In this document: piece by piece, positions 1-64,000 of the stretch
Position numbering within the stretch: the stretch's first letter is position 1
How the letters are laid out: every line of letters starts with the position of its first letter
Origin: a virus
IMG/VR virus record: IMGVR_UViG_3300025674_000021
Span: 1-64,000 of that record
Direction: 5' to 3' (one strand)
Length of the DNA: 64,000 bases
Program-made: the position numbers and the translations under genes
Notes under the pieces: generated by a model
The model's database searches: none
What the model was told of the DNA's origin: nothing
The model's input: the letters and a program-made list of their open reading frames with translations, nothing else

Positions 1-10
1 ACATAATTTA

Positions 11-33
11 GAAAATGTTAAGATAACATTTTC
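11..33. repeat. Perfect 10-bp inverted repeat GAAAATGTTA-aga-TAACATTTTC (operator-like)
   Basis: Read directly; the TAACATTTT half-site recurs at ~751 and ~1004. Confidence 0.75.
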
Positions 34-63
34 ACAATTCCTTAATTGTTATCACAATCGTTG

Positions 64-127
64 CTTGTGTTTGTGTTAGGTGTAATCGTAATTTATTCTT
101 GTGTTTGTGTTAGGTGTAATCGTAATT
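64..127. repeat. Two copies of a 30-bp direct repeat CTTGTGTTTGTGTTAGGTGTAATCGTAATT
   Basis: Identical copies at 64-93 and 98-127. Confidence 0.9.
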
Positions 128-262
128 GTCGCTAATTCTTTAACCTAACTCATTTTTTTTAGTTTCTAACCACACTGGTGCCCGATCCGTCAAGCGGTTT
201 GGCGATAAGCATCGCTAATCAGACGGATCTGGATTTTGGTATCAACGGATACCATTGTTCCC

Positions 263-291
263 TTGCGGGATCCTGACCTGCCGTGTAGATT
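263..291 (+). promoter_or_regulatory. Putative sigma70-like promoter for ORF 321
   Basis: TTGCGG-17 nt-TAGATT, about 30 nt upstream of the ATG. Confidence 0.45.
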
Positions 292-320
292 AACCCTGTC
301 GTTAATCACACCACACCGAC

Positions 321-719
321 ATGACCACCAGCACCACCACCGCCGCCGCCCACTACGCCGCGTCTCTCACCCAGACCGTTGATGCCATCGACCAGATCTG
401 CGATGTGCTTTTCGACACAGAGTCTTTCGACGTGCGGATTGACCGCTACGTCGCTGAAGCGAAAATCGCCAAGCGTGCCGCCGATGATGCCGCACAGTAT
501 CTGGCGCAGATCCGCGCCGAGATACTCTCCCTGATGGTCGAAAGCAACCTTGCGACCTTTGAGAGTGAGGCGGGTAAGGTCACTGTCTGCAAGGGTAAGC
601 GGACAGTCAGCGTCACTGACAAGGCGCTTGCCGCTGAAATTTCTTTAATTAAAGAACGCGGCGTTAGAACTGGGCGCTGCACTGAAAAACAAGGCGCCGA
701 TTACGTGATCATCAAGTGA
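321..719 (+). CDS. Hypothetical protein (GC-rich; coiled-coil then beta segment, loosely Gp157-like)
   Basis: 132-aa ORF with upstream promoter and downstream hairpin; family assignment weak. Confidence 0.7.
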   Translation: MTTSTTTAAAHYAASLTQTVDAIDQICDVLFDTESFDVRIDRYVAEAKIAKRAADDAAQYLAQIRAEILSLMVESNLATFESEAGKVTVCKGKRTVSVTDKALAAEISLIKERGVRTGRCTEKQGADYVIIK

Positions 720-727
720 ACACAATT

Positions 728-762
728 GGGGACAATTCTGTCCCCTTAATTAACATTTTTCT
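728..762 (+). repeat. Intergenic module 1: hairpin GGGGACA-attc-TGTCCCC + TTAATTAACATTTTTCT
   Basis: Same architecture as 981-1015 and 1328-1350. Confidence 0.8.
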
Positions 763-771
763 TTCCCCACA

Positions 772-972
772 ATGTCAGAACTTAAATTCAACATTTACGG
801 CGAACATTTCTATCCTAATGGTTACTCTAGGATGGATGTTCTAAGTTACATTGCATCAACAAGAGAGGAAGCATTAGCAACATGCAAGCGTCTCAATCCT
901 AAGTTCCACATTATGTCAATCTGGATTGATGAAACTAAACCTGAAGTTGTAAAACTGCAACCGCTTCGGTAA
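772..972 (+). CDS. Hypothetical protein
   Basis: 66-aa ORF bounded by repeated intergenic modules. Confidence 0.65.
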   Translation: MSELKFNIYGEHFYPNGYSRMDVLSYIASTREEALATCKRLNPKFHIMSIWIDETKPEVVKLQPLR

Positions 973-980
973 CATTTAGC

Positions 981-1015
981 GGGGGAGAATCCTCCCCCTT
1001 AATTAACATTTTTCT
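981..1015 (+). repeat. Intergenic module 2: hairpin GGGGGAG-aatc-CTCCCCC + TTAATTAACATTTTTCT
   Basis: 17-nt tail identical to module 1. Confidence 0.8.
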
Positions 1016-1033
1016 CCCCTACACTTTAGACCC

Positions 1034-1315
1034 ATGCTTTCTACTTTCGATACCAACTTTCAACGGATTCGTGATGTTGAGCAGTTCGCCATTGATTCTA
1101 TTAATCGCGGCGGATTGCACGGTGATGGTATGATCGGGCAGGCAGAATTGCACTGCCAGGGTTATGCTGGAGAGGGCAATCCTCCACACGACATAGTGCT
1201 AGGTTGCACGGTTAAAGTCATCAAGAACGGCAATCGTCGCCATACGTTTACACTGAACGGGCGACGGATTGCGTGTCATAAGATAGCACTAAGATTAGGA
1301 GAATTGGGCGCTTAA
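1034..1315 (+). CDS. Hypothetical protein
   Basis: 93-aa ORF bounded by repeated intergenic modules. Confidence 0.65.
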   Translation: MLSTFDTNFQRIRDVEQFAIDSINRGGLHGDGMIGQAELHCQGYAGEGNPPHDIVLGCTVKVIKNGNRRHTFTLNGRRIACHKIALRLGELGA

Positions 1316-1327
1316 GTTACACTTAGC

Positions 1328-1350
1328 GGGGGCAGATATTGCCCCCTTAA
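1328..1350 (+). repeat. Intergenic module 3: hairpin GGGGGCA-gatat-TGCCCCC + TTAA
   Basis: Preceded by TTAGC as in module 2. Confidence 0.7.
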
Positions 1351-1546
1351 ATGTTAGTATTTGGCAGTTAATATGGGGGCGATTTTTTATATTTTCCGCC
1401 CCATGCCCCCCCGTATATAAAACGCCTAACTACCCTAAGCTATAAAGTGTTACGAACGCCTGTTAAAAAACGCGCCTATAAAAAAATCCGCCCCCCACCT
1501 CAAAAACCGTCAAAGTCATATATAATGCAAGAACGGAAAACGATCT

Positions 1547-1717
1547 ATGGAAAAAAATCGCGCAGAAAATTTTTCGACCGTAGAGATCGATCCAGTGACG
1601 GGGGAGTACTACGTAATCATTCCGCAATGGATATGTGACGAGCAGGGTTGGTATGAGGGCACAGAAGTAAACATTGAGGTAGAGAGCAACTGCATTATTG
1701 TCCGTGGAGTGGATTAG
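1547..1717 (+). CDS. Small AbrB/MazE-like (swapped-hairpin) protein, 56 aa; not in ORF track
   Basis: Manual translation MEKNRAENFSTVEIDPVTGEYYVIIPQWICDEQGWYEGTEVNIEVESNCIIVRGVD; IP....LGW..G..V pattern typical of AbrB-like folds. Confidence 0.7.
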   Translation: MEKNRAENFSTVEIDPVTGEYYVIIPQWICDEQGWYEGTEVNIEVESNCIIVRGVD

Positions 1718-1726
1718 CATCACCGA

Positions 1727-1755
1727 TTGACACTTCATATATAATACGGTATGAT
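1727..1755 (+). promoter_or_regulatory. Sigma70-type promoter
   Basis: TTGACA-17 nt-TATGAT upstream of 1778. Confidence 0.8.
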
Positions 1756-1777
1756 ACTGAAGTAACCAATTTCTATT

Positions 1778-2536
1778 ATGGCTAAAGGATTTACAGTAAA
1801 GGCAAAGACACCCAAACCATCAGAGAGCGCCCCAGAATGGGATTACGATGCTGCCAGAGAGATGCTGAAAGGCAAGGCAGTAGTTTTCTGTTTACCCGGT
1901 CGAGGGGTATCTTATGCATTTCTCAAAAGTTTTGTACAACTTTGCTTCGACCTGGTAAAATGCGGAGCAAGCATCCAGATCTCGCAGGATTATTCCTCAA
2001 TGGTCAACTTTGCAAGATGCAAGTGTCTGGGAGCGAATGTACTGCGTGGACCGGATCAGATTCCCTGGGATGGAAAGTTGAAGTATGATTATCAGTTGTG
2101 GATTGATAGTGATATTGTATTCAACACTGAGAAGTTCTATCAGTTGGTTCTGATGGATCAGGACATTGCCGCCGGATGGTACTGTACCGAGGACGGGCGC
2201 ACGACATCTGTTGCCCACTGGTTGGACGAAGAGGACTTCCGTGGTAATGGTGGTGTCATGAACCATGAAACCCTGGAGAGTATTGGTAAGCGTCGTAAGC
2301 CATTCACTGTGGACTACACAGGATTTGGATGGGTACTGATCAAGCACGGAGTGTTTGAACATGAAGAGATGAAGTATCCATGGTTTGCACCAAAGATGCA
2401 GGTTTTTGAATCTGGCAGTGTACAGGACATGTGCGGTGAAGACGTATCTTTCTGTCTCGATGCAATTCAGGCGGGCTTTGAAATTTGGTGCGACCCACGT
2501 ATCAGAGTTGGTCACGAAAAGACAAGGGTGATCTGA
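1778..2536 (+). CDS. Glycosyltransferase (GT-A/GT2-like), common in cyanomyophages
   Basis: LWIDSDIVF DxD motif, GFGWVLIK, GEDVSFC, RVGHEK. Confidence 0.8.
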   Translation: MAKGFTVKAKTPKPSESAPEWDYDAAREMLKGKAVVFCLPGRGVSYAFLKSFVQLCFDLVKCGASIQISQDYSSMVNFARCKCLGANVLRGPDQIPWDGKLKYDYQLWIDSDIVFNTEKFYQLVLMDQDIAAGWYCTEDGRTTSVAHWLDEEDFRGNGGVMNHETLESIGKRRKPFTVDYTGFGWVLIKHGVFEHEEMKYPWFAPKMQVFESGSVQDMCGEDVSFCLDAIQAGFEIWCDPRIRVGHEKTRVI

Positions 2537-3111
2537 TGACATCGAGGGTATTCATGTATGATGCGCCTTGTGTTATAAGACCTTTTGAGGACCACGCGGC
2601 GCTCCGGGATCTCGTATTGGAAAAGATCTTGAAGGATGCGGAGGATAATGATCGAAGATACGATTATTATGATCAATATGATATTCCTTATATGGACATC
2701 TTCACGGATTACACCTCGGAACTTGAGGACTTACCGTATTATGATATGATTCGGAAACCCTTGAACAAACATATGGTCAAGGTAATTCGTGAGGACATGG
2801 GTTTTCATGATGTGAATGACGTATCTGAGATCTGGTATCAGATTTATTACAATCAACAGATGCACGGATGGCACGTCCATCACAATTGTAACTTCACGTC
2901 TGTATGGTACTTGGAGTTTCCTGAGGGCGCTCCGTGTACGGAATTTATGGATACGCGGACAAAGGAGGTCAAAGTCATTGAAGGACTCAAGGAGGGTGAT
3001 ATAATGACATTCCCATCTTATGTCGTCCACCGCGCACCAGTTAATCTCGGTCACGAGCGGAAGACCATTATTTCATGGCATGTCGATGTAATATGGGATC
3101 CACCAGAATGA
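2536..3111 (+). CDS. 2OG-Fe(II) oxygenase superfamily protein (start probably ATG 2536)
   Basis: HxH (WHVHH), SVWYL, GDIMTFPSYVVH, RKTIISW; TGATG overlap with the upstream stop. Confidence 0.8.
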   Translation: MTSRVFMYDAPCVIRPFEDHAALRDLVLEKILKDAEDNDRRYDYYDQYDIPYMDIFTDYTSELEDLPYYDMIRKPLNKHMVKVIREDMGFHDVNDVSEIWYQIYYNQQMHGWHVHHNCNFTSVWYLEFPEGAPCTEFMDTRTKEVKVIEGLKEGDIMTFPSYVVHRAPVNLGHERKTIISWHVDVIWDPPE

Positions 3112-3269
3112 GAGAGAAGTACAATGTTTATGTAAACGGCGACCTTACACACAGTAATCTTTCTGAAGAAGATTTTTTTAATGTGATGGAAGATTACGCC
3201 AAAGGGTTCTATGATAACGGAACCATCAAACCAGACCAAATCACCTACAAAGTTATTATTGAAGATTAA
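3108..3269 (+). CDS. Hypothetical protein (start probably ATG 3108)
   Basis: ATGA overlap with the oxygenase stop; MREKYNVYVNG... Confidence 0.65.
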   Translation: MREKYNVYVNGDLTHSNLSEEDFFNVMEDYAKGFYDNGTIKPDQITYKVIIED

Positions 3270-3271
3270 TT

Positions 3272-3418
3272 ATGGCACGATCTAAAGTTGGAATTGTAAA
3301 AGATAGTTTCATGCCGGGGAAACCCAAAAAAACTCGGCAAGGATCAGGACAGCACACCAAGTGTGCTGCGACCTCACGTAATGGTAAGCAGAAGCGTTAT
3401 CGGGGGCAGGGACGATGA
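3272..3418 (+). CDS. Small basic protein, 48 aa; not in ORF track
   Basis: MARSKVG...KKTRQGSG...KRYRGQGR, a type commonly seen upstream of gp25 in cyanomyophages. Confidence 0.7.
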   Translation: MARSKVGIVKDSFMPGKPKKTRQGSGQHTKCAATSRNGKQKRYRGQGR

Positions 3419-3564
3419 AAACATTTGATAAAGTCCTTAGTTACGTCTTCGTCGGTGTTATTTCAGTTATTGTCTGGGAGTTTGGACATCCATATGTTCT
3501 AGGTACTCATGATGACCATCATCACAGTCATCCAGGCAACGAACACGTTAGAGATTATAAATGA
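3415..3564 (+). CDS. Small membrane protein with His-rich C-terminus, 49 aa; not in ORF track
   Basis: MKTFDKVLSYVFVGVISVIVWEFGHPYVLGTHDDHHHSHPGNEHVRDYK; ATGA overlap; followed by a terminator. Confidence 0.6.
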   Translation: MKTFDKVLSYVFVGVISVIVWEFGHPYVLGTHDDHHHSHPGNEHVRDYK

Positions 3565-3572
3565 TTGAAGAG

Positions 3573-3595
3573 GTCCCCTTCGGGGGACTTTTTTT
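3573..3595 (+). terminator. Rho-independent terminator
   Basis: GTCCCC-TTCG-GGGGAC followed by a T run. Confidence 0.85.
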
Positions 3596-3600
3596 ATGCC

Positions 3601-3626
3601 AATAAATAAGAGGTAAGTGCTAAATA
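3601..3626 (+). promoter_or_regulatory. T4-type late promoter(s) for the baseplate operon
   Basis: AATAAATA at 3601 and TAAATA at 3621. Confidence 0.6.
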
Positions 3627-3644
3627 ACTAAAAAGTTCTCGGAA

Positions 3645-4046
3645 ATGGCAGTAACAAGGGTATCTAGATCCTTCAAAGATATTAGTTTATCCTTTGAACC
3701 ACATCCTGTGACAAAGGATTTACCTATTCTTACAAATAGAAATGCTATTATAAGGTCTGTACGTAATTTAGTTGAAACAATCAAAACAGAACGATTCTTT
3801 CAACCTAATCTAGGATCAGATGTACGTGATAGTTTATTTGAAATTGTTGACTATGCAACGGCAACAGTATTAGAAGATCAGGTCAAGGAAGTTATTCTCA
3901 ATTATGAACCAAGAGTTGAGAATCTTGATGTTGAAGTAGAACCAAGCATTGATGATAATAAATTTGAGGTTACTGTAATTTTCGATATTATTGGACAAGA
4001 TGTTCCTACCCAATCGTTTACCTTCATCTTAGAGGCAACCAGATAA
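3645..4046 (+). CDS. gp25: Baseplate wedge subunit gp25
   Basis: FKDISLSF..HPVTKDL, ERFFQPNLGS, YEPRV; first gene of the baseplate operon. Confidence 0.92.
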   Translation: MAVTRVSRSFKDISLSFEPHPVTKDLPILTNRNAIIRSVRNLVETIKTERFFQPNLGSDVRDSLFEIVDYATATVLEDQVKEVILNYEPRVENLDVEVEPSIDDNKFEVTVIFDIIGQDVPTQSFTFILEATR

Positions 4047-4050
4047 ACAA

Positions 4051-6000
4051 ATGCCTTTTACTAAATTCACCAATCTCGACTACGGTCAAATAAGAGAATC
4101 GATAAAAGATTACCTTCGTGCAAACTCCACCTTTACGGATTTTGACTTTGAGGGATCTAACTTCTCTGTTTTGATTGATACGTTAGCATATAATACGTAT
4201 ATCACGGCATTCAATACGAATATGGTCGTGAATGAATCCTTCTTGGATTCTGCAACGGTTAGGGAGAATGTCGTTGCTCTTGCACGAAATATTGGATATG
4301 TACCTTCTTCAAGAACTGCGGCGAGTGCAAAGATTTCTTTTGAAGTAAGAGTCGATCCTCAGGCAACCTTACAAGACGGAACACCCATTTATACCCCTAC
4401 AGTAACACTTCAGGCAGGTCTTGTCTGTACTGGTGGTACGAGAGGGTCTTCTTTCGTCTTCTCTTCTCCTGAGACCATTACGGCACCAGTCGTGAACGGT
4501 CTTGCGAAGTTTGATAATGTTATTGTCAGGGAAGGAACGTTCCTAACAAAGAGATTTACTGTTGATACCTCAATAGATCAGAAATATATCGTCGATAACT
4601 CATTTGTAGATACATCTACTCTTAGAGCATATGTAAGAGAACCTTCAGAGACAGGTTTAGGTGATCAATACTCCTTGGTAGAGAATATTATCAATATTGA
4701 TTCCAATTCATTAGTATATCTTATTCAAGAGGTAGCGGATGAAAGGTATCAGTTATTGTTCGGTAACGGTATTTTTGGAAAAGCACTAGAAAATGGCAAT
4801 ATTGTAACGGTAAACTACATTGTAACGTCTGGAAAGGACGGAAATGGTGTTGATACCTTTGCTTTTGGTGGAACATTGCGTGATGCAGACGATAATATCG
4901 TCGTTCCTACTAATACAGTCACCATAACGACCATAGATCGTTCATATAATGGCGCAGAAATTGAAAATCTTGACTCAATTCGTTATTTTGCACCAAGATT
5001 GTACTCTGCACAGAACAGAGCAGTCACAACGACTGATTATGAAACGATTATTAAGTCAAAAATCTTCAAAAATGCGGAATCTGTCTCCGTTGTTGGTGGA
5101 GAAGAGCTTGAACCACCACAATATGGCAATGTTTTGATCAGTATCAAACCAAAAAATGGTACTTTTATCTCAGATTTCGATAAAGAGCAGATTTTATCAA
5201 AATTAAAGCAATATTCGGTCTCCGGAATCAACCAAAAGATCGTCGATCTCAAGATTCTCTATGTTGAGATTGACGCTTCGGTCTATTATAACTTTAATAA
5301 GGTCGTAAATGCGTCTGATTTGAAGAGTAGAGTCAATTCTTCACTTGTTTCTTACTCACAATCGGTAGATTTGAACAAATTTGGTGGAAGATTCAAATAT
5401 TCCAAACTTTTACAGATTATTGACAACACAGATTCTGCAATTACATCAAATATCACGAAAATTATCATTAGAAGAGACCTGAAAGCACTGATTAATCAGT
5501 TTGCACAGTACGAAATCTGTTTTGGCAATAGATTTCATATCAATCAGAAGGGATATAACATCAAATCAACTGGATTTACGATTCTTGGAAGCACTGATAC
5601 CGTATTTTTCACTGATACGCCAAATAATGACGGAAAAACAGGTGTTCTTTCAATCGTAAAACCAGCAACTGAGATCCAAACTGACTCTGAGGATCCATTT
5701 GCACCCGAAATTCTTGTAAAATCTGCCGGAACGGTGGATTATGAGAAGGGAGAAGTCAATATTAACAATATTATCATTACTTCAACTGTTCTTGAGAACG
5801 ATTCTATTGAAATTCAGGCATTCCCAGAATCAAATGACGTTATTGGATTGAAAGATCTCTATATTTCTTTCAATCTTGAGAAGAGTAAAATAAATATGAT
5901 TAAAGATTCTATATCTTCTGGGGAAGATAATTCAGGTGTTGTCTTCAATAAAAATTATTATACATCCAGCTATTCCAACGGGAGTTTAACGAGGTCATAA
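4051..6000 (+). CDS. gp6: Baseplate wedge subunit gp6
   Basis: FTDFDFEGSNFSVLIDTLAYNT, ESFLDSATVRENVV, QNRAVTTTDY. Confidence 0.93.
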   Translation: MPFTKFTNLDYGQIRESIKDYLRANSTFTDFDFEGSNFSVLIDTLAYNTYITAFNTNMVVNESFLDSATVRENVVALARNIGYVPSSRTAASAKISFEVRVDPQATLQDGTPIYTPTVTLQAGLVCTGGTRGSSFVFSSPETITAPVVNGLAKFDNVIVREGTFLTKRFTVDTSIDQKYIVDNSFVDTSTLRAYVREPSETGLGDQYSLVENIINIDSNSLVYLIQEVADERYQLLFGNGIFGKALENGNIVTVNYIVTSGKDGNGVDTFAFGGTLRDADDNIVVPTNTVTITTIDRSYNGAEIENLDSIRYFAPRLYSAQNRAVTTTDYETIIKSKIFKNAESVSVVGGEELEPPQYGNVLISIKPKNGTFISDFDKEQILSKLKQYSVSGINQKIVDLKILYVEIDASVYYNFNKVVNASDLKSRVNSSLVSYSQSVDLNKFGGRFKYSKLLQIIDNTDSAITSNITKIIIRRDLKALINQFAQYEICFGNRFHINQKGYNIKSTGFTILGSTDTVFFTDTPNNDGKTGVLSIVKPATEIQTDSEDPFAPEILVKSAGTVDYEKGEVNINNIIITSTVLENDSIEIQAFPESNDVIGLKDLYISFNLEKSKINMIKDSISSGEDNSGVVFNKNYYTSSYSNGSLTRS

Positions 6001-6001
6001 T

Positions 6002-9000
6002 ATGCAAAACGCAGGTTTTGGAGAAAGAGTAAAGATTCAGCAGATCATTGAAAATCAACTCCCTGAGTTCATTTTAGGCGAAAATCCTAAATTTGTCGAA
6101 TTTTTGAAGCAATATTATATTTCTCAAGAATATCAAGGTGGTCCAGTAGACATTGCGGACAACCTTGATAGGTATTTGAAGCTTGATAACCTCACTCCAG
6201 AAGTCATTAGGGGTAATACACACCTAACAGAATCAATAACATCCACTTCAGAAACTATTAATGTTGTTTCTACGAAGGGATTTCCGCCAAAATACGGTCT
6301 AATTCGTATTGATAACGAAATTATCACCTATACCGAAAGTACTGAAACCACTTTTGAGGGTTGTATTAGAGGTTTTAGTGGTGTTACCGACTATCATGCT
6401 GAACTAAATCAGGAAGAACTGGTATTTGAGAGCACTTCTGCAGCAGATCATGCCAATGAATCCATCATTTACAACCTGAGTTCTCTATTTTTACAAGAAT
6501 TTTACAAAAAACTCAAGTTTTCTCTCACTCCAGGACTCGAAAATCTTGATTTTGCAGAAAACCTAAACGTTGCAAACTTCGTAAAAGAGGCAAGAGGGTT
6601 CTATGAGTCCAAAGGAACGGACGAATCCTTCAGAATTCTGTTTAATGTCCTCTATAATGAAAGTCCAACCATTATAAACCTTGAAGATTTCCTTCTGAAA
6701 CCATCTGATGCATCATATATCAGAAGGTCTGTAGTCATCGTAAGACCGCTCTCAGGCAGTATTAACGATCTAGAGGGTCAAACTATCTACAAGAGTACAG
6801 ACAACGTTACAACCGCTTCTGTGTCGGAGATAGAGTCGTTTACCAGGAAGGGTGTAACATACTATAAACTGAATCTTTTTGTAGGTTATGACGATACAAA
6901 CCCAACGATTACTGGTACTTTTGACGTTACTCAGAATACTAGAGTTGTTGATGACGTAACAATATCAGGAACAGAACCAATTCATACCATTTCAGTAGAT
7001 TCTACTGTAGGGTTTGACCATAATGGATTGATTTACTCCAATCACAAACCAATTTATTACACTGAAAAGACCTTAAACCAGTTTTTAGGTTGTTACACTA
7101 ATGAGAGTGAGCCAATTCTCATTGACAAAACTGATTATGTTCATGGAAGCAACACTTACTATGGGTATGCTGATGGTGATGAAAATCAAAAAGTAGAATT
7201 CCTGATCACGGGTGTACTGTCTAATGCTGTTATTGATAATGAGAAGTTTAATTTCAAATCTGGCGACGTTATTTCTCCAAAGAGTTTAGGAACTACCGTT
7301 AGTAAAGATGGTAGCAAATTGTCTATCTTTACTAATGCATGGTTATATAATACTAGTACTCGATATCAAATTGATACCTTTTCTGGTAGTACTATAACAA
7401 CAAAAGTTTCTATTGATAGAAATACTCTTAAGGCAGGAGATAAAGTAGAAATCCTCTCTAGGAACACTGAGATCGTCCCTGTGGGGTTTGATGATATAAC
7501 CATCCTAAGTATTGCAGAAGACGGTACAATCACTCTGAACGTCTCTACGACGCCTCTGGCGATCCCTGGAACATCATATGATGTTAGAAGATTGCTTAAA
7601 AAAGCAACCTCATCTACTGCAGACATTCAGTATGGTAATAATGTCGTATCTTCGGATGTACAGAACGTTTATATTGATAAAGAAGATGTTGTATACGTAG
7701 CTTCAAACTCTTTACCTGGTTATGAAATCACATCTCCTATATTTGAATATGAAATATCATCTCTTGATGAATTTGATAATGTATCCCAGGGATATAGTGT
7801 TATTAGATTTAATGACGTAGTATCATTCTTAACAGGGGATAAAGTAAAATATATTCCAAATGAATCTGATCCTATTGAAGGATTAAATGAAGAATTTTAT
7901 TTTGTAGACGTTCTTTCCGATAAAACAAGTATAAAATTATACCAAAACGGTGTTACAATTCCTTCAACAGATTTCTTAAAATTTGGAACTTCTGATACTA
8001 TTAGTTCTGGAAATAATATTATCTTGTTTGAGCAGAGAACTAAAACTATAAATCCTCAAAAAATTCTCAAGAAGATAGATCTTAAACAGGAAGTCGAAGA
8101 TAATGTAAGTAGTAGCATTCTTCCTGGAGCATTAGGAATGCTCAAAAATGGTGCAGAAATATTCACCTTTAAAACCAACGATAAGGTTTATTATGGTCCT
8201 CTGGAAAGTATTAATATATTGAATGGTGGTAAAGATTATGACGTAATCAATCCACCACTTCTTGAGATTCCAGGAACGGCAGATATCTCACCTGTCATTA
8301 TCGGTAGTGTTAAGAGTGTTTATGTTGATCCTCAGGATTTTGACTTTGAGAAAATTATTTCTATCGATTTAACCGGTGGAAATGGTTCTGGAGCAAAATT
8401 TGAACCTGTTGTAGAAAAATTTGCACGTCAAATTGACTTTGATGCTAGAGAATTCAATCTTGGTGGAGGATTGGATATCGTCAATGAAAGAATTACATTT
8501 ACAAAACCTCACGGTCTGATTGATGGTCAAGAAATTACTTATAATAAAGTAAACAATCTTGCTATTGGCATTGAACCATTTCAAGGTCCAAATACAGATT
8601 CTGGAGAAAGTTTGATTGATGGTGCAATTTACTATCCAGAAATCATTAACGATCAAACAATTAGAATCTATAGAAATTATTCCGATTTCTTTGCAGGAAT
8701 CAATACTGTAGGATTCTCTACGATTGGAGCTTCTGGAATTCATAAGTTTAAGTTAGAAACTAAGAACAGATTATCTGAAATTAGAGTTACTGCAGGTGGA
8801 GAAGGATTTGCCTATAGAAACCTGAAAGTTAATACTTCTGGAATATCTACAACCAATCATTTTATCGAATTTGAGAATCATGGTTTCTCTGAAGGAGAAA
8901 TCATTGAGTATACTCCTGATGGAACACCTATCTCAGGTGTTTCTAGCACAACTAAGTACAAGGTACTCTTTATTGATGAGAATAGGTTTAGAATTTCTGA

Positions 9001-12000
9001 TGCCGGTGTAGATGGAATTGACAATACAAACTATGATAGACACAAATATGTAAAATTTAACAACGCAGGAACAGGAAGACATCACTTCTCATATCCAGAA
9101 ATTAACATGGTTGTTAATTTCTCATCTCCTGGTGCTGGAAACACATCTATTATTGCAACTCCAGTAATCAGAGGATCTATTGATCAAATTTATATCTTTG
9201 ATAAAGGAGAAGATTATGGTACTACCACATTAAATGTACATAGTAGACCAAAAATTTCTGTTCTTAATGGTAAAGAAGCACAATTTAGTGCTGTTGTAGA
9301 AAATGGTCAGATTTCTAGAATAAGAATTTTATACGGTGGTTTAGATTATTATTCTACTCCAGATTTAGTTGTAGAATCACCTACAGGAATTGGTGCGGTT
9401 CTCAGACCCGTAATTAAAGGTGGCACAATCATTGATGTCATTATCGTTACTGGCGGACTTAATTATGCAAATGGAACAACAGCAGTTTATCCAGTTTCTG
9501 CAGGTTCTGGTGCTATTTTCCAGGCAAATGTAAGACCTCTTACTGTAAATAGTTCAATTAAGTTTGGAGTTCAGAATCAGTTCTATAGAGACCCTGCTTC
9601 CGAAATTATAACCACGGGAAGTAATGGTCTTCAGTATGCTGTAGTAAGTTATTCTCAAAACATAAAAAATCAACTAGGGGATAATGGCGATTTAGAGGGT
9701 AAGCATTCCGATATTATCGGATGGGCATATGATGGAAACCCAATTTATGGTTCATTCGGTTATTCTAATCCAGATGACATTAATTCTACTGTAAGGAGAT
9801 TGACTCCTAGTTATGAGATTACTAATGTAGAAAATCGCCCAAGTACTAGTATATTCCCACGGGGTTACTTTGTAGAAGATTATAAGTATACTGCTACTAA
9901 CGATCTAGATCAGTATAATGGAAGATTTGGTAAAACCAAGGACTTCCCTGATGGCGTATATGCATACTTTGCAACCACAGAATTGAATGCTGATGGGCAG
10001 ACGGTTGGTAAGTTTCCATATTTTGTTGGACACAACTACAAGTCGGAGTACATCCAAGAAAATGATAATTTAGATCAATCTTTTGATTTAAATTCAACTA
10101 ATGTTCTCAGAAACACATTACCTTATGGAGTTTCAAATCAATTTGCAGACAATGATTTCCTCATTGAATCAAATGAAGTTATTAAGCAAGAAACACTTAT
10201 CGAATCAGTTTCTGCTGGTGGTGTAAATGGATATGAAGTAATTAAAGCAGGAACTGACTATTCTATTGGTGATAGAGTTACATTTGAACTTGAATCTGGA
10301 ACTTCTCCATTCATAAAAGTATCTGAAATTCAAGGTAAAGATATTGAGACAATAAGAACAGACATCACAAGTTATGATGATACTATTATTACTTGGAAGA
10401 ATGGTAGTAAGATAATTTTCACAATATACCCATATCATGATTTCAATAATGGAGATAATATCAACATTATTGGTGTATCTACAGATAAAATTGATATTCA
10501 AGGATCTTATGAAGTTGGAGTGACTACAGTAACGTCACTTCTTTCATCTCAGTTGAATGAATTCAATATGACTGGATTTGCAACTGATGTTTTTGTCAAT
10601 TATGTGCCAGAAAATGTTTCTGTAGGAAATACAGTTACAATTGACGATGAGTTCTTCCAAATTATTGGCGTAAATTCAAAACAAAATATTCTCACCTTAA
10701 GAAGAGATAATTTAGGTGTAGCACACACTTTTGGAACTCAAGTAAGATATCTTCCTTATCAATTTGAAATTAATAAGGAAATGGAAGCATTTACTTCTAA
10801 TATTCCGAAGAGAGTTAATTTCAACCCACAAAAATCTGTTGGAGTTGGTATAGTTACAGGAACTGGTGTTACCTTAGATTATACTGTTGGTCTTACTACC
10901 TATCAAACTTTCGTTGAAACTAAGAGTATCTTCTTACAAAATCACCCATTTAAAACTGGTGATAAGGTAACGATTAAAAAACCAACAGCATCAGATGCAA
11001 TACCAATTAGAGTTCCAAATCTTGGTACTGTAGATGTTCCAGATATTATTGATGAACTATTCGTTATCAGAAAGACATCAGATTTTATTGGTCTTGTTAC
11101 CACTGTTGGTCTTACTTCAGAATCTCAAGGTGTTTTCTTTGAAAACAATGGTTCTGATAACTTCGATTATATCATCGAAACTATTGAAGATAATATTACT
11201 GCAACTAGCGAAAGAATCAATGCGGTTGTGTCGGTATCTACCTCACACAATCTTGAAAGAGGTGATGAGATCAGTTTGGAAGTTAAACCAAATATTAATG
11301 TTGGAATAGGTACTACTAACAAGATTCTTGTAAAATATCTCAATAATAATCTAATCGTAAATCCAATTAGTTTTAGTACTACTGAAGTAAACTCTCAGAA
11401 AAATACGATAACTGTAGAAGAACATTCATATGTCACAGGTCAGAAGGTATTCTATGATTCTGGAGACGATATAATTAGTGGTTTGTCTACAGGAGAATAT
11501 TTTGTTTATAAAGTAGACGAAAATACTATTAGACTTGCAGAAACATATGTAGATGCAACTTCAGTTCCACCACTTCTTGTAGGTTTTGGAAATACAGGTG
11601 GAGATCTGCAGTTTGTAGCGGCAGTAAATCCTCCAATTGCAAATTACAAGAATAATAACTTGATATTTGATGTTTCTGACGATTCTCTTCAAGGATACGA
11701 CTTTAAATTCTTCTATGATAATTCTTTCAAAAATGAATTTGATTCATTCACATCTGATGGAACTTTTGTTGTAACTGGTGTTGGCGGATCTGTAGGATTC
11801 TCTAGTATTGCAAGAGTTAATCTCAATTTCTCAGAAACTACTCCCGAAGTACTTTATTATAACCTCGCTCAAGACGGAATTCCTATTAATACCACGGATA
11901 ATGACGTATCTCACCATTCTGAAATCCTCTTTAAAGATAGTTTATATAATTCTGACCATAAAGTAATGGGAACAGCAACAACTGAGTTTAGTGTTGCCCT

Positions 12001-15000
12001 CAGACAACTTCCAGAGAGTTTAGTATACCTGAAAGAAGATTGTGATGTAATTAAGTATACCACAAAATCTCAAACAGCTACTGGTGGAATTGAAAGCATT
12101 AACATCGTATCTCAAGGGTATGGCATGAAGTCGCTTCCAGTATTTTCTGGAGTTGAATCTATTAATGGTGCTGGTGCATTTATTGTTCCAGTTTCTGATA
12201 GCATCGGAAATATTATTTCTGATAAGCTCAGAAATGAAGGTTATGAATATCCATCAGATAATACTGTAAGACCTTCTGCAATCATCCCTCAGGAAGTATT
12301 CCTGGCAGATTCCAACACAATTGACACTATTGAAATCATATTTGGTGGACAAGATTATGCTTCTGCACCAGATGTAGTGCTTATCGACACTGATACTAGA
12401 GAAATTATTGACTCTGGATATATCAGAGCAAAAGTTAATGGTGCTTCGATTACTGATCTTGATATTGAGTTCCCAGCAAACGGACTTCCTATCAAACCAG
12501 TTACTATGAAGACCATTAATAACAGTAACGGTATTAATATTGATAAGGTTGAATATTCTCAATCAGGTATTGTTACTTGTACTATTACCACACCAATTTT
12601 TGGATTCACTCAACAACCTCTTGAACAAGGACAAGAAATTTTTGTTGAAGGTATTGAAAAAGTAAGTGGTTCAACTGGAGATGGTATAAATTCTACAGAT
12701 CTTGGATTTAATTTCTTTAGAATTACTCAATACTATGCTACAAACCCAGTAAAATTTGAATATGATGTTTCTGATTACACTAATAATGGCGGTAACATTA
12801 AGTTTATCCAAGAAGGTTATGCAACTGTAATCAACAAAGATAATTATCCTGAGTTCAAGGTTAATCAGAAAGGATCTCAATTCTTAATTGATGAATCATT
12901 ATCAGTAATTTCTGATGCTCAGATTACTTCTGATGATTTGAGAGTTATTTCGGCAGATTCTAATATTATTAGAGTTCTTGGATCTAGAATTCTAAAAGTT
13001 GGTGAGAGGATTTCTGGAAATTCTTCTAATAGTGCAGGAACTATTGACTTTATCAGAAATAGTACAGGTTCTTATAATACTTCATGGACTAATCTCAAAG
13101 AATTTGATTGGAAGTATAACATTGGCAAATTAAATGAGAATGCACAAGTTCTTCCTGATAATGACTATTATCAGAATTTATCTTACACAATTAAGAGTAG
13201 TAAATCTTGGGAAGAAATTGTAGGAAACGTCAATAGTTTAGTTCATACCAGTGGTATGAAAAACTTTGCTGATATGCAATTCACTGAGAGCACACAATCT
13301 GGTATTAGTACAGAATCTCCAGAATCTGTTATAACAGTAACAAACTCTTATATAAGTGATTTAAGAGTTGATAGAATCAACTATTTCGATAATGCTATTG
13401 ATATTAATATTTCAGGAAATGTTTCAAGATTCTTGAAATTTAAAAATACATATCTTCTTGATTTCATCTTATGTAAGACAAATAACGTAATTGCTATTGA
13501 TGATATCAGCAGTGAATTCTCAAGTAGGAATGATGTCAAATCTGATACTCAAAATCTTTCTTTCCTCAATAGTGCGAATAATTACAATAAATTCTATATT
13601 CAATCTAGAGATTTAATCACAAATCAAATTCAATTTAGTGAAATTATTACTCTGAATACTAATAATCAGATCTATACTTTATTTAAATCTGATCTCAGTA
13701 ACTTTGACTACAATATTGCAGATATTGAACCAGTTTTTTCTGCTAATTTTGAATACTTCTTAGGAGTTACTGCTAATGACCCAGATAATGCTGCTATTGT
13801 ATTCAAGACGTTAAATGAAACTGTTTCTGGTGTTTCTCTCACATCAGGTAATGTAGATTTGAATATGATTCAAATTGAAGCAATTAGTTGTAATGCATCT
13901 GTCGGAGTAAACACAACTCTGTTCAGTTTACCTGCAGATGATTTTGATGCTGCACATGTTTCTGTACACATCAAGAATGCTGATAATTCTAAGATGAATT
14001 ATATTGAACTATATGTCACTCATGACAATGTAGACACTTACATGAACGAATTCTTCTTCGATTCTGATGGAGAACAAAGTTTTGATATCTTAGGAGAATT
14101 TACTGCAGACATTGTAGATGGAAACTTTATTCTTGAATATGAAAATACTATCAATGAAGGTTTGGTAGCAAGATCCAGAACAATTGGATTTGGAACTGTA
14201 ACCGAAGGTGATGGAGATTATAGATTCAAGTTGGATGATCAACCAATTGGATCTGAAAGAAGTTTGATGTATCAAACATTCAACACTGTAGTTGCTGCAG
14301 GAACTACTGCTATCTTTGAACTTGAAGCATCGGAATTTGCTGCTGTTAAATCAGTAGTTAGTGTTGGACAAGGTGAAAACAGTGCGGTCCATCAAATCAC
14401 GACAATTTGTGATGGAGAAGATGCATATATTATGCAAAATCCATTCCTATCAGTTGGACCTAAAAGTGGAATTGGAACATTTGGAGCTAACTACGATTCA
14501 AATACTGGAGAATTTAGTTTAATATTCACTCCAGATTCATACTTTGATGTTACAAGAGTCAAGGCATTGAATACACAATTCTATAAGGACTTTGACTTTA
14601 TCAATCCAACTCCAGATTTAGAATATGATCCATTTGTAGAAGATGTAAAACTATCTTCTTACTATGGTGTCAATGTTGATCTTGGAATTAATTTTGACTT
14701 TGCAGCAAAGGTTGATGGTGTAGATATCTTTGCTAAGACATTTAATCCAAACTCATCTGCAGTAAATTATACGACTAATGAGTTCAATCTTAATAGTCAC
14801 TTCTTCCAACCTTATGAGGAACTGATTTATACTCCGCAATCATCTTTTATTGGTGTCGGAACAGAACCTATAGAAATTGAAGAACTAGAAGTTAGTGCTG
14901 GCGTACTAACAACTCATCTACCAACTCAAGTATTTGCAATCAAGATCGATCAAAATACTTTCAAACTTGCCACAACAAGAGAGAATGCCATTGCAGGAAT

Positions 15001-17968
15001 TGCAATAACTCTTACCAGTCCTGGAGTTGGTAATGCTCACATTCTCGAAATGAAGAAGAAAAATGAGAAGGCACTTATAACAGTAAGCAATGTTGTACAA
15101 GCACCAATTGCATTTACTTACATTCAGCATGATCTTGCTGGAAATGGTGGAAATATTTCTATTGGACAAACGTTCTTCGCACTTTCCGGAATTAGTTCCG
15201 TAAAACCATCTGATGTACTCTTAATTGAAGATGAATATGTGAGAGTTGAAAATGTAGGTTTATCCAACAATACCACAGGACCAATTACATTCTCTGGAAA
15301 TGTTCCTCTTGTAGAAGTTTCTAGAGGTGTTCTCGGAACAGATCCTGCAGAGCATTTAGATGGCACTAGATGTGATCTTTATAGAGGTTCATTCAACATT
15401 GTCAAGAATAATATTCACTTTACAGAACCTCCAAGAGGCAATCAATTAGATCTTCTTGGACCTGATGAAAGCAAACTTCCAAGAGAAAGAGCTACATTTA
15501 GTGGAAGAGTATTCTTGCGTCAAGATTATGACAGTAACCAAGTATATGATGATATCTCCGAACAGTTTACTGGTGTTGGACAAACATTCACACTAACAAG
15601 ATCTGGATTGAATACTGTTGGTCTTGGGACTAGTGGTGGAAGTGGTTTAGTATTCATTAACGGAATATTCCAGGCACCAACTACAGAAAATAATTCTAGT
15701 AATAACTATATCATCGAAGAAGATCTAAATCTTGGAATTTCTTCAATTACATTTAGTGGAGTTGAAGTTGATGATGAAATATTCATTACAGACAATGATG
15801 TAAACCAGAATCAACTTCCTAGAGGAGGTCTAATTGTTTCATATGGTTCTACACCTGGTCTTGGTTACGCACCTCTTGAAGGTGCAAGAGTAACTCCAGT
15901 TCTTAATTCTAGCGGTTCTATAATTGATTTAAATGTACTAGATCATGGATCTGGATATAGAGAACCAGTTGCTATTGCAGTCACTGATCTTTCATATGAG
16001 CATAGATTTGTAAGATCTGACACTAATGCTGTTAGTGCAACTACTGGTGGTCCATTTACCCCAAGTGGAGCAGATTATGACTCATTAACTGGTGTTCTTG
16101 TATTGACAATTGCAGATCATGGTCTTGCTGGAACTGATACCATCTTAATTGCAGATAATTCGATATACTTTACATGTGCTAGAGACAACTTTGCTTCTGA
16201 GCATTCGTATCCAAGACCAACTGATCCTGCTTCTGGTGTTAATCTTCCAATCACTTCATTTACAAATAACACAATAACTGTAAATGTAGGACCTGGTGGC
16301 GGCACAGGAACTGATGGAGTTATTAGTGCTGTTGTTGGTGTAGGAGGAACTCTTATCTTCACCATCGATAATTCTGGAACAGGATATATTGATCCTGTTG
16401 TTGATATTGAAGATCCTGTTTATGAAAATATGGAAATCATTGGTGTTTCTCGTTTAGGGGAGGGTGCAACTACAGATACTGGTGTTGGATTACTAGTTAA
16501 TGTTGAAATTGGAGCAGCAAAAACTTCTGTCGGTATTGGATCAACATTATTCGAAGTCAGTAATTTCCAAATTACTAGAACTGGATATGGATTTAAGCGT
16601 GGTGATATATTTACTGTTGATGGTCTTGTTACAGACAGACATCTTACTGAACCTGTAGAGCAATTCCAAATTTCTGTTCTTGATACATTTACCGATTCCT
16701 TCAGTGCCACACAATTCGGAGAACTTGATTATATCGACTCTATTGCACCTTATCAAGATGGTGAAAGAGTAAGATTCCCTCTAATTTACAAAGGTGAGAA
16801 TCTAAGTTTCCAGACAGATGAATTAGATCCAGAATCTTCTTCTATCGATCTTAATAATGTCTTAGTTATATTCAATAATGGAATTCTTCAAGAACCAGGT
16901 AGTTCTTATTTCTTTGATGGAGGATCTACTTTCATCTTTGCGGTTGCTCCAAGAGCATTGGATGATGTTCAAATATTCTTCTACAGAGGAACTAGAGGAA
17001 TTGATAGTACTCAGTTCGAAGTTGATGAAACTATTAAGGTAGGAGATATCGTCCAAGTAATGGCATCAAATCAGAATGATGACACGATTGCTCAAGAAAA
17101 GAGAAGAGTTTACACTATTGATAGTGCTGATGTTATTCAAACTGATGCATATCCTTTCCAAGGAATTGATCCAGTAAATTACAAACCCGTACATTGGACA
17201 AAACAGAAAGAAGATTTGATTATTAATAATGAAAGAGTTTCTAAAGCGAGAGATAGTATTGCAGCACAAGTTTATCCAACATCAAATGTTATTGCCTCCA
17301 TTGAATCAACATCAACTACTTTCTGGTTAGATAGTGGAGAATTGTGGAACTATGAAGATGATGCAGTTCTTACAACTGATGCTTTACTATACACCAATAG
17401 AGAAGCAGTTGGTATGGGAACAACTATGGCATCACTCAATTATGAAACAGTTGTAAATATCAATGATATTGATTCATTCGTAGCACAAGTTGTTGGAATA
17501 ACAACTGTTCCTGGTGTTGGTGGAGCAGATCTTGCAATTCAATTTACAATTGAAAGAGATCCATTCACATTCCCTGGATTTGCAGTCGGTGATTACTTCT
17601 ATATCTCAAAGACATCTGTAGGTTCTGGAAACGTCAGTATTGAAGATAATGACACGGAGATTGTTGCAACATCTACAGCATTCTGTGACAACATCTATAA
17701 AGTTGCTGAATGGACTGAACTTACAGGAGTTATTAAAGCAAACGTAAGGTCTGATAGTCCAGTAGTTGGTCTTACATCAACAGGAACTCTCTTATATCCA
17801 TGTGGAACACTATCTTTTGCTCGCCTCTCCGGAGCTGAAAGAAGACCTAACAATCCTCTCAGCATTGACATTTCTAATTATACTTCTAGCAATAGTGGAC
17901 TATCTACATACCCAATTCTACAAAGACGTGATGCGGGACTCAGAGATACTGGTGCCCTAGAGTTATAA
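6002..17968 (+). CDS. gp7: Giant baseplate wedge initiator gp7-like protein (3988 aa)
   Basis: N-terminal QLPEF/FLKQYY/FYESKGTDESF and later DNDYYQNLSYTIKS..VHTSGMKNF motifs; lies between gp6 and gp8. Confidence 0.8.
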   Translation: MQNAGFGERVKIQQIIENQLPEFILGENPKFVEFLKQYYISQEYQGGPVDIADNLDRYLKLDNLTPEVIRGNTHLTESITSTSETINVVSTKGFPPKYGLIRIDNEIITYTESTETTFEGCIRGFSGVTDYHAELNQEELVFESTSAADHANESIIYNLSSLFLQEFYKKLKFSLTPGLENLDFAENLNVANFVKEARGFYESKGTDESFRILFNVLYNESPTIINLEDFLLKPSDASYIRRSVVIVRPLSGSINDLEGQTIYKSTDNVTTASVSEIESFTRKGVTYYKLNLFVGYDDTNPTITGTFDVTQNTRVVDDVTISGTEPIHTISVDSTVGFDHNGLIYSNHKPIYYTEKTLNQFLGCYTNESEPILIDKTDYVHGSNTYYGYADGDENQKVEFLITGVLSNAVIDNEKFNFKSGDVISPKSLGTTVSKDGSKLSIFTNAWLYNTSTRYQIDTFSGSTITTKVSIDRNTLKAGDKVEILSRNTEIVPVGFDDITILSIAEDGTITLNVSTTPLAIPGTSYDVRRLLKKATSSTADIQYGNNVVSSDVQNVYIDKEDVVYVASNSLPGYEITSPIFEYEISSLDEFDNVSQGYSVIRFNDVVSFLTGDKVKYIPNESDPIEGLNEEFYFVDVLSDKTSIKLYQNGVTIPSTDFLKFGTSDTISSGNNIILFEQRTKTINPQKILKKIDLKQEVEDNVSSSILPGALGMLKNGAEIFTFKTNDKVYYGPLESINILNGGKDYDVINPPLLEIPGTADISPVIIGSVKSVYVDPQDFDFEKIISIDLTGGNGSGAKFEPVVEKFARQIDFDAREFNLGGGLDIVNERITFTKPHGLIDGQEITYNKVNNLAIGIEPFQGPNTDSGESLIDGAIYYPEIINDQTIRIYRNYSDFFAGINTVGFSTIGASGIHKFKLETKNRLSEIRVTAGGEGFAYRNLKVNTSGISTTNHFIEFENHGFSEGEIIEYTPDGTPISGVSSTTKYKVLFIDENRFRISDAGVDGIDNTNYDRHKYVKFNNAGTGRHHFSYPEINMVVNFSSPGAGNTSIIATPVIRGSIDQIYIFDKGEDYGTTTLNVHSRPKISVLNGKEAQFSAVVENGQISRIRILYGGLDYYSTPDLVVESPTGIGAVLRPVIKGGTIIDVIIVTGGLNYANGTTAVYPVSAGSGAIFQANVRPLTVNSSIKFGVQNQFYRDPASEIITTGSNGLQYAVVSYSQNIKNQLGDNGDLEGKHSDIIGWAYDGNPIYGSFGYSNPDDINSTVRRLTPSYEITNVENRPSTSIFPRGYFVEDYKYTATNDLDQYNGRFGKTKDFPDGVYAYFATTELNADGQTVGKFPYFVGHNYKSEYIQENDNLDQSFDLNSTNVLRNTLPYGVSNQFADNDFLIESNEVIKQETLIESVSAGGVNGYEVIKAGTDYSIGDRVTFELESGTSPFIKVSEIQGKDIETIRTDITSYDDTIITWKNGSKIIFTIYPYHDFNNGDNINIIGVSTDKIDIQGSYEVGVTTVTSLLSSQLNEFNMTGFATDVFVNYVPENVSVGNTVTIDDEFFQIIGVNSKQNILTLRRDNLGVAHTFGTQVRYLPYQFEINKEMEAFTSNIPKRVNFNPQKSVGVGIVTGTGVTLDYTVGLTTYQTFVETKSIFLQNHPFKTGDKVTIKKPTASDAIPIRVPNLGTVDVPDIIDELFVIRKTSDFIGLVTTVGLTSESQGVFFENNGSDNFDYIIETIEDNITATSERINAVVSVSTSHNLERGDEISLEVKPNINVGIGTTNKILVKYLNNNLIVNPISFSTTEVNSQKNTITVEEHSYVTGQKVFYDSGDDIISGLSTGEYFVYKVDENTIRLAETYVDATSVPPLLVGFGNTGGDLQFVAAVNPPIANYKNNNLIFDVSDDSLQGYDFKFFYDNSFKNEFDSFTSDGTFVVTGVGGSVGFSSIARVNLNFSETTPEVLYYNLAQDGIPINTTDNDVSHHSEILFKDSLYNSDHKVMGTATTEFSVALRQLPESLVYLKEDCDVIKYTTKSQTATGGIESINIVSQGYGMKSLPVFSGVESINGAGAFIVPVSDSIGNIISDKLRNEGYEYPSDNTVRPSAIIPQEVFLADSNTIDTIEIIFGGQDYASAPDVVLIDTDTREIIDSGYIRAKVNGASITDLDIEFPANGLPIKPVTMKTINNSNGINIDKVEYSQSGIVTCTITTPIFGFTQQPLEQGQEIFVEGIEKVSGSTGDGINSTDLGFNFFRITQYYATNPVKFEYDVSDYTNNGGNIKFIQEGYATVINKDNYPEFKVNQKGSQFLIDESLSVISDAQITSDDLRVISADSNIIRVLGSRILKVGERISGNSSNSAGTIDFIRNSTGSYNTSWTNLKEFDWKYNIGKLNENAQVLPDNDYYQNLSYTIKSSKSWEEIVGNVNSLVHTSGMKNFADMQFTESTQSGISTESPESVITVTNSYISDLRVDRINYFDNAIDINISGNVSRFLKFKNTYLLDFILCKTNNVIAIDDISSEFSSRNDVKSDTQNLSFLNSANNYNKFYIQSRDLITNQIQFSEIITLNTNNQIYTLFKSDLSNFDYNIADIEPVFSANFEYFLGVTANDPDNAAIVFKTLNETVSGVSLTSGNVDLNMIQIEAISCNASVGVNTTLFSLPADDFDAAHVSVHIKNADNSKMNYIELYVTHDNVDTYMNEFFFDSDGEQSFDILGEFTADIVDGNFILEYENTINEGLVARSRTIGFGTVTEGDGDYRFKLDDQPIGSERSLMYQTFNTVVAAGTTAIFELEASEFAAVKSVVSVGQGENSAVHQITTICDGEDAYIMQNPFLSVGPKSGIGTFGANYDSNTGEFSLIFTPDSYFDVTRVKALNTQFYKDFDFINPTPDLEYDPFVEDVKLSSYYGVNVDLGINFDFAAKVDGVDIFAKTFNPNSSAVNYTTNEFNLNSHFFQPYEELIYTPQSSFIGVGTEPIEIEELEVSAGVLTTHLPTQVFAIKIDQNTFKLATTRENAIAGIAITLTSPGVGNAHILEMKKKNEKALITVSNVVQAPIAFTYIQHDLAGNGGNISIGQTFFALSGISSVKPSDVLLIEDEYVRVENVGLSNNTTGPITFSGNVPLVEVSRGVLGTDPAEHLDGTRCDLYRGSFNIVKNNIHFTEPPRGNQLDLLGPDESKLPRERATFSGRVFLRQDYDSNQVYDDISEQFTGVGQTFTLTRSGLNTVGLGTSGGSGLVFINGIFQAPTTENNSSNNYIIEEDLNLGISSITFSGVEVDDEIFITDNDVNQNQLPRGGLIVSYGSTPGLGYAPLEGARVTPVLNSSGSIIDLNVLDHGSGYREPVAIAVTDLSYEHRFVRSDTNAVSATTGGPFTPSGADYDSLTGVLVLTIADHGLAGTDTILIADNSIYFTCARDNFASEHSYPRPTDPASGVNLPITSFTNNTITVNVGPGGGTGTDGVISAVVGVGGTLIFTIDNSGTGYIDPVVDIEDPVYENMEIIGVSRLGEGATTDTGVGLLVNVEIGAAKTSVGIGSTLFEVSNFQITRTGYGFKRGDIFTVDGLVTDRHLTEPVEQFQISVLDTFTDSFSATQFGELDYIDSIAPYQDGERVRFPLIYKGENLSFQTDELDPESSSIDLNNVLVIFNNGILQEPGSSYFFDGGSTFIFAVAPRALDDVQIFFYRGTRGIDSTQFEVDETIKVGDIVQVMASNQNDDTIAQEKRRVYTIDSADVIQTDAYPFQGIDPVNYKPVHWTKQKEDLIINNERVSKARDSIAAQVYPTSNVIASIESTSTTFWLDSGELWNYEDDAVLTTDALLYTNREAVGMGTTMASLNYETVVNINDIDSFVAQVVGITTVPGVGGADLAIQFTIERDPFTFPGFAVGDYFYISKTSVGSGNVSIEDNDTEIVATSTAFCDNIYKVAEWTELTGVIKANVRSDSPVVGLTSTGTLLYPCGTLSFARLSGAERRPNNPLSIDISNYTSSNSGLSTYPILQRRDAGLRDTGALEL

Positions 17969-17971
17969 ATA
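17964..17971 (+). promoter_or_regulatory. T4 late promoter
   Basis: TATAAATA upstream of gp8. Confidence 0.75.
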
Positions 17972-17991
17972 TAAGAAAAAACGTTATATAG

Positions 17992-19566
17992 ATGTCCGCA
18001 CTTGTAACAGACCAGTTCCGAATTGAAAATTCCGCGAACTTTGTTGAGTCAGTAAATGACTCAGATAACTCCTACTATGTCTGGTTGGGACTACCAAATC
18101 CCAACCTTTATACTGGTTTTGCCAGGAATCTTAATTGGAAAGGTTCTGAAGGTGTAACTGTAGGCGTAGTACCTAACCCAGTTGATAACGGCAGTTATCT
18201 ATCCCAATACAAAGATTCCTTACTCTTTGGAAAGAGAATCACATCTTCTAATGTCAAGAGGATTGTGAAGAGAGTTGATTGGGTGAAGGGTAAGAAATAC
18301 GACATGTATCGTCACGATTATAGTGATGCTAACTTATCTACAGTTTCTAAAACTGCACGATTGTATAATTCAGAGTTCTATGTAATCAATAGTGACTTCA
18401 ACGTATACATTTGCATTTCGAATGGTTCTGGTGGAACATCAAATCAAGCAAATCAGTCCCAATACGAACCAACTTTCACAGATCTAGAACCATCAATTGC
18501 AGGAAATGGATCTGATGGTTATATTTGGAAGTATCTTTTCTCTATCTCACCATCAGATATTATTAAATTTGACTCTACTGAGTATATTACTCTTCCTGAT
18601 AATTGGTCAAATAGTACAAACAGCAGTATTGTATCTGTCAGAGAGAATGGAAACTCTGATGATAATCAGAATCAAATTAAAACGGTCTTTATTGATAATG
18701 ATGGGACCGGATATTCTTCTGGAGAAGTTGATATTCTAGGAGATGGTACGGGTGGTAGAGTATTCATTGAAGTAAATGCTTCTGGGGAAATTACCGATGC
18801 AACGGTTACTTCAGGTGGAAGTGGATATACTTATGGTATTGTTGATTTAGGACCACTTCAACCACAAGGATCAATTTCAGATCCAGCAAAGTTAATTCCA
18901 ATCATCCCACCATCTAAGGGACACGGTTACGATATTTACAAGGAACTGGGTGCTGATAAGGTTCTAGTTTATGCTAGATTTGATAATACTACTAGAGATT
19001 TCCCAACAAATACATCATTCTGTCAGATTGGTCTAATTAAAAATCCATCTAGCGTAGGTTCTGGACAAACTTTCTATGATGGAGAGTTTTCAAACCTTGG
19101 AGCAGTGATGTTCGACCAAGTTAATGAGTTTATTCCACAGGTAGGAGAAAAAATTACTCAAACTGTAAATGCAATAGATACCGCTAAAGGTTATGTTGCT
19201 TCTTATGATGCTGATACTAAAGTATTGAAATATTTTAAAGATAGATCTCTATTTAATTCAACCACTCAAGATGAAACTGATTATATCGGAGTTTCATTAG
19301 GTGCTAAGGCAAACGTAGAATTTGTAAATTCAGGTCAGAATATTATTGGTTCGGACAGCGGATTCTCAGGATCTGTTGCTAATTTTACAGGAATTACTAC
19401 ATCAGTAAACAATTCAATTATTAATCTTGGGATCTCTTTTAATAATGGACTCGCAACTTCTGAGATAAATAAAAAGACAGGAGATATTCTCTACGTTGAT
19501 AATAGACCTCTTGTCTTTAGGAATGATAGGCAAAAAGAAGACATCAAAATTATTCTCGAATTTTAA
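17992..19566 (+). CDS. gp8: Baseplate wedge subunit gp8
   Basis: YDMYRHDYS, FYVINSDFNVYICISN, DGYIWKYLF, C-terminal QKEDIKIILEF. Confidence 0.9.
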   Translation: MSALVTDQFRIENSANFVESVNDSDNSYYVWLGLPNPNLYTGFARNLNWKGSEGVTVGVVPNPVDNGSYLSQYKDSLLFGKRITSSNVKRIVKRVDWVKGKKYDMYRHDYSDANLSTVSKTARLYNSEFYVINSDFNVYICISNGSGGTSNQANQSQYEPTFTDLEPSIAGNGSDGYIWKYLFSISPSDIIKFDSTEYITLPDNWSNSTNSSIVSVRENGNSDDNQNQIKTVFIDNDGTGYSSGEVDILGDGTGGRVFIEVNASGEITDATVTSGGSGYTYGIVDLGPLQPQGSISDPAKLIPIIPPSKGHGYDIYKELGADKVLVYARFDNTTRDFPTNTSFCQIGLIKNPSSVGSGQTFYDGEFSNLGAVMFDQVNEFIPQVGEKITQTVNAIDTAKGYVASYDADTKVLKYFKDRSLFNSTTQDETDYIGVSLGAKANVEFVNSGQNIIGSDSGFSGSVANFTGITTSVNNSIINLGISFNNGLATSEINKKTGDILYVDNRPLVFRNDRQKEDIKIILEF

Positions 19567-19569
19567 GAA

Positions 19570-22500
19570 ATGGCACAAAAAACAGATTTAAACGTAAATC
19601 CATATTTTGACGATTTTGATGCGGACAAGAATTTTTACAAAGTTCTATTCAAGCCTGGAACTCCAGTTCAGTCAAGAGAATTAAATAATATTCAGTCGAT
19701 TCTACAAAATCAGATTGAGTCATTTGGAAGTCATATCTTCAAGGAAGGATCGTTAGTAATTCCTGGCGCTATTTCATATGATCCTCAGTATTATGCAGTT
19801 AAACTGAATCAAAACTTTTCAAATATTGATATCCAAGCATATATTAGACAATATCTTGGAAAAACTATCGAAGGTCAAAATTCTGGAGTCACTGCATCAG
19901 TTCAGAGAATAGAAATTCCTGATGCTATCAATAATCTTGACTCTATTACATTATATGTCAAGTATCTTGCAGCAGATAATAATAACGAAATCTCTCCATT
20001 CAGTGATGGGGAGATATTGACTTGTGACGAAAGTGTTATTTACGGCAATAATACAGTAATTAATGCTGGAGCAGGTTTTGCATCCCTCATTTCTTTAGAT
20101 GCTACCTCGACAGGATCTGCAGTTTCTGTTACTGAAGGAATTTACTTTGTTAGAGGAACTTTTGCTAAGATCTTCAAAGAAACAATTATCCTAGATTATT
20201 ACACAAATACTCCAACCTACAGAGTAGGTATTAAAGTATCGGAAGAGATTATCAGTGCAAAAGATGATCCTTCCCTGTATGATAACGCAAAAGGATTCAA
20301 TAACTATTCTGCACCTGGTTCGGATAGATTTAAATTAAATCTCTCTCTTACCAAAAAATCAATTGATAGTGTCGATACTGATACTGATTTTATTGAGATT
20401 CTGAGAATCGTAGACGGAGAAATTAAGAAAGTATCCGTACAATCTCAATACAATCTAATCAGAGATTATCTTGCACAGAGAACATATGATGAATCAGGAA
20501 ACTATGCAGTTACTCCTTTCGGAATTTCTGTTCATGAAACCTTAAATAATAATCGTGGAAATGATGGACTGTTCTTTGAAGGTGAATCCACAGATCAAGG
20601 TAATATACCTACAGATGACTTAATGTCAATTAAGTTGTCCCCAGGTAAAGTATATGTTAGAGGTTATGATGTTGAAAGAACAGTAACTTCTATTATTGAT
20701 GTTAACAAACCAAGGCAAACTGTAGAGAATCCAGAACAAACTGTAAATTTGCAGTTAGGAAATCTACTTAGAGTAAATAATGTTCTTGGAACACCAAAAC
20801 AGAATGCTCCTATTGAACTGCACTCCGTAAGAAGAACTTCTGGAACAAACATTCCTGCACCATCAACGTATATTGGTCAAGCAAGAGTATATAATTTCTC
20901 TCTAACTGATGCCGCTTATACTAATGCAGCAACTTCCTGGGATTGCTACCTATATGATCTCCAGTTATTCACAACAATTCAAACTACATCTGACTTTGCT
21001 GCAGGAACTGTTCATGAAGGTTCTAGAGTTAGAGGAGAGAGCAGTGGTGCTCTTGGATTTGCCGCAGCAGCTACAGCAAATTCTACGCTTACAGTAACTC
21101 AGGTATCTGGAACCTTTGTTAAGGGAGAAAAAGTTATTATTGATGAAAATGAAAATATCAAGAGATCTACTGCCTCAGTAACTGCTTGGGGTATTGATGA
21201 TGTAAAGCAATTTTACATGAGCAGTACTGTAAGTGGATTTAATTCTAATTTCCTTGCAGATACTATTTTAGAAAGAAGATTACCTGTAGGATTCAATGCA
21301 TCCGATAGTTTGTTTATTGACGGTGCAGGAAACGCAACTTGCCCAGGTAAGTTCTTCAATGGTAAAGTTAAAGTAGGAGACATTGTAAGATATACTGTTC
21401 CTACCGAAACTGATGAAATTTTTAACGTAGTTGGATCAATATCACCAACTGGTAATAGTATTGGTTTAAATGCTGTACAAGCAGTTGCTGGAGTATGTCA
21501 AGGTGCTGTTCAAGCAAGTGTTACTGCATCATCTTTCTCAATCGGAAAAGCAGAAATTAAGAACAGCGATATTGATGGTCTGTATGTAACCCTTAATCAA
21601 GATAATGTTGCAACTTTAGATCTAAACAATTCTGATTTAATCTTTACAAAACAAAGAGTTCTACAAAAAGCGACAGGTGGTAGTGGTCAGATTACTCTTA
21701 ATGTATCTGAATTTGATGTCCCAATCGGATCTAATTTCTTAGCATTTGACCAAGAGAGATATTTTATTCAATATGATGATGGATCTATTGAAACTTTAAG
21801 TTCTGAAAAATTTACTTACGGTAGTGGAACAGTAACTATTAGAGGTTTAGAAGTCGGAAAAACCACTAATATGATTGTTGCTACGTTTGAAAAACCAACA
21901 ATCTCTAGTAAAGTTAAAGTAAATAAAAAATCTGAAATTTTAGAAATTACACTTTCTAAAAATCAAGAATCAGGTTCTACAGAAGGATCTACAGTTAATG
22001 ATGGTTTGACATATAATGCTTACTATGGATTAAGAGTTCAAGATAGAGAGATCTCTCTGAACTACCCAGATGTAAACTCTGTTCTTGCTGTCTATGAATC
22101 CCTGAATTCTGATGCTCCAATTTTAGACAAATTGACATTCAGTAGCATTTTTGCAATTGGAGATAATGCTATTGTTGGTGAAAATATCTTAGGTCCAGAA
22201 TCAAAAACTCTTGCAAGAGTAGTAAGAAGATCAGTTAACAGTGTTGATATTGTATATCTAAATGATAATAGATTCTTGAAGAATGAGTTAGTAACATTCA
22301 AGGAATCCAATATTCAAGCAGAGATTGATGTCAATACTCCAGGAAAATATTTAAACATCTCCAATAAATTTAGATTAGATTCTTCTCAGAGAGAACAGTT
22401 CTACGATTATTCTAGAATCGTAAGAAAAACTGGAGAAAATTCTCCAGCAAAACGTTTAATGGTTATATTTGACCACTTTGTTGTAGATGATGAGGATGAA

Positions 22501-25500
22501 GGTGATCTCTTCACAGTCATGAGCTATGATGAGAGAGATTATAAAACTAGAGTTCCTCTTATTGGACCAGAAAAATTAAGAGCAAGTGATACTCTAGATT
22601 TTAGACCTCGTGTTCCTGTGTTTACCGGAACTACTTCATCTCCATTCTTCTTTGGTTCTAGAGATTTTACAAATTCAGTTCCAGTCAATGTTGCTCCAGA
22701 AGAAACAATTCAAGTTTCTTACACATATTATATTGGAAGACAAGACAAACTTTATATCAGTAAAGATGGTGAGTTTGTATACCTTCAAGGGAATGATTCA
22801 CCAGATCCATCTGCACCAGTAAAAGATGGTGACATGATGGAGTTGGCAACCTTTACTCTTCCACCATATCTCTATGATATGGATCAGGTTGAAGTATCTC
22901 TTCGTGAAAATAGAAGATATACGATGAGAGATATTGGTGCGATTGAAAGTAGAGTTACTAATCTTGAGAATGTAACATCACTATCTCTACTAGAACTGAG
23001 TACACAAACATTAGAAGTTCAGGACTCTGAAGGTTTCAATAGATTTAAATCTGGTTTCTTTGTAGATGATTTTAGATCTCTTGATAGATCTAATCTTGGA
23101 TATACTTTAGCAGAAATTGATGATACTGATACTGATGCTGGTCTTGTTCCAACAATATCAAGAAATAGCATTCCAAACTATCTTGCTCCTTCAGAGAGCA
23201 TTATTGATGAACAGCTTGACCTCTCTGTTGACTACGACCTGTTTGATCCAGGAGTAGTTAAGAGAAATGAAACTGTTATGCTCAAATACACTAGCAAAAA
23301 GTGGATTGAGCAACCTCTAGCAACCCGTGTAGAAAATGTAAACCCATTCCATGTTGTAGTATACCGTGGAACAATTGAATTAAGTCCCTCTAGAGATACT
23401 TGGACTAGAACAGTAGAACTACCAGATATCGTTAATAACGAAAGTCAAAGATTTACTGTTACTGAAAATAGAACAAGAAGAGGACCAGATATTACAACAA
23501 GAGTTCCGAACCCTAGAAGAAGAGGAGATACCGAAGTTACAGGACGTAGAGTTACAAGAAGTTCTGCAATCACTAATAGACAGAGTAATAGTATTACTCT
23601 TAGATCTAGAGTCCTAGTTGATACTCAGTCAGAAAGATTCATGAGATCCAGAAACACTGGATTTACTGTTTCTAACCTGAAACCATACACCAGATACTAT
23701 CAGTTCTTAGATGGAAATTCTCAGGTAGATTTTATTCCAAAACTTTTGGAAATTTCTCCAAACTCTTCCTTAACTAATTTTGGTTCTACTTCATCTTTCA
23801 ATCCAGGTGAAACTGTAAAAGGATACTTCAATGGAAGAAATATTCTTGAATTTAGAGTTGCAGCATCAAATCATAAAACTGGAAGATATGATAGTCCAAG
23901 TACTACCTTTGGAGTAAATCCTTATGAAAAAGGAGGAACTATTTCTTCTAACTATAGTAATACCTCTAAAGTACTGAATGTCGATATCAATTCCTTATGC
24001 AGAGAAGCACAAGGAAAATATCGTGGTTATGTCGAAAAAGGTATGAAACTGGTTGGTCAGACCAGCGGTGCAGTAGCATATTTGAAGGATAAGCGTCTCA
24101 TTACGGACAATTTTGGTGATCTATTTGGATCATTCTTCCTGAAAAATCCACTTAGAAATCCAGCACCTAGTGTAAGGATCAATACTGGAACAAAGAGCTA
24201 CATCTTAAGTTCTAGTAAAACTAACGCAGAAGCAACTCCAGGAAGCACTACAATTTCAACTGCAGAGACAAATTACACTGCTGAAGGAACAATTCAAAGG
24301 TTCCAGACAACCATTACCAATATAACAACTACAGTTAGAACAAGAACTAATACTAGAACTGTTCAGAGAAGAGTTACTGAGTTCTATGACCCACTTGCAC
24401 AATCTTTCAGTGTTGGTGGAAGTGGAACTGCAAATGATGATGAGCAGGGTGCATTCCTTAGCGGTGTCGATGTTTATTTCTCCACTAAGGATAGCGGAAC
24501 TAACCCTGTAACAGTTCAGGTCAGAACAGTTGAACTTGGAACACCAACCAGAGAAGTTCTTGGTATTCCTGTTGTTCTGAGACCAGATCAGGTCAATACT
24601 TCAGAAACAGGCACTGTTCCAACTCACGTTGATTTCCCATATCCAATTTATCTTGCTCCAGGTCAAGAATATGCAATCGTTCTCGTAGCACCAGAAACTA
24701 CTGGTTACGAAGTATTCATTGCAGAAATGGGTGAAAAGACATTGCAAACAGGCAATCTTCCAGATTCTGAATCTGTACTTTACACTCAACAGTTTGCACT
24801 TGGTAGTTTGTTCAAATCCCAAAACGGATCTATTTGGACAGCAAATCAGTATCAGGATATGAAGTTCACACTATATCGTTGTGAATTCACTCCAAATACA
24901 CCTGCTACTGCATGGTTCTACAATCCAACTCTAGATGCAAGTAATGGTTATATTCCAAATCTTGCAGAAAATCCAATTACGGTTATTCCTAGAAGATTAA
25001 AAGTTGGTATCACTCCTACTAACAATCCTGCAACTATTGCTGCACTATCTGTCGGAAGACAAGTTAGTGACAGTGTAAAAACATATGTTTCTGGAAATAT
25101 CATTCAAACTGGTGGACCAGTCGGTAGCGTTAGTGTAGTAACTGATTTTGCTGGAACTGGATATCCATCTTCAGCAGACATTCCAACCTACAATATTGTT
25201 GGTGAAGGATCTGGTCTTACAGTTGACATAACAGTTAATGCTGAGGGTCAAATAACATCTGCTGTCGTTAACAATGAAGGTAATGGTTATGAGAACGGAA
25301 ATATTGTTGGTATCGTAACTGCTGCACTTAACCCAACTACTGGTTTTGGTGCTCAGCTTAGAGTTGATGGTGTAACTGATTTAGATACTCTCTTCCTTAC
25401 AGATGTTCAAGGAGATTCTTTCAATACAGACGGAACATCAGAATTAATCTACGTAGATAATGGTGCTAATGTTCTTCTCTCTGGAGTAGAAATTCTAACT

Positions 25501-26868
25501 TCTAGTACTATTTCTCCAATATTTGATGGATCACATATGTTTGTACAACATTTCAATCACGGAATGTATTCAAACAATAATAGAGTTGAAGTATCTGGTG
25601 TTCTTCCAACAGCAGTTCCAACAACTCTTGATGGATCTATTTCTAACAATGCATCGGTAATTCCTGTTGCAAGCACAGAGGGATTCGATACCTTTGAAGG
25701 AGTTGCAGTCGGCAACGCAAATCCAGGTTATGCTTTAATTGAGAATGAGTTAATTAAGTACGAATCTATTGGAGTAGGAGCATTAGAGACAGTATCAAGA
25801 TCTCAAGATCAAACTATTGCACTTCCTTATGATAGTGGAACATCCATTGTTAAGTATGAAACTCAGGGAGTATCTCTTAGAAGAATCAATACGGTACATG
25901 ATATTAGTGATACACGTCTATCTATTGACTCGTATTTCTTAGAAATTGATCGTTCTGCTAATGGTGTTGATAGAAGTTCTGATAATAATGTATTGAATTA
26001 TCCAGCATTGTCTTTCTCTGGTCTACTTAATTGTGGAGGTCCTGACGTAAGAGCGTCAGAAAATATACAGTTTGATACTATCATTCCATTCTATAATATT
26101 GAGAATCCAACTGGTGCTACCAATGTAACTGGTAAAATCAGAACCGTTAGCGGAACTAGCGTTAGTGGTACGGAGATATCATTCCGAGATAATGGATATG
26201 AGGATATTCAACTTAATACTATAAACAGATTAGGATCTTCTAGAATCATTTGCTCCAGAGTAAATGAGCAGTTCTTCCTAACTGATTTACCAAGAAATAA
26301 ATCATTTACGACAGCTCTGGCACTGTCTACAACTGATAAGTATCTAAGTCCTCAAATCTTCCTTGATCTATCCTTTACTGAACTTCAAACTTACAGAATC
26401 AATCGTCCAGTAACGAATTACATTACAGATTCTCTAACGAATACTGTTGATGATGATCCACATACATCAATTTACGTTACTAACACGGTCAATCTAGCAC
26501 AACCAGCAACATCACTGAAAGTAATTCTATCTGCAAATAGACCTTCTGCAGCGGACTTTAGAGTTCTTTACAGCGTAAGTGCATCAGCAACTGATGTTCT
26601 TGACTCTTATGTTCTGTTCCCAGGTTTTGAGAACTTAACTGCAGATACTGATGGTGATGGTTATCTAGACGTTATTGATCCATCTCAAAATAATGGAAAA
26701 CCAGATAAAGATATCCCTGCAAGCAGGGATGGTGAATACCTTGAATATGAATTCTCAGTCGGAGGACTTCCAGAGTTCTCTACATACAGAATCAAGGTAG
26801 TCATGTCATCTACAAATCAGGCAACTCCACCACAATTCAGAGATCTTAGAACACTAGCGGTAAGATGA
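19570..26868 (+). CDS. Large virion structural protein, VrlC-like / DUF4815 family
   Basis: MAQKTDLNVNPYFDDFD, RTYDESGNY, RRYTMRDIG, RFKSGFFVDDF, DPLAQSF. Confidence 0.82.
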   Translation: MAQKTDLNVNPYFDDFDADKNFYKVLFKPGTPVQSRELNNIQSILQNQIESFGSHIFKEGSLVIPGAISYDPQYYAVKLNQNFSNIDIQAYIRQYLGKTIEGQNSGVTASVQRIEIPDAINNLDSITLYVKYLAADNNNEISPFSDGEILTCDESVIYGNNTVINAGAGFASLISLDATSTGSAVSVTEGIYFVRGTFAKIFKETIILDYYTNTPTYRVGIKVSEEIISAKDDPSLYDNAKGFNNYSAPGSDRFKLNLSLTKKSIDSVDTDTDFIEILRIVDGEIKKVSVQSQYNLIRDYLAQRTYDESGNYAVTPFGISVHETLNNNRGNDGLFFEGESTDQGNIPTDDLMSIKLSPGKVYVRGYDVERTVTSIIDVNKPRQTVENPEQTVNLQLGNLLRVNNVLGTPKQNAPIELHSVRRTSGTNIPAPSTYIGQARVYNFSLTDAAYTNAATSWDCYLYDLQLFTTIQTTSDFAAGTVHEGSRVRGESSGALGFAAAATANSTLTVTQVSGTFVKGEKVIIDENENIKRSTASVTAWGIDDVKQFYMSSTVSGFNSNFLADTILERRLPVGFNASDSLFIDGAGNATCPGKFFNGKVKVGDIVRYTVPTETDEIFNVVGSISPTGNSIGLNAVQAVAGVCQGAVQASVTASSFSIGKAEIKNSDIDGLYVTLNQDNVATLDLNNSDLIFTKQRVLQKATGGSGQITLNVSEFDVPIGSNFLAFDQERYFIQYDDGSIETLSSEKFTYGSGTVTIRGLEVGKTTNMIVATFEKPTISSKVKVNKKSEILEITLSKNQESGSTEGSTVNDGLTYNAYYGLRVQDREISLNYPDVNSVLAVYESLNSDAPILDKLTFSSIFAIGDNAIVGENILGPESKTLARVVRRSVNSVDIVYLNDNRFLKNELVTFKESNIQAEIDVNTPGKYLNISNKFRLDSSQREQFYDYSRIVRKTGENSPAKRLMVIFDHFVVDDEDEGDLFTVMSYDERDYKTRVPLIGPEKLRASDTLDFRPRVPVFTGTTSSPFFFGSRDFTNSVPVNVAPEETIQVSYTYYIGRQDKLYISKDGEFVYLQGNDSPDPSAPVKDGDMMELATFTLPPYLYDMDQVEVSLRENRRYTMRDIGAIESRVTNLENVTSLSLLELSTQTLEVQDSEGFNRFKSGFFVDDFRSLDRSNLGYTLAEIDDTDTDAGLVPTISRNSIPNYLAPSESIIDEQLDLSVDYDLFDPGVVKRNETVMLKYTSKKWIEQPLATRVENVNPFHVVVYRGTIELSPSRDTWTRTVELPDIVNNESQRFTVTENRTRRGPDITTRVPNPRRRGDTEVTGRRVTRSSAITNRQSNSITLRSRVLVDTQSERFMRSRNTGFTVSNLKPYTRYYQFLDGNSQVDFIPKLLEISPNSSLTNFGSTSSFNPGETVKGYFNGRNILEFRVAASNHKTGRYDSPSTTFGVNPYEKGGTISSNYSNTSKVLNVDINSLCREAQGKYRGYVEKGMKLVGQTSGAVAYLKDKRLITDNFGDLFGSFFLKNPLRNPAPSVRINTGTKSYILSSSKTNAEATPGSTTISTAETNYTAEGTIQRFQTTITNITTTVRTRTNTRTVQRRVTEFYDPLAQSFSVGGSGTANDDEQGAFLSGVDVYFSTKDSGTNPVTVQVRTVELGTPTREVLGIPVVLRPDQVNTSETGTVPTHVDFPYPIYLAPGQEYAIVLVAPETTGYEVFIAEMGEKTLQTGNLPDSESVLYTQQFALGSLFKSQNGSIWTANQYQDMKFTLYRCEFTPNTPATAWFYNPTLDASNGYIPNLAENPITVIPRRLKVGITPTNNPATIAALSVGRQVSDSVKTYVSGNIIQTGGPVGSVSVVTDFAGTGYPSSADIPTYNIVGEGSGLTVDITVNAEGQITSAVVNNEGNGYENGNIVGIVTAALNPTTGFGAQLRVDGVTDLDTLFLTDVQGDSFNTDGTSELIYVDNGANVLLSGVEILTSSTISPIFDGSHMFVQHFNHGMYSNNNRVEVSGVLPTAVPTTLDGSISNNASVIPVASTEGFDTFEGVAVGNANPGYALIENELIKYESIGVGALETVSRSQDQTIALPYDSGTSIVKYETQGVSLRRINTVHDISDTRLSIDSYFLEIDRSANGVDRSSDNNVLNYPALSFSGLLNCGGPDVRASENIQFDTIIPFYNIENPTGATNVTGKIRTVSGTSVSGTEISFRDNGYEDIQLNTINRLGSSRIICSRVNEQFFLTDLPRNKSFTTALALSTTDKYLSPQIFLDLSFTELQTYRINRPVTNYITDSLTNTVDDDPHTSIYVTNTVNLAQPATSLKVILSANRPSAADFRVLYSVSASATDVLDSYVLFPGFENLTADTDGDGYLDVIDPSQNNGKPDKDIPASRDGEYLEYEFSVGGLPEFSTYRIKVVMSSTNQATPPQFRDLRTLAVR

Positions 26869-27077
26869 TTAAAGTAGAGGGACATTCAAACTTATATCGT
26901 GATGAAGATTCTGGCGCTATTGTCAACACTGATAGTAGTGCCTATAATCAATATGTGAATAGTTTGAATAATAGGAGGAAACACAAAGAAGAAATTGCCG
27001 ATCTTAAGAATGAAATTAATGAAATCAAATCTCTACTAAAGGAGTTTCTAAATGGATCCCGACAGAATAACACTTGA
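26865..27077 (+). CDS. Hypothetical protein (coiled-coil C-terminus)
   Basis: KVEGHSNLYRDEDSGAIVN; typical neighbour of VrlC-like genes. Confidence 0.75.
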   Translation: MIKVEGHSNLYRDEDSGAIVNTDSSAYNQYVNSLNNRRKHKEEIADLKNEINEIKSLLKEFLNGSRQNNT

Positions 27078-27240
27078 TTCAATCGCTAAGAATTTTGAGT
27101 TTGAAAAAACTTCAAGACAGATCGATACTTTGGATGGGGAGGAATTAAAAAAAATAACTAAATATTTTTTTAAGATGTACTTGAAACAACAAGAAGTTGT
27201 TACAAACATGATGCGTGAAGATATTATGAGAGGTCTTTAA
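27052..27240 (+). CDS. Small helical protein, possibly NblA-like
   Basis: 62 aa; residue pattern aligns by eye without gaps to the NblA helix-loop-helix (see findings). Confidence 0.55.
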   Translation: MDPDRITLDSIAKNFEFEKTSRQIDTLDGEELKKITKYFFKMYLKQQEVVTNMMREDIMRGL

Positions 27241-27258
27241 TAGTAATACGGGGCATTC

Positions 27259-28098
27259 ATGGCAAAACCTACAAATAGACAAGAGTTAATAGATTATTGT
27301 TTGAGGCAACTGGGTGCTCCTGTCCTAGAAATCAATGTCGCAGAAGATCAAATAGATGACATTGTAGATGATTGTATTCAATATTTCCAGGAAAGGCACT
27401 TTGATGGTGTAACTCAAACCTTCCTGAAGTATCAGGTAACTCAAGAAGATATCGACAGAGGCAAAGCAAGTAAAGGAACTGGACCTGGAGTAGAGTCCAC
27501 TTCCGTAACTGCTAATGTCGGAACTGCAACTACTTTTACATACACTGAAACAGCGAATTATCTGCCGATCCCAGATCATATTATTGGTGTAAATCAGATT
27601 ATGCAATTTGAAGGATCTAGCAGCCTTTCTGCTGGAATGTTCAATATTAAGTATCAACTATTTTTGAATGACGTTTATTATTGGGGATCTACAGAACTTT
27701 TAACCTATCAAATGGTTAGAACATATCTTGCAGATATTGACTTTTTACTATCAACAAAGAAAAATATTAGATTTAATAAGAGATCAAATAGATTATATCT
27801 TGATATCGATTGGGATACTCTAAAAGCAGGAGAGTTTCTTATCATTGACTGCTATAGAGCATTAGACCCATCAAAATATGAAGAAATTTGGAACGATTCT
27901 TTCCTTAAAAAGTATATCACAGCTTCAATTAAAAAGCAATGGGGTCAGAATCTAATTAAATTCCAAGGTGTCAAACTCCCAGGAGGTTTGGAGTTCAATG
28001 GAAGACAGTTATATGAAGACGGACTAAATGATATTAATGCTCTGATGGATAAGATGTCCAGCACATATGAGTTACCACCTTTAGACATGATCGGTTGA
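27259..28098 (+). CDS. gp13: Neck protein gp13
   Basis: LIDYCLRQLGAPVLEINV, KKQWGQNLIKFQGVKLPGG. Confidence 0.93.
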   Translation: MAKPTNRQELIDYCLRQLGAPVLEINVAEDQIDDIVDDCIQYFQERHFDGVTQTFLKYQVTQEDIDRGKASKGTGPGVESTSVTANVGTATTFTYTETANYLPIPDHIIGVNQIMQFEGSSSLSAGMFNIKYQLFLNDVYYWGSTELLTYQMVRTYLADIDFLLSTKKNIRFNKRSNRLYLDIDWDTLKAGEFLIIDCYRALDPSKYEEIWNDSFLKKYITASIKKQWGQNLIKFQGVKLPGGLEFNGRQLYEDGLNDINALMDKMSSTYELPPLDMIG

Positions 28099-28102
28099 TA
28101 TT

Positions 28103-29530
28103 ATGCCACTAAATCCATTTTTTCTTTCAGGTTCCAAAGGTGAGCAAGGTCTCATACAAGATTTGATCAATGAACAGATCAAAATGTATGGGGTCGATGT
28201 TCACTATATCCCTAGAAAATTCTTAACTAAGAATACAGTTCTCAAGGAAGTCATTGAATCACAGTATGATTCTGCCTTCCCTATCGAAGCATATATTTCG
28301 AATTCTAATGGTTTCGGTGGACAAGGAACCTTACTATCTAAGTTTGGCATCACTGAAGTCGATGATCTTACCCTTGTCATCTCAAGAGAGATCTTTGAGT
28401 TGTACATTACCCCTCTCCAGAAGAATCTAGAAGATATTGAGCTTGCTACAAGACCAAAAGAAGGTGATCTAATTTTCTTCCCACTGGGTGACAGAATATT
28501 TGAAATTAAGTATGTGGAGCACGAATCTCCATTTTATCAACTCAAGAAGAACTATGTTTACGAGTTGAGATGTGAACCATTCAGATATGGAAACGAAGTT
28601 ATCGATACGAGCATTGACGTTATCGATAAGTCCGTTGAGGATGAAGGAATCATCACCACACTCAGTTTTGTTGGTGGTGGTAGAACAGCAACTGCTCAAG
28701 TAATCATGGGACTTCAGTATGTAACTGAAGTATTCGTCAATGAAGATGGAAATGGTTATGACTTCCCACCAAGTGTTACCTTTAGTCCTCCAGAAATACC
28801 AGGAGGATTTACTGCTAGAGGTTTTGCATTAACCACAAGTGTTGGAGATGCATCATCTGTATACGATGTCATCCTCTCTAGTGCTGGTTCTGGGTATGAA
28901 AATCCACCAACCATTACATTTGCTGGTGGTGGAGGTGCTGGAGCTGCAGCAACTGCTTCAATTGCAGGTGTTGGAGTCACTGGAATTATTGGATTCCAAA
29001 TGTTTGATAGAGGTGAGGGTTACTTAGATGATGGAGATGCCGTCATAACAGTTACACCTCCTAACGATGTAAATCTTGCTCCAGGTGCTGGAGTAACCGC
29101 AGTTGGTATCGCATCGGTACAAAATGGGCAAGTAGTTTCTATAAATATTCTTAACAGTGGCATTGGATATACTGGCGCAGGTATTTCCACAGAGATCAGT
29201 GTTACCGTATCTTCACCAAGATACGCCGGATTCGGAACATATCTGTTCAACGAAATAGTAACCGGACAAACATCAGGAGTAGAAGCAAGAGTCAAATCTT
29301 GGGATGCTCCATCCAGAGTCCTCAAAGTCGCAAACGTCAGTTCCAACGTACAAAACGTATCCTTCTATCCAGGTGAAGTTGTTGTTGGTTCTTCATCTTC
29401 AGCATACTACAAACTTGCCGAATATGATTCTGAGGATCTTAATGATCCATTTGCAGAAAATAAAGACATTGAAACGGAAGCAGATGCAATTCTTGATTTC
29501 TCTGAATCAAATCCATTTGGTAACTATTAA
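28103..29530 (+). CDS. gp14: Neck protein gp14 with inserted Gly-rich repeats
   Basis: EQIKMYGVDVHYIPR, RPKEGDLIFFP, DFSESNPFG. Confidence 0.9.
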   Translation: MPLNPFFLSGSKGEQGLIQDLINEQIKMYGVDVHYIPRKFLTKNTVLKEVIESQYDSAFPIEAYISNSNGFGGQGTLLSKFGITEVDDLTLVISREIFELYITPLQKNLEDIELATRPKEGDLIFFPLGDRIFEIKYVEHESPFYQLKKNYVYELRCEPFRYGNEVIDTSIDVIDKSVEDEGIITTLSFVGGGRTATAQVIMGLQYVTEVFVNEDGNGYDFPPSVTFSPPEIPGGFTARGFALTTSVGDASSVYDVILSSAGSGYENPPTITFAGGGGAGAAATASIAGVGVTGIIGFQMFDRGEGYLDDGDAVITVTPPNDVNLAPGAGVTAVGIASVQNGQVVSINILNSGIGYTGAGISTEISVTVSSPRYAGFGTYLFNEIVTGQTSGVEARVKSWDAPSRVLKVANVSSNVQNVSFYPGEVVVGSSSSAYYKLAEYDSEDLNDPFAENKDIETEADAILDFSESNPFGNY

Positions 29531-30297
29531 TGTTAGGAACATACTACTATCACGAAATACTCAGAAGAACTACGATTGCTTTTGCAACGTTGTTCAATGA
29601 TATTCATATCAGACATAGAAAAAAAGGAACTGATAAAACTACTGATATCAAAGTTCCTCTGAGTTATGGTCCTATCCAAAAGTTCCTTGCTCGTCTTGAG
29701 CAACAACCAGAATTAGAAAGACCGGTTCAAAACGTTCTTCCTAGGTTGTCATTTGAAATGACTAACATTCAGTATGATGCTAGTAGAAAAACTTCTATCA
29801 CACAAACTTTTAAAGCATGTGAGGATGGAGGTCAAATAAAGAAAGTATTCCTACCAATACCTTATAATATTGGGTTTCAACTTAATATGATGAGCAAAAT
29901 TGAAGAAGATACTCATCAAGTAGTAGAACAAATTCTACCATTTTTCCAACCAGCATTTAATTTGACAGTCGATCTTGTCGATTCTATTGGTGAGAAGAGA
30001 GATGTTCCTGTGATCCTAGATAGTGTTAGTTTTACTGATGATTATGAAGGAGATTTTTCAAGTAGAAGAGTTTTAATCTATACCTTCAATTTCACTGTCA
30101 AGACATATCTCTTTGGTCCTATCGCAGACAGTACCGATGGACTCATCAAGAAGGTTCAAGTTGATCTCTACAGCAATACTGATGTTCAAATTGCTAAGAG
30201 AGAAACTAGATATACAGTAACTCCAGATCCTATTGATGCTTCACCAGACGATGATTATGGATATAACGAATCCATAGAAAATCTATTCGATCAATAA
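29530..30297 (+). CDS. gp15: Tail sheath stabilizer/terminator gp15
   Basis: KVPLSYGPIQKFLARL, LPRLSFEM, EQILPFFQP. Confidence 0.92.
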   Translation: MLGTYYYHEILRRTTIAFATLFNDIHIRHRKKGTDKTTDIKVPLSYGPIQKFLARLEQQPELERPVQNVLPRLSFEMTNIQYDASRKTSITQTFKACEDGGQIKKVFLPIPYNIGFQLNMMSKIEEDTHQVVEQILPFFQPAFNLTVDLVDSIGEKRDVPVILDSVSFTDDYEGDFSSRRVLIYTFNFTVKTYLFGPIADSTDGLIKKVQVDLYSNTDVQIAKRETRYTVTPDPIDASPDDDYGYNESIENLFDQ

Positions 30298-30300
30298 ACC

Positions 30301-30705
30301 ATGCAAGATTTTAATGAAGATGACATGTCCATTGACGTGAATGTAACAGAAGCATCAATTGTCAAGAAGGAAGAAAAGCAGAAACCTGATGACATCACAA
30401 AAGATTATGAGTATACCCGTGCAAATTTATATTCATTGATTGAAAAAGGTCAGGAAGCAATCAACGGTATCATGGAACTTGCTGGAGAAGGTGGCAGTCC
30501 AAGAGCATATGAAGTTGCGGGACAATTAATTAAGAACGTTGCAGACACGACAGATAAATTGATTGATCTTCAGAAGAAACTGAAAGAAGTTGAAGAAGAA
30601 TCCAATAAAACTACTAATGTTACTAATAATGCTTTCATATTTGAAGGTCCTACAAATCAACTCTCCAAGTTACTAAAAGAAGGTTTTCTAAATAATAAAG
30701 AGTAA
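30301..30705 (+). CDS. gp16: Terminase small subunit gp16
   Basis: DYEYTRANLY, PRAYEVAGQLIK, TNN motif. Confidence 0.9.
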   Translation: MQDFNEDDMSIDVNVTEASIVKKEEKQKPDDITKDYEYTRANLYSLIEKGQEAINGIMELAGEGGSPRAYEVAGQLIKNVADTTDKLIDLQKKLKEVEEESNKTTNVTNNAFIFEGPTNQLSKLLKEGFLNNKE

Positions 30706-30718
30706 TCTCTCATTACTA

Positions 30719-32554
30719 ATGGGTTGGTCTAGTAAATATAAAAAATCAATTGATTGTAAGAACCCAAAAGGTTTTTCTCAAAAAGCACACTGCCAAGGCA
30801 AAAAGAAAATGAATGAGCAAATGACTCAGCAAAATAAAGCTGAATACATGGCGCAACGGTTACTTAATAAGGCGAGAGGTGTTGCCGCCAAATATGATGC
30901 TGCCAAAAAAGCGGCAAAAGATGTGAAAACAACATCTGGTAGTGTAACCATTCCCGAAGAAACTTGTCCTGTTTGTGCATTTGACCCTTGCCAATGCCTT
31001 GAAAGTACTATTACTGAAAAACGTGATGGCAAATCTTCCAAAGATCCTGGATATTCTCTTCGTGACTGGTTCAAAGGTGGTGGATGGGTTCAGGCTGGTG
31101 GTAAGTATGATGGAAAACCTTGTGCTAAACAACCAGGACAAAAAACTAAACCTTTCTGTCGTGATGCAGACGATCGTGCTGCAATGAGTAAGATTGAAAG
31201 AAACAAAAGAGCTGCTAAAAAACGCAAAGAAGATCCAAATCCTGATAGGAAAGGGAAGGCAAAGAACGTGAAACAAGAATCTTTTTCAAACTGGAGAGCA
31301 GACTTAGAGCAACTTGATGAAATGGGTCTTGCCAATGCAATTAGAGTTGGTGGGGCAGTAGGTGCGGCTATTGGTGGAGGAGTTTTAGTTAATAAAGCAA
31401 AAGAATCGGCGCAGAGATTGAGAAATGCTGCCGATAAGCGTATGGGCAAACCACCAACCTATCAAAAGAACTCATATCAACCAGAAGGTGAAAATATTCA
31501 AGAATTTGGTGGTTTGATAGATAGGGTGAAATCTGCTGGTAGAAAAGTAGCAGTCAAAACCGGCGAAAGAGTTGGTGAAAGAATAGGAAAAGAAAAGGCA
31601 GGTCCTATTGGTGGAATGATTGGTAAGGGAAGAGGTGGTAAAACTGGTGGAAAAGCTTACGATCAAGCTACCAGTGGAAACGTTGGTGGTGCAGTAAACA
31701 CTATTCGTGATGCACTGTCCAATTCATATGAACCAGAAGGTGGACTGGTTGATGAAGGCAAGAAAGACGCTTGCTATCATAAGGTTAAGTCGCGTTATTC
31801 TGTTTGGCCAAGTGCATATGCATCTGGTGCTTTAGTGAAGTGTCGTAAGAAAGGTGCTGCTAATTGGGGAAACAGCAAGAAAACTAGAAAAGAATCATTT
31901 GAATTTTCTAATTGGAGAGATGACTTTCAACCAACTGAATATGAATTTATTGACATTATTAAAACAACACCTATGAAAGGTCTTGCTGAAGCAAAGACAA
32001 AAGATCATGAGCATCAGATGGCAAGATCTGAAATCTCTAAAATTGTCTCTGCAGCAGGAAGATTAAAGAAAAAGGTAAAAGGTGAAGGGAACCTGAAGGC
32101 ATGGGTTCAATCAAAGATCACTAGAGCAGCAGATTATATTGATACTGCAGCAGATTATATGGATGGTCATGAGGGAAGTGATACTCATGAATCTGTAAAC
32201 GAAAAGTGTTGGGATGGATATGTTCAGAAGGGATTGAAGAAAAAAGGGAAGAGAATGGTTCCCAACTGCGTAAAAGAGTTTTCTGACTGGAGATCTGATA
32301 TTGAGGAAGGTGCTGCTTGGACTAGAAAAGAAGGAAAAAACAAATCAGGTGGATTGAATGAAAAAGGACGTAAGTCCTATGAGCGTGAGAATCATGGTTC
32401 AGACCTTAAAGCACCAAGTAAGAAGGTTGGAAATCCTCGCCGCAAATCATTCTGTGCAAGAATGAAAGGGATGAAAGCAAAACTTACTTCGAAAAAAACT
32501 GCTAGCGATCCAGATAGCAGAATTAACAAATCACTCAGAGCTTGGAACTGCTGA
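30719..32554 (+). CDS. Modular basic protein; putative capsid-internal polyprotein
   Basis: Basic modules separated by repeated acidic linkers (FS[ND]WRxD x3, NSY[QE]PEG x2) ending in [ILVM]xE; TAAATA at 30688. Confidence 0.75.
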   Translation: MGWSSKYKKSIDCKNPKGFSQKAHCQGKKKMNEQMTQQNKAEYMAQRLLNKARGVAAKYDAAKKAAKDVKTTSGSVTIPEETCPVCAFDPCQCLESTITEKRDGKSSKDPGYSLRDWFKGGGWVQAGGKYDGKPCAKQPGQKTKPFCRDADDRAAMSKIERNKRAAKKRKEDPNPDRKGKAKNVKQESFSNWRADLEQLDEMGLANAIRVGGAVGAAIGGGVLVNKAKESAQRLRNAADKRMGKPPTYQKNSYQPEGENIQEFGGLIDRVKSAGRKVAVKTGERVGERIGKEKAGPIGGMIGKGRGGKTGGKAYDQATSGNVGGAVNTIRDALSNSYEPEGGLVDEGKKDACYHKVKSRYSVWPSAYASGALVKCRKKGAANWGNSKKTRKESFEFSNWRDDFQPTEYEFIDIIKTTPMKGLAEAKTKDHEHQMARSEISKIVSAAGRLKKKVKGEGNLKAWVQSKITRAADYIDTAADYMDGHEGSDTHESVNEKCWDGYVQKGLKKKGKRMVPNCVKEFSDWRSDIEEGAAWTRKEGKNKSGGLNEKGRKSYERENHGSDLKAPSKKVGNPRRKSFCARMKGMKAKLTSKKTASDPDSRINKSLRAWNC

Positions 32555-32556
32555 TC

Positions 32557-32880
32557 ATGTCAAAAAACAATCAAATAACAGAAAACGTTAGTATTCAAGG
32601 TGACTTCAATGGAACTTTGAATATTAATTCTCCGTCAGAACAACAACAAAATTTTGGTGAGGATTATACTGCTGATATAGTTTGGCAAGGAAATCTTTAT
32701 CGTATGGATATTAATAGTAAAGGTGTTCCTTCAAAACAAGATCTTGGAGAACAACTTCAAGGTGATTATCCAGGTGCGATAGTACATAATATTTACCCAT
32801 CAAATACAATCAATAACAATACTATGAGAATTACTGGAATCAAAAGATATCAACCAGAGAGATTGACTTGGGGAGAATGA
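32557..32880 (+). CDS. Hypothetical protein (start probably ATG 32557)
   Basis: YTADIVWQGNLYRM...YPGAIVHNIYP. Confidence 0.7.
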   Translation: MSKNNQITENVSIQGDFNGTLNINSPSEQQQNFGEDYTADIVWQGNLYRMDINSKGVPSKQDLGEQLQGDYPGAIVHNIYPSNTINNNTMRITGIKRYQPERLTWGE

Positions 32881-32883
32881 TTT

Positions 32884-34239
32884 ATGGCACAGTGGAATAA
32901 AAATATACAAGATTATCTCAATCAAGAGAGGACTCTTTTTGAAGTTTTTATGTGTGCCGATAGATACGGCAATATTGGAAACTGTGGAGTAACTTCTGGA
33001 CCTACCAGTGGTGGGTCTGATGCTTTTGGTAGGATGAGAGTATCCGACACTTTCACTCTTGCCGACTATTCTCATATTTATGGTGAAGAGGTAGAACTTC
33101 TTACAAAGACTGTTGGTGCAGCATCAACAACTGAGGTAAATCCAAATACAGCATCTATTGCCCTGATTGTTGGAACTGGTGCAACAGATCAGGTGATTCA
33201 CCAGTCCAGAATGTATCACCACTACATGCCTGGTAAGTCACAGTTTGTGCTTACTAGTTTTAACTTCACCGATGTAAGAGAAAATACTACGAAGAAGATT
33301 GGATATTTTGATGATAGAAATGGAGTATTTGTTCAACAGGAGGGAGACGGAACTGTTTCTGTTGTAAGACGATCATATAACACGGGAATTACCAGTGATA
33401 CAGTTGTCAATCAATCCGATTGGAATCTGGATAAGTTAGATGGAACAACTCTTTCTGGTATTAATATAGATTTCACAAAAACCCATCTGTTTGCAGCAGA
33501 CTTTCAGTGGTTAGGTGTTGGTAGAGTTCGTTGTGGATTTGTCATCGGTGGACAGATGATTTATTTCCACGAGTTTAATCATTCCAACATTGAAGAACAC
33601 GCATACTGGTCACTCCCATCTCTTCCCATTCGTTGTGAGGTTGCTAATACTGGAGCTGCTGTGGGTATTACATCAATGGAACAAATCTGCTCCACTGTAA
33701 TGAGTGAGGGTGGATATGTTGAGACTGGTGTTGAGTTTGCTGCCTTTGATGGTCCAATATCTTTTTCCAGTGCTGGTGGTGCGACTGCGAGACAGTGTGT
33801 TATGGCAATTCGTTGTAAGAACACATTTAAGGGAATTCCAAACAGAACAACTGTAAGAGTAACTGACATTGAAGTTTTGAGTGATTCTACAAATTGCAGA
33901 ATTGAACTTTGGAGATTACCTGGAAATAGTAATATTACTGGTGGAACTTGGGTGGATGCTGATAATGATTCAGCAGTTGAATATAATGTCACGGTAGGGA
34001 CTAACTTCACAACAACTGGTGGAGATTTGAGACAGGCAACTTTGATTGCTGCTAATAATCCATCAGGTAAACAAGCATCTGCTAGTGTTGCATTTAATCC
34101 AACGACTGCTAGAAGATCTTACATAGCACAAAATATTGACTCTAATGATAGTAATATTTTTGCTGTTATTGTGAATAATCTAGATACTAATACGACAACC
34201 GATGTCTTTAATACTATTCAGTGGCGAGAAACCAGATAG
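32884..34239 (+). CDS. Beta-rich hypothetical protein, possibly virion structural
   Basis: 451 aa; DAFGRMRVS, YMPGKSQ, DFQWLGVGRVRCGF motifs seen in phage proteins; function unknown. Confidence 0.7.
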   Translation: MAQWNKNIQDYLNQERTLFEVFMCADRYGNIGNCGVTSGPTSGGSDAFGRMRVSDTFTLADYSHIYGEEVELLTKTVGAASTTEVNPNTASIALIVGTGATDQVIHQSRMYHHYMPGKSQFVLTSFNFTDVRENTTKKIGYFDDRNGVFVQQEGDGTVSVVRRSYNTGITSDTVVNQSDWNLDKLDGTTLSGINIDFTKTHLFAADFQWLGVGRVRCGFVIGGQMIYFHEFNHSNIEEHAYWSLPSLPIRCEVANTGAAVGITSMEQICSTVMSEGGYVETGVEFAAFDGPISFSSAGGATARQCVMAIRCKNTFKGIPNRTTVRVTDIEVLSDSTNCRIELWRLPGNSNITGGTWVDADNDSAVEYNVTVGTNFTTTGGDLRQATLIAANNPSGKQASASVAFNPTTARRSYIAQNIDSNDSNIFAVIVNNLDTNTTTDVFNTIQWRETR

Positions 34240-34249
34240 GTAATTTTTT

Positions 34250-35938
34250 ATGAGTGACAACGTTTATCTTGGTAATCCCAATCTTAAGAAAGCTAATACC
34301 CCTATTCAATTTACAGAAGAAAATGTAATTGAATATCTTAAGTGTAGAGATAATCCAATTTATTTTGCAAAAAACTATGTTCAGATTGTATCTCTCGATA
34401 AGGGTCTAGTCCCTTTTGAGATGTACCCTTTTCAGGAAAAATTAATTCAAAATTTCCATGATAATAGGTTTAATATCTGTAAGATGCCACGTCAAACTGG
34501 TAAATCTACAACTTGTGTTTCATATCTGCTGCATTACCTTATTTTTAACGACAATGTTAACATCGGGATTCTAGCAAACAAAGCACCAACTGCGAGAGAG
34601 ATTCTTGGTAGGTTACAACTTGCTTACGAAAACTTGCCAAGATGGATGCAGCAGGGTATCATATCATGGAATAAAGGATCGGTTGAATTAGAAAATGGCA
34701 GTAAAATATTGGCATCTTCTACGTCTGCAAGTGCTGTCAGAGGTATGTCGTTTAACATCCTCTTTCTCGACGAGTTCGCGTTCGTCCCAAATCACATTGC
34801 TGACTCGTTCTTTGCATCTGTTTATCCTACTATTACGTCTGGTAAATCAACCAAAGTAATTATTGTCTCAACGCCACACGGTATGAATCATTTCTACCGT
34901 ATGTGGCACGATGCGGAAAGAGAGAAGAACGAATACGTACCAACAGAAGTTCATTGGTCAGAAGTTCCTGGAAGAGACCTTGAATGGAAGGAACAAACGA
35001 TTGCAAACACTTCTGAACAGCAGTTCAAAGTTGAGTTTGAATGCGAATTCTTAGGATCGATCAATACTCTGATCAATCCAGCAAAATTAAAAAACCTTGT
35101 ATACGAAGACCCTATAAAGAGAAACAAAGGTCTAGACATATATGAAGGTCCAAAAGAAGATCACGAATATCTAATTACAGTTGACGTTGCTCGGGGTATG
35201 GGCAATGACTATTCAGCATTCATTATATTTGATATAACGCAGTTCCCGTATAGAGTTGTAGGTAAATATAGGAATAATGAAATCAAACCGATGCTGTTTC
35301 CAAGCATCATTGAGGATGTTGCAAAGGGATATAATCAGGCATGGTTATTGATTGAAGTCAATGATATTGGTGATCAAGTTGCCAGTATTATGCACTTTGA
35401 TCTTGAATACGACAATGTATTGATGTGTGCAATGAGAGGTCGTGCAGGTCAAGTTGTAGGTACAGGATTTAGTGGTAAGAAGTCCCAACTTGGTGTCAGA
35501 ATGACATCTGCAGTTAAGAAGTTGGGATGTTCAAACCTGAAAACTTTGCTGGAAGACGATAAGCTTCTTACAGTTGACTACGATATTATTGCAGAACTTA
35601 CAACATTCTCACAAAAACACAATTCTTTCGAAGCAGAAGACGGTTGTAATGATGACCTTGCAATGTGTCTTGTCATCTTTTCTTGGTTAGTTGCTCAGGA
35701 TTACTTCAGAGAAATGACGGACAATGATGTCCGAAAGAGAATTTACGAAGAGCAGAAAAATCAGATAGAACAAGACATGGCACCTTTTGGTTTTGTTCTT
35801 GATGGAATAGATGACGAAGGAACATTTGTAGAGAAAGAAACTGGTGATGTATGGGTTTCGTCAGGAAAAGAGAACCCTTTAGACACCTGGAATGTAGATG
35901 AATATGGTGATAGATCATACATGTGGGACTATAGGTGA
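34250..35938 (+). CDS. gp17: Terminase large subunit gp17
   Basis: YLGNPNLK, Walker A PRQTGKS, LDEFAF, STPHGMNHFY, DDLAMCL. Confidence 0.97.
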   Translation: MSDNVYLGNPNLKKANTPIQFTEENVIEYLKCRDNPIYFAKNYVQIVSLDKGLVPFEMYPFQEKLIQNFHDNRFNICKMPRQTGKSTTCVSYLLHYLIFNDNVNIGILANKAPTAREILGRLQLAYENLPRWMQQGIISWNKGSVELENGSKILASSTSASAVRGMSFNILFLDEFAFVPNHIADSFFASVYPTITSGKSTKVIIVSTPHGMNHFYRMWHDAEREKNEYVPTEVHWSEVPGRDLEWKEQTIANTSEQQFKVEFECEFLGSINTLINPAKLKNLVYEDPIKRNKGLDIYEGPKEDHEYLITVDVARGMGNDYSAFIIFDITQFPYRVVGKYRNNEIKPMLFPSIIEDVAKGYNQAWLLIEVNDIGDQVASIMHFDLEYDNVLMCAMRGRAGQVVGTGFSGKKSQLGVRMTSAVKKLGCSNLKTLLEDDKLLTVDYDIIAELTTFSQKHNSFEAEDGCNDDLAMCLVIFSWLVAQDYFREMTDNDVRKRIYEEQKNQIEQDMAPFGFVLDGIDDEGTFVEKETGDVWVSSGKENPLDTWNVDEYGDRSYMWDYR

Positions 35939-35954
35939 CTAAAAAGGTCTAAAT

Positions 35955-35962
35955 TATAAATA
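35955..35962 (+). promoter_or_regulatory. T4 late promoter
   Basis: TATAAATA upstream of gp18. Confidence 0.75.
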
Positions 35963-35999
35963 TTTCTAGATTAATTCTGGTTTTGTAGGAGAGTAAAAG

Positions 36000-38177
36000 A
36001 TGCCACTTAATTTAGCATCTCCTGGAATTGTAGTAAAAGAAATTGATTTAACCACAGGAAGAGTAACTCCTTCCTCTGACAAAGTTGGCGCAATTGTAGC
36101 ACCTTTTGCCAAAGGTCCTGTAAATTACCCAACTCTAATAGAGTCTGAGAACGATTTACTAAACACTTTCGGAGAACCATATTCCACGGATAAGCACTTT
36201 GAGCATTGGCTCGTTGCTTCCTCTTATCTAGCATATGGCGGATCACTTAGAGTCGTAAGAGCAGGAGACGATGGTCTCAAGAATGCTTATATCGGCACAG
36301 GTGCTTCGGTATATATTGAGAGTGCTGAAGATTACAGCAACAAAGGATATTCTGAGAATACCCTTGCTGGTAAAACTTTTGTTGCTAAGAATCCAGGTTC
36401 TTGGGCAAATGGCATCAACGTAGCATATATCGACTCTAGATCAGACCAGATTCTTTCCGGACCAAAAGACAGCGATCAGTTTGTTGGTCTCGGCGCTAAC
36501 GTATTCCAAACTATTACCGATGAAGCAATCGCTGGTATTGGCACAACAACTTCTCTAACAGGAACATTAAGAGGTATTGTTACTAAATCTGATAATTCTG
36601 GAATTGAAGTTAAAGTTCAAGCAATTATCAAAGGCAGCGAAGAAACTCTCATTGACTACACTCCATACGGAACTTATAAATTTAGATCTGGTTCTTTAGT
36701 TGGTTTTGGAACTAACAAGGATCAACTCGGATTTACTACTGCAGTTACTTCCCAGAAAGATTGGTTTGATGAGCAAACCTTAGACATCAATGCAACAACT
36801 CAAATTAAGTGGAATAGCATTGTAAGAAGACCAGGAACATCCACTCATGCAGCATCAAGAAGCTCTAGATTCGATGAACTTCACATCGTAGTCATTGACT
36901 CGAATGGAGATATCACCGGAAATGCTGGAACAATTCTTGAGAAGCATGAGGCACTTTCCAAGGCAACTGATGCTAAGTTCTCTGCAGGAAGTTCTCAGTA
37001 TTGGAGAAAGCACTTAGAAGATAACTCCGAATATATCTTTGGTCTTGATGGTCCAACCGGAACCGTAGTAACAGGTGCAGATGCAGGTGTGGGTCTAACC
37101 AGTTACATCCAAGAAGCAGATGGTGACTGGGATCAACCAGCAGAAGGAGTTATTTTTGACGGTAAGGGTTCTGAAACGGGAACTCTTGAGAATGGTAAGA
37201 ACTACAATGGAAAAACTGGTTTTTCAACTACCGGTTCTTTAGGTGGATCACTACAATCACTTAGTGCTGGTTACGACCTATTCCAGAATACAGAAGACAT
37301 TAATGTAGATTTCCTGATCATGGGATCTTCTGCATATGCAAAAGAAGAAGCACAGGCACTTGCAAATAAACTCATTGCAGTTGCCGGAATCAGAAAGGAT
37401 GCAGTTGCTTTCATCTCACCACATAGAGGAGCAGCAATCACTGATGGTGATTCTGGTTCTGCTTCGGTTAAAAAATCCGCAGACAAGATCACAGATAATA
37501 TTCTAGAATTCTATTCAGCAATTACATCATCTTCTTATGCGGTATTTGATACCGGTCATAAGTACATGTATGATCGTTTCTCGAATCAGTTCAGATATGT
37601 CCCTCTGAATGGAGACATCGCTGGAATCTGTGCAAGAAATGACATCAATAATTTCCCATGGTTCTCACCAGCAGGAAATCTTAGAGGTACAATCCTGAAT
37701 GCAATCAAACTTGCATACAACCCATCTAAATCTCAAAGAGATCAACTGTATACCAACAGAATTAACCCAGTAATCTTCTCACCAGGTTCTGGAATGATTC
37801 TATTCGGTGACAGAACTGGAATGGCGAAGGCATCTGCGTTTGATCGCATCAATGTACGTCGTCTGTTTATCTACCTCGAAGAGGCAATTTCAAGAGCAGC
37901 AAAAGATTCTCTGTTTGAGTTCAATGACGAACTTACAAGAACAAACTTCGTAAATACCGTTGAACCTTTCCTTCGTGATGTTCAGGCGAAGAGAGGTATT
38001 CAAGATTATGTCGTCGTTTGCGACGAGACAAACAACACTGCAGCAATCATTGATAATAATGAGTTTGTTGCTGACATTTACATTAAACCAGCAAGGTCTA
38101 TCAACTTTATTGGTCTGAACTTCATCGCCACTAAGACCGGCGTTGATTTTGAAGAGATCATCGGTAACTTTAATTAA
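36000..38177 (+). CDS. gp18: Tail sheath protein gp18
   Basis: SPGIVVKEIDLT, PWFSPAG, FDRINVRRLF, KPARSINFIGLNF. Confidence 0.96.
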   Translation: MPLNLASPGIVVKEIDLTTGRVTPSSDKVGAIVAPFAKGPVNYPTLIESENDLLNTFGEPYSTDKHFEHWLVASSYLAYGGSLRVVRAGDDGLKNAYIGTGASVYIESAEDYSNKGYSENTLAGKTFVAKNPGSWANGINVAYIDSRSDQILSGPKDSDQFVGLGANVFQTITDEAIAGIGTTTSLTGTLRGIVTKSDNSGIEVKVQAIIKGSEETLIDYTPYGTYKFRSGSLVGFGTNKDQLGFTTAVTSQKDWFDEQTLDINATTQIKWNSIVRRPGTSTHAASRSSRFDELHIVVIDSNGDITGNAGTILEKHEALSKATDAKFSAGSSQYWRKHLEDNSEYIFGLDGPTGTVVTGADAGVGLTSYIQEADGDWDQPAEGVIFDGKGSETGTLENGKNYNGKTGFSTTGSLGGSLQSLSAGYDLFQNTEDINVDFLIMGSSAYAKEEAQALANKLIAVAGIRKDAVAFISPHRGAAITDGDSGSASVKKSADKITDNILEFYSAITSSSYAVFDTGHKYMYDRFSNQFRYVPLNGDIAGICARNDINNFPWFSPAGNLRGTILNAIKLAYNPSKSQRDQLYTNRINPVIFSPGSGMILFGDRTGMAKASAFDRINVRRLFIYLEEAISRAAKDSLFEFNDELTRTNFVNTVEPFLRDVQAKRGIQDYVVVCDETNNTAAIIDNNEFVADIYIKPARSINFIGLNFIATKTGVDFEEIIGNFN

Positions 38178-38191
38178 TAGGTTTAACAACA

Positions 38192-38782
38192 ATGGCAACT
38201 AGAAATCAATTTAATCCACCCCCACTGAGAAAAATTACGGACTTTAAGTCCAAGTTGACGGGTGGCGGTGCAAGATCAAACCTTTTTGAAGTTGTTCTTT
38301 CTTTCCCAGGAATTGCTCCTGCTGACACCACAACTCTGGACAAAGCAAGATTTATGGTGAAGGGAGCAAACCTCCCTGCATCTAACATTGCTCCTCTGGA
38401 TGTTCCTTTTAGAGGAAGAACCCTAAAGGTTGCTGGAGATAGATCATTCGAAAGCTGGACTATTACCGTCATCAACGATACTGATTTTACAATCAGATCT
38501 GCATTCGAAAACTGGATGAATGCTATCAACAGAGTATCAAATTCTACTGGTGCTACTGATCCAACAACTTATACAGCAGATGCTTTCGTCTATCAACTTG
38601 ATCGTAACGGCGGAACACTGAGAGCATATCATTTCTATGATATCTTCCCATCATCTGTTGGTGCTATCGCACTTGATTCAGGTAACAGCAACATCCAAGA
38701 ATTCCCAGTTGAGTTCCAAATCCTCTGGTGGGAAGCAATCGTTGGTAACGCTCCTGAAGCAGGCGGCGAAAATATCGACTAA
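38192..38782 (+). CDS. gp19: Tail tube protein gp19
   Basis: GGARSNLFEV, VPFRGRTLKVAGDRSFESWTITVIND. Confidence 0.95.
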   Translation: MATRNQFNPPPLRKITDFKSKLTGGGARSNLFEVVLSFPGIAPADTTTLDKARFMVKGANLPASNIAPLDVPFRGRTLKVAGDRSFESWTITVINDTDFTIRSAFENWMNAINRVSNSTGATDPTTYTADAFVYQLDRNGGTLRAYHFYDIFPSSVGAIALDSGNSNIQEFPVEFQILWWEAIVGNAPEAGGENID

Positions 38783-38813
38783 ATAGATAAGATAAGATAG
38801 TTTACTTTATAAA

Positions 38814-40472
38814 ATGGCGAAACTTTTTGGTTTTTCGATTGATGATGGTCAAAATAAGAAGAAGGACTCTATCGCTTCCCCCGTTCCTCAGTCAAATGAG
38901 GACGGGGTTGATCACTATGTACAGTCAGGATTTTACGGTCAATACGTAGATATTGAAGGTGTATATAGAACAGAGTTTGACCTCATCAAGAGATACAGAG
39001 AAATGGCTCTGCATCCAGAATGTGATAACGTCATCGAAAGCATTGTAAATGAAGCAATTGTAAGTGACCTATACGATTCGCCAGTTGAAATTGAATTATC
39101 CAATTTAAATGCTAGCGATAGATTAAAACAGATTATTAGAGAAGAGTTTAAGTCGATCAAAGAGATGCTCGACTTCGACAGGAAATCTCATGAAATTTTT
39201 AGGAACTGGTATGTTGATGGTAGATTATTCTACTTTAAGGTAATTGACCAGAAAAATCCTGCTGCAGGTATTCAAGATATTAGATATATTGATCCACTGA
39301 AGATCAAACATATCAGACAAGAGAAGAAGAGAGACGCAAATCAACTTCAACCAAATTTTAAAAACACTGGCGAGTCATTCGACTTCCCAGAGATTGAAGA
39401 GTATTTCGTATATACTCAGGCATCTTCTCATCATAACAGTGCATATGGTGCTCAAAAGAAGACACTTAAAATTGCAAAAGATTCAATTGCATACTGCACC
39501 TCTGGTTTAGTAGATAGAAATAAAGGAACGATTCTTTCATATCTTCACAAAGCAATTAAGTCACTTAATCAACTTCGTATGATTGAGGACTCTTTGGTAA
39601 TTTACAGATTATCAAGAGCACCAGAACGTAGAATCTTCTACATTGATGTCGGTAACTTACCTAAAGTAAAAGCAGAGCAATACCTCAAAGAGGTCATGTC
39701 TCGCTATAGGAATAAACTTGTTTACGATGCTAACACTGGAGAAATCCGTGATGATCGTAAGTATATGAGTATGTTGGAAGATTTCTGGCTTCCTAGAAGG
39801 GAAGGTGGAAGAGGAACTGAGATTTCAACTCTACCTGGTGGAGGAAACCTTGGTGAACTTTCTGACGTTGAATATTTCCAAAAGAAACTATACAGATCTC
39901 TTGGAGTTCCAGAAACAAGAGTCGCTGGTGGTGGAGATGGATTTAACCTAGGAAGATCATCAGAAATTCTTCGTGATGAGTTGATGTTCTCTAAATTTGT
40001 TGGTCGTCTGAGAAAAAGATTTGGTAATCTTTTCAATGACCTACTCAAAACTCAATTAATCCTCAAGAATATTGTATCTCCTGAAGATTGGGAGGTTATG
40101 AGTGATCATATTCAATATGACTTCTTGTATGATAATCACTTTGCAGAGTTGAAGGAAGCAGAACTATTAACAAATAGAATGACGCTTGCTACAACTATGG
40201 AACCATATATTGGAAAGTATTACTCTACAGAATATATCCGTAAGAAAGTTCTTAGACAAACTGATAGCGAAATCATTGACATTGATGCTCAGATTGAAGA
40301 TGAAATTGAAAAAGGAATTCTTCCTGATCCTAATGCTCCGGTAGATGAGAATGGAAATCCTTTACCAACTGACGGATCAGTACAAGTTGGACAGAACGGA
40401 GAAGTTCCTATGGAACCTGTTGCAGACGAAAAAACAGTCGAAATACCTGAACCAAAGGGCGGTAAAATATAA
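38814..40472 (+). CDS. gp20: Portal vertex protein gp20
   Basis: YRLSRAPERRIFYIDVGNLP, EDFWLPRREGGRGTEISTLPGG. Confidence 0.97.
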   Translation: MAKLFGFSIDDGQNKKKDSIASPVPQSNEDGVDHYVQSGFYGQYVDIEGVYRTEFDLIKRYREMALHPECDNVIESIVNEAIVSDLYDSPVEIELSNLNASDRLKQIIREEFKSIKEMLDFDRKSHEIFRNWYVDGRLFYFKVIDQKNPAAGIQDIRYIDPLKIKHIRQEKKRDANQLQPNFKNTGESFDFPEIEEYFVYTQASSHHNSAYGAQKKTLKIAKDSIAYCTSGLVDRNKGTILSYLHKAIKSLNQLRMIEDSLVIYRLSRAPERRIFYIDVGNLPKVKAEQYLKEVMSRYRNKLVYDANTGEIRDDRKYMSMLEDFWLPRREGGRGTEISTLPGGGNLGELSDVEYFQKKLYRSLGVPETRVAGGGDGFNLGRSSEILRDELMFSKFVGRLRKRFGNLFNDLLKTQLILKNIVSPEDWEVMSDHIQYDFLYDNHFAELKEAELLTNRMTLATTMEPYIGKYYSTEYIRKKVLRQTDSEIIDIDAQIEDEIEKGILPDPNAPVDENGNPLPTDGSVQVGQNGEVPMEPVADEKTVEIPEPKGGKI

Positions 40473-40475
40473 ATA
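40468..40475 (+). promoter_or_regulatory. T4 late promoter
   Basis: TATAAATA overlapping the gp20 stop. Confidence 0.7.
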
Positions 40476-40506
40476 ACATTATATCAACATAATACCAATT
40501 TTTTTC

Positions 40507-40677
40507 ATGGAAGATATTATCGACTTGATTGCAACTGATGCTTCACCTTCTCAAGTTTCTGACAGTATTAAACAACAACTTTTTGCAAAATCTGTAGAAA
40601 GAATTAATACAATGAGACCTGAAGTTGCTAGCAATATGTTTAGTGACGAAGATAGCGAAACAGGAACAGAAGAATGA
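40507..40677 (+). CDS. Small acidic prohead core protein (gp67-like), 56 aa; not in ORF track
   Basis: MEDIIDLIATDASPSQVSDSIKQQLFAKSVERINTMRPEVASNMFSDEDSETGTEE; position after gp20 matches T4 gp67. Confidence 0.65.
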   Translation: MEDIIDLIATDASPSQVSDSIKQQLFAKSVERINTMRPEVASNMFSDEDSETGTEE

Positions 40678-40931
40678 TCGTAAAACCATTAACAGCTGCT
40701 GTTGACGTTAGTACGGCTCCAAGTAATTTGGATTCGGCAAGTGTTATCTCTGTAGTTAATACAAGCAATGCTGCGGTATCTATTACTTTAGCAGGATCTG
40801 TATCAATCCCATTTTGGATTGGTGCAGGGGAAAGAATTAGTATTGAGAAAGAATACGCAGCGACTGTTGTATGTGACCCAGCTCAATCTGCAGGAACTGT
40901 TTACGCAAATAAAGTAGCATACACAAATTAA
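40674..40931 (+). CDS. Hypothetical protein in the head operon
   Basis: 85-aa ORF between the gp67-like gene and gp21. Confidence 0.7.
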   Translation: MIVKPLTAAVDVSTAPSNLDSASVISVVNTSNAAVSITLAGSVSIPFWIGAGERISIEKEYAATVVCDPAQSAGTVYANKVAYTN

Positions 40932-40935
40932 TCAA

Positions 40936-41586
40936 ATGAAACTCATAACAGAAGAAGTATCTAACGTAAAAATTATTACCGAAGGTAAAGGTAGCGGTAA
41001 AAAGATGTACATTGAAGGTGTATTCCTTCAAGGCGACATCAAAAACCGTAACGGAAGAATGTATCCAATGGATACTCTTTCGAAAGAAGTAAATCGCTAT
41101 TGCGAAACTTTCGTTAATAAGGGTCGTGCTCTTGGTGAGTTGGGACATCCTGATGGACCAACTGTAAATCTTGACCGTGTGTCCCACAAGATTACTTCTT
41201 TGGTTAGAGAAGGTTCTAATTTTAAAGGTAAAGCACAACTTCTAAATACACCGATGGGCAAAATTGCTTCATCACTTATTGGTGAGGGAGTTATGCTTGG
41301 TGTTTCTTCCCGTGGTGTTGGTTCACTTAAGACCACTAGCGAAGGACACAAAATCGTTGGCGAAGATTTCATGCTAGCAACTGCTGCTGATATCGTTGCC
41401 GATCCTTCTGCACCTGATGCGTTTGTTCAGGGAATTATGGAAGGAAAGGAGTGGATTTGGGATGGAGGAATCCTTCGTGAACAACTCGCTGAGCGTACAG
41501 AAAGAAGAATTAATACTCTTGTTGCACAGAGAGCACTTGAAGAGCATAAGCTAAATCTATTCCAAGATTTCCTCTCAAATCTCTAA
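40936..41586 (+). CDS. gp21: Prohead core protease gp21
   Basis: MKLITE, KNRNGRMYP, ALGELGHP, GVSSRGVGS, DIVADPSAPDAFV. Confidence 0.96.
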   Translation: MKLITEEVSNVKIITEGKGSGKKMYIEGVFLQGDIKNRNGRMYPMDTLSKEVNRYCETFVNKGRALGELGHPDGPTVNLDRVSHKITSLVREGSNFKGKAQLLNTPMGKIASSLIGEGVMLGVSSRGVGSLKTTSEGHKIVGEDFMLATAADIVADPSAPDAFVQGIMEGKEWIWDGGILREQLAERTERRINTLVAQRALEEHKLNLFQDFLSNL

Positions 41587-41588
41587 AT

Positions 41589-41596
41589 TATAAATA
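41589..41596 (+). promoter_or_regulatory. T4 late promoter
   Basis: TATAAATA upstream of gp22. Confidence 0.75.
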
Positions 41597-41629
41597 AATA
41601 TAGATTATACTTAAAAAAATCTAAAAACA

Positions 41630-42772
41630 ATGTCCGTTGGTAGCAATTTACAAGAAATGGAAAACGTAGTAACCAAAGGGGCAGCTGCTGCCGATCCAAT
41701 GCCAAGTTCTGGTTCTAATGCATCTGGAGTCATGGCTCCTGGTCAAACCGGTAACTGGGAAGATCTCGGCGGTCCTACTCCTGAAAATTATCGTCCAGAC
41801 GACGAGTCCGCAACACTTAAGACCCCAGGTTCAACATTGTCTCAAGTAAGAGACGTTGTTAATGCTAAGGCAAAACCTGCTGATCCTATGCCTAAGGGTA
41901 TGAAGGAAGAGGAAGAGGTAGAAGGTGAAGTCGTGGCAGAAGAGGATGCAGTTAGTGAAGAAGAAACTACCACGGAAGTTGTAGCAGAAGAAGAAGAAGT
42001 CGAAACTGAAACCGAAGAAGTAATTGAGTATGATGTCGAAGAAGACATCAATGCTCTGATTGCAGGCGAAGAACTCTCTGAGGAATTCGAAGAGAGAGCA
42101 CGTACTATCTTTGAAACTGCAATTAACGCTAAGGTTGCTGAGATCAAAGAAGAACTCGTAGCATCCTACGAAGCATCCCTCGTAGAGGAAGTTTCTTCAA
42201 TTAAAACCGAACTCACTGATCGTGTCGATGCATACCTTGAGTATGTTGCAGACGAGTGGATTTCTGAGAATTCAATCGCTGTAGAGCACGGTCTTAAGAC
42301 CGAAATGACTGAATCATTCCTCTCCGGAATGAAGTCACTTTTTGAAGAACATTATGTAACCGTTCCTGAAGATAAGTATGATGTAATCGAGAGTATGGTA
42401 GATAAACTTGATGAAATGGAAGGAAAACTCAACGAGCAGATCGAACGTAATGTCGCTCTGAATCGTAGATTAGCAGAGTCAGTTGCTGATGTAATTTTTG
42501 CAGATGTCGCTGAGGGATTAGCAATTTCTCAGAAAGACAAACTCGCTTCTCTTGCTGAAAATGTTGAGTTTGATAGTGAAGAGAGCTATCGTGAGAAACT
42601 GGTAACACTGAGAGAATCATATTTCCCAGTTAATACCGGTGCTCAGAAAGAGGATTCTGAGAATCTGTCTGAAGAAGTAACTTTGACCGAAGAGACCGAA
42701 ATGATCTCTGAGGGAGCAACAAACGCAATGGATGCTTATCTTCAGGTACTTCGCAGATCCGCGAACAAGTGA
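41630..42772 (+). CDS. gp22: Prohead core scaffold protein gp22
   Basis: Glu-rich; LSEEFEERARTIFETA, VDAYLEYVADEW; between gp21 and gp23. Confidence 0.93.
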   Translation: MSVGSNLQEMENVVTKGAAAADPMPSSGSNASGVMAPGQTGNWEDLGGPTPENYRPDDESATLKTPGSTLSQVRDVVNAKAKPADPMPKGMKEEEEVEGEVVAEEDAVSEEETTTEVVAEEEEVETETEEVIEYDVEEDINALIAGEELSEEFEERARTIFETAINAKVAEIKEELVASYEASLVEEVSSIKTELTDRVDAYLEYVADEWISENSIAVEHGLKTEMTESFLSGMKSLFEEHYVTVPEDKYDVIESMVDKLDEMEGKLNEQIERNVALNRRLAESVADVIFADVAEGLAISQKDKLASLAENVEFDSEESYREKLVTLRESYFPVNTGAQKEDSENLSEEVTLTEETEMISEGATNAMDAYLQVLRRSANK

Positions 42773-42826
42773 TTTTTAAATCATAAAGTCAAACTAACTT
42801 TTTTTAAACACTAGAGGTTAACTCAA

Positions 42827-44242
42827 ATGCAGATGTACAACACCGAATATCTGCAGGAGAAGTGGTCACCAATCCTCGATTACGAGGGTATGGATCCTAT
42901 CAAAGATTCACATCGTAGAGCGGTAACTGCTATCCTGCTGGAAAACCAAGAAAAAGAATTACGCGAGGAAAGAGCATTCCTTAGCGAGAATGGCCCAACC
43001 AACTCCGCAGGAACAGGCGGATTCTCTGGTTCAGGCGCAAACACAACAGGAACCCCTGTTGCAGGTTTCGATCCCGTACTGATCTCCCTGATCCGTCGTT
43101 CGATGCCTAACCTGGTCGCTTATGACCTCTGTGGCGTTCAGCCAATGAACGGTCCTACCGGACTGATCTTTGCAATGCGCTCCCGCTACAACAACCAGAC
43201 CGGTGCAGAGACCTTCTACAACGAAGTCGATTCCGCATTCTCTGGTCAGGCAAAAGGACTCGCATACGAAGACGGCTTCACCGATGGTGCAGTTGGTCTG
43301 GGTACAACCGCACAAGGCGGAAGCAACCCATCAATCCTTGATCCTTCTAACCAAGCAAATAACGCAGGTCCTGGTGCTAACCAGTACAACGCTGGCGGCG
43401 GCATGACCACCGGCAAAGCAGAAGCACTCCGTGGCGACGACGCTGATGCTTTCAACGAGATGGCATTCTCGATTGAGAAACTGACCGCAACTGCTAAGTC
43501 AAGAGCACTGAAAGCAGAATACTCCCTGGAACTGGCACAAGACCTCAGAGCAATCCACGGTCTGAATGCTGAAGCAGAACTCGCAAACATCCTCAGCACT
43601 GAGATTCTTGCTGAGATCAACCGCGAGATCATCCGTACCATCTACAAGGTCGCAGTTCCTGGCGCACAGGTCAACACCGCAACCCCTGGAACCTTCGACC
43701 TCGACGTTGACTCCAACGGCAGATGGTCTGTTGAGAAGTTCAAGGGTCTGATCTTCCAGATCGAAAGAGATGCTAACGCAATCGCGCAGCAAACTCGTAG
43801 AGGGAAGGGCAACATGATCCTCTGCTCCGCAGACGTTGCTTCCGCACTCACCATGGCAGGCGTTCTGGATTACACCCCTGCACTCAACGCTAACCTCCAG
43901 GTTGACGACACCGGTAACACCTTCGCTGGTGTTCTGCAAGGTAAGTATCGTGTATACATCGATCCTTATTCTGCAAACGTTTCTGGTAACCAGTTCTATG
44001 TTGCTGGTTATAAGGGAACCAACCCTTATGACGCAGGTCTCTTCTACTGCCCATACGTTCCTCTCCAGATGGTTCGTGCAGTTGGCGAGAACACCTTCCA
44101 GCCTAAGATTGGCTTTAAGACCCGCTATGCGGTCGTCGCAAACCCATTCGCAAAAGGCGCTACCGAAGCATCTGCTCCAGACAACATCGCAACCAACTCC
44201 AACGTATACTACAGAAGAGTCAAAGTCCAAAATCTTATGTGA
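42827..44242 (+). CDS. gp23: Major capsid protein gp23
   Basis: LIRRSMPNLVAYDLCGVQPMNGPTGLIFAMR, FQPKIGFKTRY; predicted gp21 cleavage after FLSE. Confidence 0.98.
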   Translation: MQMYNTEYLQEKWSPILDYEGMDPIKDSHRRAVTAILLENQEKELREERAFLSENGPTNSAGTGGFSGSGANTTGTPVAGFDPVLISLIRRSMPNLVAYDLCGVQPMNGPTGLIFAMRSRYNNQTGAETFYNEVDSAFSGQAKGLAYEDGFTDGAVGLGTTAQGGSNPSILDPSNQANNAGPGANQYNAGGGMTTGKAEALRGDDADAFNEMAFSIEKLTATAKSRALKAEYSLELAQDLRAIHGLNAEAELANILSTEILAEINREIIRTIYKVAVPGAQVNTATPGTFDLDVDSNGRWSVEKFKGLIFQIERDANAIAQQTRRGKGNMILCSADVASALTMAGVLDYTPALNANLQVDDTGNTFAGVLQGKYRVYIDPYSANVSGNQFYVAGYKGTNPYDAGLFYCPYVPLQMVRAVGENTFQPKIGFKTRYAVVANPFAKGATEASAPDNIATNSNVYYRRVKVQNLM

Positions 44243-44263
44243 TCACAGTCACATATTTCTCAG

Positions 44264-44289
44264 AGGGATCCTTCGGGATCCCTTTTTTT
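44264..44289 (+). terminator. Rho-independent terminator after gp23
   Basis: AGGGATCC-TTCG-GGATCCCT + T run, immediately followed by TAAATAAATA (late promoter). Confidence 0.88.
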
Positions 44290-44313
44290 GTCTAAATAAA
44301 TAAGAAAGCTCCA

Positions 44314-44514
44314 ATGGAAGAAAATGATTGGTCGGTTGATTGGACATTAGATGTTCATAAAGTCAGAGCACTTTATGATGTCATACACTATACCTGGGAA
44401 AATTGGCCAGGATATCCAGCAAGACCAAAAGAAGAACAGGAGTTTTTAATATCGACCAAATCTGAACTTTTTGCAATGTTAATGGATTACACTTTCAAGA
44501 CGAAAAATCAATGA
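44314..44514 (+). CDS. Hypothetical protein
   Basis: 66-aa ORF with WPGYPARPKEEQEFL; late promoter upstream. Confidence 0.7.
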   Translation: MEENDWSVDWTLDVHKVRALYDVIHYTWENWPGYPARPKEEQEFLISTKSELFAMLMDYTFKTKNQ

Positions 44515-45296
44515 GAACGTTTAAAGAATTTCAATATATTTGCGAAAGATCCCTTTCTAAGTGTGAAAAAGACAGAAAAGAAGGTATTACCAAAGGCATG
44601 AAGAAGAATGCTTCTGACTTTAAAGATCGTTATGGTGGCAATTGGAAAGGAGTTATGTACGCTACTGCCACCAAGATGGCAAAGAAATCTAAGTGTAAGA
44701 AGGATGTTAAAGAATTTTGGAATCCATTAGCAAAACCAAAAGCAAAACCTGCTGTAAAGAAAAAAAATTCTACTGTTTTAGCATATAAAAACTATAAACC
44801 AGGAGTTCTTAACAAAGATACTGGAAAATTTACTCAACGTGATCATACACCAGATGAAGCAAAGAGATATGGTTGGAAACCAGTAAAGACAAGTTCTTAT
44901 GGTCCCAGAGATACTACATCTCAGGCATATAATACTGGAAAAGATAAAGTTCAAAGAACTGCAGATGGAACTCCATTTACAGGGTCTACAAGAGGTGTAG
45001 CAGTTCCATATAAGTATAAAAAGAATGAAGTTCCTAAAGGTGTTTGGGCAGGAACACCATCAAGGAAATTTGGATCTGATGTGACATTTACAAATAAACC
45101 ACTTGGAAATGCTCCAGGAAAAACTAAAACTGTTACCACTAAAGTAAGAGATACTGGAAACTTTGGTGCTGCTGGTGAAGTTAATAAAAGTACTAGTTTT
45201 GATTTGATGAGGCAAACAGCAAGAGATTTATCTGGTAATCAAAAACTCACACCAACACAATGGGGAAAAAGAACCGTTTACGTGAGGTCTAACTAA
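44511..45296 (+). CDS. Putative capsid-targeted protein with C-terminal RlpA-like (double-psi beta-barrel) domain
   Basis: N-terminal MRTFKEFQYICE; C-terminal SSYG..TADGTPF..VAVP..FGS.V..VRDTG.F..FDL...ARDL..G...V. Confidence 0.7.
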   Translation: MRTFKEFQYICERSLSKCEKDRKEGITKGMKKNASDFKDRYGGNWKGVMYATATKMAKKSKCKKDVKEFWNPLAKPKAKPAVKKKNSTVLAYKNYKPGVLNKDTGKFTQRDHTPDEAKRYGWKPVKTSSYGPRDTTSQAYNTGKDKVQRTADGTPFTGSTRGVAVPYKYKKNEVPKGVWAGTPSRKFGSDVTFTNKPLGNAPGKTKTVTTKVRDTGNFGAAGEVNKSTSFDLMRQTARDLSGNQKLTPTQWGKRTVYVRSN

Positions 45297-45826
45297 TGGC
45301 AAATTGCAACTTTCCGAATCAGATAGATAATAGAAATTTTCTTTCTCCGATTGGGTTTAAATTTTCTTTATCAAAAGAACCAACGGTAGCATTCTTTGCT
45401 AATGCTGCCCAGATTCCAAACCTGAATCTCAAGGTAGAGACACAATCGACATATTTAAAGAACATCCCTGTACCCGGAGATGTTATGGAGTTTGGTGACT
45501 TCACATTGAAGTTCATTGTCGATGAAGACATGGAAAACTACATGGCAGTACATAACTGGTTATATGGTCTAGGTTTTCCAGAATCAACCAAGCAGTATAA
45601 AGATCTAATCACAGATAAAAATGGTGTAGAAGACATCAAATACGAAAGAAGTGATGGAACTCTGTTTATTCTGAATAGTAACTATCAGACCTCCGCAAAG
45701 GTTAGATTCACAGATATGTTCCCTTATTCACTCTCTTCTCTAGAGTTTGATGCCACTAACTCAGATCTAACATACTTTACAGCAACAGTATCTTTCAAGT
45801 ATACTATATACGATATCGAAGTTTAA
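45296..45826 (+). CDS. gp3: Tail completion / tube terminator gp3
   Basis: NFLSPIGFKF, FIVDEDMENY..HNWL, SDGTLFILNSN, FPYSLSSLEF. Confidence 0.9.
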   Translation: MANCNFPNQIDNRNFLSPIGFKFSLSKEPTVAFFANAAQIPNLNLKVETQSTYLKNIPVPGDVMEFGDFTLKFIVDEDMENYMAVHNWLYGLGFPESTKQYKDLITDKNGVEDIKYERSDGTLFILNSNYQTSAKVRFTDMFPYSLSSLEFDATNSDLTYFTATVSFKYTIYDIEV

Positions 45827-45829
45827 ATT

Positions 45830-46258
45830 ATGGACCTTGAAAAAATTCAATCTATGTGGGAAAGGGACTCTCAGATGGATCGGGATAACTTGCATGAAGA
45901 GTCATTGAGAATCCCTCAACTTCATTCAAAATATCATACTGTATACAATACGATTCAACTTCTCAAAGAAAATTCTAAAACAAAGTATAACAAGATTCGC
46001 CTAGAACGCTATAACTACTACACAGGAAAGGCATCAGCAGAGGTCTACGCTGAAGAACCATTTCCGTATAAGATTCGTGAAAAGGACGCCATACAGAGGC
46101 ATCTAGACGCCGATGAGAGGTTGAATGAAGCAGAATTAAAGATTCGGTATTATGATGTTACTTTAAAGTACCTTGAAGACATTATTAAGTCAATTAATAA
46201 TAGGACTTATCAGATCAAAAACGCAATTGATTGGCATAATTTCCAGGCAGGTTTTTAA
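45830..46258 (+). CDS. uvsY: Recombination mediator UvsY
   Basis: ESLRIPQLHSKY, YYTGKA, RTYQIKNAIDW. Confidence 0.92.
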   Translation: MDLEKIQSMWERDSQMDRDNLHEESLRIPQLHSKYHTVYNTIQLLKENSKTKYNKIRLERYNYYTGKASAEVYAEEPFPYKIREKDAIQRHLDADERLNEAELKIRYYDVTLKYLEDIIKSINNRTYQIKNAIDWHNFQAGF

Positions 46259-46282
46259 TAAATAAAAATAAACCTTCTGACG

Positions 46283-47971
46283 ATGATTACTTTTCAGCAG
46301 TTTGATGAAAATGCTAGGGCAGCGTTAAAACTGCTGAAAGCGACTAATAGAATTGTTGGTGGGAAAAATGTTGGTTCTTTGGGAAGAGCAAGATATAAAG
46401 CTTTATCAGTAGGACCAAGCAGAAGTATAGTTGGATTAGATCGTCAAAGAAGAAATGCATCTGATGCAGCAGCATTTAGAAAAGCAAACTTCCCTAGAAC
46501 TCAAACTGGAGGTACTAGACAAAGATTTAATACGACAGGTGAAAAGAATAAGTTTAGTAGAACTGTGGCAACTTCATACCCGTCACAATCTTCATATGCA
46601 AAAGATATGGTTCCTGCAAAACAATTGGAAAGTGGTGGAAGAATTCGTTCAACATCTGAACGTTCTCAATATCTGAAAAGATTGAAAAGACAAATGGGTG
46701 GGACAAGAACACGAAGAGGAGTTCATGCTGTTGATGTTCTCCCAAGAGGGGATTTCATGAAAAATGATCCAAAACAATTAATTACTAGAGGAAAAGAATA
46801 TCATAAAGCAGTATCAGATATACCAAATGAAGTTAAAGGGTTTGGAGCAAAACGAGGAGATAAGATTGTAGGAACCGCATCGGAAGTTATGCCCGGTTCA
46901 ACAAATATAGAGAGGGGAAAACAAAATCGCAGATCATTATATCGAAGAGTTCTTGGTGCAACAAAACAAGACCCTATTACAAGAAAACAAGTTGCTACTA
47001 TTAAAGATGAGTTTGAACATCTTGATGAAAATGCAAGAGCAGCATTAAAACTACTGAAATCTGCTAATAAAATTATTGGTGGTAGAAAAGTAGGCATAGT
47101 GCAGAAAGCATTGAAATCAAATCGTGCCGTATTGTCTAGGGCAGAAAGAGGTCAGAAATTTTCGCAGTCAGCAGATAAGATTACTTCTGACACACGTTCA
47201 ATGAATATCACAAGATCAGCATCAAGAAAAGCAGGATTTAGTGGTGGTGCAAATATAAACAGAAAAGATTTTAAAACTTCAACAAAAGAATATACAACAT
47301 ATCCAGAAAAAGGTGGTTTAGATTATCATCCTCGACATAATACACAGGTTGATACAAATATCAGCACCGTTCCATCGGGTAGAGTTGCGGCAATTTCTGC
47401 AAATACTACAGCAAAAAGACCAGTTCCAAAATCTGTTGGGCGTGGAAGACGAGTACCAAGAACAGAAAAATTAGTAGGGAAATTAAAAGAATATCGTCGT
47501 AGAGTTAGGAGGACTGGAGGAAATGAGAGAAATCCAGTTCATAAGATAGATTTTATTCAAAGAAGTGATGCAGATATATGGAAGAATGATTTGGACAAAT
47601 ATGCGTTCAAACGTGCTAGAAATTTTAGAAGAGCACAAGAAAATTTACCAAAAGATTTAAAAGCAGCAGGAGCAAAACCAAAAGATATTGTTCAAGGAAT
47701 TCCCTCTGTTATGATGAGAGGAGAAACATCAAAAGGTGTTGGAAAACGTGCAGAACTTTATAAAAATCGTTATGGTCATCGCGTAACTGATTTAGATCCT
47801 ACAAGAAGGACAACTGGTGTGATTGGCAGTGCTGGAGGAGAACTTCCACCAGGAAAGAAAATGAGAGGTAGAAAACCGCAGAGAAGAAGAACAAGAACAG
47901 GTCCTACAGATCGATCTTCTGCACAGGCAATGATGGATAGAACCCAGAGAAACATTTTATCAGATCGATAA
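46283..47971 (+). CDS. Arg/Lys-rich protein made of two homologous units; putative capsid-targeted polyprotein
   Basis: [FL]DE-NARAALKLLK occurs twice (46301, 47021); AATAAATA at 46257. Confidence 0.75.
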   Translation: MITFQQFDENARAALKLLKATNRIVGGKNVGSLGRARYKALSVGPSRSIVGLDRQRRNASDAAAFRKANFPRTQTGGTRQRFNTTGEKNKFSRTVATSYPSQSSYAKDMVPAKQLESGGRIRSTSERSQYLKRLKRQMGGTRTRRGVHAVDVLPRGDFMKNDPKQLITRGKEYHKAVSDIPNEVKGFGAKRGDKIVGTASEVMPGSTNIERGKQNRRSLYRRVLGATKQDPITRKQVATIKDEFEHLDENARAALKLLKSANKIIGGRKVGIVQKALKSNRAVLSRAERGQKFSQSADKITSDTRSMNITRSASRKAGFSGGANINRKDFKTSTKEYTTYPEKGGLDYHPRHNTQVDTNISTVPSGRVAAISANTTAKRPVPKSVGRGRRVPRTEKLVGKLKEYRRRVRRTGGNERNPVHKIDFIQRSDADIWKNDLDKYAFKRARNFRRAQENLPKDLKAAGAKPKDIVQGIPSVMMRGETSKGVGKRAELYKNRYGHRVTDLDPTRRTTGVIGSAGGELPPGKKMRGRKPQRRRTRTGPTDRSSAQAMMDRTQRNILSDR

Positions 47972-47997
47972 ATATCTGTAGGTGAATCTTATGATTT

Positions 47998-49461
47998 ATG
48001 TCGAATTTGATTATTGGTAAGAAGAACGAGGTATATCTTCAAATCAAGGCGGAACCTCACGTATATTACGAACTGGCAGACCAGTTTACGTTTGATGTTC
48101 CAGGCGCAAAATTCATGCCCCAGTTTCGTAACAGGCACTGGGACGGAAAAATTCGTCTATTTAACACGCAGACAGGTGAGATCTATGTCGGTTTGTTAGA
48201 TAAAATTATTAGTTTTTGTGAGAATCATGAGTACAGTTATGAATTTGTAAATAATAAGTTTTATGGTACTCCTTTTGAAACAAATGATTATATTTCAATG
48301 GAAGGAGTCAAAGATTACATGACTTCTATCAGCAGGTATGCCCCTCGGGATTACCAGGTCGAGGGGGTATACGACGCCCTAAAGCATAATAGAAGGTTGC
48401 TGATATCTCCAACTGCTTCTGGAAAGTCACTGATGATATATTCTGTTGTGAGATATTACGTTGAGAAGCAACAAAATATTCTGATAGTCGTTCCGACGAC
48501 TTCCCTAGTAGAACAGATGTATAAAGATTTTGCAGACTATGGTTGGGATGTAGGTTCATTTTGCCACAAAATTTATGCGGGTAAAGAAAGGGAAACAAGT
48601 TCCCAAGTGATTATCACTACCTGGCAATCAATCTACAAACTCCCCCGAAAATATTTTTCTAGATTTAATGTTGTGATTGGGGATGAGGCGCACCAGTTTA
48701 AATCTAAATCATTAATATCTATAATGTCAAAACTTTCCGATGCAAAATACAGATTTGGTTTTACAGGGACTCTTGATGGAACTCAAACTCATAAATGGGT
48801 ACTGGAGGGCTTATTTGGCCCCAGTTACAAAATCATTAGGACGAAAGAACTAATGGCAAAAGGGCATGTTGCTAAACTTGATATCAACGTGCTTCTATTG
48901 AAACACCCTGCTCATAAGTTTGAAAACTTTGAGGAAGAGGTTCAGTATATCATAAATCATGATAAACGCAATAATCTCATCAAAGAGTTGACACTAACTC
49001 TAAAAGGAAACACTCTTGTTCTTTTTGCAAGAGTAGAAGGTCATGGTCAACCACTTTACGAATTAATAAATAGTAGTACCACTGAAGATCGTAATGTCTT
49101 TTTCATTCACGGTGGTGTAGACACTGAAGATAGAGAGAAAGTTAGAGAGATTACAGAGAAAGAAGATAATGCAATCATTGTTGCATCTTATGGAACTTTC
49201 TCAACAGGAATTAATATTAAAAATCTCCACAATGTTATTTTTGCTTCTCCTTCCAAATCGAGAATACGTAATCTACAATCGATCGGTAGAGTACTCAGAA
49301 AAGGGAATAATAAAACAAAAGCGACTTTGTATGACATTGCTGACGACATATCCTACAAATCCAGGAAGAACTATACACTTAATCACCTGATTGAAAGAAT
49401 TAAAGTTTATAACGAAGAGAATTTTAATTACGACATTGTAAACATTCCATTAAAGAACTAG
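47998..49461 (+). CDS. uvsW: RNA-DNA/DNA-DNA helicase UvsW
   Basis: WDGKIRLF, SPTASGKS, DEAH, QSIGRVLR. Confidence 0.95.
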   Translation: MSNLIIGKKNEVYLQIKAEPHVYYELADQFTFDVPGAKFMPQFRNRHWDGKIRLFNTQTGEIYVGLLDKIISFCENHEYSYEFVNNKFYGTPFETNDYISMEGVKDYMTSISRYAPRDYQVEGVYDALKHNRRLLISPTASGKSLMIYSVVRYYVEKQQNILIVVPTTSLVEQMYKDFADYGWDVGSFCHKIYAGKERETSSQVIITTWQSIYKLPRKYFSRFNVVIGDEAHQFKSKSLISIMSKLSDAKYRFGFTGTLDGTQTHKWVLEGLFGPSYKIIRTKELMAKGHVAKLDINVLLLKHPAHKFENFEEEVQYIINHDKRNNLIKELTLTLKGNTLVLFARVEGHGQPLYELINSSTTEDRNVFFIHGGVDTEDREKVREITEKEDNAIIVASYGTFSTGINIKNLHNVIFASPSKSRIRNLQSIGRVLRKGNNKTKATLYDIADDISYKSRKNYTLNHLIERIKVYNEENFNYDIVNIPLKN

Positions 49462-49462
49462 T

Positions 49463-49897
49463 ATGGGCGAAGAATTCTACGCAGTTATAAAATTAGTTTC
49501 AGGAGAAGAAATCTTATCTCTGGTTATGGTTGATGACTCTGGTGATGAACCAATCATGGTATTGCAGAATCCAGTAGTCATGAAAACCTTCCATAACCAT
49601 CAGGGAGTTCATATCAAAGTAAAACCCTGGATGGAAATGACGGAAGATGATTTCTACTTTATTACCTTAGATAAAATTATCACATGCACAGAAACCTCTA
49701 ATGATAAACTTATCAATATATACAATCGTTTTCTTGAAGAGGATGATAATAGTGATATTGATGTCTACACTAAGTCAGGACAGGTAAAGCCTGATGAAAG
49801 AATGGGTTATATCTCTTCGGTAATGGAAGCAAGAAGGAAGTTAGAGAGTATCTATAGAGATCTTTCGGTAGAGGATAATAAAGATACTCAAAGCTAG
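49463..49897 (+). CDS. Conserved hypothetical protein (Sm-like fold likely)
   Basis: IKLVSGEEI...PWM pattern; usual position between uvsW and gp55. Confidence 0.7.
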   Translation: MGEEFYAVIKLVSGEEILSLVMVDDSGDEPIMVLQNPVVMKTFHNHQGVHIKVKPWMEMTEDDFYFITLDKIITCTETSNDKLINIYNRFLEEDDNSDIDVYTKSGQVKPDERMGYISSVMEARRKLESIYRDLSVEDNKDTQS

Positions 49898-49928
49898 CTA
49901 GATCTGTCTCTTCAACGTTAACAAACAT

Positions 49929-49957
49929 ATTCTACTGAGTTTCGGACACTTTGTCAA
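49929..49957 (-). promoter_or_regulatory. Antisense sigma70-type promoter
   Basis: Minus strand TTGACA (49957-49952)-17 nt-TAGAAT (49934-49929). Confidence 0.6.
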
Positions 49958-49979
49958 GCCCCCTAAAGTATGCTATAAT
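49951..49979 (+). promoter_or_regulatory. Sigma70-type promoter for gp55
   Basis: TTGTCA-17 nt-TATAAT with extended -10 TGn. Confidence 0.75.
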
Positions 49980-50009
49980 GAACATATACTACGCGGTTAA
50001 GTAAATGTC

Positions 50010-50486
50010 ATGCCTAAGAAGAAGACAGAACACTATGTAAACAACAAAGAGTTGCTACAAGCACTGATTGTTTACAGAGAACAACTGGAAGAGTCCAAGA
50101 AGAATGGACTTCCGAAACCGCGAGTTACTAATTACCTTGGTGAGTGCTTCTTTAAGATCGCTACTCGCCTTTCATACAAACCAAACTTTGTCAATTATAT
50201 GTTCCGAGAAGACATGATCTCGGATGGTATTGAGAACTGTGTTGAGTATATTCATAATTTTGATCCAGCAAAGTCATCCAATCCATTTGCATACTTCACT
50301 CAAATTATTCATTACGCTTTTTTGAGACGTATTCAGAAAGAGAAGAAGCAGTTAGAGATCAAAGCAAAGATCATTGAACGAACAGGTTTCGATGAAGTTA
50401 TGATGGTAGATGATAACTCGCTTTCAGGTCATACTTCAGAATACAATTCTATTAAAGATCAAATCCAGTACAGGAATAATCGATGA
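50010..50486 (+). CDS. gp55: Late transcription sigma factor gp55
   Basis: HYVNNKE, PNFVNYMFREDMISDGIENC, NPFAYFTQI. Confidence 0.95.
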   Translation: MPKKKTEHYVNNKELLQALIVYREQLEESKKNGLPKPRVTNYLGECFFKIATRLSYKPNFVNYMFREDMISDGIENCVEYIHNFDPAKSSNPFAYFTQIIHYAFLRRIQKEKKQLEIKAKIIERTGFDEVMMVDDNSLSGHTSEYNSIKDQIQYRNNR

Positions 50487-51517
50487 AGGTTGCTATCATT
50501 ACGGATACTCATTATGGTGCTAAGAAAGGATCTAAATCTCTTCACGATTACTTTGAACTCTTCTACGAAAATGTTTTCTTTCCATCTCTAGAAGAGCATG
50601 GAGTAAAAACTGTCATTCATATGGGTGATGCGTTTGATTCAAGGAAGGGAATTGACTTTCAAAGCTTAGAATGGTCAAAGAGGGTTGTCTTTGATCCCCT
50701 AAGCAAGTATGATGTCCATATGGTTATTGGTAACCATGATATCTACTACAAAGATACAAACTCAATCAACTCACCAGAGTTGCTTCTGAAAACTTACGAA
50801 AATATTAAGACCTATAAAGATCCTACAGAAGTTAACATTGGTGGGTTAAATATTTTACTAATTCCGTGGATTAATTCTGAAAATGAAGAAGTTACTTTCA
50901 AACTGGTTAAAGAGACAACTTGCAAGGTCGCGATGGGGCACCTTGAGTTCAGAGGATTTAAAGTTAATCGACAAATCGTCATGGAAGCAGGTATTTCATG
51001 CGAATTATTTGAGAACTTCAGTCATGTTTTCTCCGGTCATTACCACACTAGATCAAGCAACGGATTGATTCATTACTTGGGAAATCCCTACGAAATGTTC
51101 TGGTCTGATGTAGATGATCCTAGAGGTTTCCATATCTTTGATACTGAGACCTTAGAACTGACTACTATCAACAATCCATATAAACTCTTCTACAACATCT
51201 ATTACGAAGATACTCCGCATCAGATGTTTGATGCTTCTAAGTATAAAAATAAGATCGTAAAAGTTATTGTAAGAAAAAAATCAAGTCCTAAGGAATTTGA
51301 AAAGTTTGTAGATAAGTTATCGACTGCAGGAGTTGAAGATTTAAAAGTCATTGAAAACTTCAGTGTAGTTGAAAAAGAAGATTTTGAAGTTGAAGAATCT
51401 GAGAACACAATGTCTATTTTGAATAGATACATTGATGACTCTGACTTTGAACTTGATAAAGGCATTATCAAATCAATCTTTCAAGATATCTACAAAAAAG
51501 CGTGCGAGGTAGAGTAG
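50483..51517 (+). CDS. gp47: Recombination endonuclease subunit gp47 (Mre11/SbcD-like)
   Basis: DTHYG, GDAFD, GNHD, SGHYH metallophosphoesterase motifs. Confidence 0.95.
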   Translation: MKVAIITDTHYGAKKGSKSLHDYFELFYENVFFPSLEEHGVKTVIHMGDAFDSRKGIDFQSLEWSKRVVFDPLSKYDVHMVIGNHDIYYKDTNSINSPELLLKTYENIKTYKDPTEVNIGGLNILLIPWINSENEEVTFKLVKETTCKVAMGHLEFRGFKVNRQIVMEAGISCELFENFSHVFSGHYHTRSSNGLIHYLGNPYEMFWSDVDDPRGFHIFDTETLELTTINNPYKLFYNIYYEDTPHQMFDASKYKNKIVKVIVRKKSSPKEFEKFVDKLSTAGVEDLKVIENFSVVEKEDFEVEESENTMSILNRYIDDSDFELDKGIIKSIFQDIYKKACEVE

Positions 51518-51518
51518 T

Positions 51519-51785
51519 ATGTTTCTTCTAACCGTCAAAGATAATAAAGATGACGGTGCATATGCCGTTCAAGATAGGTATGGTCATAAAGTTCTCTTCC
51601 TCTTTCAAGAGGAAGATGATGCTACAAGATACTCACTTATGCTTGAAGACGAAGAAGGAACCTATATGGATGTAGTTGAAGTTGACGATGATTTGGCGAT
51701 AAAGACGTGTAAACTGCACAACTATAAGTATGCAGTGATTACTTCTAATGATATTGTAATTCCTCCTAAAAATGATAAACTTTAA
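51519..51785 (+). CDS. Conserved hypothetical protein
   Basis: GAYAV...LFQEEDDATRYSLML; between gp47 and gp46. Confidence 0.75.
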   Translation: MFLLTVKDNKDDGAYAVQDRYGHKVLFLFQEEDDATRYSLMLEDEEGTYMDVVEVDDDLAIKTCKLHNYKYAVITSNDIVIPPKNDKL

Positions 51786-53484
51786 GAAAATCCGTTATCG
51801 CAATTTCTTATCAACCGGAAATCAGTTTATTGAAATTAACTTCCAGCAAAATAGTACTAATCTGATTGTTGGAACTAATGGGTCTGGTAAGTCAACTATA
51901 TTAGATGCACTGACCTTTGTTCTGTTTAATAAACCATTCCGTAAGATCAACAAACCTCAACTTGTCAACAGTGTAAATGAGAAGGACTGTGTAGTTGAGA
52001 TTGAATTCGATGCAAACGGAAGACAATACTTAGTTCGCAGAGGTATCAAACCTAATGTGTTTGATATTGTCATGGATGGAAGCATCTTGCATAAAGAAGC
52101 AGATGATAGATCTAATCAAAGAATTCTTGAACAAAATATTCTCAAGTTAAATTACAAATCATTTACGCAGATTGTAATCTTAGGTAGTAGTACGTTTGTT
52201 CCTTTCATGCAACTTACTACTGCAAACAGACGTGAAGTTATTGAAGATCTTCTGGATATTAGAATATTTTCTTCTATGAGTTCTTTGATTAAGGAGAACC
52301 TTCGATACGAGAAAGATCAAATCAAATCTCTGGATCTTAAGAAGCAAACTCTGAAAGAAAAAGCAAAGATGCAGATCGAGTTCATTGAAGAACTTGAGAA
52401 CCGTGGTAAGCAGCAGATAGAATCTAACAGTAAAAAAATTGATGATCTTGATGAGGAGATTGTTGTTGCAAACTTAGAGAATGAGAAGAAGCAAAAAGAG
52501 TTAGAAAGTAAAGTTAAAGAACAAGAAAAACTAACTGGGTTCTCTGATAAGTTAGTAAAACTTAACAATATGAAGGGAAAAATTTCTCAAAAAGTTTCAA
52601 CGATTACTGAAGAGTATAACTTCTTTAAGGAAAATACGGTTTGCCCTACCTGTACTCAGGATATTGAAGAATCATTTAGAGTAAATAGAATTAGTGATGC
52701 TCAAAATAAGGCAAAAGAACTTAAAGATGGTTATGTTGAACTTGAGAAAACAATTAAGTCAGAACAAGAGAGAGAGCGTCAATTCAATGCCCTATCCAAG
52801 GAGATTACTAAATTAACGCATGGCATTTCTCAAAACAATACTCGGATTCAGTCCAACAGACGCCAAGTCCGAGATCTGGAATCGGAAATTCAAACAATTA
52901 CCGACAACCTTGCAAACAGAAATACTGAACATGAGAAGTTAGAAGAGTTTAAGAAAAATCTCCAGCAGACAATTGAAGATCTCTCAGAAAGAAAACAAGA
53001 AGTCGTTTATTACGATTTTGCCTATTCCTTACTTAAGGACGATGGCGTAAAAACAAAAATCATCAAGAAATATCTCCCTCTGATTAATCAACAGGTTAAT
53101 CGATATCTACAAATGATGGAGTTCTTCATCAACTTTAAACTTGACGAAGAATTTAATGAGTCAATCGAATCTCCTATTCATGAATCATTTTCTTATAGTT
53201 CATTCAGTGAAGGTGAAAAAATGAGAATCGATTTATCTTTGCTCTTCACTTGGAGAGAAGTTGCGAAGGTAAAAAATTCTGTCAATACCAACCTGTTGAT
53301 TATGGATGAGGTGTTCGACTCTTCGCTTGATGGATTCGGTACAGAAGAGTTCCTTAAAATTATTAGATATATAATAAAGGATGCAAATATTTTTGTTATA
53401 TCTCACAAAGTGGGATTAGAGGAAAAATTTGAGTCCGTAATCAAATTCCAAAAACAAAAAGGATTTTCGCAGAAACTAAAATGA
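51772..53484 (+). CDS. gp46: Recombination endonuclease subunit gp46 (Rad50/SbcC-like)
   Basis: GTNGSGKST, CPTC zinc hook, FSEGEKMRIDL, DEVFDSSLD. Confidence 0.96.
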   Translation: MINFKKIRYRNFLSTGNQFIEINFQQNSTNLIVGTNGSGKSTILDALTFVLFNKPFRKINKPQLVNSVNEKDCVVEIEFDANGRQYLVRRGIKPNVFDIVMDGSILHKEADDRSNQRILEQNILKLNYKSFTQIVILGSSTFVPFMQLTTANRREVIEDLLDIRIFSSMSSLIKENLRYEKDQIKSLDLKKQTLKEKAKMQIEFIEELENRGKQQIESNSKKIDDLDEEIVVANLENEKKQKELESKVKEQEKLTGFSDKLVKLNNMKGKISQKVSTITEEYNFFKENTVCPTCTQDIEESFRVNRISDAQNKAKELKDGYVELEKTIKSEQERERQFNALSKEITKLTHGISQNNTRIQSNRRQVRDLESEIQTITDNLANRNTEHEKLEEFKKNLQQTIEDLSERKQEVVYYDFAYSLLKDDGVKTKIIKKYLPLINQQVNRYLQMMEFFINFKLDEEFNESIESPIHESFSYSSFSEGEKMRIDLSLLFTWREVAKVKNSVNTNLLIMDEVFDSSLDGFGTEEFLKIIRYIIKDANIFVISHKVGLEEKFESVIKFQKQKGFSQKLK

Positions 53485-53615
53485 GCATGATTAAAATTTT
53501 CGGTCTCGCGGTAGTATTCGGACTACTAGGTGCGGGATTCCAGCATGGCAACATGCACCTTTACAATAGTATGGTTCCACATGTCCATGAGAATGGAGTG
53601 ATTCATTCTCACTGA
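53481..53615 (+). CDS. Small membrane/signal peptide protein with His-rich C-terminus, 44 aa; not in ORF track
   Basis: MSMIKIFGLAVVFGLLGAGFQHGNMHLYNSMVPHVHENGVIHSH; ATGA overlap with gp46 stop; terminator follows. Confidence 0.55.
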   Translation: MSMIKIFGLAVVFGLLGAGFQHGNMHLYNSMVPHVHENGVIHSH

Positions 53616-53626
53616 TGGTTCTAGAT

Positions 53627-53652
53627 AACGCCCCAATAAGGAGCGTTTTTTT
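53627..53652 (+). terminator. Probable terminator
   Basis: AACGCCCC-aataa-GGAGCGTT + T run. Confidence 0.6.
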
Positions 53653-53659
53653 ATAAATA
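53652..53659 (+). promoter_or_regulatory. T4 late promoter
   Basis: TATAAATA upstream of 53687. Confidence 0.75.
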
Positions 53660-53686
53660 TTTGAAAATAGTGTTCAAATAAAACCA

Positions 53687-55459
53687 ATGTATAATAAGAC
53701 CGAACGTGAGTTACTTGAGTTATACAAATCTGTTTACAACGAAGATACAGAGATAAAGGGTCTTCTGATTGAACTTTGTGAGAATTTTGAGTATGGTAAT
53801 AGTTTAGAAGAGAGAGCAGAATTTGTTGGAGGTGTAATCAAAGATGAGTGCATCTTTGAATTCTTAGATCTGGTTTCAGATGTATTTGAGATTGAGATCA
53901 AAGAAACCTTAACTGAAGGAATTGACCTGACAGAAAGAGCTGCATTAGTCAGAGGTCTTGTTAATGCACTTAGCAGAGGTGCTAGGAATAAAGCACTCAA
54001 GACAGCAGGAACTGCTGCAATGGGTAAGAGTGGTAACGTAATTAAAGGTGGTGCAGCATCTTCTAGCGTTAGAGCAGCAAGATCTGCAAGAGGTGCTACT
54101 ACAGCAGCAACTAGAGCACCTGGTGGACCAGCAGCAGCGGCAAATGTTAAGAAAGCTGCTGATATTAGTGGAGCAACAAAACGACTTCCTGCTAAAGGTG
54201 GAAGTGGCGCAAATAGTGTTAATGCTATTGCTCAGCGTAATACTACAAAGACCAGGCAGGCAGTTAACCAAATGCAGACCTTCCTTGGTGGTCTTAAGAA
54301 GACCATGAGGCAAAGTGCTGCTGCAGACAAGCTTGCTAAGGCAAAAGTAGGATCTACTGGTACTGGCGTTAAGGCAGCACTTCCTGGTGCAGCACCAAAA
54401 GCAGCACTTCCTGGTGCAAAGGGAACTGTTACACCTTTGAAGACAACTGCACAAGTAGGTGGTCCTATTGGTCAAAGAACTATCAAGAAACCAGGTGCTG
54501 GACTTCCAAGACAGGCACCAAAACCTGAATGGGGCAAAGGTGGATCAGGTAATTCTGGAATTCCAAAACCACCAAGACAACCAGGTGGTGCAATGACTAA
54601 GAGACCATCTAGCAGTATTGCAACTCCTGGTGTTCAGAAGGTCAAAGTCAAGGACATGGGTCCAACTGGAAGATCTGCTACTGACAAGGGAGGAAGAACT
54701 CTCAAAGGTGATGGTGTAATTGATGTAACTGCGAAGACAGTTTCTTCTAGAAAAACTACTGCACAACGTCTTAAGGATCTAGCAAGAGCTGTTAAAAATA
54801 ATAAAGGTAAGGTTGCAGCTGGTGCTGCTATTGCTGGTGGAGCAGCACTTGGTTTAGCTACCGGAGATGGTAAGAAAACTGCTTCGGGAGATACCGCTCC
54901 TACTACTCCATCTACAGCACCTGCATCTAAGGGTAAAACTGAAACTGGACTGGCGAATATTCCTCCTGCTGAGGGTCCAGTGAACAATCCAAATTATGGA
55001 AAACCTGGTTCCAAGGATAAGGCACCTGCACCTAAGGCACCTACTGGCGGAGGATCTAAAGCACCTACTGGCGGAGGATCTAAAGCACCTACTGGCGGAG
55101 GATCTAAAGCACCTACTGGCGGTGGTTCCAAGGCACCTGAAACCAAGAAGCCTGAATCTAAGGGAACTCCAAAGATGTCAAAAATGCAGCGGGATGCTGC
55201 AGAACTTCGTCAAATGAGAAAGAGATCTCAGGAGCGTATTATCGCTCAAGGTGGTACACCAGCAACTCCTCTTGTAAAAGATGATGTAGATGTATTTGAA
55301 ATCATCAAGGGTTACCTGATCGATGAAGGTTATGCTGGTAGTGAAGAGGCAGCACTCATCATCATGACTAACATGAGTGGAGCATGGCAAGAGAAAATCA
55401 TTGAGTCCTCCTGTGGAGGTGGTCACTCCAAGAAAAAGAAAAAGAAGAAGGGATATTGA
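53687..55459 (+). CDS. Low-complexity Lys/Ala/Gly-rich protein flanked by acidic domains; putative capsid-internal protein
   Basis: Acidic N-terminus ending ..LTEGIDLTE, long basic core, acidic C-terminal YLIDEGYA..IMTNMS..IIE, then poly-Lys. Confidence 0.75.
   Translation: MYNKTERELLELYKSVYNEDTEIKGLLIELCENFEYGNSLEERAEFVGGVIKDECIFEFLDLVSDVFEIEIKETLTEGIDLTERAALVRGLVNALSRGARNKALKTAGTAAMGKSGNVIKGGAASSSVRAARSARGATTAATRAPGGPAAAANVKKAADISGATKRLPAKGGSGANSVNAIAQRNTTKTRQAVNQMQTFLGGLKKTMRQSAAADKLAKAKVGSTGTGVKAALPGAAPKAALPGAKGTVTPLKTTAQVGGPIGQRTIKKPGAGLPRQAPKPEWGKGGSGNSGIPKPPRQPGGAMTKRPSSSIATPGVQKVKVKDMGPTGRSATDKGGRTLKGDGVIDVTAKTVSSRKTTAQRLKDLARAVKNNKGKVAAGAAIAGGAALGLATGDGKKTASGDTAPTTPSTAPASKGKTETGLANIPPAEGPVNNPNYGKPGSKDKAPAPKAPTGGGSKAPTGGGSKAPTGGGSKAPTGGGSKAPETKKPESKGTPKMSKMQRDAAELRQMRKRSQERIIAQGGTPATPLVKDDVDVFEIIKGYLIDEGYAGSEEAALIIMTNMSGAWQEKIIESSCGGGHSKKKKKKKGY
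55034..55129 (+). repeat. Four tandem 24-bp repeats encoding KAPTGGGS
   Basis: AA(A/G)GCACCTACTGGCGGAGGATCT x3 plus one synonymous variant. Confidence 0.9.
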
Positions 55460-55481
55460 TCCAGTTCTGAAACTGTCCACT

Positions 55482-55507
55482 AGCAGGTCTTAGGACCTGC
55501 TTTTTTT
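55482..55507 (+). terminator. Rho-independent terminator
   Basis: AGCAGGTC-TTAG-GACCTGCT + T run. Confidence 0.85.
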
Positions 55508-55539
55508 GTATGATGACTACATCAAACAAGAGACCCACC

Positions 55540-57672
55540 ATGACCGTCAACCAAGAAATCAAGTCCGGACTCGCCAAACTGCTTGCGATGGAGAACATCG
55601 TGGTTGAGCACCGCAATGTCGAAACTGCGTCGTTCGATGTTCAGAACCGCATCTTAGTTCTTCCTATGTGGAAGTACGCATCTGAGGACGTGTATGACAT
55701 GCTGGTTGGTCATGAAGTCGGTCATGCTCTGCACACTCCAGATCGGAACTGGATCGCTGAGCGTAAGATCCCTCCTCAGTTTGTGAACATTGTTGAAGAT
55801 GTTCGGATTGAGAAAAAGATCAAAGAGCGTTATGTAGGAATTGTTAAGAACTTTAATCGTGCATACAAAGAACTGCATGATCAGGACTTCTTCCAGATTA
55901 AGGATGATGATCTTGACGATATGAATCTTGCCGACAGAGTAAATCTGCACTTCAAGATCGGTATGCACGAAACAATTTCTTTTTCTGAAGAAGAATTGAA
56001 TGTTGTTAGAAGAATCGATTCCTGTAATAGTTTTGATGATGTTCTTGATGCTGCTGAAGAGCTCTACTTGTATTGCAAGCAGAAGATTCAGAATAATGAT
56101 CAGGTCAATTCGAATCCTAATCAATCTTCTAATGAACCACCTGGTGCAGGTGACATGATGGAAGTTGAGAATCAAACTCAAGATTCTAAGGATGACGATT
56201 CTGAAGAAGGTAATGCAGATCAGAAAGATCTTAATCAACAACCTGATCCTTCTTCTCATGAATCAGACGAAGAATCTCAGCCAGATCAGGAACCAGAAGC
56301 AAAGACAATGAATGCTTTTGAAGAGTCCATGGAACAGTTGGTGGACAAGATTGGTTCTGAGAACGTTTATCTTGAGTTTCCTGATATCAATGTTGATGAT
56401 GTGATTATTGATAATCAATTGATTCATGATAACTGTAAAGATATGTGGGAAGATATTGAGCACGAAGAACGTTGGTCTTCCCGATTCGAGCACATTGATA
56501 ATGCATATCAAGAATTCAAGTCAAGTGCAAAGCGTGAAGTCAGTTACTTGATCAAAGAATTTGAATGCCGCAAATCTGCAGATGCTTATGCTCGCGCTAG
56601 CATTTCCCGCACAGGTGTTCTGGATTGCTCCAAACTTCATACTTACAAGTACAATGAAGACCTTTTTAAGAAAGTAACTACATTCTCTGATGGAAAGAAT
56701 CATGGTCTTGTATTCGTTCTTGACTGGTCTGGTTCTATGGGAAGGGTTCTGCTTGATACAGTAAAGCAACTTTTCAACTTGATTTGGTTCTGTAAGAGAG
56801 AATCTATTCCTTTTGAGGTTTATGCATTCACCTGCGAATTTCCTAAAGGAGATGAACTCTTTGATGAATATGGTTGTTCCTCAAAATCTTATGAAGAGCG
56901 TGGTGGTCTTATTGAGATTCCTCAGTGGTTCTCTCTGATGAACATCCTCACTCACACTGTGAACTCAAAGGTTCTTGATGATCAGATGAAAAACATCTGG
57001 AGGATTGCCTATAGTTTCTCTACCTGGTATGACATTCCTACTCCAGTTGGAATGTCATTGTCGGGAACTCCTTTGAATGAGACAATGATTTCTCTTGATA
57101 AGATCATTCCTGCATTCAGAAAGCGGACAAAGGTTCAGAAAGTTCAATGTATTGTTCTTACTGACGGTGAAGCACAGTCACTTAAGTATCATGTAGATCT
57201 TTATGACTACCGTACTCATAAGCGTTATCTGGGTCGTCGTGGAGTAAAGACCAACTGCATGATTCGTAATCGCAAGAACGGCAAAACTTATTCCCTCAAT
57301 GTTGATTGGAATGAGCAGGTTGATGTGTTCCTGAGGTATCTCCGCGACAATCATCCTGATGTCAACTTCATTGGATTCCGTCTTCTTGAATCACGCGATG
57401 CTGGTAACTTCATTAGGAATTATTGTGGATACTATGGAGATCTTCATGATTCCACGATGTCATCCTGGAGGAAGAGTAAGTCCTTTACCATCACTACATC
57501 GGGGTATCACAAATACTTTGGAATTTCTACCAGTGCAGTGTCTGATGATTCTAAGTTTACGGTTCCTGATGATGCGACAAAAGCACAAATTAAAACTGCT
57601 TTCATGAAAAATTTGGACAGTAAAAAGACAAACAAAAAGATTCTTCGTGAGTTTGTTGAGTTGATTGCATGA
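55540..57672 (+). CDS. Metallopeptidase-motif + VWA domain protein (CobT-like partner of the AAA ATPase); start probably 55540
   Basis: HEVGH zincin motif, acidic linker, DWSGS MIDAS, SGTPL, LTDGE. Confidence 0.85.
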   Translation: MTVNQEIKSGLAKLLAMENIVVEHRNVETASFDVQNRILVLPMWKYASEDVYDMLVGHEVGHALHTPDRNWIAERKIPPQFVNIVEDVRIEKKIKERYVGIVKNFNRAYKELHDQDFFQIKDDDLDDMNLADRVNLHFKIGMHETISFSEEELNVVRRIDSCNSFDDVLDAAEELYLYCKQKIQNNDQVNSNPNQSSNEPPGAGDMMEVENQTQDSKDDDSEEGNADQKDLNQQPDPSSHESDEESQPDQEPEAKTMNAFEESMEQLVDKIGSENVYLEFPDINVDDVIIDNQLIHDNCKDMWEDIEHEERWSSRFEHIDNAYQEFKSSAKREVSYLIKEFECRKSADAYARASISRTGVLDCSKLHTYKYNEDLFKKVTTFSDGKNHGLVFVLDWSGSMGRVLLDTVKQLFNLIWFCKRESIPFEVYAFTCEFPKGDELFDEYGCSSKSYEERGGLIEIPQWFSLMNILTHTVNSKVLDDQMKNIWRIAYSFSTWYDIPTPVGMSLSGTPLNETMISLDKIIPAFRKRTKVQKVQCIVLTDGEAQSLKYHVDLYDYRTHKRYLGRRGVKTNCMIRNRKNGKTYSLNVDWNEQVDVFLRYLRDNHPDVNFIGFRLLESRDAGNFIRNYCGYYGDLHDSTMSSWRKSKSFTITTSGYHKYFGISTSAVSDDSKFTVPDDATKAQIKTAFMKNLDSKKTNKKILREFVELIA

Positions 57673-57677
57673 AGCAC

Positions 57678-57702
57678 AGGGAGGTTTAGACCTCCCTTTT
57701 TT
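57678..57702 (+). terminator. Rho-independent terminator
   Basis: AGGGAGGT-TTAG-ACCTCCCT + T run, followed by AATAAATA. Confidence 0.85.
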
Positions 57703-57733
57703 AATAAATACTTTCAAAACGCAAAAAATTACG

Positions 57734-57970
57734 ATGAGCAGATTCGGAGATTTAGTAGCGGGAAAGAAGGAAGCACCCGCACCTGCACCCGCACCGGTTG
57801 CTGAACCAGCACCAGAAACCGCCCCAGAGGCAGCAGAAGAAACAATTCCTGCAGTGATTGAGGAGATGCCTTCTCCAGAAGTTCCTGCCCCTTTAAACAA
57901 TCCTGTCTTTGAGATTCCATCTGCTCCAGTTCCCCGATCGACTAGAAGAAGAAACCGTCTCCGCAAATGA
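57734..57970 (+). CDS. Small Pro/Glu/Ala-rich protein (start probably ATG 57734)
   Basis: MSRFGDLVAGKK..; late promoter upstream, hairpin downstream. Confidence 0.6.
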   Translation: MSRFGDLVAGKKEAPAPAPAPVAEPAPETAPEAAEETIPAVIEEMPSPEVPAPLNNPVFEIPSAPVPRSTRRRNRLRK

Positions 57971-57992
57971 GACAGATTGAAAACTGGCACAC

Positions 57993-58020
57993 GGGGGCAT
58001 CGACAGATGCCTCTTTTTTT
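57993..58020 (+). terminator. Probable terminator embedded in a promoter region
   Basis: GGGGGCATC-gaca-GATGCCTCT + T run. Confidence 0.7.
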
Positions 58021-58052
58021 GTATACTTGAATCAGTTCAAACCCAATCGATC

Positions 58053-59159
58053 ATGGCACTCTCTGCCGACAACATCATCGCCACCCTCAAGGACCTTTAC
58101 GGTTCAAACGTCACCTCTGGTGACATCCGAGGGTTTTGTGCATCTCGCGATCTTAACTATCAGACCGTGACTAACAAGATTGCACACTGCAAAACTGGTC
58201 GTGGGCAGTGGAATCTTACCGTTCGGGAAAAAATTGAGCAAACCTATCAATCTTCTCCTGCGGTTATTCCCGCTCAGGAACAAAACCTTATCCCCGAAAA
58301 AGATGATACCTTCGTCAAGTTTGGTAATTTTAGTGACGTTAAAAAAATTATTCAGTCCCATCTCTTCTATCCAATCTTCATTACAGGACTCTCTGGAAAC
58401 GGCAAAACGTTCTCGGTTGAGCAAGCGTGTGCTCAACTGGGTCGGGAGATGATCCGTGTCAATATCACTATTGAAACGGATGAGGATGACCTCATTGGTG
58501 GATTCCGTCTTGTTAACGGTGAGACCGTTTGGCACAATGGTCCGGTCATCGAAGCCCTGGAGCGCGGTGCGATTCTACTGCTTGACGAGATTGACCTGGC
58601 TTCCAACAAAATTCTTTGCCTTCAATCAATCCTCGAAGGAAAGGGTGTCTTCCTGAAGAAGATCGGCAAGTTCATCAAACCTTCGTTTGGTTTCAACGTT
58701 GTTGCTACTGCAAACACCAAGGGCAAAGGTTCTGATGACGGTCGTTTCATCGGCACCAACGTTCTCAACGAAGCATTCCTTGAGCGTTTCCCCGTGACTT
58801 TCGAGCAGGACTATCCTTCTGTTGCTATTGAGCAGCGTATCCTTGAAGGTATTTCTCTGGATCTGGGTGTAGAAGACCGTGACTTCTGCAAGCGTCTTTG
58901 TGATTGGGCAAACTTGTCCCGTATCGCATTCAAGAAGCAGACCCTTGATGAAGTCATCAGCACTCGTCGTCTTGTCCACATCATTCAGGCATACTCCATC
59001 TTTGGTAATAAAGAAAAAGCAATCCAGATGGGTGTGAATCGTTTTGATGACGAGACCAAAGCACAGTTCATCGATCTCTACGACAAACTTGATGCTAATT
59101 TCGACATCAATGTTGCCCGTGGTGAAGAGACGGTCATTGACGAAAATGCCGTAGTTTGA
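58053..59159 (+). CDS. cobS: CobS-like / MoxR-type AAA+ ATPase
   Basis: GLSGNGKT, LLLDEID, ATANTKGKG, NEAFLERF, ISTRRL. Confidence 0.88.
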   Translation: MALSADNIIATLKDLYGSNVTSGDIRGFCASRDLNYQTVTNKIAHCKTGRGQWNLTVREKIEQTYQSSPAVIPAQEQNLIPEKDDTFVKFGNFSDVKKIIQSHLFYPIFITGLSGNGKTFSVEQACAQLGREMIRVNITIETDEDDLIGGFRLVNGETVWHNGPVIEALERGAILLLDEIDLASNKILCLQSILEGKGVFLKKIGKFIKPSFGFNVVATANTKGKGSDDGRFIGTNVLNEAFLERFPVTFEQDYPSVAIEQRILEGISLDLGVEDRDFCKRLCDWANLSRIAFKKQTLDEVISTRRLVHIIQAYSIFGNKEKAIQMGVNRFDDETKAQFIDLYDKLDANFDINVARGEETVIDENAVV

Positions 59160-59165
59160 TAGAAT
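59137..59165 (+). promoter_or_regulatory. Sigma70-type promoter
   Basis: TTGACG-17 nt-TAGAAT with extended -10 TGn. Confidence 0.7.
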
Positions 59166-59188
59166 GAGTTGTACCAATTTAAATTGTT

Positions 59189-59614
59189 ATGGATAACGAT
59201 TTTCAATTTTTGGACGGCAACGAATCACCCGATGTGATTCAATTTCCCAATCAATCTGAGAGTATTTTTGAAATGTACATGGGCGAAGGTACTGGTAACA
59301 TTGACTTGATCACTGAATCCAAAGGTACTCCCTGGAAGTACAATGAAGAGGAAATTCTAAAAGAACTCCTTGAGTACATCCGGGGTACTTACAGTCAGCA
59401 TTATTCTGCTGGCGATGATAAGATTCAAACTTTGGATCTTATCGAAGCTTGTGGTGACGGTGAAGCATTCTGTCGTAGTAACATCCTGAAGTACGCTTCT
59501 CGCTATGATAAGAAAGGCACTGCCCGCCGCGATATTATGAAGATCTTGCACTATGCAGTTCTTCTTCTAAACTTTAATGATAAAAACGCCAAACGCGAAA
59601 CCTATCCTCATTGA
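59189..59614 (+). CDS. Conserved hypothetical protein (DUF3310-like)
   Basis: TYSQHY, AFCRSNILKYASRYDKKG..DIMKILHY. Confidence 0.75.
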   Translation: MDNDFQFLDGNESPDVIQFPNQSESIFEMYMGEGTGNIDLITESKGTPWKYNEEEILKELLEYIRGTYSQHYSAGDDKIQTLDLIEACGDGEAFCRSNILKYASRYDKKGTARRDIMKILHYAVLLLNFNDKNAKRETYPH

Positions 59615-59615
59615 T

Positions 59616-60290
59616 ATGAAATTGAAAGAACGCACAATGAAACTGTCTGAAAAAACCCTCACCATCCTTAAAAATTTTGCAGGAATCAACAATTCGATTC
59701 TTGTGAAGGAGGGAAATCAACTCCGTACTATTTCTGTTGCAAGGAATATCCTTGCCGAAGCGGAGATCAGTGAAGAGTTTTCCCGTGAGTTCGCCATTTA
59801 TGATCTGAATCAATTTCTGAATGGTCTGGGTCTTCACCAGGATCCAGACATTGATTTCAGTGATCCTTCTTATCTTATGATTCGTGAAGGTAGGCGTAGG
59901 GTAAAGTATTTTTATGCAGACCCTCAGGTCATCATGGCACCTCCTGATAAGAAACTGGAACTGCCTACTAAAGATGTCTGCTTCCAACTTCAGCAAGTGA
60001 CTCTTGAGAAACTTCTGAAAGCAGCAGCAGTTTATCAACTTCCAGATCTCTCTGCTATTGGTGAGAACGGAGTTATCAAACTTGTCGTTCGCGATAAGAA
60101 GAATGATACTTCGAATGAGTTTGGTGAGGTTGTTGGTGAAACCGATGATGAGTTCACTTATAACTTCAAAGTTGAGAACATCAAAATCATTCCTGGTTCT
60201 TATGAAGTTGTGATTTCATCTAAACTTCTTTCTGAGTTCAGTAACAGTCAGCACAACCTCAAGTATTTCATTGCTCTGGAACCGAACTGA
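59616..60290 (+). CDS. gp45: Sliding clamp gp45 (start 59616 or 59637)
   Basis: MKLSEKTLTILKNFAGINNSIL, FAIYDLNQFL, YFIALE. Confidence 0.94.
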   Translation: MKLKERTMKLSEKTLTILKNFAGINNSILVKEGNQLRTISVARNILAEAEISEEFSREFAIYDLNQFLNGLGLHQDPDIDFSDPSYLMIREGRRRVKYFYADPQVIMAPPDKKLELPTKDVCFQLQQVTLEKLLKAAAVYQLPDLSAIGENGVIKLVVRDKKNDTSNEFGEVVGETDDEFTYNFKVENIKIIPGSYEVVISSKLLSEFSNSQHNLKYFIALEPN

Positions 60291-60727
60291 TGACGTTCAT
60301 ACCAGAAGATGAGTACCAGAAGATTCTTAAGTCCATGCCCATCTTCTGCATGGATTTTTTGTTCCGCTGTAACGATGAATATCTCCTGATCAAAAGAACA
60401 GAACAACCTCTAAAGGGTGTTTATTGGGTCATAGGGGGTAGGATGCAATTCCGTGAAACAATTAGAAATTTTGCTAGACGAGTTCAGATGAGGGAGATTG
60501 GTAGGTATTATGCAGGATTCAAATTAATTGGATTCTCAAACTACTTTTTTCCTGAAGTTAAAGGTGCAAGAGCAACACATACTCCTACACTTCTATTGAG
60601 TGTTGAAGTTCCAGAAAAGTTTGTACCCAAAATAGATAGCACTCATTGTGACTATATGTGGTCGAAAGAACTTCCAAGAGAGCTTTTGAGGCAGACAAAC
60701 TTTATTGATAATTATGGACCTCGTTAA
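60290..60727 (+). CDS. Nudix hydrolase, GDP-mannose mannosyl hydrolase-like
   Basis: PIFCMDF..YLLIKR..P.KG.YWVIGGRM..RET..REIG resembles the Gmm/NudD N-terminal half. Confidence 0.7.
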   Translation: MTFIPEDEYQKILKSMPIFCMDFLFRCNDEYLLIKRTEQPLKGVYWVIGGRMQFRETIRNFARRVQMREIGRYYAGFKLIGFSNYFFPEVKGARATHTPTLLLSVEVPEKFVPKIDSTHCDYMWSKELPRELLRQTNFIDNYGPR

Positions 60728-60730
60728 GCA

Positions 60731-61054
60731 ATGGAACCTGATCCCTATATTCAATTTTTGGAGAATTGGATACCAGGAATAGGTGAAGATACTAAACTTC
60801 ACGATCAACTTCATATACATTTTGATCTTGGATTCAGTATCAATGATGAAGCTAAACTTCTTGGTTTTCAATTAGGACATCACCCTGCTGGAAATTTTTT
60901 CCATGTTGTGGTATTTTGTATAATGAGCATTACGATTTATCCAAAAGATTATCGTAATGGTTTGAAAGATCTGCAAGATTTTTATAAAGCATATTTGCTT
61001 GGAAAATACTGGCAATCTGTATCCTATTGGTTTATTCCTAAAACAATATTATGA
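60731..61054 (+). CDS. Hypothetical protein
   Basis: 107-aa ORF overlapping the gp44 start (ATGA). Confidence 0.6.
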   Translation: MEPDPYIQFLENWIPGIGEDTKLHDQLHIHFDLGFSINDEAKLLGFQLGHHPAGNFFHVVVFCIMSITIYPKDYRNGLKDLQDFYKAYLLGKYWQSVSYWFIPKTIL

Positions 61055-61992
61055 GTGATTTCATTTGGGTTGAGAAGTATCGTCCTAAGACGATTGAAGA
61101 ATGTATTCTCCCTGAAGCAACTAAAAAGACCTTTCAATCTTTCCTAGATAAAGGTGAGATCCCAAACATGCTACTGGCGGGACCTCCCGGAATCGGAAAA
61201 ACTACAGTAGCAAAAGCACTGTGTAACGAATTGGGGGTAGATGTTTATGTCATCAACGGATCCGACGAAGGAAGATTCCTTGATACCGTCCGAAATAATG
61301 CGAAGAACTTTGCTTCGACCGTCTCGCTTACTTCGGATGCTAAACACAAAGTCATCATCATTGATGAGGCAGATAACACATCCAACGATGTACAACTCCT
61401 CCTACGGGCGTTTATTGAGGAGTTTGCTGGAAACTGTAGATTCATCTTCACCTGCAACTATAAAAACAAAATCCTTGAACCACTGCACTCCAGAACCACA
61501 GTGGTTGAATTCGGAATCAAAGGAAAGGAGAGACAGGCAATTGCAGCAGAATTCTTCAAGCGACTCCAATACATCTTGGGTGTTGAGGGCGTACAATACG
61601 ACTCCAAAGTACTTGTTGAACTCATCAACAAACACTTCCCGGACTGGAGACGGGTTCTCAATGAATGTCAAAGGTATTCGGTCAGTGGTAAAATCGATGC
61701 AGGCATTCTTTCAACGTTCTCTGACGTAGCAGTAAATGATCTTATTAAAAACCTTAAGGAGAAAAACTTTCCTCAAGTACGTAAATGGGTCGTATCTAAT
61801 TTGGACAATGATATTACTGTACTTACTAGGCGTATTTACGATGCTTGTTATGTTTCCCTTGAAAACGCTAGCGTTCCTGCTGCTGTGCTTACTATTGCTA
61901 AGTATCAGTACCAATCTGCCTTCGTTGCTGATCAAGAAATAAATATGCTTGCATGTCTAACTGAACTCATGGTGGAGTGCAAGTTTAAATGA
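61051..61992 (+). CDS. gp44: Clamp loader large subunit gp44
   Basis: WVEKYRP, GPPGIGKTT, IIIDEAD, PLHSR, FPDWRR. Confidence 0.96.
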   Translation: MSDFIWVEKYRPKTIEECILPEATKKTFQSFLDKGEIPNMLLAGPPGIGKTTVAKALCNELGVDVYVINGSDEGRFLDTVRNNAKNFASTVSLTSDAKHKVIIIDEADNTSNDVQLLLRAFIEEFAGNCRFIFTCNYKNKILEPLHSRTTVVEFGIKGKERQAIAAEFFKRLQYILGVEGVQYDSKVLVELINKHFPDWRRVLNECQRYSVSGKIDAGILSTFSDVAVNDLIKNLKEKNFPQVRKWVVSNLDNDITVLTRRIYDACYVSLENASVPAAVLTIAKYQYQSAFVADQEINMLACLTELMVECKFK

Positions 61993-62351
61993 AAACTTGT
62001 TCAAAGTGTTTAGTTAATAAACCATTATCTGATTATCGTATTGAGTCTTCAAGAAATTGGAGAGTTCCAATTGAACAAAGACGAAAATATTATCGGGAAG
62101 AATGTAAAGAATGTGAAAAAAAACTTAGTAAACAACTAAGAGAGGCAAAAAAATTAGCAACTCCAAAACCAACAAAATGTGAGTGTTGTTCAAAAGAAAC
62201 TGATGAACTAGTTGTTGATCATGATCATCAAACGGGAAAATTTCGTGGATGGTTATGTAAAACTTGTAATATTGGAATAGGAAAACTTGGTGACAATCTT
62301 ACTGGTGTAAAAAATGCTTACAATTATCTTATAGAGTGTGAATTCAAATGA
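61989..62351 (+). CDS. Endonuclease VII-family (HNH-like) nuclease, likely free-standing homing endonuclease
   Basis: CxxC zinc motifs and LVVDHDHQTGKFRGWLCKTCNIGIG. Confidence 0.85.
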   Translation: MKTCSKCLVNKPLSDYRIESSRNWRVPIEQRRKYYREECKECEKKLSKQLREAKKLATPKPTKCECCSKETDELVVDHDHQTGKFRGWLCKTCNIGIGKLGDNLTGVKNAYNYLIECEFK

Positions 62352-62548
62352 AAACAAAACTAAGAGTACAAGTTAAGTCCAGGTTCTATTACATCTTTTG
62401 GGGTGCTGCGACCATTGCAGTTGTCTTTGGTCAGTTGTATGTTGGTACAGGATATCGTCTTGTTCATGAAGACATGAGAGAACTACTTCAGAAAGTTGAT
62501 GGAGTTCTTCTTCATAAACAAGAATCTCCGTACCGAGGTGTGCTTTGA
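62348..62548 (+). CDS. Hypothetical membrane protein
   Basis: Hydrophobic FYYIFWGAATIAVVFGQLYVG segment. Confidence 0.7.
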   Translation: MKTKLRVQVKSRFYYIFWGAATIAVVFGQLYVGTGYRLVHEDMRELLQKVDGVLLHKQESPYRGVL

Positions 62549-62775
62549 GTTTACTTAAAATTGATTACAAATCTCTTGCTGAACCAAGAGTAAAAACTAC
62601 TCCAGAAAATGTAGCAGAAGCAAATGAAGCATTGTTCAACTGCACAATGACTTTACCTGCTGCCGCAAAACATTGTGGAATGACCCATAAGGAAATGAAA
62701 TTAACCTTCTGGGAATATTTGAAATATCATCCGATTACTTATCATGTTGAAACTGAAAAAAGTCCTGGAGATTGA
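62545..62775 (+). CDS. Hypothetical protein (possible HTH)
   Basis: MTLPAAAKHCGMTHKEMK pattern; TTG start. Confidence 0.65.
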   Translation: MSLLKIDYKSLAEPRVKTTPENVAEANEALFNCTMTLPAAAKHCGMTHKEMKLTFWEYLKYHPITYHVETEKSPGD

Positions 62776-63277
62776 TAATCTCTCTCGTCTATTTTCTACT
62801 TTGAAAACTCCTAACGATCCTACAAGCTACTTTCGTCTAGGAGTTGCAATTGAAAAGTCCTTAGAATATTTCAGTAACGGACATCTGCAAAGAGTTAATC
62901 TTACTGGTAAAGATCTTCTAGGTTCTGATAAAAAATACTACGAATGTAAAAAAGTTACATTCAAGAATAAGGGTGGAATGTCTGTCAGAGATGTAATTGT
63001 CAAAAATGGTAGAGGAAACTCAGATCAAGAATTTAAACCTGCTGACTACTACATTTTTGTCGAACCTCTAAAAAGAAAAGCATGTTGCGTCCCTGGCAAG
63101 ATGCTCTACAATATTAGACAGACCAAGACAGATGTGAAAGCGCACTGCAACCCTGAAGCAAAACATTTTTTCATGTTTGAAAATGATCTTAAGGGCAAAG
63201 AACTTCCATTCAGTTATAGGGACTTCTTTGAAGAAGATGACAAGCATCTGTATGATTACATTAAAAGCTTCTCTTAA
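62744..63277 (+). CDS. Hypothetical protein, possible PD-(D/E)XK nuclease
   Basis: E..(helix)..GKDL....YYECK and ADYYIFV patterns. Confidence 0.55.
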   Translation: MLKLKKVLEIDNLSRLFSTLKTPNDPTSYFRLGVAIEKSLEYFSNGHLQRVNLTGKDLLGSDKKYYECKKVTFKNKGGMSVRDVIVKNGRGNSDQEFKPADYYIFVEPLKRKACCVPGKMLYNIRQTKTDVKAHCNPEAKHFFMFENDLKGKELPFSYRDFFEEDDKHLYDYIKSFS

Positions 63278-63279
63278 TT

Positions 63280-64000
63280 ATGAAATCTTTGAAAACTCCT
63301 CTTCGTTATCCTGGCGGTAAGTCCCGCGCATGTACACGTATGGCACCATACTTTCCCGATCTTCGGGAGTATGATGAATTTCGTGAACCATTTCTTGGTG
63401 GTGGTAGTGTTGCTATCTACATGACTAAGAAGTATCCCCATCTTAAGATCTGGGTCAATGATCTTTATGAACCTCTTTATAACTTCTGGGTTCAACTTCG
63501 TGATCGTGGTGCAGACATGAAGTATAAACTCCAAGAACTTAAGTCAAGGTATCCAGATCAAGGATCTGCCAGAGGACTTTTCTTGGAGTCAAAGGACTAT
63601 CTCAATAAAGAAGATGGCGATCCTTTCTGGAAGGCAGTTAGTTTCTATGTTGTTAATAAGTGTAGTTTCTCTGGTCTGAGTGAAAGTTCTTCATTCTCAA
63701 AGCAGGCATCTGATAGTAATTTTTCGATGCGTGGTATTGAAAAACTCCCAGAGTATTCAATGATTATCAAAGATTGGCACATTACCAATGTTCATTACGA
63801 TAATCTTCTTGATGAAAATTCTGAGCGTAGAGCATTCCTTTACTTAGATCCTCCATACGATATCAAAGATAATCTGTATGGGAAGAAAGGTAATATGCAT
63901 AAAGGATTTGATCACGATACTTTTGCATTGGATTGTGATGGATGCTCTTTGGATTCTATGATCAGTTACAACTCTGATCAATTGGTCAAAAATAGATTCA
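63280..64000 (+). CDS. dam: DNA adenine methyltransferase (Dam/D12 class), truncated by the window end; not in ORF track
   Basis: MKSLKTPLRYPGGKSRA, EPFLGGGSV, WVNDLY, FLYLDPPY. Confidence 0.92.
   Translation, partial: MKSLKTPLRYPGGKSRACTRMAPYFPDLREYDEFREPFLGGGSVAIYMTKKYPHLKIWVNDLYEPLYNFWVQLRDRGADMKYKLQELKSRYPDQGSARGLFLESKDYLNKEDGDPFWKAVSFYVVNKCSFSGLSESSSFSKQASDSNFSMRGIEKLPEYSMIIKDWHITNVHYDNLLDENSERRAFLYLDPPYDIKDNLYGKKGNMHKGFDHDTFALDCDGCSLDSMISYNSDQLVKNRF

Follow-up and report, generated by a model that had tools for sequence, protein, structure and literature searches.

The question raised by this locus is whether four ORFs of an oceanic T4-like cyanomyovirus encode strings of head-internal proteins which are packed as fused chains and cut apart within the capsid. 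The window, meaning the whole stretch of DNA that was analysed, comprises 64,000 nt of IMG/VR record IMGVR_UViG_3300025674_000021 (positions 1 to 64,000). All four ORFs were confirmed at the positions where a sequence-only reading had placed them:

30719-32554, + strand, ORF1, 611 aa
44511-45296, + strand, ORF2, 261 aa
46283-47971, + strand, ORF3, 562 aa
53687-55459, + strand, ORF4, 590 aa

Their proposed very basic character was likewise confirmed, with net charges (K+R minus D+E) of +53, +36, +77 and +45 for ORF1 to ORF4 respectively, while the adjoining core genes are neutral or acidic. A late-promoter motif had been claimed upstream of each ORF and this holds for three of them, TAAATA lying 24-35 nt 5′ of ORF1 (30689), ORF3 (46259) and ORF4. 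A motif scan found no late-promoter motif belonging to ORF2 directly upstream of it, and ORF2 is connected to one only via a 66-aa ORF (44314-44514), which is preceded by a late-promoter-like motif at 44292 and whose stop overlaps the ORF2 start:

44262-44285, gp23 terminator
44292..44514, + strand, CTAAATAAATA and the 66-aa ORF, 3′ of the gp23 terminator
46258..46309, + strand, ATAAATA late-promoter-like motif and ORF3 leader (aa 1-9)
53652..53659, + strand, late-promoter motif TATAAATA 5′ of ORF4

The machinery for such processing had been said to be encoded alongside, and Pfam matches place gp20, gp21, gp22 and gp23 all within the window:

40936..41586, + strand, prohead protease gp21, proposed to do the processing (Peptidase_S77, E=2.4e-36)
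41630..42772, + strand, gp22 scaffolding core protein (T4_CASP, E=2e-78)
42827..44242, + strand, gp23 major capsid protein (Gp23)

The predicted maturation site of gp23 is L-S-E at aa 52-54. Alignment pairs AFLSE (aa 50-54) with SFLTE/AEIGG of T4 gp23, confirming an earlier claim that an FLSE site matches the T4 cleavage site.

In T4 the capsid-targeting sequence (CTS) anchors its protein in the gp22 scaffolding core within the prohead, after which gp21 removes the tag; the T4 internal proteins and this sequence were reportedly described by Mullaney and Black in 1996. ORF2 and ORF3 do begin, as claimed, with M-R-T-F-K-E-F-Q-Y-I-C-E (aa 1-12) and M-I-T-F-Q-Q-F-D-E (aa 1-9), on a plan in which position 4 is aromatic, position 7 is aromatic or Leu, and hydrophobic-x-Glu follows. 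Searched with a degenerate DNA pattern for M-[KR]-T-[FY]-x-[QE]-F, three cyanophage genomes gave matches at 8 gene starts, with none on the reverse strand or in the control. Run on T4 the identical pattern retrieves ipI, ipII, ipIII and 61.1, which upholds the view of the two N-termini as true CTS counterparts. A stricter pattern gave at least 120 loci in IMG/VR, with 115 of 122 matches forming the starts of ORFs ≥30 aa. Of the complete leader-bearing ORFs (108) 93.5 % are net basic, and T4-like core genes flank 59/120 loci, often in the same hot spots as in the window. In these pattern searches the leader is far more frequent than expected by chance. Within the T4 CTS of IPI, IPII and IPIII (reviewed in PMC9026906 and PMC3012670) residues 4 and 7 act in targeting and 8 and 10 in processing (PMC9026906), and the positions conserved in the cyanophage leader fit these functional residues. 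No N-terminal leader was found on ORF1 or ORF4, nor on the S-SRM01 orthologue of ORF1 and most of its long multi-module relatives.

Judged by their homologies, ORF1, ORF2 and ORF3 are fusions of units that are separate leader-bearing genes in other phages, and at the fusion points either a leader-like stretch or only an acidic hydrophobic-x-Glu end has been kept. ORF3 consists of two leader-type units with the second leader retained internally:

46310..47002, + strand, unit 1 (aa 10-240)
47003..47029, + strand, internal leader K-D-E-F-E-H-L-D-E (aa 241-249)
47030..47968, + strand, unit 2 (aa 250-562)

The same 10 residues come after the internal and the N-terminal leader. In S-SRM01 the two halves are adjacent separate genes each starting MKTFQ[EQ]FQES, the homologue of unit 1 (gp167) with MKTFQEFQES. 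Stand-alone forms of unit 2 start with MITFQQFDE (P0131, P0132) or, in the 97 % identical P0129, carry MITFQQFDE directly before the unit with the called start 17 codons upstream; more distant ones (P0134-P0155) have MKTFQEF-type leaders. A fused homologue, P0130 (72 % identical to ORF3), has E-E-F-E-Q-F-D-E at the position of the internal leader, and in this comparison the leader region is the best-conserved 20-aa stretch (95 %), while the internal junction (75 %) shows no extra conservation over the protein mean of 72 %. A structure search with the AF2 model of unit 2 (pLDDT 70) gave no convincing fold match.

ORF2 combines a leader, a small module and a folded domain:

44511..44546, + strand, leader (aa 1-12); T4 IPI begins MKTFKEF
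44547..44714, + strand, small basic module (aa 13-68), V-K-E end just before Phe-Trp-Asn-Pro
44775..45293, + strand, C-terminal double-psi beta-barrel domain (aa 89-261; AF2 pLDDT 89.2, pTM 0.79)

In S-8S55, S-PRM1 and the IMG/VR locus L030 the basic module makes up a leader protein of its own, 58-62 aa long, and SSM1_115 has it N-terminally with no leader in front. Single-module relatives have the I-Q-E of the leader abutting Phe-Trp-Asn-Pro, and the C-domain has 205 homologues, most of which, among the matches listed, have an N-terminal MKTF/MKSF leader with I-Q-E at its end. Foldseek matches to this domain are PA4485 (4avr, E=5e-5, TM 0.73), a cyanophage A-1(L) baseplate protein (8kea_A), cerato-platanin, kiwellin, expansin, GH45 and MltA. 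With 170 aa of barrel at the end of ORF2, the term small basic effectors, as originally proposed, is too narrow.

ORF1, of the T4-GC119 / phrog_727 family, lies between gp16 and gp17 and is a chain of approximately eight small basic modules; the length of GC119 genes among cyanophages ranges from 276 to 2985 nt (PMC3037559).

30722..30817, + strand, module A (aa 2-30, Trp-Ser-x-Lys-Tyr-Lys-Lys ... Cys ... His-Cys), then Met-Asn-Glu
31280..31321, + strand, linker 1 (aa 188-201), leader-like F-x-x-W-R-x-D-L ... L-D-E
31469..31504, + strand, second-type linker (aa 251-262), N-S-Y-Q-P-E-G-x-x-I-Q-E
31721..31756, + strand, second-type linker (aa 335-346), N-S-Y-E-P-E-G-x-x-V-D-E, 5′ of the Cys-Tyr-His-Lys-Val-Lys module
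31895..31948, + strand, linker 3 (aa 393-410), leader-like F-S-N-W-R-D-D-F
32204..32278, + strand, module B (aa 496-520, Cys-Trp-x-Gly-Tyr ... Asn-Cys), V-N-E before it
32279..32308, + strand, linker 4 (aa 521-530), F-S-D-W-R-S-D-I-E-E
32309..32551, + strand, C-terminal DUF6321 module (aa 531-611; PF19846, E=1.5e-22; 80.5 bits, cutoff 28.5)

Modules A, B and DUF6321 are all known elsewhere as stand-alone leader-bearing proteins. Module A forms a 51-aa protein with an MKTFKQFQEE leader at approximately 20 IMG/VR loci, its similarity to ORF1 starting at residue 11 directly after the leader, and module B stands alone behind an MKTFKQFTE leader in L063. Linker 4 aligns with MKSFKDLRSDITE and MKSFKQLRIDINE, the leaders that open the stand-alone DUF6321 proteins of S-CAM3 and Syn1, and linker 1 shares with N-terminal leaders the F-x-x-aromatic pattern and hydrophobic-x-Glu end; linker 3 has no clean hydrophobic-x-Glu site. 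The linker type of aa 251-262 directly precedes DUF6321 in other phages (L177, L183) and reappears in the genome ORF 85781, while in relatives the Cys-Tyr-His-Lys-Val-Lys module (aa 347-384 of ORF1) is preceded by hydrophobic-x-Glu and a Gly-Lys-Lys or Gly-Glu-Lys spacer. The proposed shuffling of modules between proteins and phages is thus borne out, the modules of ORF1, ORF2 and ORF3 occurring as separate genes elsewhere. In the fused proteins the leader-like or hydrophobic-x-Glu junction falls exactly where the stand-alone forms end their leader.

A shared grammar of modules and acidic linkers ending [ILVM]-x-E had been read from the four ORFs. Every quoted tripeptide was found, at aa 199 (LDE), 260 (IQE), 344 (VDE), 422 (LAE), 493 (VNE) and 528 (IEE) of ORF1, 10 (ICE) of ORF2, 247 (LDE) of ORF3, and 75 and 81 (LTE) and 571 (IIE) of ORF4, but this class wrongly leaves out Phe at P3 (F-x-E). 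Counted protein by protein, the motif is only weakly enriched: in whole-protein shuffles ORF1 and ORF4 each have 12 sites where ~5.3 are expected (P=0.003) and neither ORF2 nor ORF3 is enriched, while shuffles keeping local composition give P ~0.02 for ORF1 and ~0.1 for ORF4, whose excess is therefore compositional. It is the metagenomic relatives that bear out the junctions, with sites at 70-77 % of them against a background of 10.3 %. Glu precedes the Ala-Trp anchor of DUF6321 by 2-5 aa in 39/40 distinct upstream contexts with L/V/I/M at P3 in 28 (P ~4e-19), and hydrophobic-x-Glu lies within 0-4 aa of module B in 37/48 (P ~2e-27). It may be, however, that the conserved Glu-Gly-Ala-Ala-Trp preceding DUF6321 just belongs to the domain itself.

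Homologues have been detected in purified virions of S-SM1 (PMC3037559 Table S8), namely SSM1_115 (GC119, the ORF1 homologue; 13 peptides), the cytidylyltransferase GC190 (25 peptides), which has the leader-bearing N-terminus MKKFSAFLNE, and GC1455 (7 peptides), with N-terminal MLSFKELQE and an internal leader-like copy. These data say nothing on location inside the particle or cutting.

Basic, leader-tagged fusions with protease-type junctions suggest that peptides probably enter the capsid of this phage as linked chains, to be separated there by proteolysis. From the homologies, junction statistics, machinery genes and published virion detection of homologues we infer targeting, cleavage and ejection as follows. 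One or more leader-type elements would load the whole chain into the prohead, where gp21 would cut after the junction Glu to free several small basic peptides or domains. ORF2 would yield a ~56-aa basic peptide and the double-psi beta-barrel domain, ORF3 two paralogous proteins of ~230 and ~310 aa, and ORF1 up to ~8 pieces including DUF6321. The products would remain associated with the packaged genome and probably exit together with it when the phage infects. We put the probability of this reading, with ORF2 and ORF3 as head-internal cargo and ORF1 to ORF3 as processed fusions, at roughly 0.6, counting the upstream late-promoter motifs in favour.

The leader type itself is known from T4, and the new element is the fused, junction-marked architecture. 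As in T4 IPI/IPII/IPIII an N-terminal M-K-T-[FY]-x-E-F leads up to hydrophobic-x-Glu, the mature proteins behind it are mostly basic, unrelated to one another and very variable among phages, and the genes occupy dispersed variable slots amid core genes, with gp21 and gp22 present. Unlike those single units, which are cut only at the leader, the proteins described here are strings of two to eight fused units whose internal junctions are leader-like or hydrophobic-x-Glu, P3 is often Phe, an enzyme-like double-psi beta-barrel domain is part of the cargo, as is a nucleotidyltransferase elsewhere in this genome, and the host is a cyanobacterium. The T4 core proteins gp22, gp67 and gp68 are cut by gp21 into short peptides and similarly hold many hydrophobic-x-Glu sites per chain (27 in the gp22 of the window against 16.6 expected), but they are acidic scaffold that is degraded and expelled, whereas the present ORFs are basic with modules conserved as independent genes. 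T7 gp16 is an internal virion protein with a cell-wall-degrading domain; if the ORF2 domain acts on peptidoglycan, a putative activity, it would likewise be a capsid-carried wall-acting protein, although fold and loading mechanism differ. In phiKZ, 201phi2-1 and SPN3US the prohead protease processes head and inner-body proteins at multiple sites (PMC5694885, PMC9026906). These phages share a gp21-related protease, cutting after Glu at short motifs, precursors that can hold several sites and products that are ejection proteins, but their precursors lose long propeptides rather than being strings of independent cargo modules, and their motif is A/S-x-E with no T4-type 10-residue leader.

Several observations weigh against the proposed scheme, including the leaderless N-termini of ORF1, its S-SRM01 orthologue and most long relatives, the weak motif enrichment, the ordinary conservation of the ORF3 junction and the lack of a Glu site in some linkers (ORF1 linker 3; K-T-L-K-E-F-M-G-F-F-K-K-K-K next to the ORF2-type domain in a relative). 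The last three also speak for a rival reading in which the proteins are packaged and lose an N-terminal leader where present, the chains otherwise staying whole with junctions as leader relics or flexible acidic linkers between basic domains; the internal proteins of T4, too, are trimmed at the ends and nowhere else (PMC9026906). We consider this rather unlikely, since relics would decay and the junction Glu with hydrophobic P3 persists over 40-48 unrelated upstream contexts, even at junctions without leader-like sequence. That the proteins are not head cargo but basic DNA-/RNA-binding or cell-wall-acting proteins of the infected cell or the tail/baseplate, their N-terminus serving, for instance, translation efficiency or membrane association, appears improbable. 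In its favour, the S-SM1 proteomics gives no localisation inside the virion, the ORF2 domain resembles a baseplate protein domain (8kea_A), and DUF6321 occurs in podophages without gp21. However the podophage (Lederberg) copy of DUF6321 has no leader, the leader matches the T4 CTS at functionally defined positions and is strongly linked to T4-like contigs, leader-bearing enzymes are detected in virions, and internal leader copies argue against a role at the start of translation.

ORF4 had been grouped with the other three, which does not hold; it lacks the leader, has no demonstrable homology to a virion-detected protein and belongs to a separate large family:

53687..53935, + strand, acidic N-terminal cap (aa 1-83), L-T-E end, with second-type N-terminal signature (aa 1-22)
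53936..55183, + strand, basic low-complexity core, Ala/Gly/Lys/Pro/Thr-rich, four K-A-P-T-G-G-G-S repeats
55274..55411, + strand, conserved acidic helical C-terminal module (aa 530-575)
55430-55456, + strand, poly-Lys tail 3′ of the C-terminal module
55482..55501, + strand, terminator-like hairpin closing the cassette

The C-module occurs in 1652 representative clusters (E<=1e-3) and in the genome ORFs 85781 and 87801, and 60/93 long proteins carrying it start with the signature L-x-E-A-Y-x-x-V-Y. Relatives with the C-module match phrog_3708 and none matches Pfam; ORF4 itself matches no PHROG at E<=0.01. On these features ORF4, whose basic core is histone-like, forms a related yet distinct class and is probably a virion protein as well. 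There is only slightly less than an even chance that it is a scaffold-like or DNA-condensing protein loaded via its own signature or C-module, outside the leader/gp21 scheme. The missing T4-type leader, the distinct signature, the breadth of the C-module family and the loss of motif excess under local shuffling favour this, as does the architecturally similar virion protein SSM1_191, although sequence comparison could not demonstrate homology between SSM1_191 and ORF4. Against it, two L-T-E sites end the acidic cap and a basic amphipathic helix follows, as in ORF3, which makes removal of the ORF4 cap by gp21 plausible.

The four accessory ORFs occupy variable slots amid the core genes of a T4-like cyanomyovirus, and we put the probability at about 0.6 that the system as a whole is one of leader-bearing head cargo, made of fused units whose junctions are cut by the prohead protease gp21. 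The nearest isolate is Synechococcus phage S-SRM01 (Kyanoviridae), with ~81% nucleotide identity over gp21-gp23 and an identical gene order. Pfam searches confirmed gp20 (Portal_T4), gp21 (Peptidase_S77, E=2.4e-36), gp22 (T4_CASP, E=2e-78) and gp23 in the window, so the phage carries both the protease and the scaffolding core that cargo loading of the T4 type calls for. The AFLSE of gp23 aligns with T4 SFLTE/AEIGG, in agreement with the matching site proposed for it.

Accessory ORFs of the window and their slots
30719-32554, + strand: ORF1 (611 aa), between gp16 and gp17
44511-45296, + strand: ORF2 (261 aa), between gp23 and gp3
46283-47971, + strand: ORF3 (562 aa; unit 1, aa 10-240; unit 2, aa 250-562), between uvsY and uvsW
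53687-55459, + strand: ORF4 (590 aa), between gp46 and a 720-aa protein (S-SRM01 counterpart with a peptidase annotation)

The coordinates, N-termini and tripeptides quoted in the sequence-only reading were all correct on re-reading, and the proteins are as basic as it described (net charge +36 to +77 across the four). The late-promoter motif that it placed before each ORF lies 24-35 nt upstream of ORF1, ORF3 and ORF4 as a TAAATA-type element, but ORF2 is instead coupled to a motif-bearing 66-aa ORF after the gp23 terminator. Terminator hairpins flank the accessory genes at 44262-44302, with a late-promoter motif directly after the hairpin, and at 55482-55501. Promoter/stem-loop cassettes have reportedly been proposed as drivers of module exchange in T4-like phages, and the hairpin/promoter brackets of the window look similar. 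The structural region also holds two giant ORFs, 6002-17968 (3988 aa) and 19570-26868 (2432 aa).

It is textbook knowledge that T4 has a capsid-targeting sequence (CTS) and that the cargo bearing it is diverse. We searched for leaders of this kind, short N-terminal stretches ending in hydrophobic-x-Glu, with a degenerate DNA pattern for M-[KR]-T-[FY]-x-[QE]-F, which retrieves exactly ipI, ipII, ipIII and gene 61.1 from T4 and eight gene starts, all on the coding strand, from three cyanophage genomes (control, 0). A stricter version applied to IMG/VR yielded at least 120 loci, 115 of the 122 matches being starts of ORFs of at least 30 aa. Among the 108 complete ORFs the median length is 70 aa and 93.5% are net basic, and T4-like core genes lie in the flanks (up to ~5 kb) of 59 of 120 leader loci, often at the window's own hot spots. 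An aromatic residue at position 4 with an aromatic residue or Leu at position 7, within a leader of 10-19 residues, is found in ORF2, ORF3 and the genome ORFs 76132 and 84935; ORF1 and ORF4 lack this arrangement at their N-termini. The leader ends at a gp21-type site in ORF2 (I-C-E, aa 10-12) and ORF3 (F-D-E, aa 7-9, with Phe at P3), and in homologues at I-Q-E, F-Q-E or L-N-E. Elsewhere among cyanophages, ORF2 and ORF3 homologues start with MKTFQEFQES, MKTFQQFQES, MKTFKQFQDLIE and VKTFNQFREE. The positions conserved in the cyanophage leaders are those at which the T4 CTS is read, residues 4 and 7 for targeting and residues 8 and 10 for processing (PMC9026906). With the same DNA pattern retrieving the T4 internal proteins, this bears out the assignment of the ORF2 and ORF3 N-termini to the T4 CTS type, and as judged from sequence their leader is a true, homologous counterpart of the T4 element. 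Both ORFs are quite probably leader-targeted head proteins. T4 gene 61.1 (667-831 of locus L022; 54 aa, hypothetical) itself starts with a CTS-like leader, MKTFKEFIKE, and carries no internal-protein annotation.

Comparison with relatives resolves ORF3 into two genes. In S-SRM01 its halves are the neighbouring separate genes gp167 and gp168, both starting with MKTFQ[EQ]FQES. Stand-alone unit 2 also occurs in metagenomes, including a 97% identical protein (P0129) with MITFQQFDE directly before the unit and the called start 17 codons upstream, two proteins that start with MITFQQFDE (P0131, P0132), and more than 20 more distant relatives with MKTF-type leaders. The junction of the window's ORF3 reads K-D-E-F-E-H-L-D-E, and the ten residues behind it are identical to those after the N-terminal leader; another fused form (564 aa, with 72% identity along its entire length) retains E-E-F-E-Q-F-D-E there. 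Between the two fused forms the junction is 75% conserved, against a mean of 72% and 95% for the N-terminal 20 residues, and is not better kept than the rest. On these comparisons we assign ORF3 as a fusion of two cargo genes. No convincing fold was obtained for unit 2 (AF2 pLDDT 70; best Foldseek E=0.08), GNAT-like and RNase E DNase-I-domain readings of it gave VIA-align Z≤5.9, under the tool's meaningful level, and an ESM Atlas search returned just weak viral hypothetical clusters.

ORF1 is a longer chain of modules. Many 51-aa proteins with the N-terminus MKTFKQFQEE match module A (aa 2-30), the similarity beginning at their residue 11, and module B (aa 496-520) has a counterpart in a protein with the N-terminus MKTFKQFTE-A-C-W. 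Residues 539-609 are DUF6321 (PF19846; 80.5 bits against a gathering threshold of 28.5; E=1.5e-22). Stand-alone DUF6321 in S-CAM3 and Syn1 sits behind MKSFKDLRSDITE and MKSFKQLRIDINE, both of which align with the internal F-S-D-W-R-S-D-I-E-E of ORF1, while in podophage Lederberg, which is without a gp21-type system, the domain begins directly and the leader is absent. The module shuffling foreseen by the sequence-only reading is real, since the order of modules differs between ORF1 and its S-SRM01 orthologue, the S-SM1 member of the ORF1 family has the first module of ORF2 at its start, and one metagenomic protein fuses module A to the ORF2 C-terminal domain. A sub-threshold microcin V match (E=0.002) covers ORF1 aa 280-329.

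ORF2 consists of the leader, a 56-aa basic module found elsewhere as a stand-alone leader protein, V-K-E before F-W-N-P, and a C-terminal domain; relatives with a single module have a 16-residue leader whose terminal I-Q-E abuts F-W-N-P. The halves of ORF3, the modules of ORF1 and the parts of ORF2 all exist as independent units elsewhere. The C-terminal domain of ORF2 is modelled as a double-psi beta-barrel (AF2 pLDDT 89.2), with Foldseek matches to PA4485 (4avr, E=5e-5, TM 0.73), a cyanophage A-1(L) baseplate protein, cerato-platanins, kiwellin, expansins, GH45 and MltA, and the model places it in the RlpA / expansin / MltA-like fold. Asp129 (in Asp-x-Gly-x-Phe-Gly) and Asp146, in domain numbering, are invariant. 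Pfam, PADLOC and PDB sequence searches of ORF2, ORF3 and ORF4 gave no match except a sub-threshold HeH in ORF4. Four metagenomic proteins (P0016, P0027, P0043, P0051) carry the ORF2-type barrel behind an N-terminal DUF3008-like module and other small modules; PF11450 is on record for P0051 and for a further metagenomic protein, P0052.

The claim that the four ORFs share an [ILVM]-x-E grammar held in part. Counts of hydrophobic-x-Glu exceeded whole-protein shuffles in ORF1 and ORF4 (P=0.003), with ORF2 and ORF3 not enriched; with local composition preserved ORF1 reached P ~0.02 (nominal) and the other three were not significant. Counting motifs within the proteins discriminates poorly when the shuffles preserve local composition, and the case was therefore built on comparative junctions. 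Among 80 IMG/VR loci of DUF6321, representing 40 distinct upstream contexts, a Glu stands 2-5 residues ahead of the domain in 39 of the 40 and P3 is L, V, I or M in 28. For module B, 37 of 48 distinct upstream contexts have hydrophobic-x-Glu 0-4 residues ahead. Against a background of 10.3% in the same proteins, these give P ~4e-19 and ~2e-27, respectively. Sites at unit boundaries are accordingly conserved in 70-77% of distinct contexts against 10% background, and at this comparative level the grammar is real; ORF4 falls into a different class. Two further modules show the same site arrangement plus a short spacer. Some junctions are devoid of a site: the common linker before the ORF2-type barrel in the four metagenomic proteins, K-T-L-K-E-F-M-G-F-F-K-K-K-K, is leader-like and has no Glu site. 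Whether the internal junctions are cut we regard as an even wager.

By its sequence features ORF4 belongs to a class different from ORF1-ORF3. Its 45-aa C-terminal module matched 1652 representative clusters (50% identity) and recurs in two further genes of the same genome. The signature M-x(3-9)-[LM]-x-E-A-Y-x-x-[VI]-Y-x-x-x-E, also present in ORF4, opens 60 of the 93 long proteins with this module and perhaps represents another class of leader for virion targeting.

Features of ORF4 and a relative
53687-53752, + strand: signature region
aa 81-83 of ORF4: L-T-E, end of the acidic cap, candidate removal site
55274-55411, + strand: C-terminal module
85781-87715 of the genome, outside the window: related ORF

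The relatives of the C-terminal module that we tested match phrog_3708 (function unassigned) and no Pfam model; ORF4 itself had no PHROG match at E≤0.01. The isolates in the collection that have a member of the family are all large Synechococcus phages, and the named ones are T4-like cyanomyoviruses.

Relatives of these proteins are present in virions. Sullivan et al. (2010) list the proteins of purified S-SM1 virions in Table S8 (PMC3037559), and the following bear on the cargo described here.

S-SM1 virion proteins (peptide counts from PMC3037559)
SSM1_115 (T4-GC119, ORF1 family): 13 peptides; N-terminal leader absent, internal L-S-F-Q-D-F-Q-E
SSM1_190 (GC190, cytidylyltransferase): 25 peptides; N-terminus MKKFSAFLNE
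SSM1_191 (GC1454): 10 peptides; Ala/Lys-rich, architecture resembling ORF4
SSM1_192 (GC1455): 7 peptides; N-terminus MLSFKELQE and an internal leader-like copy

The strict leader pattern has no match in the S-SM1 genome. Looser leader-like N-termini occur on two virion-detected proteins; the genome holds just five loose matches, and the virion enrichment is therefore suggestive at best. ORF4 and SSM1_191 are alike in architecture, with no significant similarity by BLAST, and homology between the two is not demonstrable.

We infer a mechanism in which cargo chains would be loaded into the head through their leaders, the internal junctions would then be cut, and the products would accompany the packaged DNA and probably be ejected with it. 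More tentatively, the data may reflect a combinatorial cargo system shared by T4-like cyanophages and, probably, further T4-like phages of the sea, in which dozens of small T4-tagged modules are freely split and fused into polyproteins that the head protease cuts back to single peptides, with a second, undescribed tag, L-x-E-A-Y-x-x-V-Y, for the ORF4-type family. If so, one could read off the injected proteome from sequence, and it would be far bigger than that of T4. Our literature searches on the capsid-targeting sequence in cyanophages, Synechococcus or S-PM2 found no description, subscription journals being incompletely covered. New in the window are the 'polyprotein' architecture of fused units with marked junctions, naturally occurring split/fused pairs with which it can be tested, and the second candidate N-terminal signature.

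T4-like cyanophages rank among the ocean's most abundant viruses, and to our knowledge nobody has explained why their purified particles contain enzymes and many function-unassigned proteins. Should the T4 tag and the protease-site grammar hold in these phages, one could predict from a genome which proteins are packaged and probably also injected, small ORFs of unassigned function would gain a testable role, and the split and fused forms would offer a natural system for cargo loading and release. The T4 head-loading tool, already used in protein delivery, would be extended to new hosts.

In one leader-bearing ORF of 533 aa, from position 4442 of IMG/VR locus L143, a K-x-D-G ligase-like motif occurs together with an HxGH nucleotidyltransferase domain, which suggests that cargo commonly includes enzymes working on nucleic acids or nucleotides. 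Outside the window, 76132-77370 of the genome encodes a 412-aa orthologue of SSM1_190 that has MRSFLEFVSE as its leader and contains a cytidylyltransferase-like HxGH nucleotidyltransferase domain. Cargo proteins that are otherwise unrelated share a hydrophobic or amphipathic helix, rich in Gly/Ala, immediately past their predicted cleavage sites, at ORF1 aa 202-226 (31322-31396), ORF3 aa 10-30 and 250-270, ORF4 aa 84-100, and in the genome ORFs 84935 and 85781.

Follow-up and report, generated by a model that had tools for sequence, protein, structure and literature searches.

A Modular 611-Residue Protein Encoded between gp16 and gp17 Is a Candidate Prohead-Targeted Polyprotein

Proteins of the T4-GC119 / DUF6321 family occur in nearly all sequenced cyanomyoviruses and have so far been annotated merely as hypothetical or structural. 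One member, a late protein of a T4-like marine cyanophage, encoded in a 64,000-nucleotide stretch of viral DNA (IMG/VR record IMGVR_UViG_3300025674_000021, positions 1 to 64,000; here called the window), raises the question of whether such a gene yields one protein or many. An original prediction, made from the letters of the window, described its product as a string of basic mini-domains with two families of repeated linkers, released as roughly nine peptides. Here, we describe the anatomy, relatives, and candidate processing sites of this protein and weigh the ways in which they may be read.

The open reading frame (30719..32554, + strand, as are the modules and junctions below) translates without a stop into a 67-kDa product of 611 residues, with a pI of 9.8 and a Lys content of 14.7%. 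The product is a member of T4-GC119 and of phrog_727, whose profile matches over several of its modules with an E value of 5e-113, and residues 539-609 match PF19846 (DUF6321) at 80.5 bits against a cutoff of 28.5. At least 8,000 homologues were found, those in S-SM2, S-SSM5, and S-SM1 carrying the annotation T4-LIKE GC 119, and DUF6321 proteins form at least 2,350 clusters at 50% identity. The gene was predicted to lie between gp16 and gp17; it is indeed downstream of gp16 (30301-30705) and upstream of gp17 (34250-35938), but gp17 does not follow directly, as an ORF of 107 aa and a structural gene of 451 aa come first. Genomic context in other phages was read from GenBank phage records and IMG/VR loci. 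The DUF6321 gene is found among the gp13-gp23 genes in 75 of 80 viral contigs, typically in the gp16-gp17 interval. In podoviruses it adjoins the scaffold and capsid genes, and in Microcystis phage LMM01 its neighbours are helicase genes rather than head genes.

The T4-GC119 gene is present in 15 of 16 cyanophages, with a length of 276 to 2985 nt, and its product, SSM1_115 in S-SM1, is listed as a structural protein of purified S-SM1 virions with 13 peptide counts, a result that places it in the virion but not specifically in the head (PMC3037559, Table S8). The gp16-gp17 interval is a hyperplastic region, and T4-GC119 has been noted in a possible mobile cassette (PMC3037559). The literature searched yielded no description of processing or targeting of T4-GC119 / DUF6321 proteins, and nothing relevant to DUF6321 or to capsid targeting in cyanophages turned up there. 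The P-SCSP1u cryo-EM paper makes no mention of that phage's small DUF6321 gene, and no proteomics source was traced for the "structural protein" label in S-B68.

Nine modules make up the chain. All of the mini-domains listed in the original prediction are present, as are their cysteines: the protein contains 14 Cys, with pairs at residues 13/25, 135/147, 352/375, 497/517, and 579/611 and four further Cys at residues 83-93. Module 1 (30722..30808; residues 2-30) reads W-S-x-K-Y-K-K-S-I-D-C...H-C, with one Cys pair, lies internally in homologues, where V-S-E precedes it, and is followed here by a helical spacer (30809..30958; residues 31-80; helix at 37-70, pLDDT of ~80) that ends in I-P-E. Module 2 (30959..31018; residues 81-100) is an acidic four-Cys knuckle, C-P-V-C...C-Q-C, ending in I-T-E, and module 3 (31019..31273; residues 101-185) contains K-R-D-G-K...S-L-R-D-W-F...P-C...F-C and a basic tail. 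Junction A1 (31274..31321; residues 186-201), F-S-N-W-R-A-D-L and then L-D-E, leads to module 4 (31322..31468; residues 202-250), a Gly/Ala-rich hydrophobic stretch and a helix. Junction B1 (31469..31504; residues 251-262; N-S-Y-Q-P-E-G-E-N-I-Q-E) and junction B2 (31721..31756; residues 335-346; N-S-Y-E-P-E-G-G-L-V-D-E) flank module 5 (31505..31720; residues 263-334), which is Gly-rich, basic, and modeled with low confidence. The most conserved module is module 6 (31757..31894; residues 347-392; K-K-D-A-C-Y-H-K-V-K...V-K-C-R-K), followed by junction A2 (31895..31990; residues 393-424), which consists of F-S-N-W-R-D-D-F, an acidic stretch, and L-A-E. Module 7 (31991..32203; residues 425-495), a helical hairpin with A-W-V-Q-S-K-I-T, ends in V-N-E and has another position along the chain in the majority of homologues; module 8 (32204..32278; residues 496-520), a beta-hairpin with K-C-W-D-G-Y...P-N-C, is found at differing positions across seven PHROG families. 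Junction A3 (32279..32308; residues 521-530; F-S-D-W-R-S-D-I-E-E) precedes module 9 (32309..32551; residues 531-611), which is the DUF6321 domain, has a pI of 10.6, and ends in W-N-C.

The family is a mosaic of such modules. Their order, number, and presence varied among homologues, with modules absent, duplicated, or reordered, and stand-alone modules exist, as had been anticipated; in marine phages each of the modules is found alone or in other combinations. The protein was likewise not modeled as one unit: the AlphaFold pTM is 0.30, with confident islands, of which module 3 is the best folded (pLDDT of 75 to 90), and weak joints. The low-confidence stretches (residues 72-83, 93-99, 182-221, 248-347, 389-427, 484-493, and 522-546) cover the predicted cut sites. 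Foldseek found no PDB match to the complete model at an E value of ≤0.001. A separate DUF6321 model (pLDDT of 79), compared by VIA-align with 48,161 chains, matched only generic helical hairpins (best Z of 4.7), so no function can be claimed from its fold. Pfam searches with single modules placed DUF6321 alone above threshold, with Microcin V, DUF5872, PT26-6P, and zf-XS below their cutoffs. DUF5872 (PF19197) scored 16.9 bits against module 6 (cutoff, 27.5) and is carried by just 14 to 17% of members among Atlas neighbours. Microcin V (PF17508) scored 19 bits (gathering threshold, 27) over the Gly-rich residues 280-329, and a Microcin V or bacteriocin identity for module 5 was rejected as a composition effect.

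Both linker families were confirmed letter for letter. FSNWRADL, FSNWRDDF, and FSDWRSDI start at 31283, 31904, and 32279, and NSYQPEG and NSYEPEG start at 31469 and 31721; the copies expected by chance in 611 residues, calculated from the residue frequencies of the protein, are ~6e-7 for the F-S-[ND]-W-R pattern and ~1e-6 for the N-S-Y pattern, against three and two seen. The A copies share 17 to 19 of 24 bases and the B copies 27 of 36, and because they differ at synonymous positions, the conservation is at the protein level; recent internal DNA duplication was rejected as their origin on the same ground. The joint motifs and modules are confined to this ORF within the 101.7-kb contig. Among homologues, internal copies of the F-S-x-W-R core show no variation across 57 distinct contexts, and N-S-Y-E-P-E-G, which also follows DUF6321 where that domain is internal, is a recurring junction cassette with a cut-type site at its end. 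By the pattern used, the A motif is absent from many long homologues, which weighs against the targeting proposed below.

The junctions share a second feature, the tripeptide [LIVM]-x-E, the cut motif of the T4 protease gp21. It was found at most 8 residues ahead of each conserved core, in 29/29 internal copies of module 1, 15/17 of module 2, 70/95 of module 6, 101/127 of module 8, and 100/112 of module 9, against a background rate of 10.5%, the homologues being related so that these counts are not independent events. Upstream of module 3, I-[TAI]-E is always 11 residues away, and in total six module types follow a conserved [LIVM]-x-E. At the end of module 2, E100 has a hydrophobic P3 residue in 84/84 aligned homologues, and E346 of junction B2 is invariant in 94/94. 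The protein has nine or ten junctions of the [LIVM]-x-E type, seven of them conserved, in keeping with the predicted count of about nine peptides. Flexible linkers would in any case be expected to contain glutamate and hydrophobic residues. Junction A2 (F-S-N-W-R-D-D-F-Q-P-T-E) has no canonical site next to it, the P3 residue before E407 being Pro or Ala, and A1 reaches L-D-E only after a longer spacer. Val at P3 (V-D-E, V-N-E, and V-S-E) is commoner in these junctions than in the T4 consensus.

The T4 internal protein genes offer a parallel. T4 ipII and ipIII start with MKTYQEFIAE and ipI with MKTFKEF...ITE; in the T4 leader, residues 4 and 7 serve targeting and residues 8 and 10 serve processing, and Asp at the cut position prevents processing while leaving targeting intact (PMC9026906). 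Stand-alone DUF6321 genes start with MKSFKEFRDDISE, MKSFKDLRSDITE, or MKNYKEFKELAE, with the domain following at once, and the first two occupy the place of the KEFSDWRSDIEE joint in the 611-residue protein. A leader such as MKSFKEFRDDISE matches both the T4 IPI start and this internal joint, which supports the proposed parallel between F-x-x-W and the capsid-targeting-like F-x-x-F. Among complete genes at the gp16-gp17 locus, a DUF6321-type leader begins 16 of the 18 shortest, short module 3 genes start with MISFDDIKSELVE or MSMGTFEKYLQE before K-R-D-G-K, and junctions contain internal copies, for example KTFSDFIEE and KSFADFLAE. The count of the CTS-like pattern is 222, compared with 17.8 in shuffled sequences, and it occurs at only 1 of 773 Met starts in the 101.7-kb contig; another ORF of the window (44511..45296, + strand) starts with a T4 CTS-like leader, MRTFKEFQYICE. 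The N terminus of the 611-residue protein itself, MGWSSKYKKS, has no CTS-like leader; its motifs are internal only, and of these A3 alone fits the strict CTS pattern.

A candidate enzyme is encoded nearby. The window contains a gp21 prohead protease gene (Peptidase_S77, PF03420; 40936..41586, + strand) whose product is 42% identical to T4 gp21, a gp22-type scaffold (PF25623; 41630-42772), and a gp23 gene whose propeptide L-S-E (42977..42985, + strand) lies in an F-L-S-E that aligns with the F-L-T-E cut site of T4 gp23. S77 and the junction motifs occur together in 4/4 T4-like cyanophages checked, and DUF6321 has neither leader nor junction site in 6/6 phages without S77. We propose the gp21 of the window as the putative processing enzyme of the 611-residue precursor.

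These findings are probably best read as a prohead-targeted polyprotein that is cut into about ten peptides. The product would be a late, virion-associated precursor, in which short acidic junctions link some nine small modules, most of them basic; all of the junctions end in hydrophobic-x-Glu, the recognition motif of T4-type gp21. It would enter the scaffolding core of the prohead, where the three internal F-S-[ND]-W-R motifs, as diverged copies of the T4 capsid-targeting tag, may aid incorporation. The activated protease would cut after E80, E100, E201, E262, E346, E424, E495, and E530 and perhaps also after E520, and about ten peptides of 1 to 11 kDa, most with a pI of >9.5, would be left in the head with the DNA. 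Their most likely roles would be those of lysine-rich DNA counterions or of co-injected early effectors like the T4 internal proteins.

Known systems resemble this scheme in part. T4 and the phage of the window both encode an S77 protease and a gp22 scaffold, and T4 IPI, IPII, and IPIII (and Alt), like DUF6321-family proteins, are encoded by hypervariable genes and are small and basic. In T4 and cyanophage leaders alike, positions 4 and 7 are aromatic and hydrophobic-x-Glu follows, and the ipI start MKTFKEF is identical to leaders found in stand-alone relatives. T4 has a single cargo per gene with an N-terminal tag, whereas the 611-residue protein has about nine fused cargos and an untagged N terminus; its tag-like motifs are internal, with a consensus shifted to F-S-N-W-R-x-D-hydrophobic-x-E, its sites are candidates, and none of its modules resembles any T4 internal protein. 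The T4 core proteins gp22, gp67, and gp68 are cut by gp21 at several hydrophobic-x-Glu sites, and small peptides stay in the head; the 611-residue precursor has several such sites, where cuts are predicted. Those three are acidic scaffolds, mostly degraded, to which this basic mosaic of folded mini-domains has no similarity, and its gene does not belong to the T4-like core genes. In phiKZ, 201phi2-1, and SPN3US, ejection or inner-body proteins are cut after A/S-x-Glu by a prohead protease related to gp21, sometimes at several sites, and the propeptides act in targeting (PMC5694885). Those propeptides exceed 100 residues and the mature proteins are large, with no shuffled 25- to 100-residue modules and no sequence similarity to the protein described here. 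The T4-GC119 / phrog_727 / DUF6321 proteins are its direct relatives, having locus, C-terminal domain, and modules in common with it.

The chain might instead stay whole, for example as a decoration or as a flexible protein, rich in lysine, that binds or condenses DNA; its junction motifs would then be structural spacers or interaction motifs. The very basic composition would suit this, linkers are naturally acidic and flexible, and a CTS-like motif is frequently absent from long homologues. We consider it unlikely, as it leaves unexplained the [LIVM]-x-E at a fixed distance upstream of six unrelated module types, the absence of that motif before these modules where a phage lacks S77, and the T4-like leaders of the stand-alone forms, with the same motif at their end.

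Two further readings place the function elsewhere. Cutting by gp21 or another protease could release Cys-pair or Gly-rich peptides that act in or outside the cell, for example as membrane-active or bacteriocin-like molecules; Gly-rich, hydrophobic sequence makes up modules 4 and 5, where the weak Microcin V match given above falls, Cys pairs could form disulfides, and the LMM01 gene lies outside the head genes. Such a role is improbable given the S-SM1 homologue in purified virions, the late head and neck operon position in most loci, the podovirus genes beside scaffold and capsid genes, and the match of the leaders to the T4 head-targeting tag. T4 gp21 is, moreover, known to be active solely inside proheads. 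It is more doubtful still that the junction motifs lack a role in the protein and exist mainly as scars of gene fusion and module shuffling, or as aids to them through recombination between cassettes at the conserved joints. The modules are widely shuffled and the locus is hyperplastic, with its possible mobile cassette, but the A and B copies have no long identical DNA in common, and the invariance of F-S-x-W-R across its contexts argues for selection on the peptide. Shuffling is in any case compatible with the polyprotein reading and no replacement for it.

If the polyprotein reading is true, it would supply a mechanism, prohead targeting and then gp21 processing, for one of the most abundant gene families of unknown function in ocean viruses, and the T4 capsid-targeting tag would be conserved from coliphages to cyanophages. 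It would explain the extreme length variation of the T4-GC119 gene, predict many small head peptides missed by standard tryptic proteomics and gene-based annotation, and reveal a natural tag-and-cut system by which cyanophage capsids could be loaded with proteins. Tentatively, the protein could be a combinatorial cargo train, a hypervariable polyprotein of tagged mini-genes fused, reordered, and swapped, in which the T4 tag and protease deliver a changing set of some ten small basic peptides into the host with the DNA as host-takeover or anti-defense effectors and F-S-N-W-R provides multiple anchors to the scaffolding core. In S-SKS1, the nearest isolate, the gene is interrupted inside module 8 and annotated as two ORFs, so either the intact chain is dispensable or the S-SKS1 record contains an error. 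The combination in the 611-residue member is its own; modules 4 and 5 belong to it, as do three A joints.

We located the chain ORF, a string of mini-domains encoded at 30719-32554 (+; 611 residues on translation), in a T4-like cyanomyovirus; Synechococcus phage S-SKS1 is the isolate closest to it and matches part of the region at ~80% DNA identity. The genes around it are gp13-like, gp14, gp15, gp16 (small terminase, 30301-30705), an immediately 3′ ORF of 107 aa (32557-32880, +), a virion structural gene of 451 aa, gp17 (34250-35938), gp18, gp19, gp20 (portal), gp21 (Peptidase_S77 prohead protease, 40936-41586, +), gp22 (scaffold), and gp23 (major capsid protein). Three copies of F-S-[ND]-W-R-x-D-[LFI] (A joints A1 to A3, at 31283, 31904, and 32279) and two of N-S-Y-[QE]-P-E-G (B joints, at 31469 and 31721) were recovered on translation, exactly where the original prediction placed them. 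The residue composition of the chain ORF predicts ~1e-6 chance copies of either pattern, and synonymous codons differ between copies; the repeats are real and far from chance. None of the motifs and modules was found elsewhere in the 101.7-kb contig. The protein is 14.7% Lys, with a pI of 9.8 and 14 mostly paired Cys residues, and its N-terminus carries no capsid-targeting tag.

The protein matches phrog_727 (E value, 5e-113), and "T4-LIKE GC: 119" is the annotation given to its homologues in S-SM2, S-SSM5, and S-SM1. Sullivan et al. (2010) described T4-GC119 in a possible mobile cassette at a gp16-gp17 hot spot, with the gene present in 15 of 16 cyanophages at 276 to 2985 nt, and listed it as a structural protein with 13 peptide counts from purified S-SM1 virions (Table S8; PMC3037559). 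The family has at least 8000 near-length matches. DUF6321, which forms the last 81 residues of the chain ORF protein, is present in 538 phage records. Its proteins form 2350 clusters at 50% identity, within which the domain is 85-96% identical but protein length runs from 105 to 1228 residues, so everything flanking the domain is variable. The literature searched held no paper on DUF6321 and, apart from a brief remark in a review on T4, none tying a capsid-targeting sequence (CTS) to cyanophages.

The chain ORF was split into nine modules (1 to 9 from the N-terminus, module 9 being DUF6321) and five joints, which were mapped onto 120 homologues. Near relatives share a loose common order in which modules are absent, duplicated, or shifted: module 8 occurs in one or two copies per protein and the B joint in one to three, and module 7 precedes module 3 in most relatives and follows module 6 in the chain ORF. 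Among 61 complete genes of the same locus on IMG/VR contigs, a less biased sample, lengths range from 92 to 740 residues and orders include 7-8-3-6-9, 8-1-6-7-9, and 0-3-7-6-9; DUF6321 is usually last and can be first or internal. Module 8 is found in seven PHROG families at differing positions and DUF6321 in eight, one of them a stand-alone family of 99 residues, and the S-SM2 homologue has a full DUF192 domain flanked by two joints. The AlphaFold model (94 homologues; pTM, 0.30) shows confident islands at residues 101-175, 350-385, 430-485, 497-520, and 570-611, parted by low-confidence stretches (72-83, 93-99, 182-221, 248-347, 389-427, 484-493, and 522-546), rather than a single folding unit. 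Fold searches gave no match. The mosaic, beads-on-a-string architecture that had been proposed, with no fixed module order, is thus established.

Two related loci differ in gene layout. The S-SKS1 annotation splits the orthologue (L001 3785-5112) into a 277-aa and a 118-aa ORF; the break falls within module 8 and reflects a frameshift or else an error in sequencing. The second ORF retains A-S-D-W-R-N-E-L-D-E ahead of DUF6321. At the S-SM2 locus (L002 2668-5219), a 142-aa ORF starts MKTLKQFLKE and contains K-T-F-E-E-F-R-E immediately ahead of module 1, and the next gene (708 aa) has its DUF192 domain between two hydrophobic-x-Glu joints.

Over the catalytic region, the gp21 protein of the window shares 42% identity with its T4 counterpart, and A-F-L-S-E/N of its gp23 aligns onto S-F-L-T-E/A of T4 gp23, which we take to be the maturation site. 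The recognition rule of gp21 is hydrophobic-x-Glu. Cleavage occurs C-terminal to the Glu (PMC5694885). We scanned 240 family members for [LIVM]-x-E at ≤8 residues upstream of conserved module cores, against a background of 10.5% in random 8-residue windows. The motif precedes module 1 in 29/29, module 2 in 15/17, module 6 in 70/95, module 8 in 101/127, and module 9 in 100/112 cases, counts that are not independent because the homologues are related; for module 3, I-[TAI]-E is invariably found 11 residues upstream. The telling point is a feature common to six unrelated module types. At the predicted cut positions, aligned homologues carry Glu at E100 in 84/84 (hydrophobic P3 in 84), E346 in 94/94 (83), E424 in 73/77 (71), E262 in 57/62 (55), E201 in 49/67 (47), E530 in 49/77 (48), and E495 in 36/57 (36). 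E80 and E520 are weaker predicted sites, E287 shows no conservation in the alignment, and A2 has no adjacent canonical site. The consensus of the B element is N-S-[YF]-[EQ]-P-E-G-x-hydrophobic-[VI]-[DE]-E, and a near-identical [SGE]-Y-E-P-x-G...hydrophobic-x-E follows every non-terminal DUF6321, so B is a general junction cassette. The joints look like gp21 sites, and cutting at the nine or ten predicted positions would yield fragments of 10-101 residues, seven with a pI of >9.5.

In the T4 record, ipII and ipIII start MKTYQEFIAE and ipI starts MKTFKEFTSTTTPVSTITE. The first ten residues of IPIII are enough for encapsidation, with residues 4 and 7 directing targeting and 8 and 10 processing (PMC9026906). 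On long contigs, DUF6321 proteins that stand alone (92-104 residues) have a leader (MKSFKDLRSDITE, MKSFKEFRDDISE, MKNYKEFKELAE, or MKKYEEFKRLAE) abutting the A-A-W-T domain start; at this position the chain ORF reads V-K-E-F-S-D-W-R-S-D-I-E-E, matching the MKSFKDLRSDITE leader at 8/13 residues. Such leaders begin 16 of the 18 shortest complete locus genes, and long genes start with other modules. A separate search with module 3 had the same outcome, with short genes starting MISFDDIKSELVE, MSMGTFEKYLQE, or MKSAKEFLELVE before K-R-D-G-K and internal junctions of KTFSDFIEE, KSFADFLAE, or DFSEFRQISE. In 355 proteins the CTS-like pattern was counted 222 times, versus 17.8 in shuffled copies, and in the contig it matches 1 of 773 Met starts, that of ORF 44511-45296 (+; MRTFKEFQYICE). 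The A motif is absent from many of the long relatives. The internal F-S-[ND]-W-R core is invariant across 57 distinct contexts, which argues that the core still serves a function and is not a scar left by fusion. On these comparisons, the A joint reads as a capsid-targeting sequence that has diverged.

DUF6321 also occurs in five small podovirus-type genomes (HTVC103P, P-SCSP1a, Eistla, S-RIP2, and MEP401) and Microcystis myovirus LMM01, as a stand-alone gene of 81-101 residues starting straight at the domain. Neither a tag nor hydrophobic-x-Glu precedes it in any of these six control phages; scaffold or capsid genes adjoin it in four, and the LMM01 copy lies outside the head genes. A Peptidase_S77 search gave no match in the six records and one gene each in S-SKS1, S-SM2, S-SSM5, and S-SM1; tag and junction motif thus co-occur with the protease. 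Within DUF6321, G-G-L-N-E (L-N-E at aa 546-548, 32354-32362) is kept in T4-like forms, and its counterpart in the six phages lacking S77 is G-G-L-N-A or G-G-L-T-A, so L-N-E may be a further cut site. In the marine podoviruses P-SCSP1a, Eistla, and S-RIP2 (L007, L008, and L009), DUF6321 lies beside other tiny Lys-rich genes, one containing G-L-Y-A-N-I-H-A-K-R-K-R, near scaffold and capsid genes; these tiny modules reappear fused and tagged in myovirus chains.

We consider it rather probable that the chain ORF encodes a prohead-targeted polyprotein cut by gp21, which would make it a variant, in polyprotein form, of the internal-protein system of T4. The precursor would be targeted to the prohead and then cut by gp21 at the junction sites to give peptides. 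Every computational test run agrees with this reading, and the predictions that follow from it are exact.

Three other ORFs of the window deserve mention. The 107-aa ORF starts MSKNNQITE, and its S-SKS1 homologue starts MKNFKQFLSE, a T4 CTS-like leader; its body (...Y-P-G-A...) is similar to a module fused ahead of DUF6321 in other phages, and a homologue adjoins the DUF6321 gene at many IMG/VR loci. The T4-GC119 protein detected in S-SM1 virions opens with a module homologous to the first module of ORF 44511-45296 (...M-Y-A-T-A-T-K...), which also has a homologue in the separate T4-GC110 ORF of S-SSM5. The very basic ORF 46283-47971 (+; 562 aa) starts MITFQQFDE followed by N-A-R-A-A-L-K-L-L; at about residue 245 E-F-E-H-L-D-E precedes a second N-A-R-A-A-L-K-L-L, as if a tagged unit had been duplicated in tandem.
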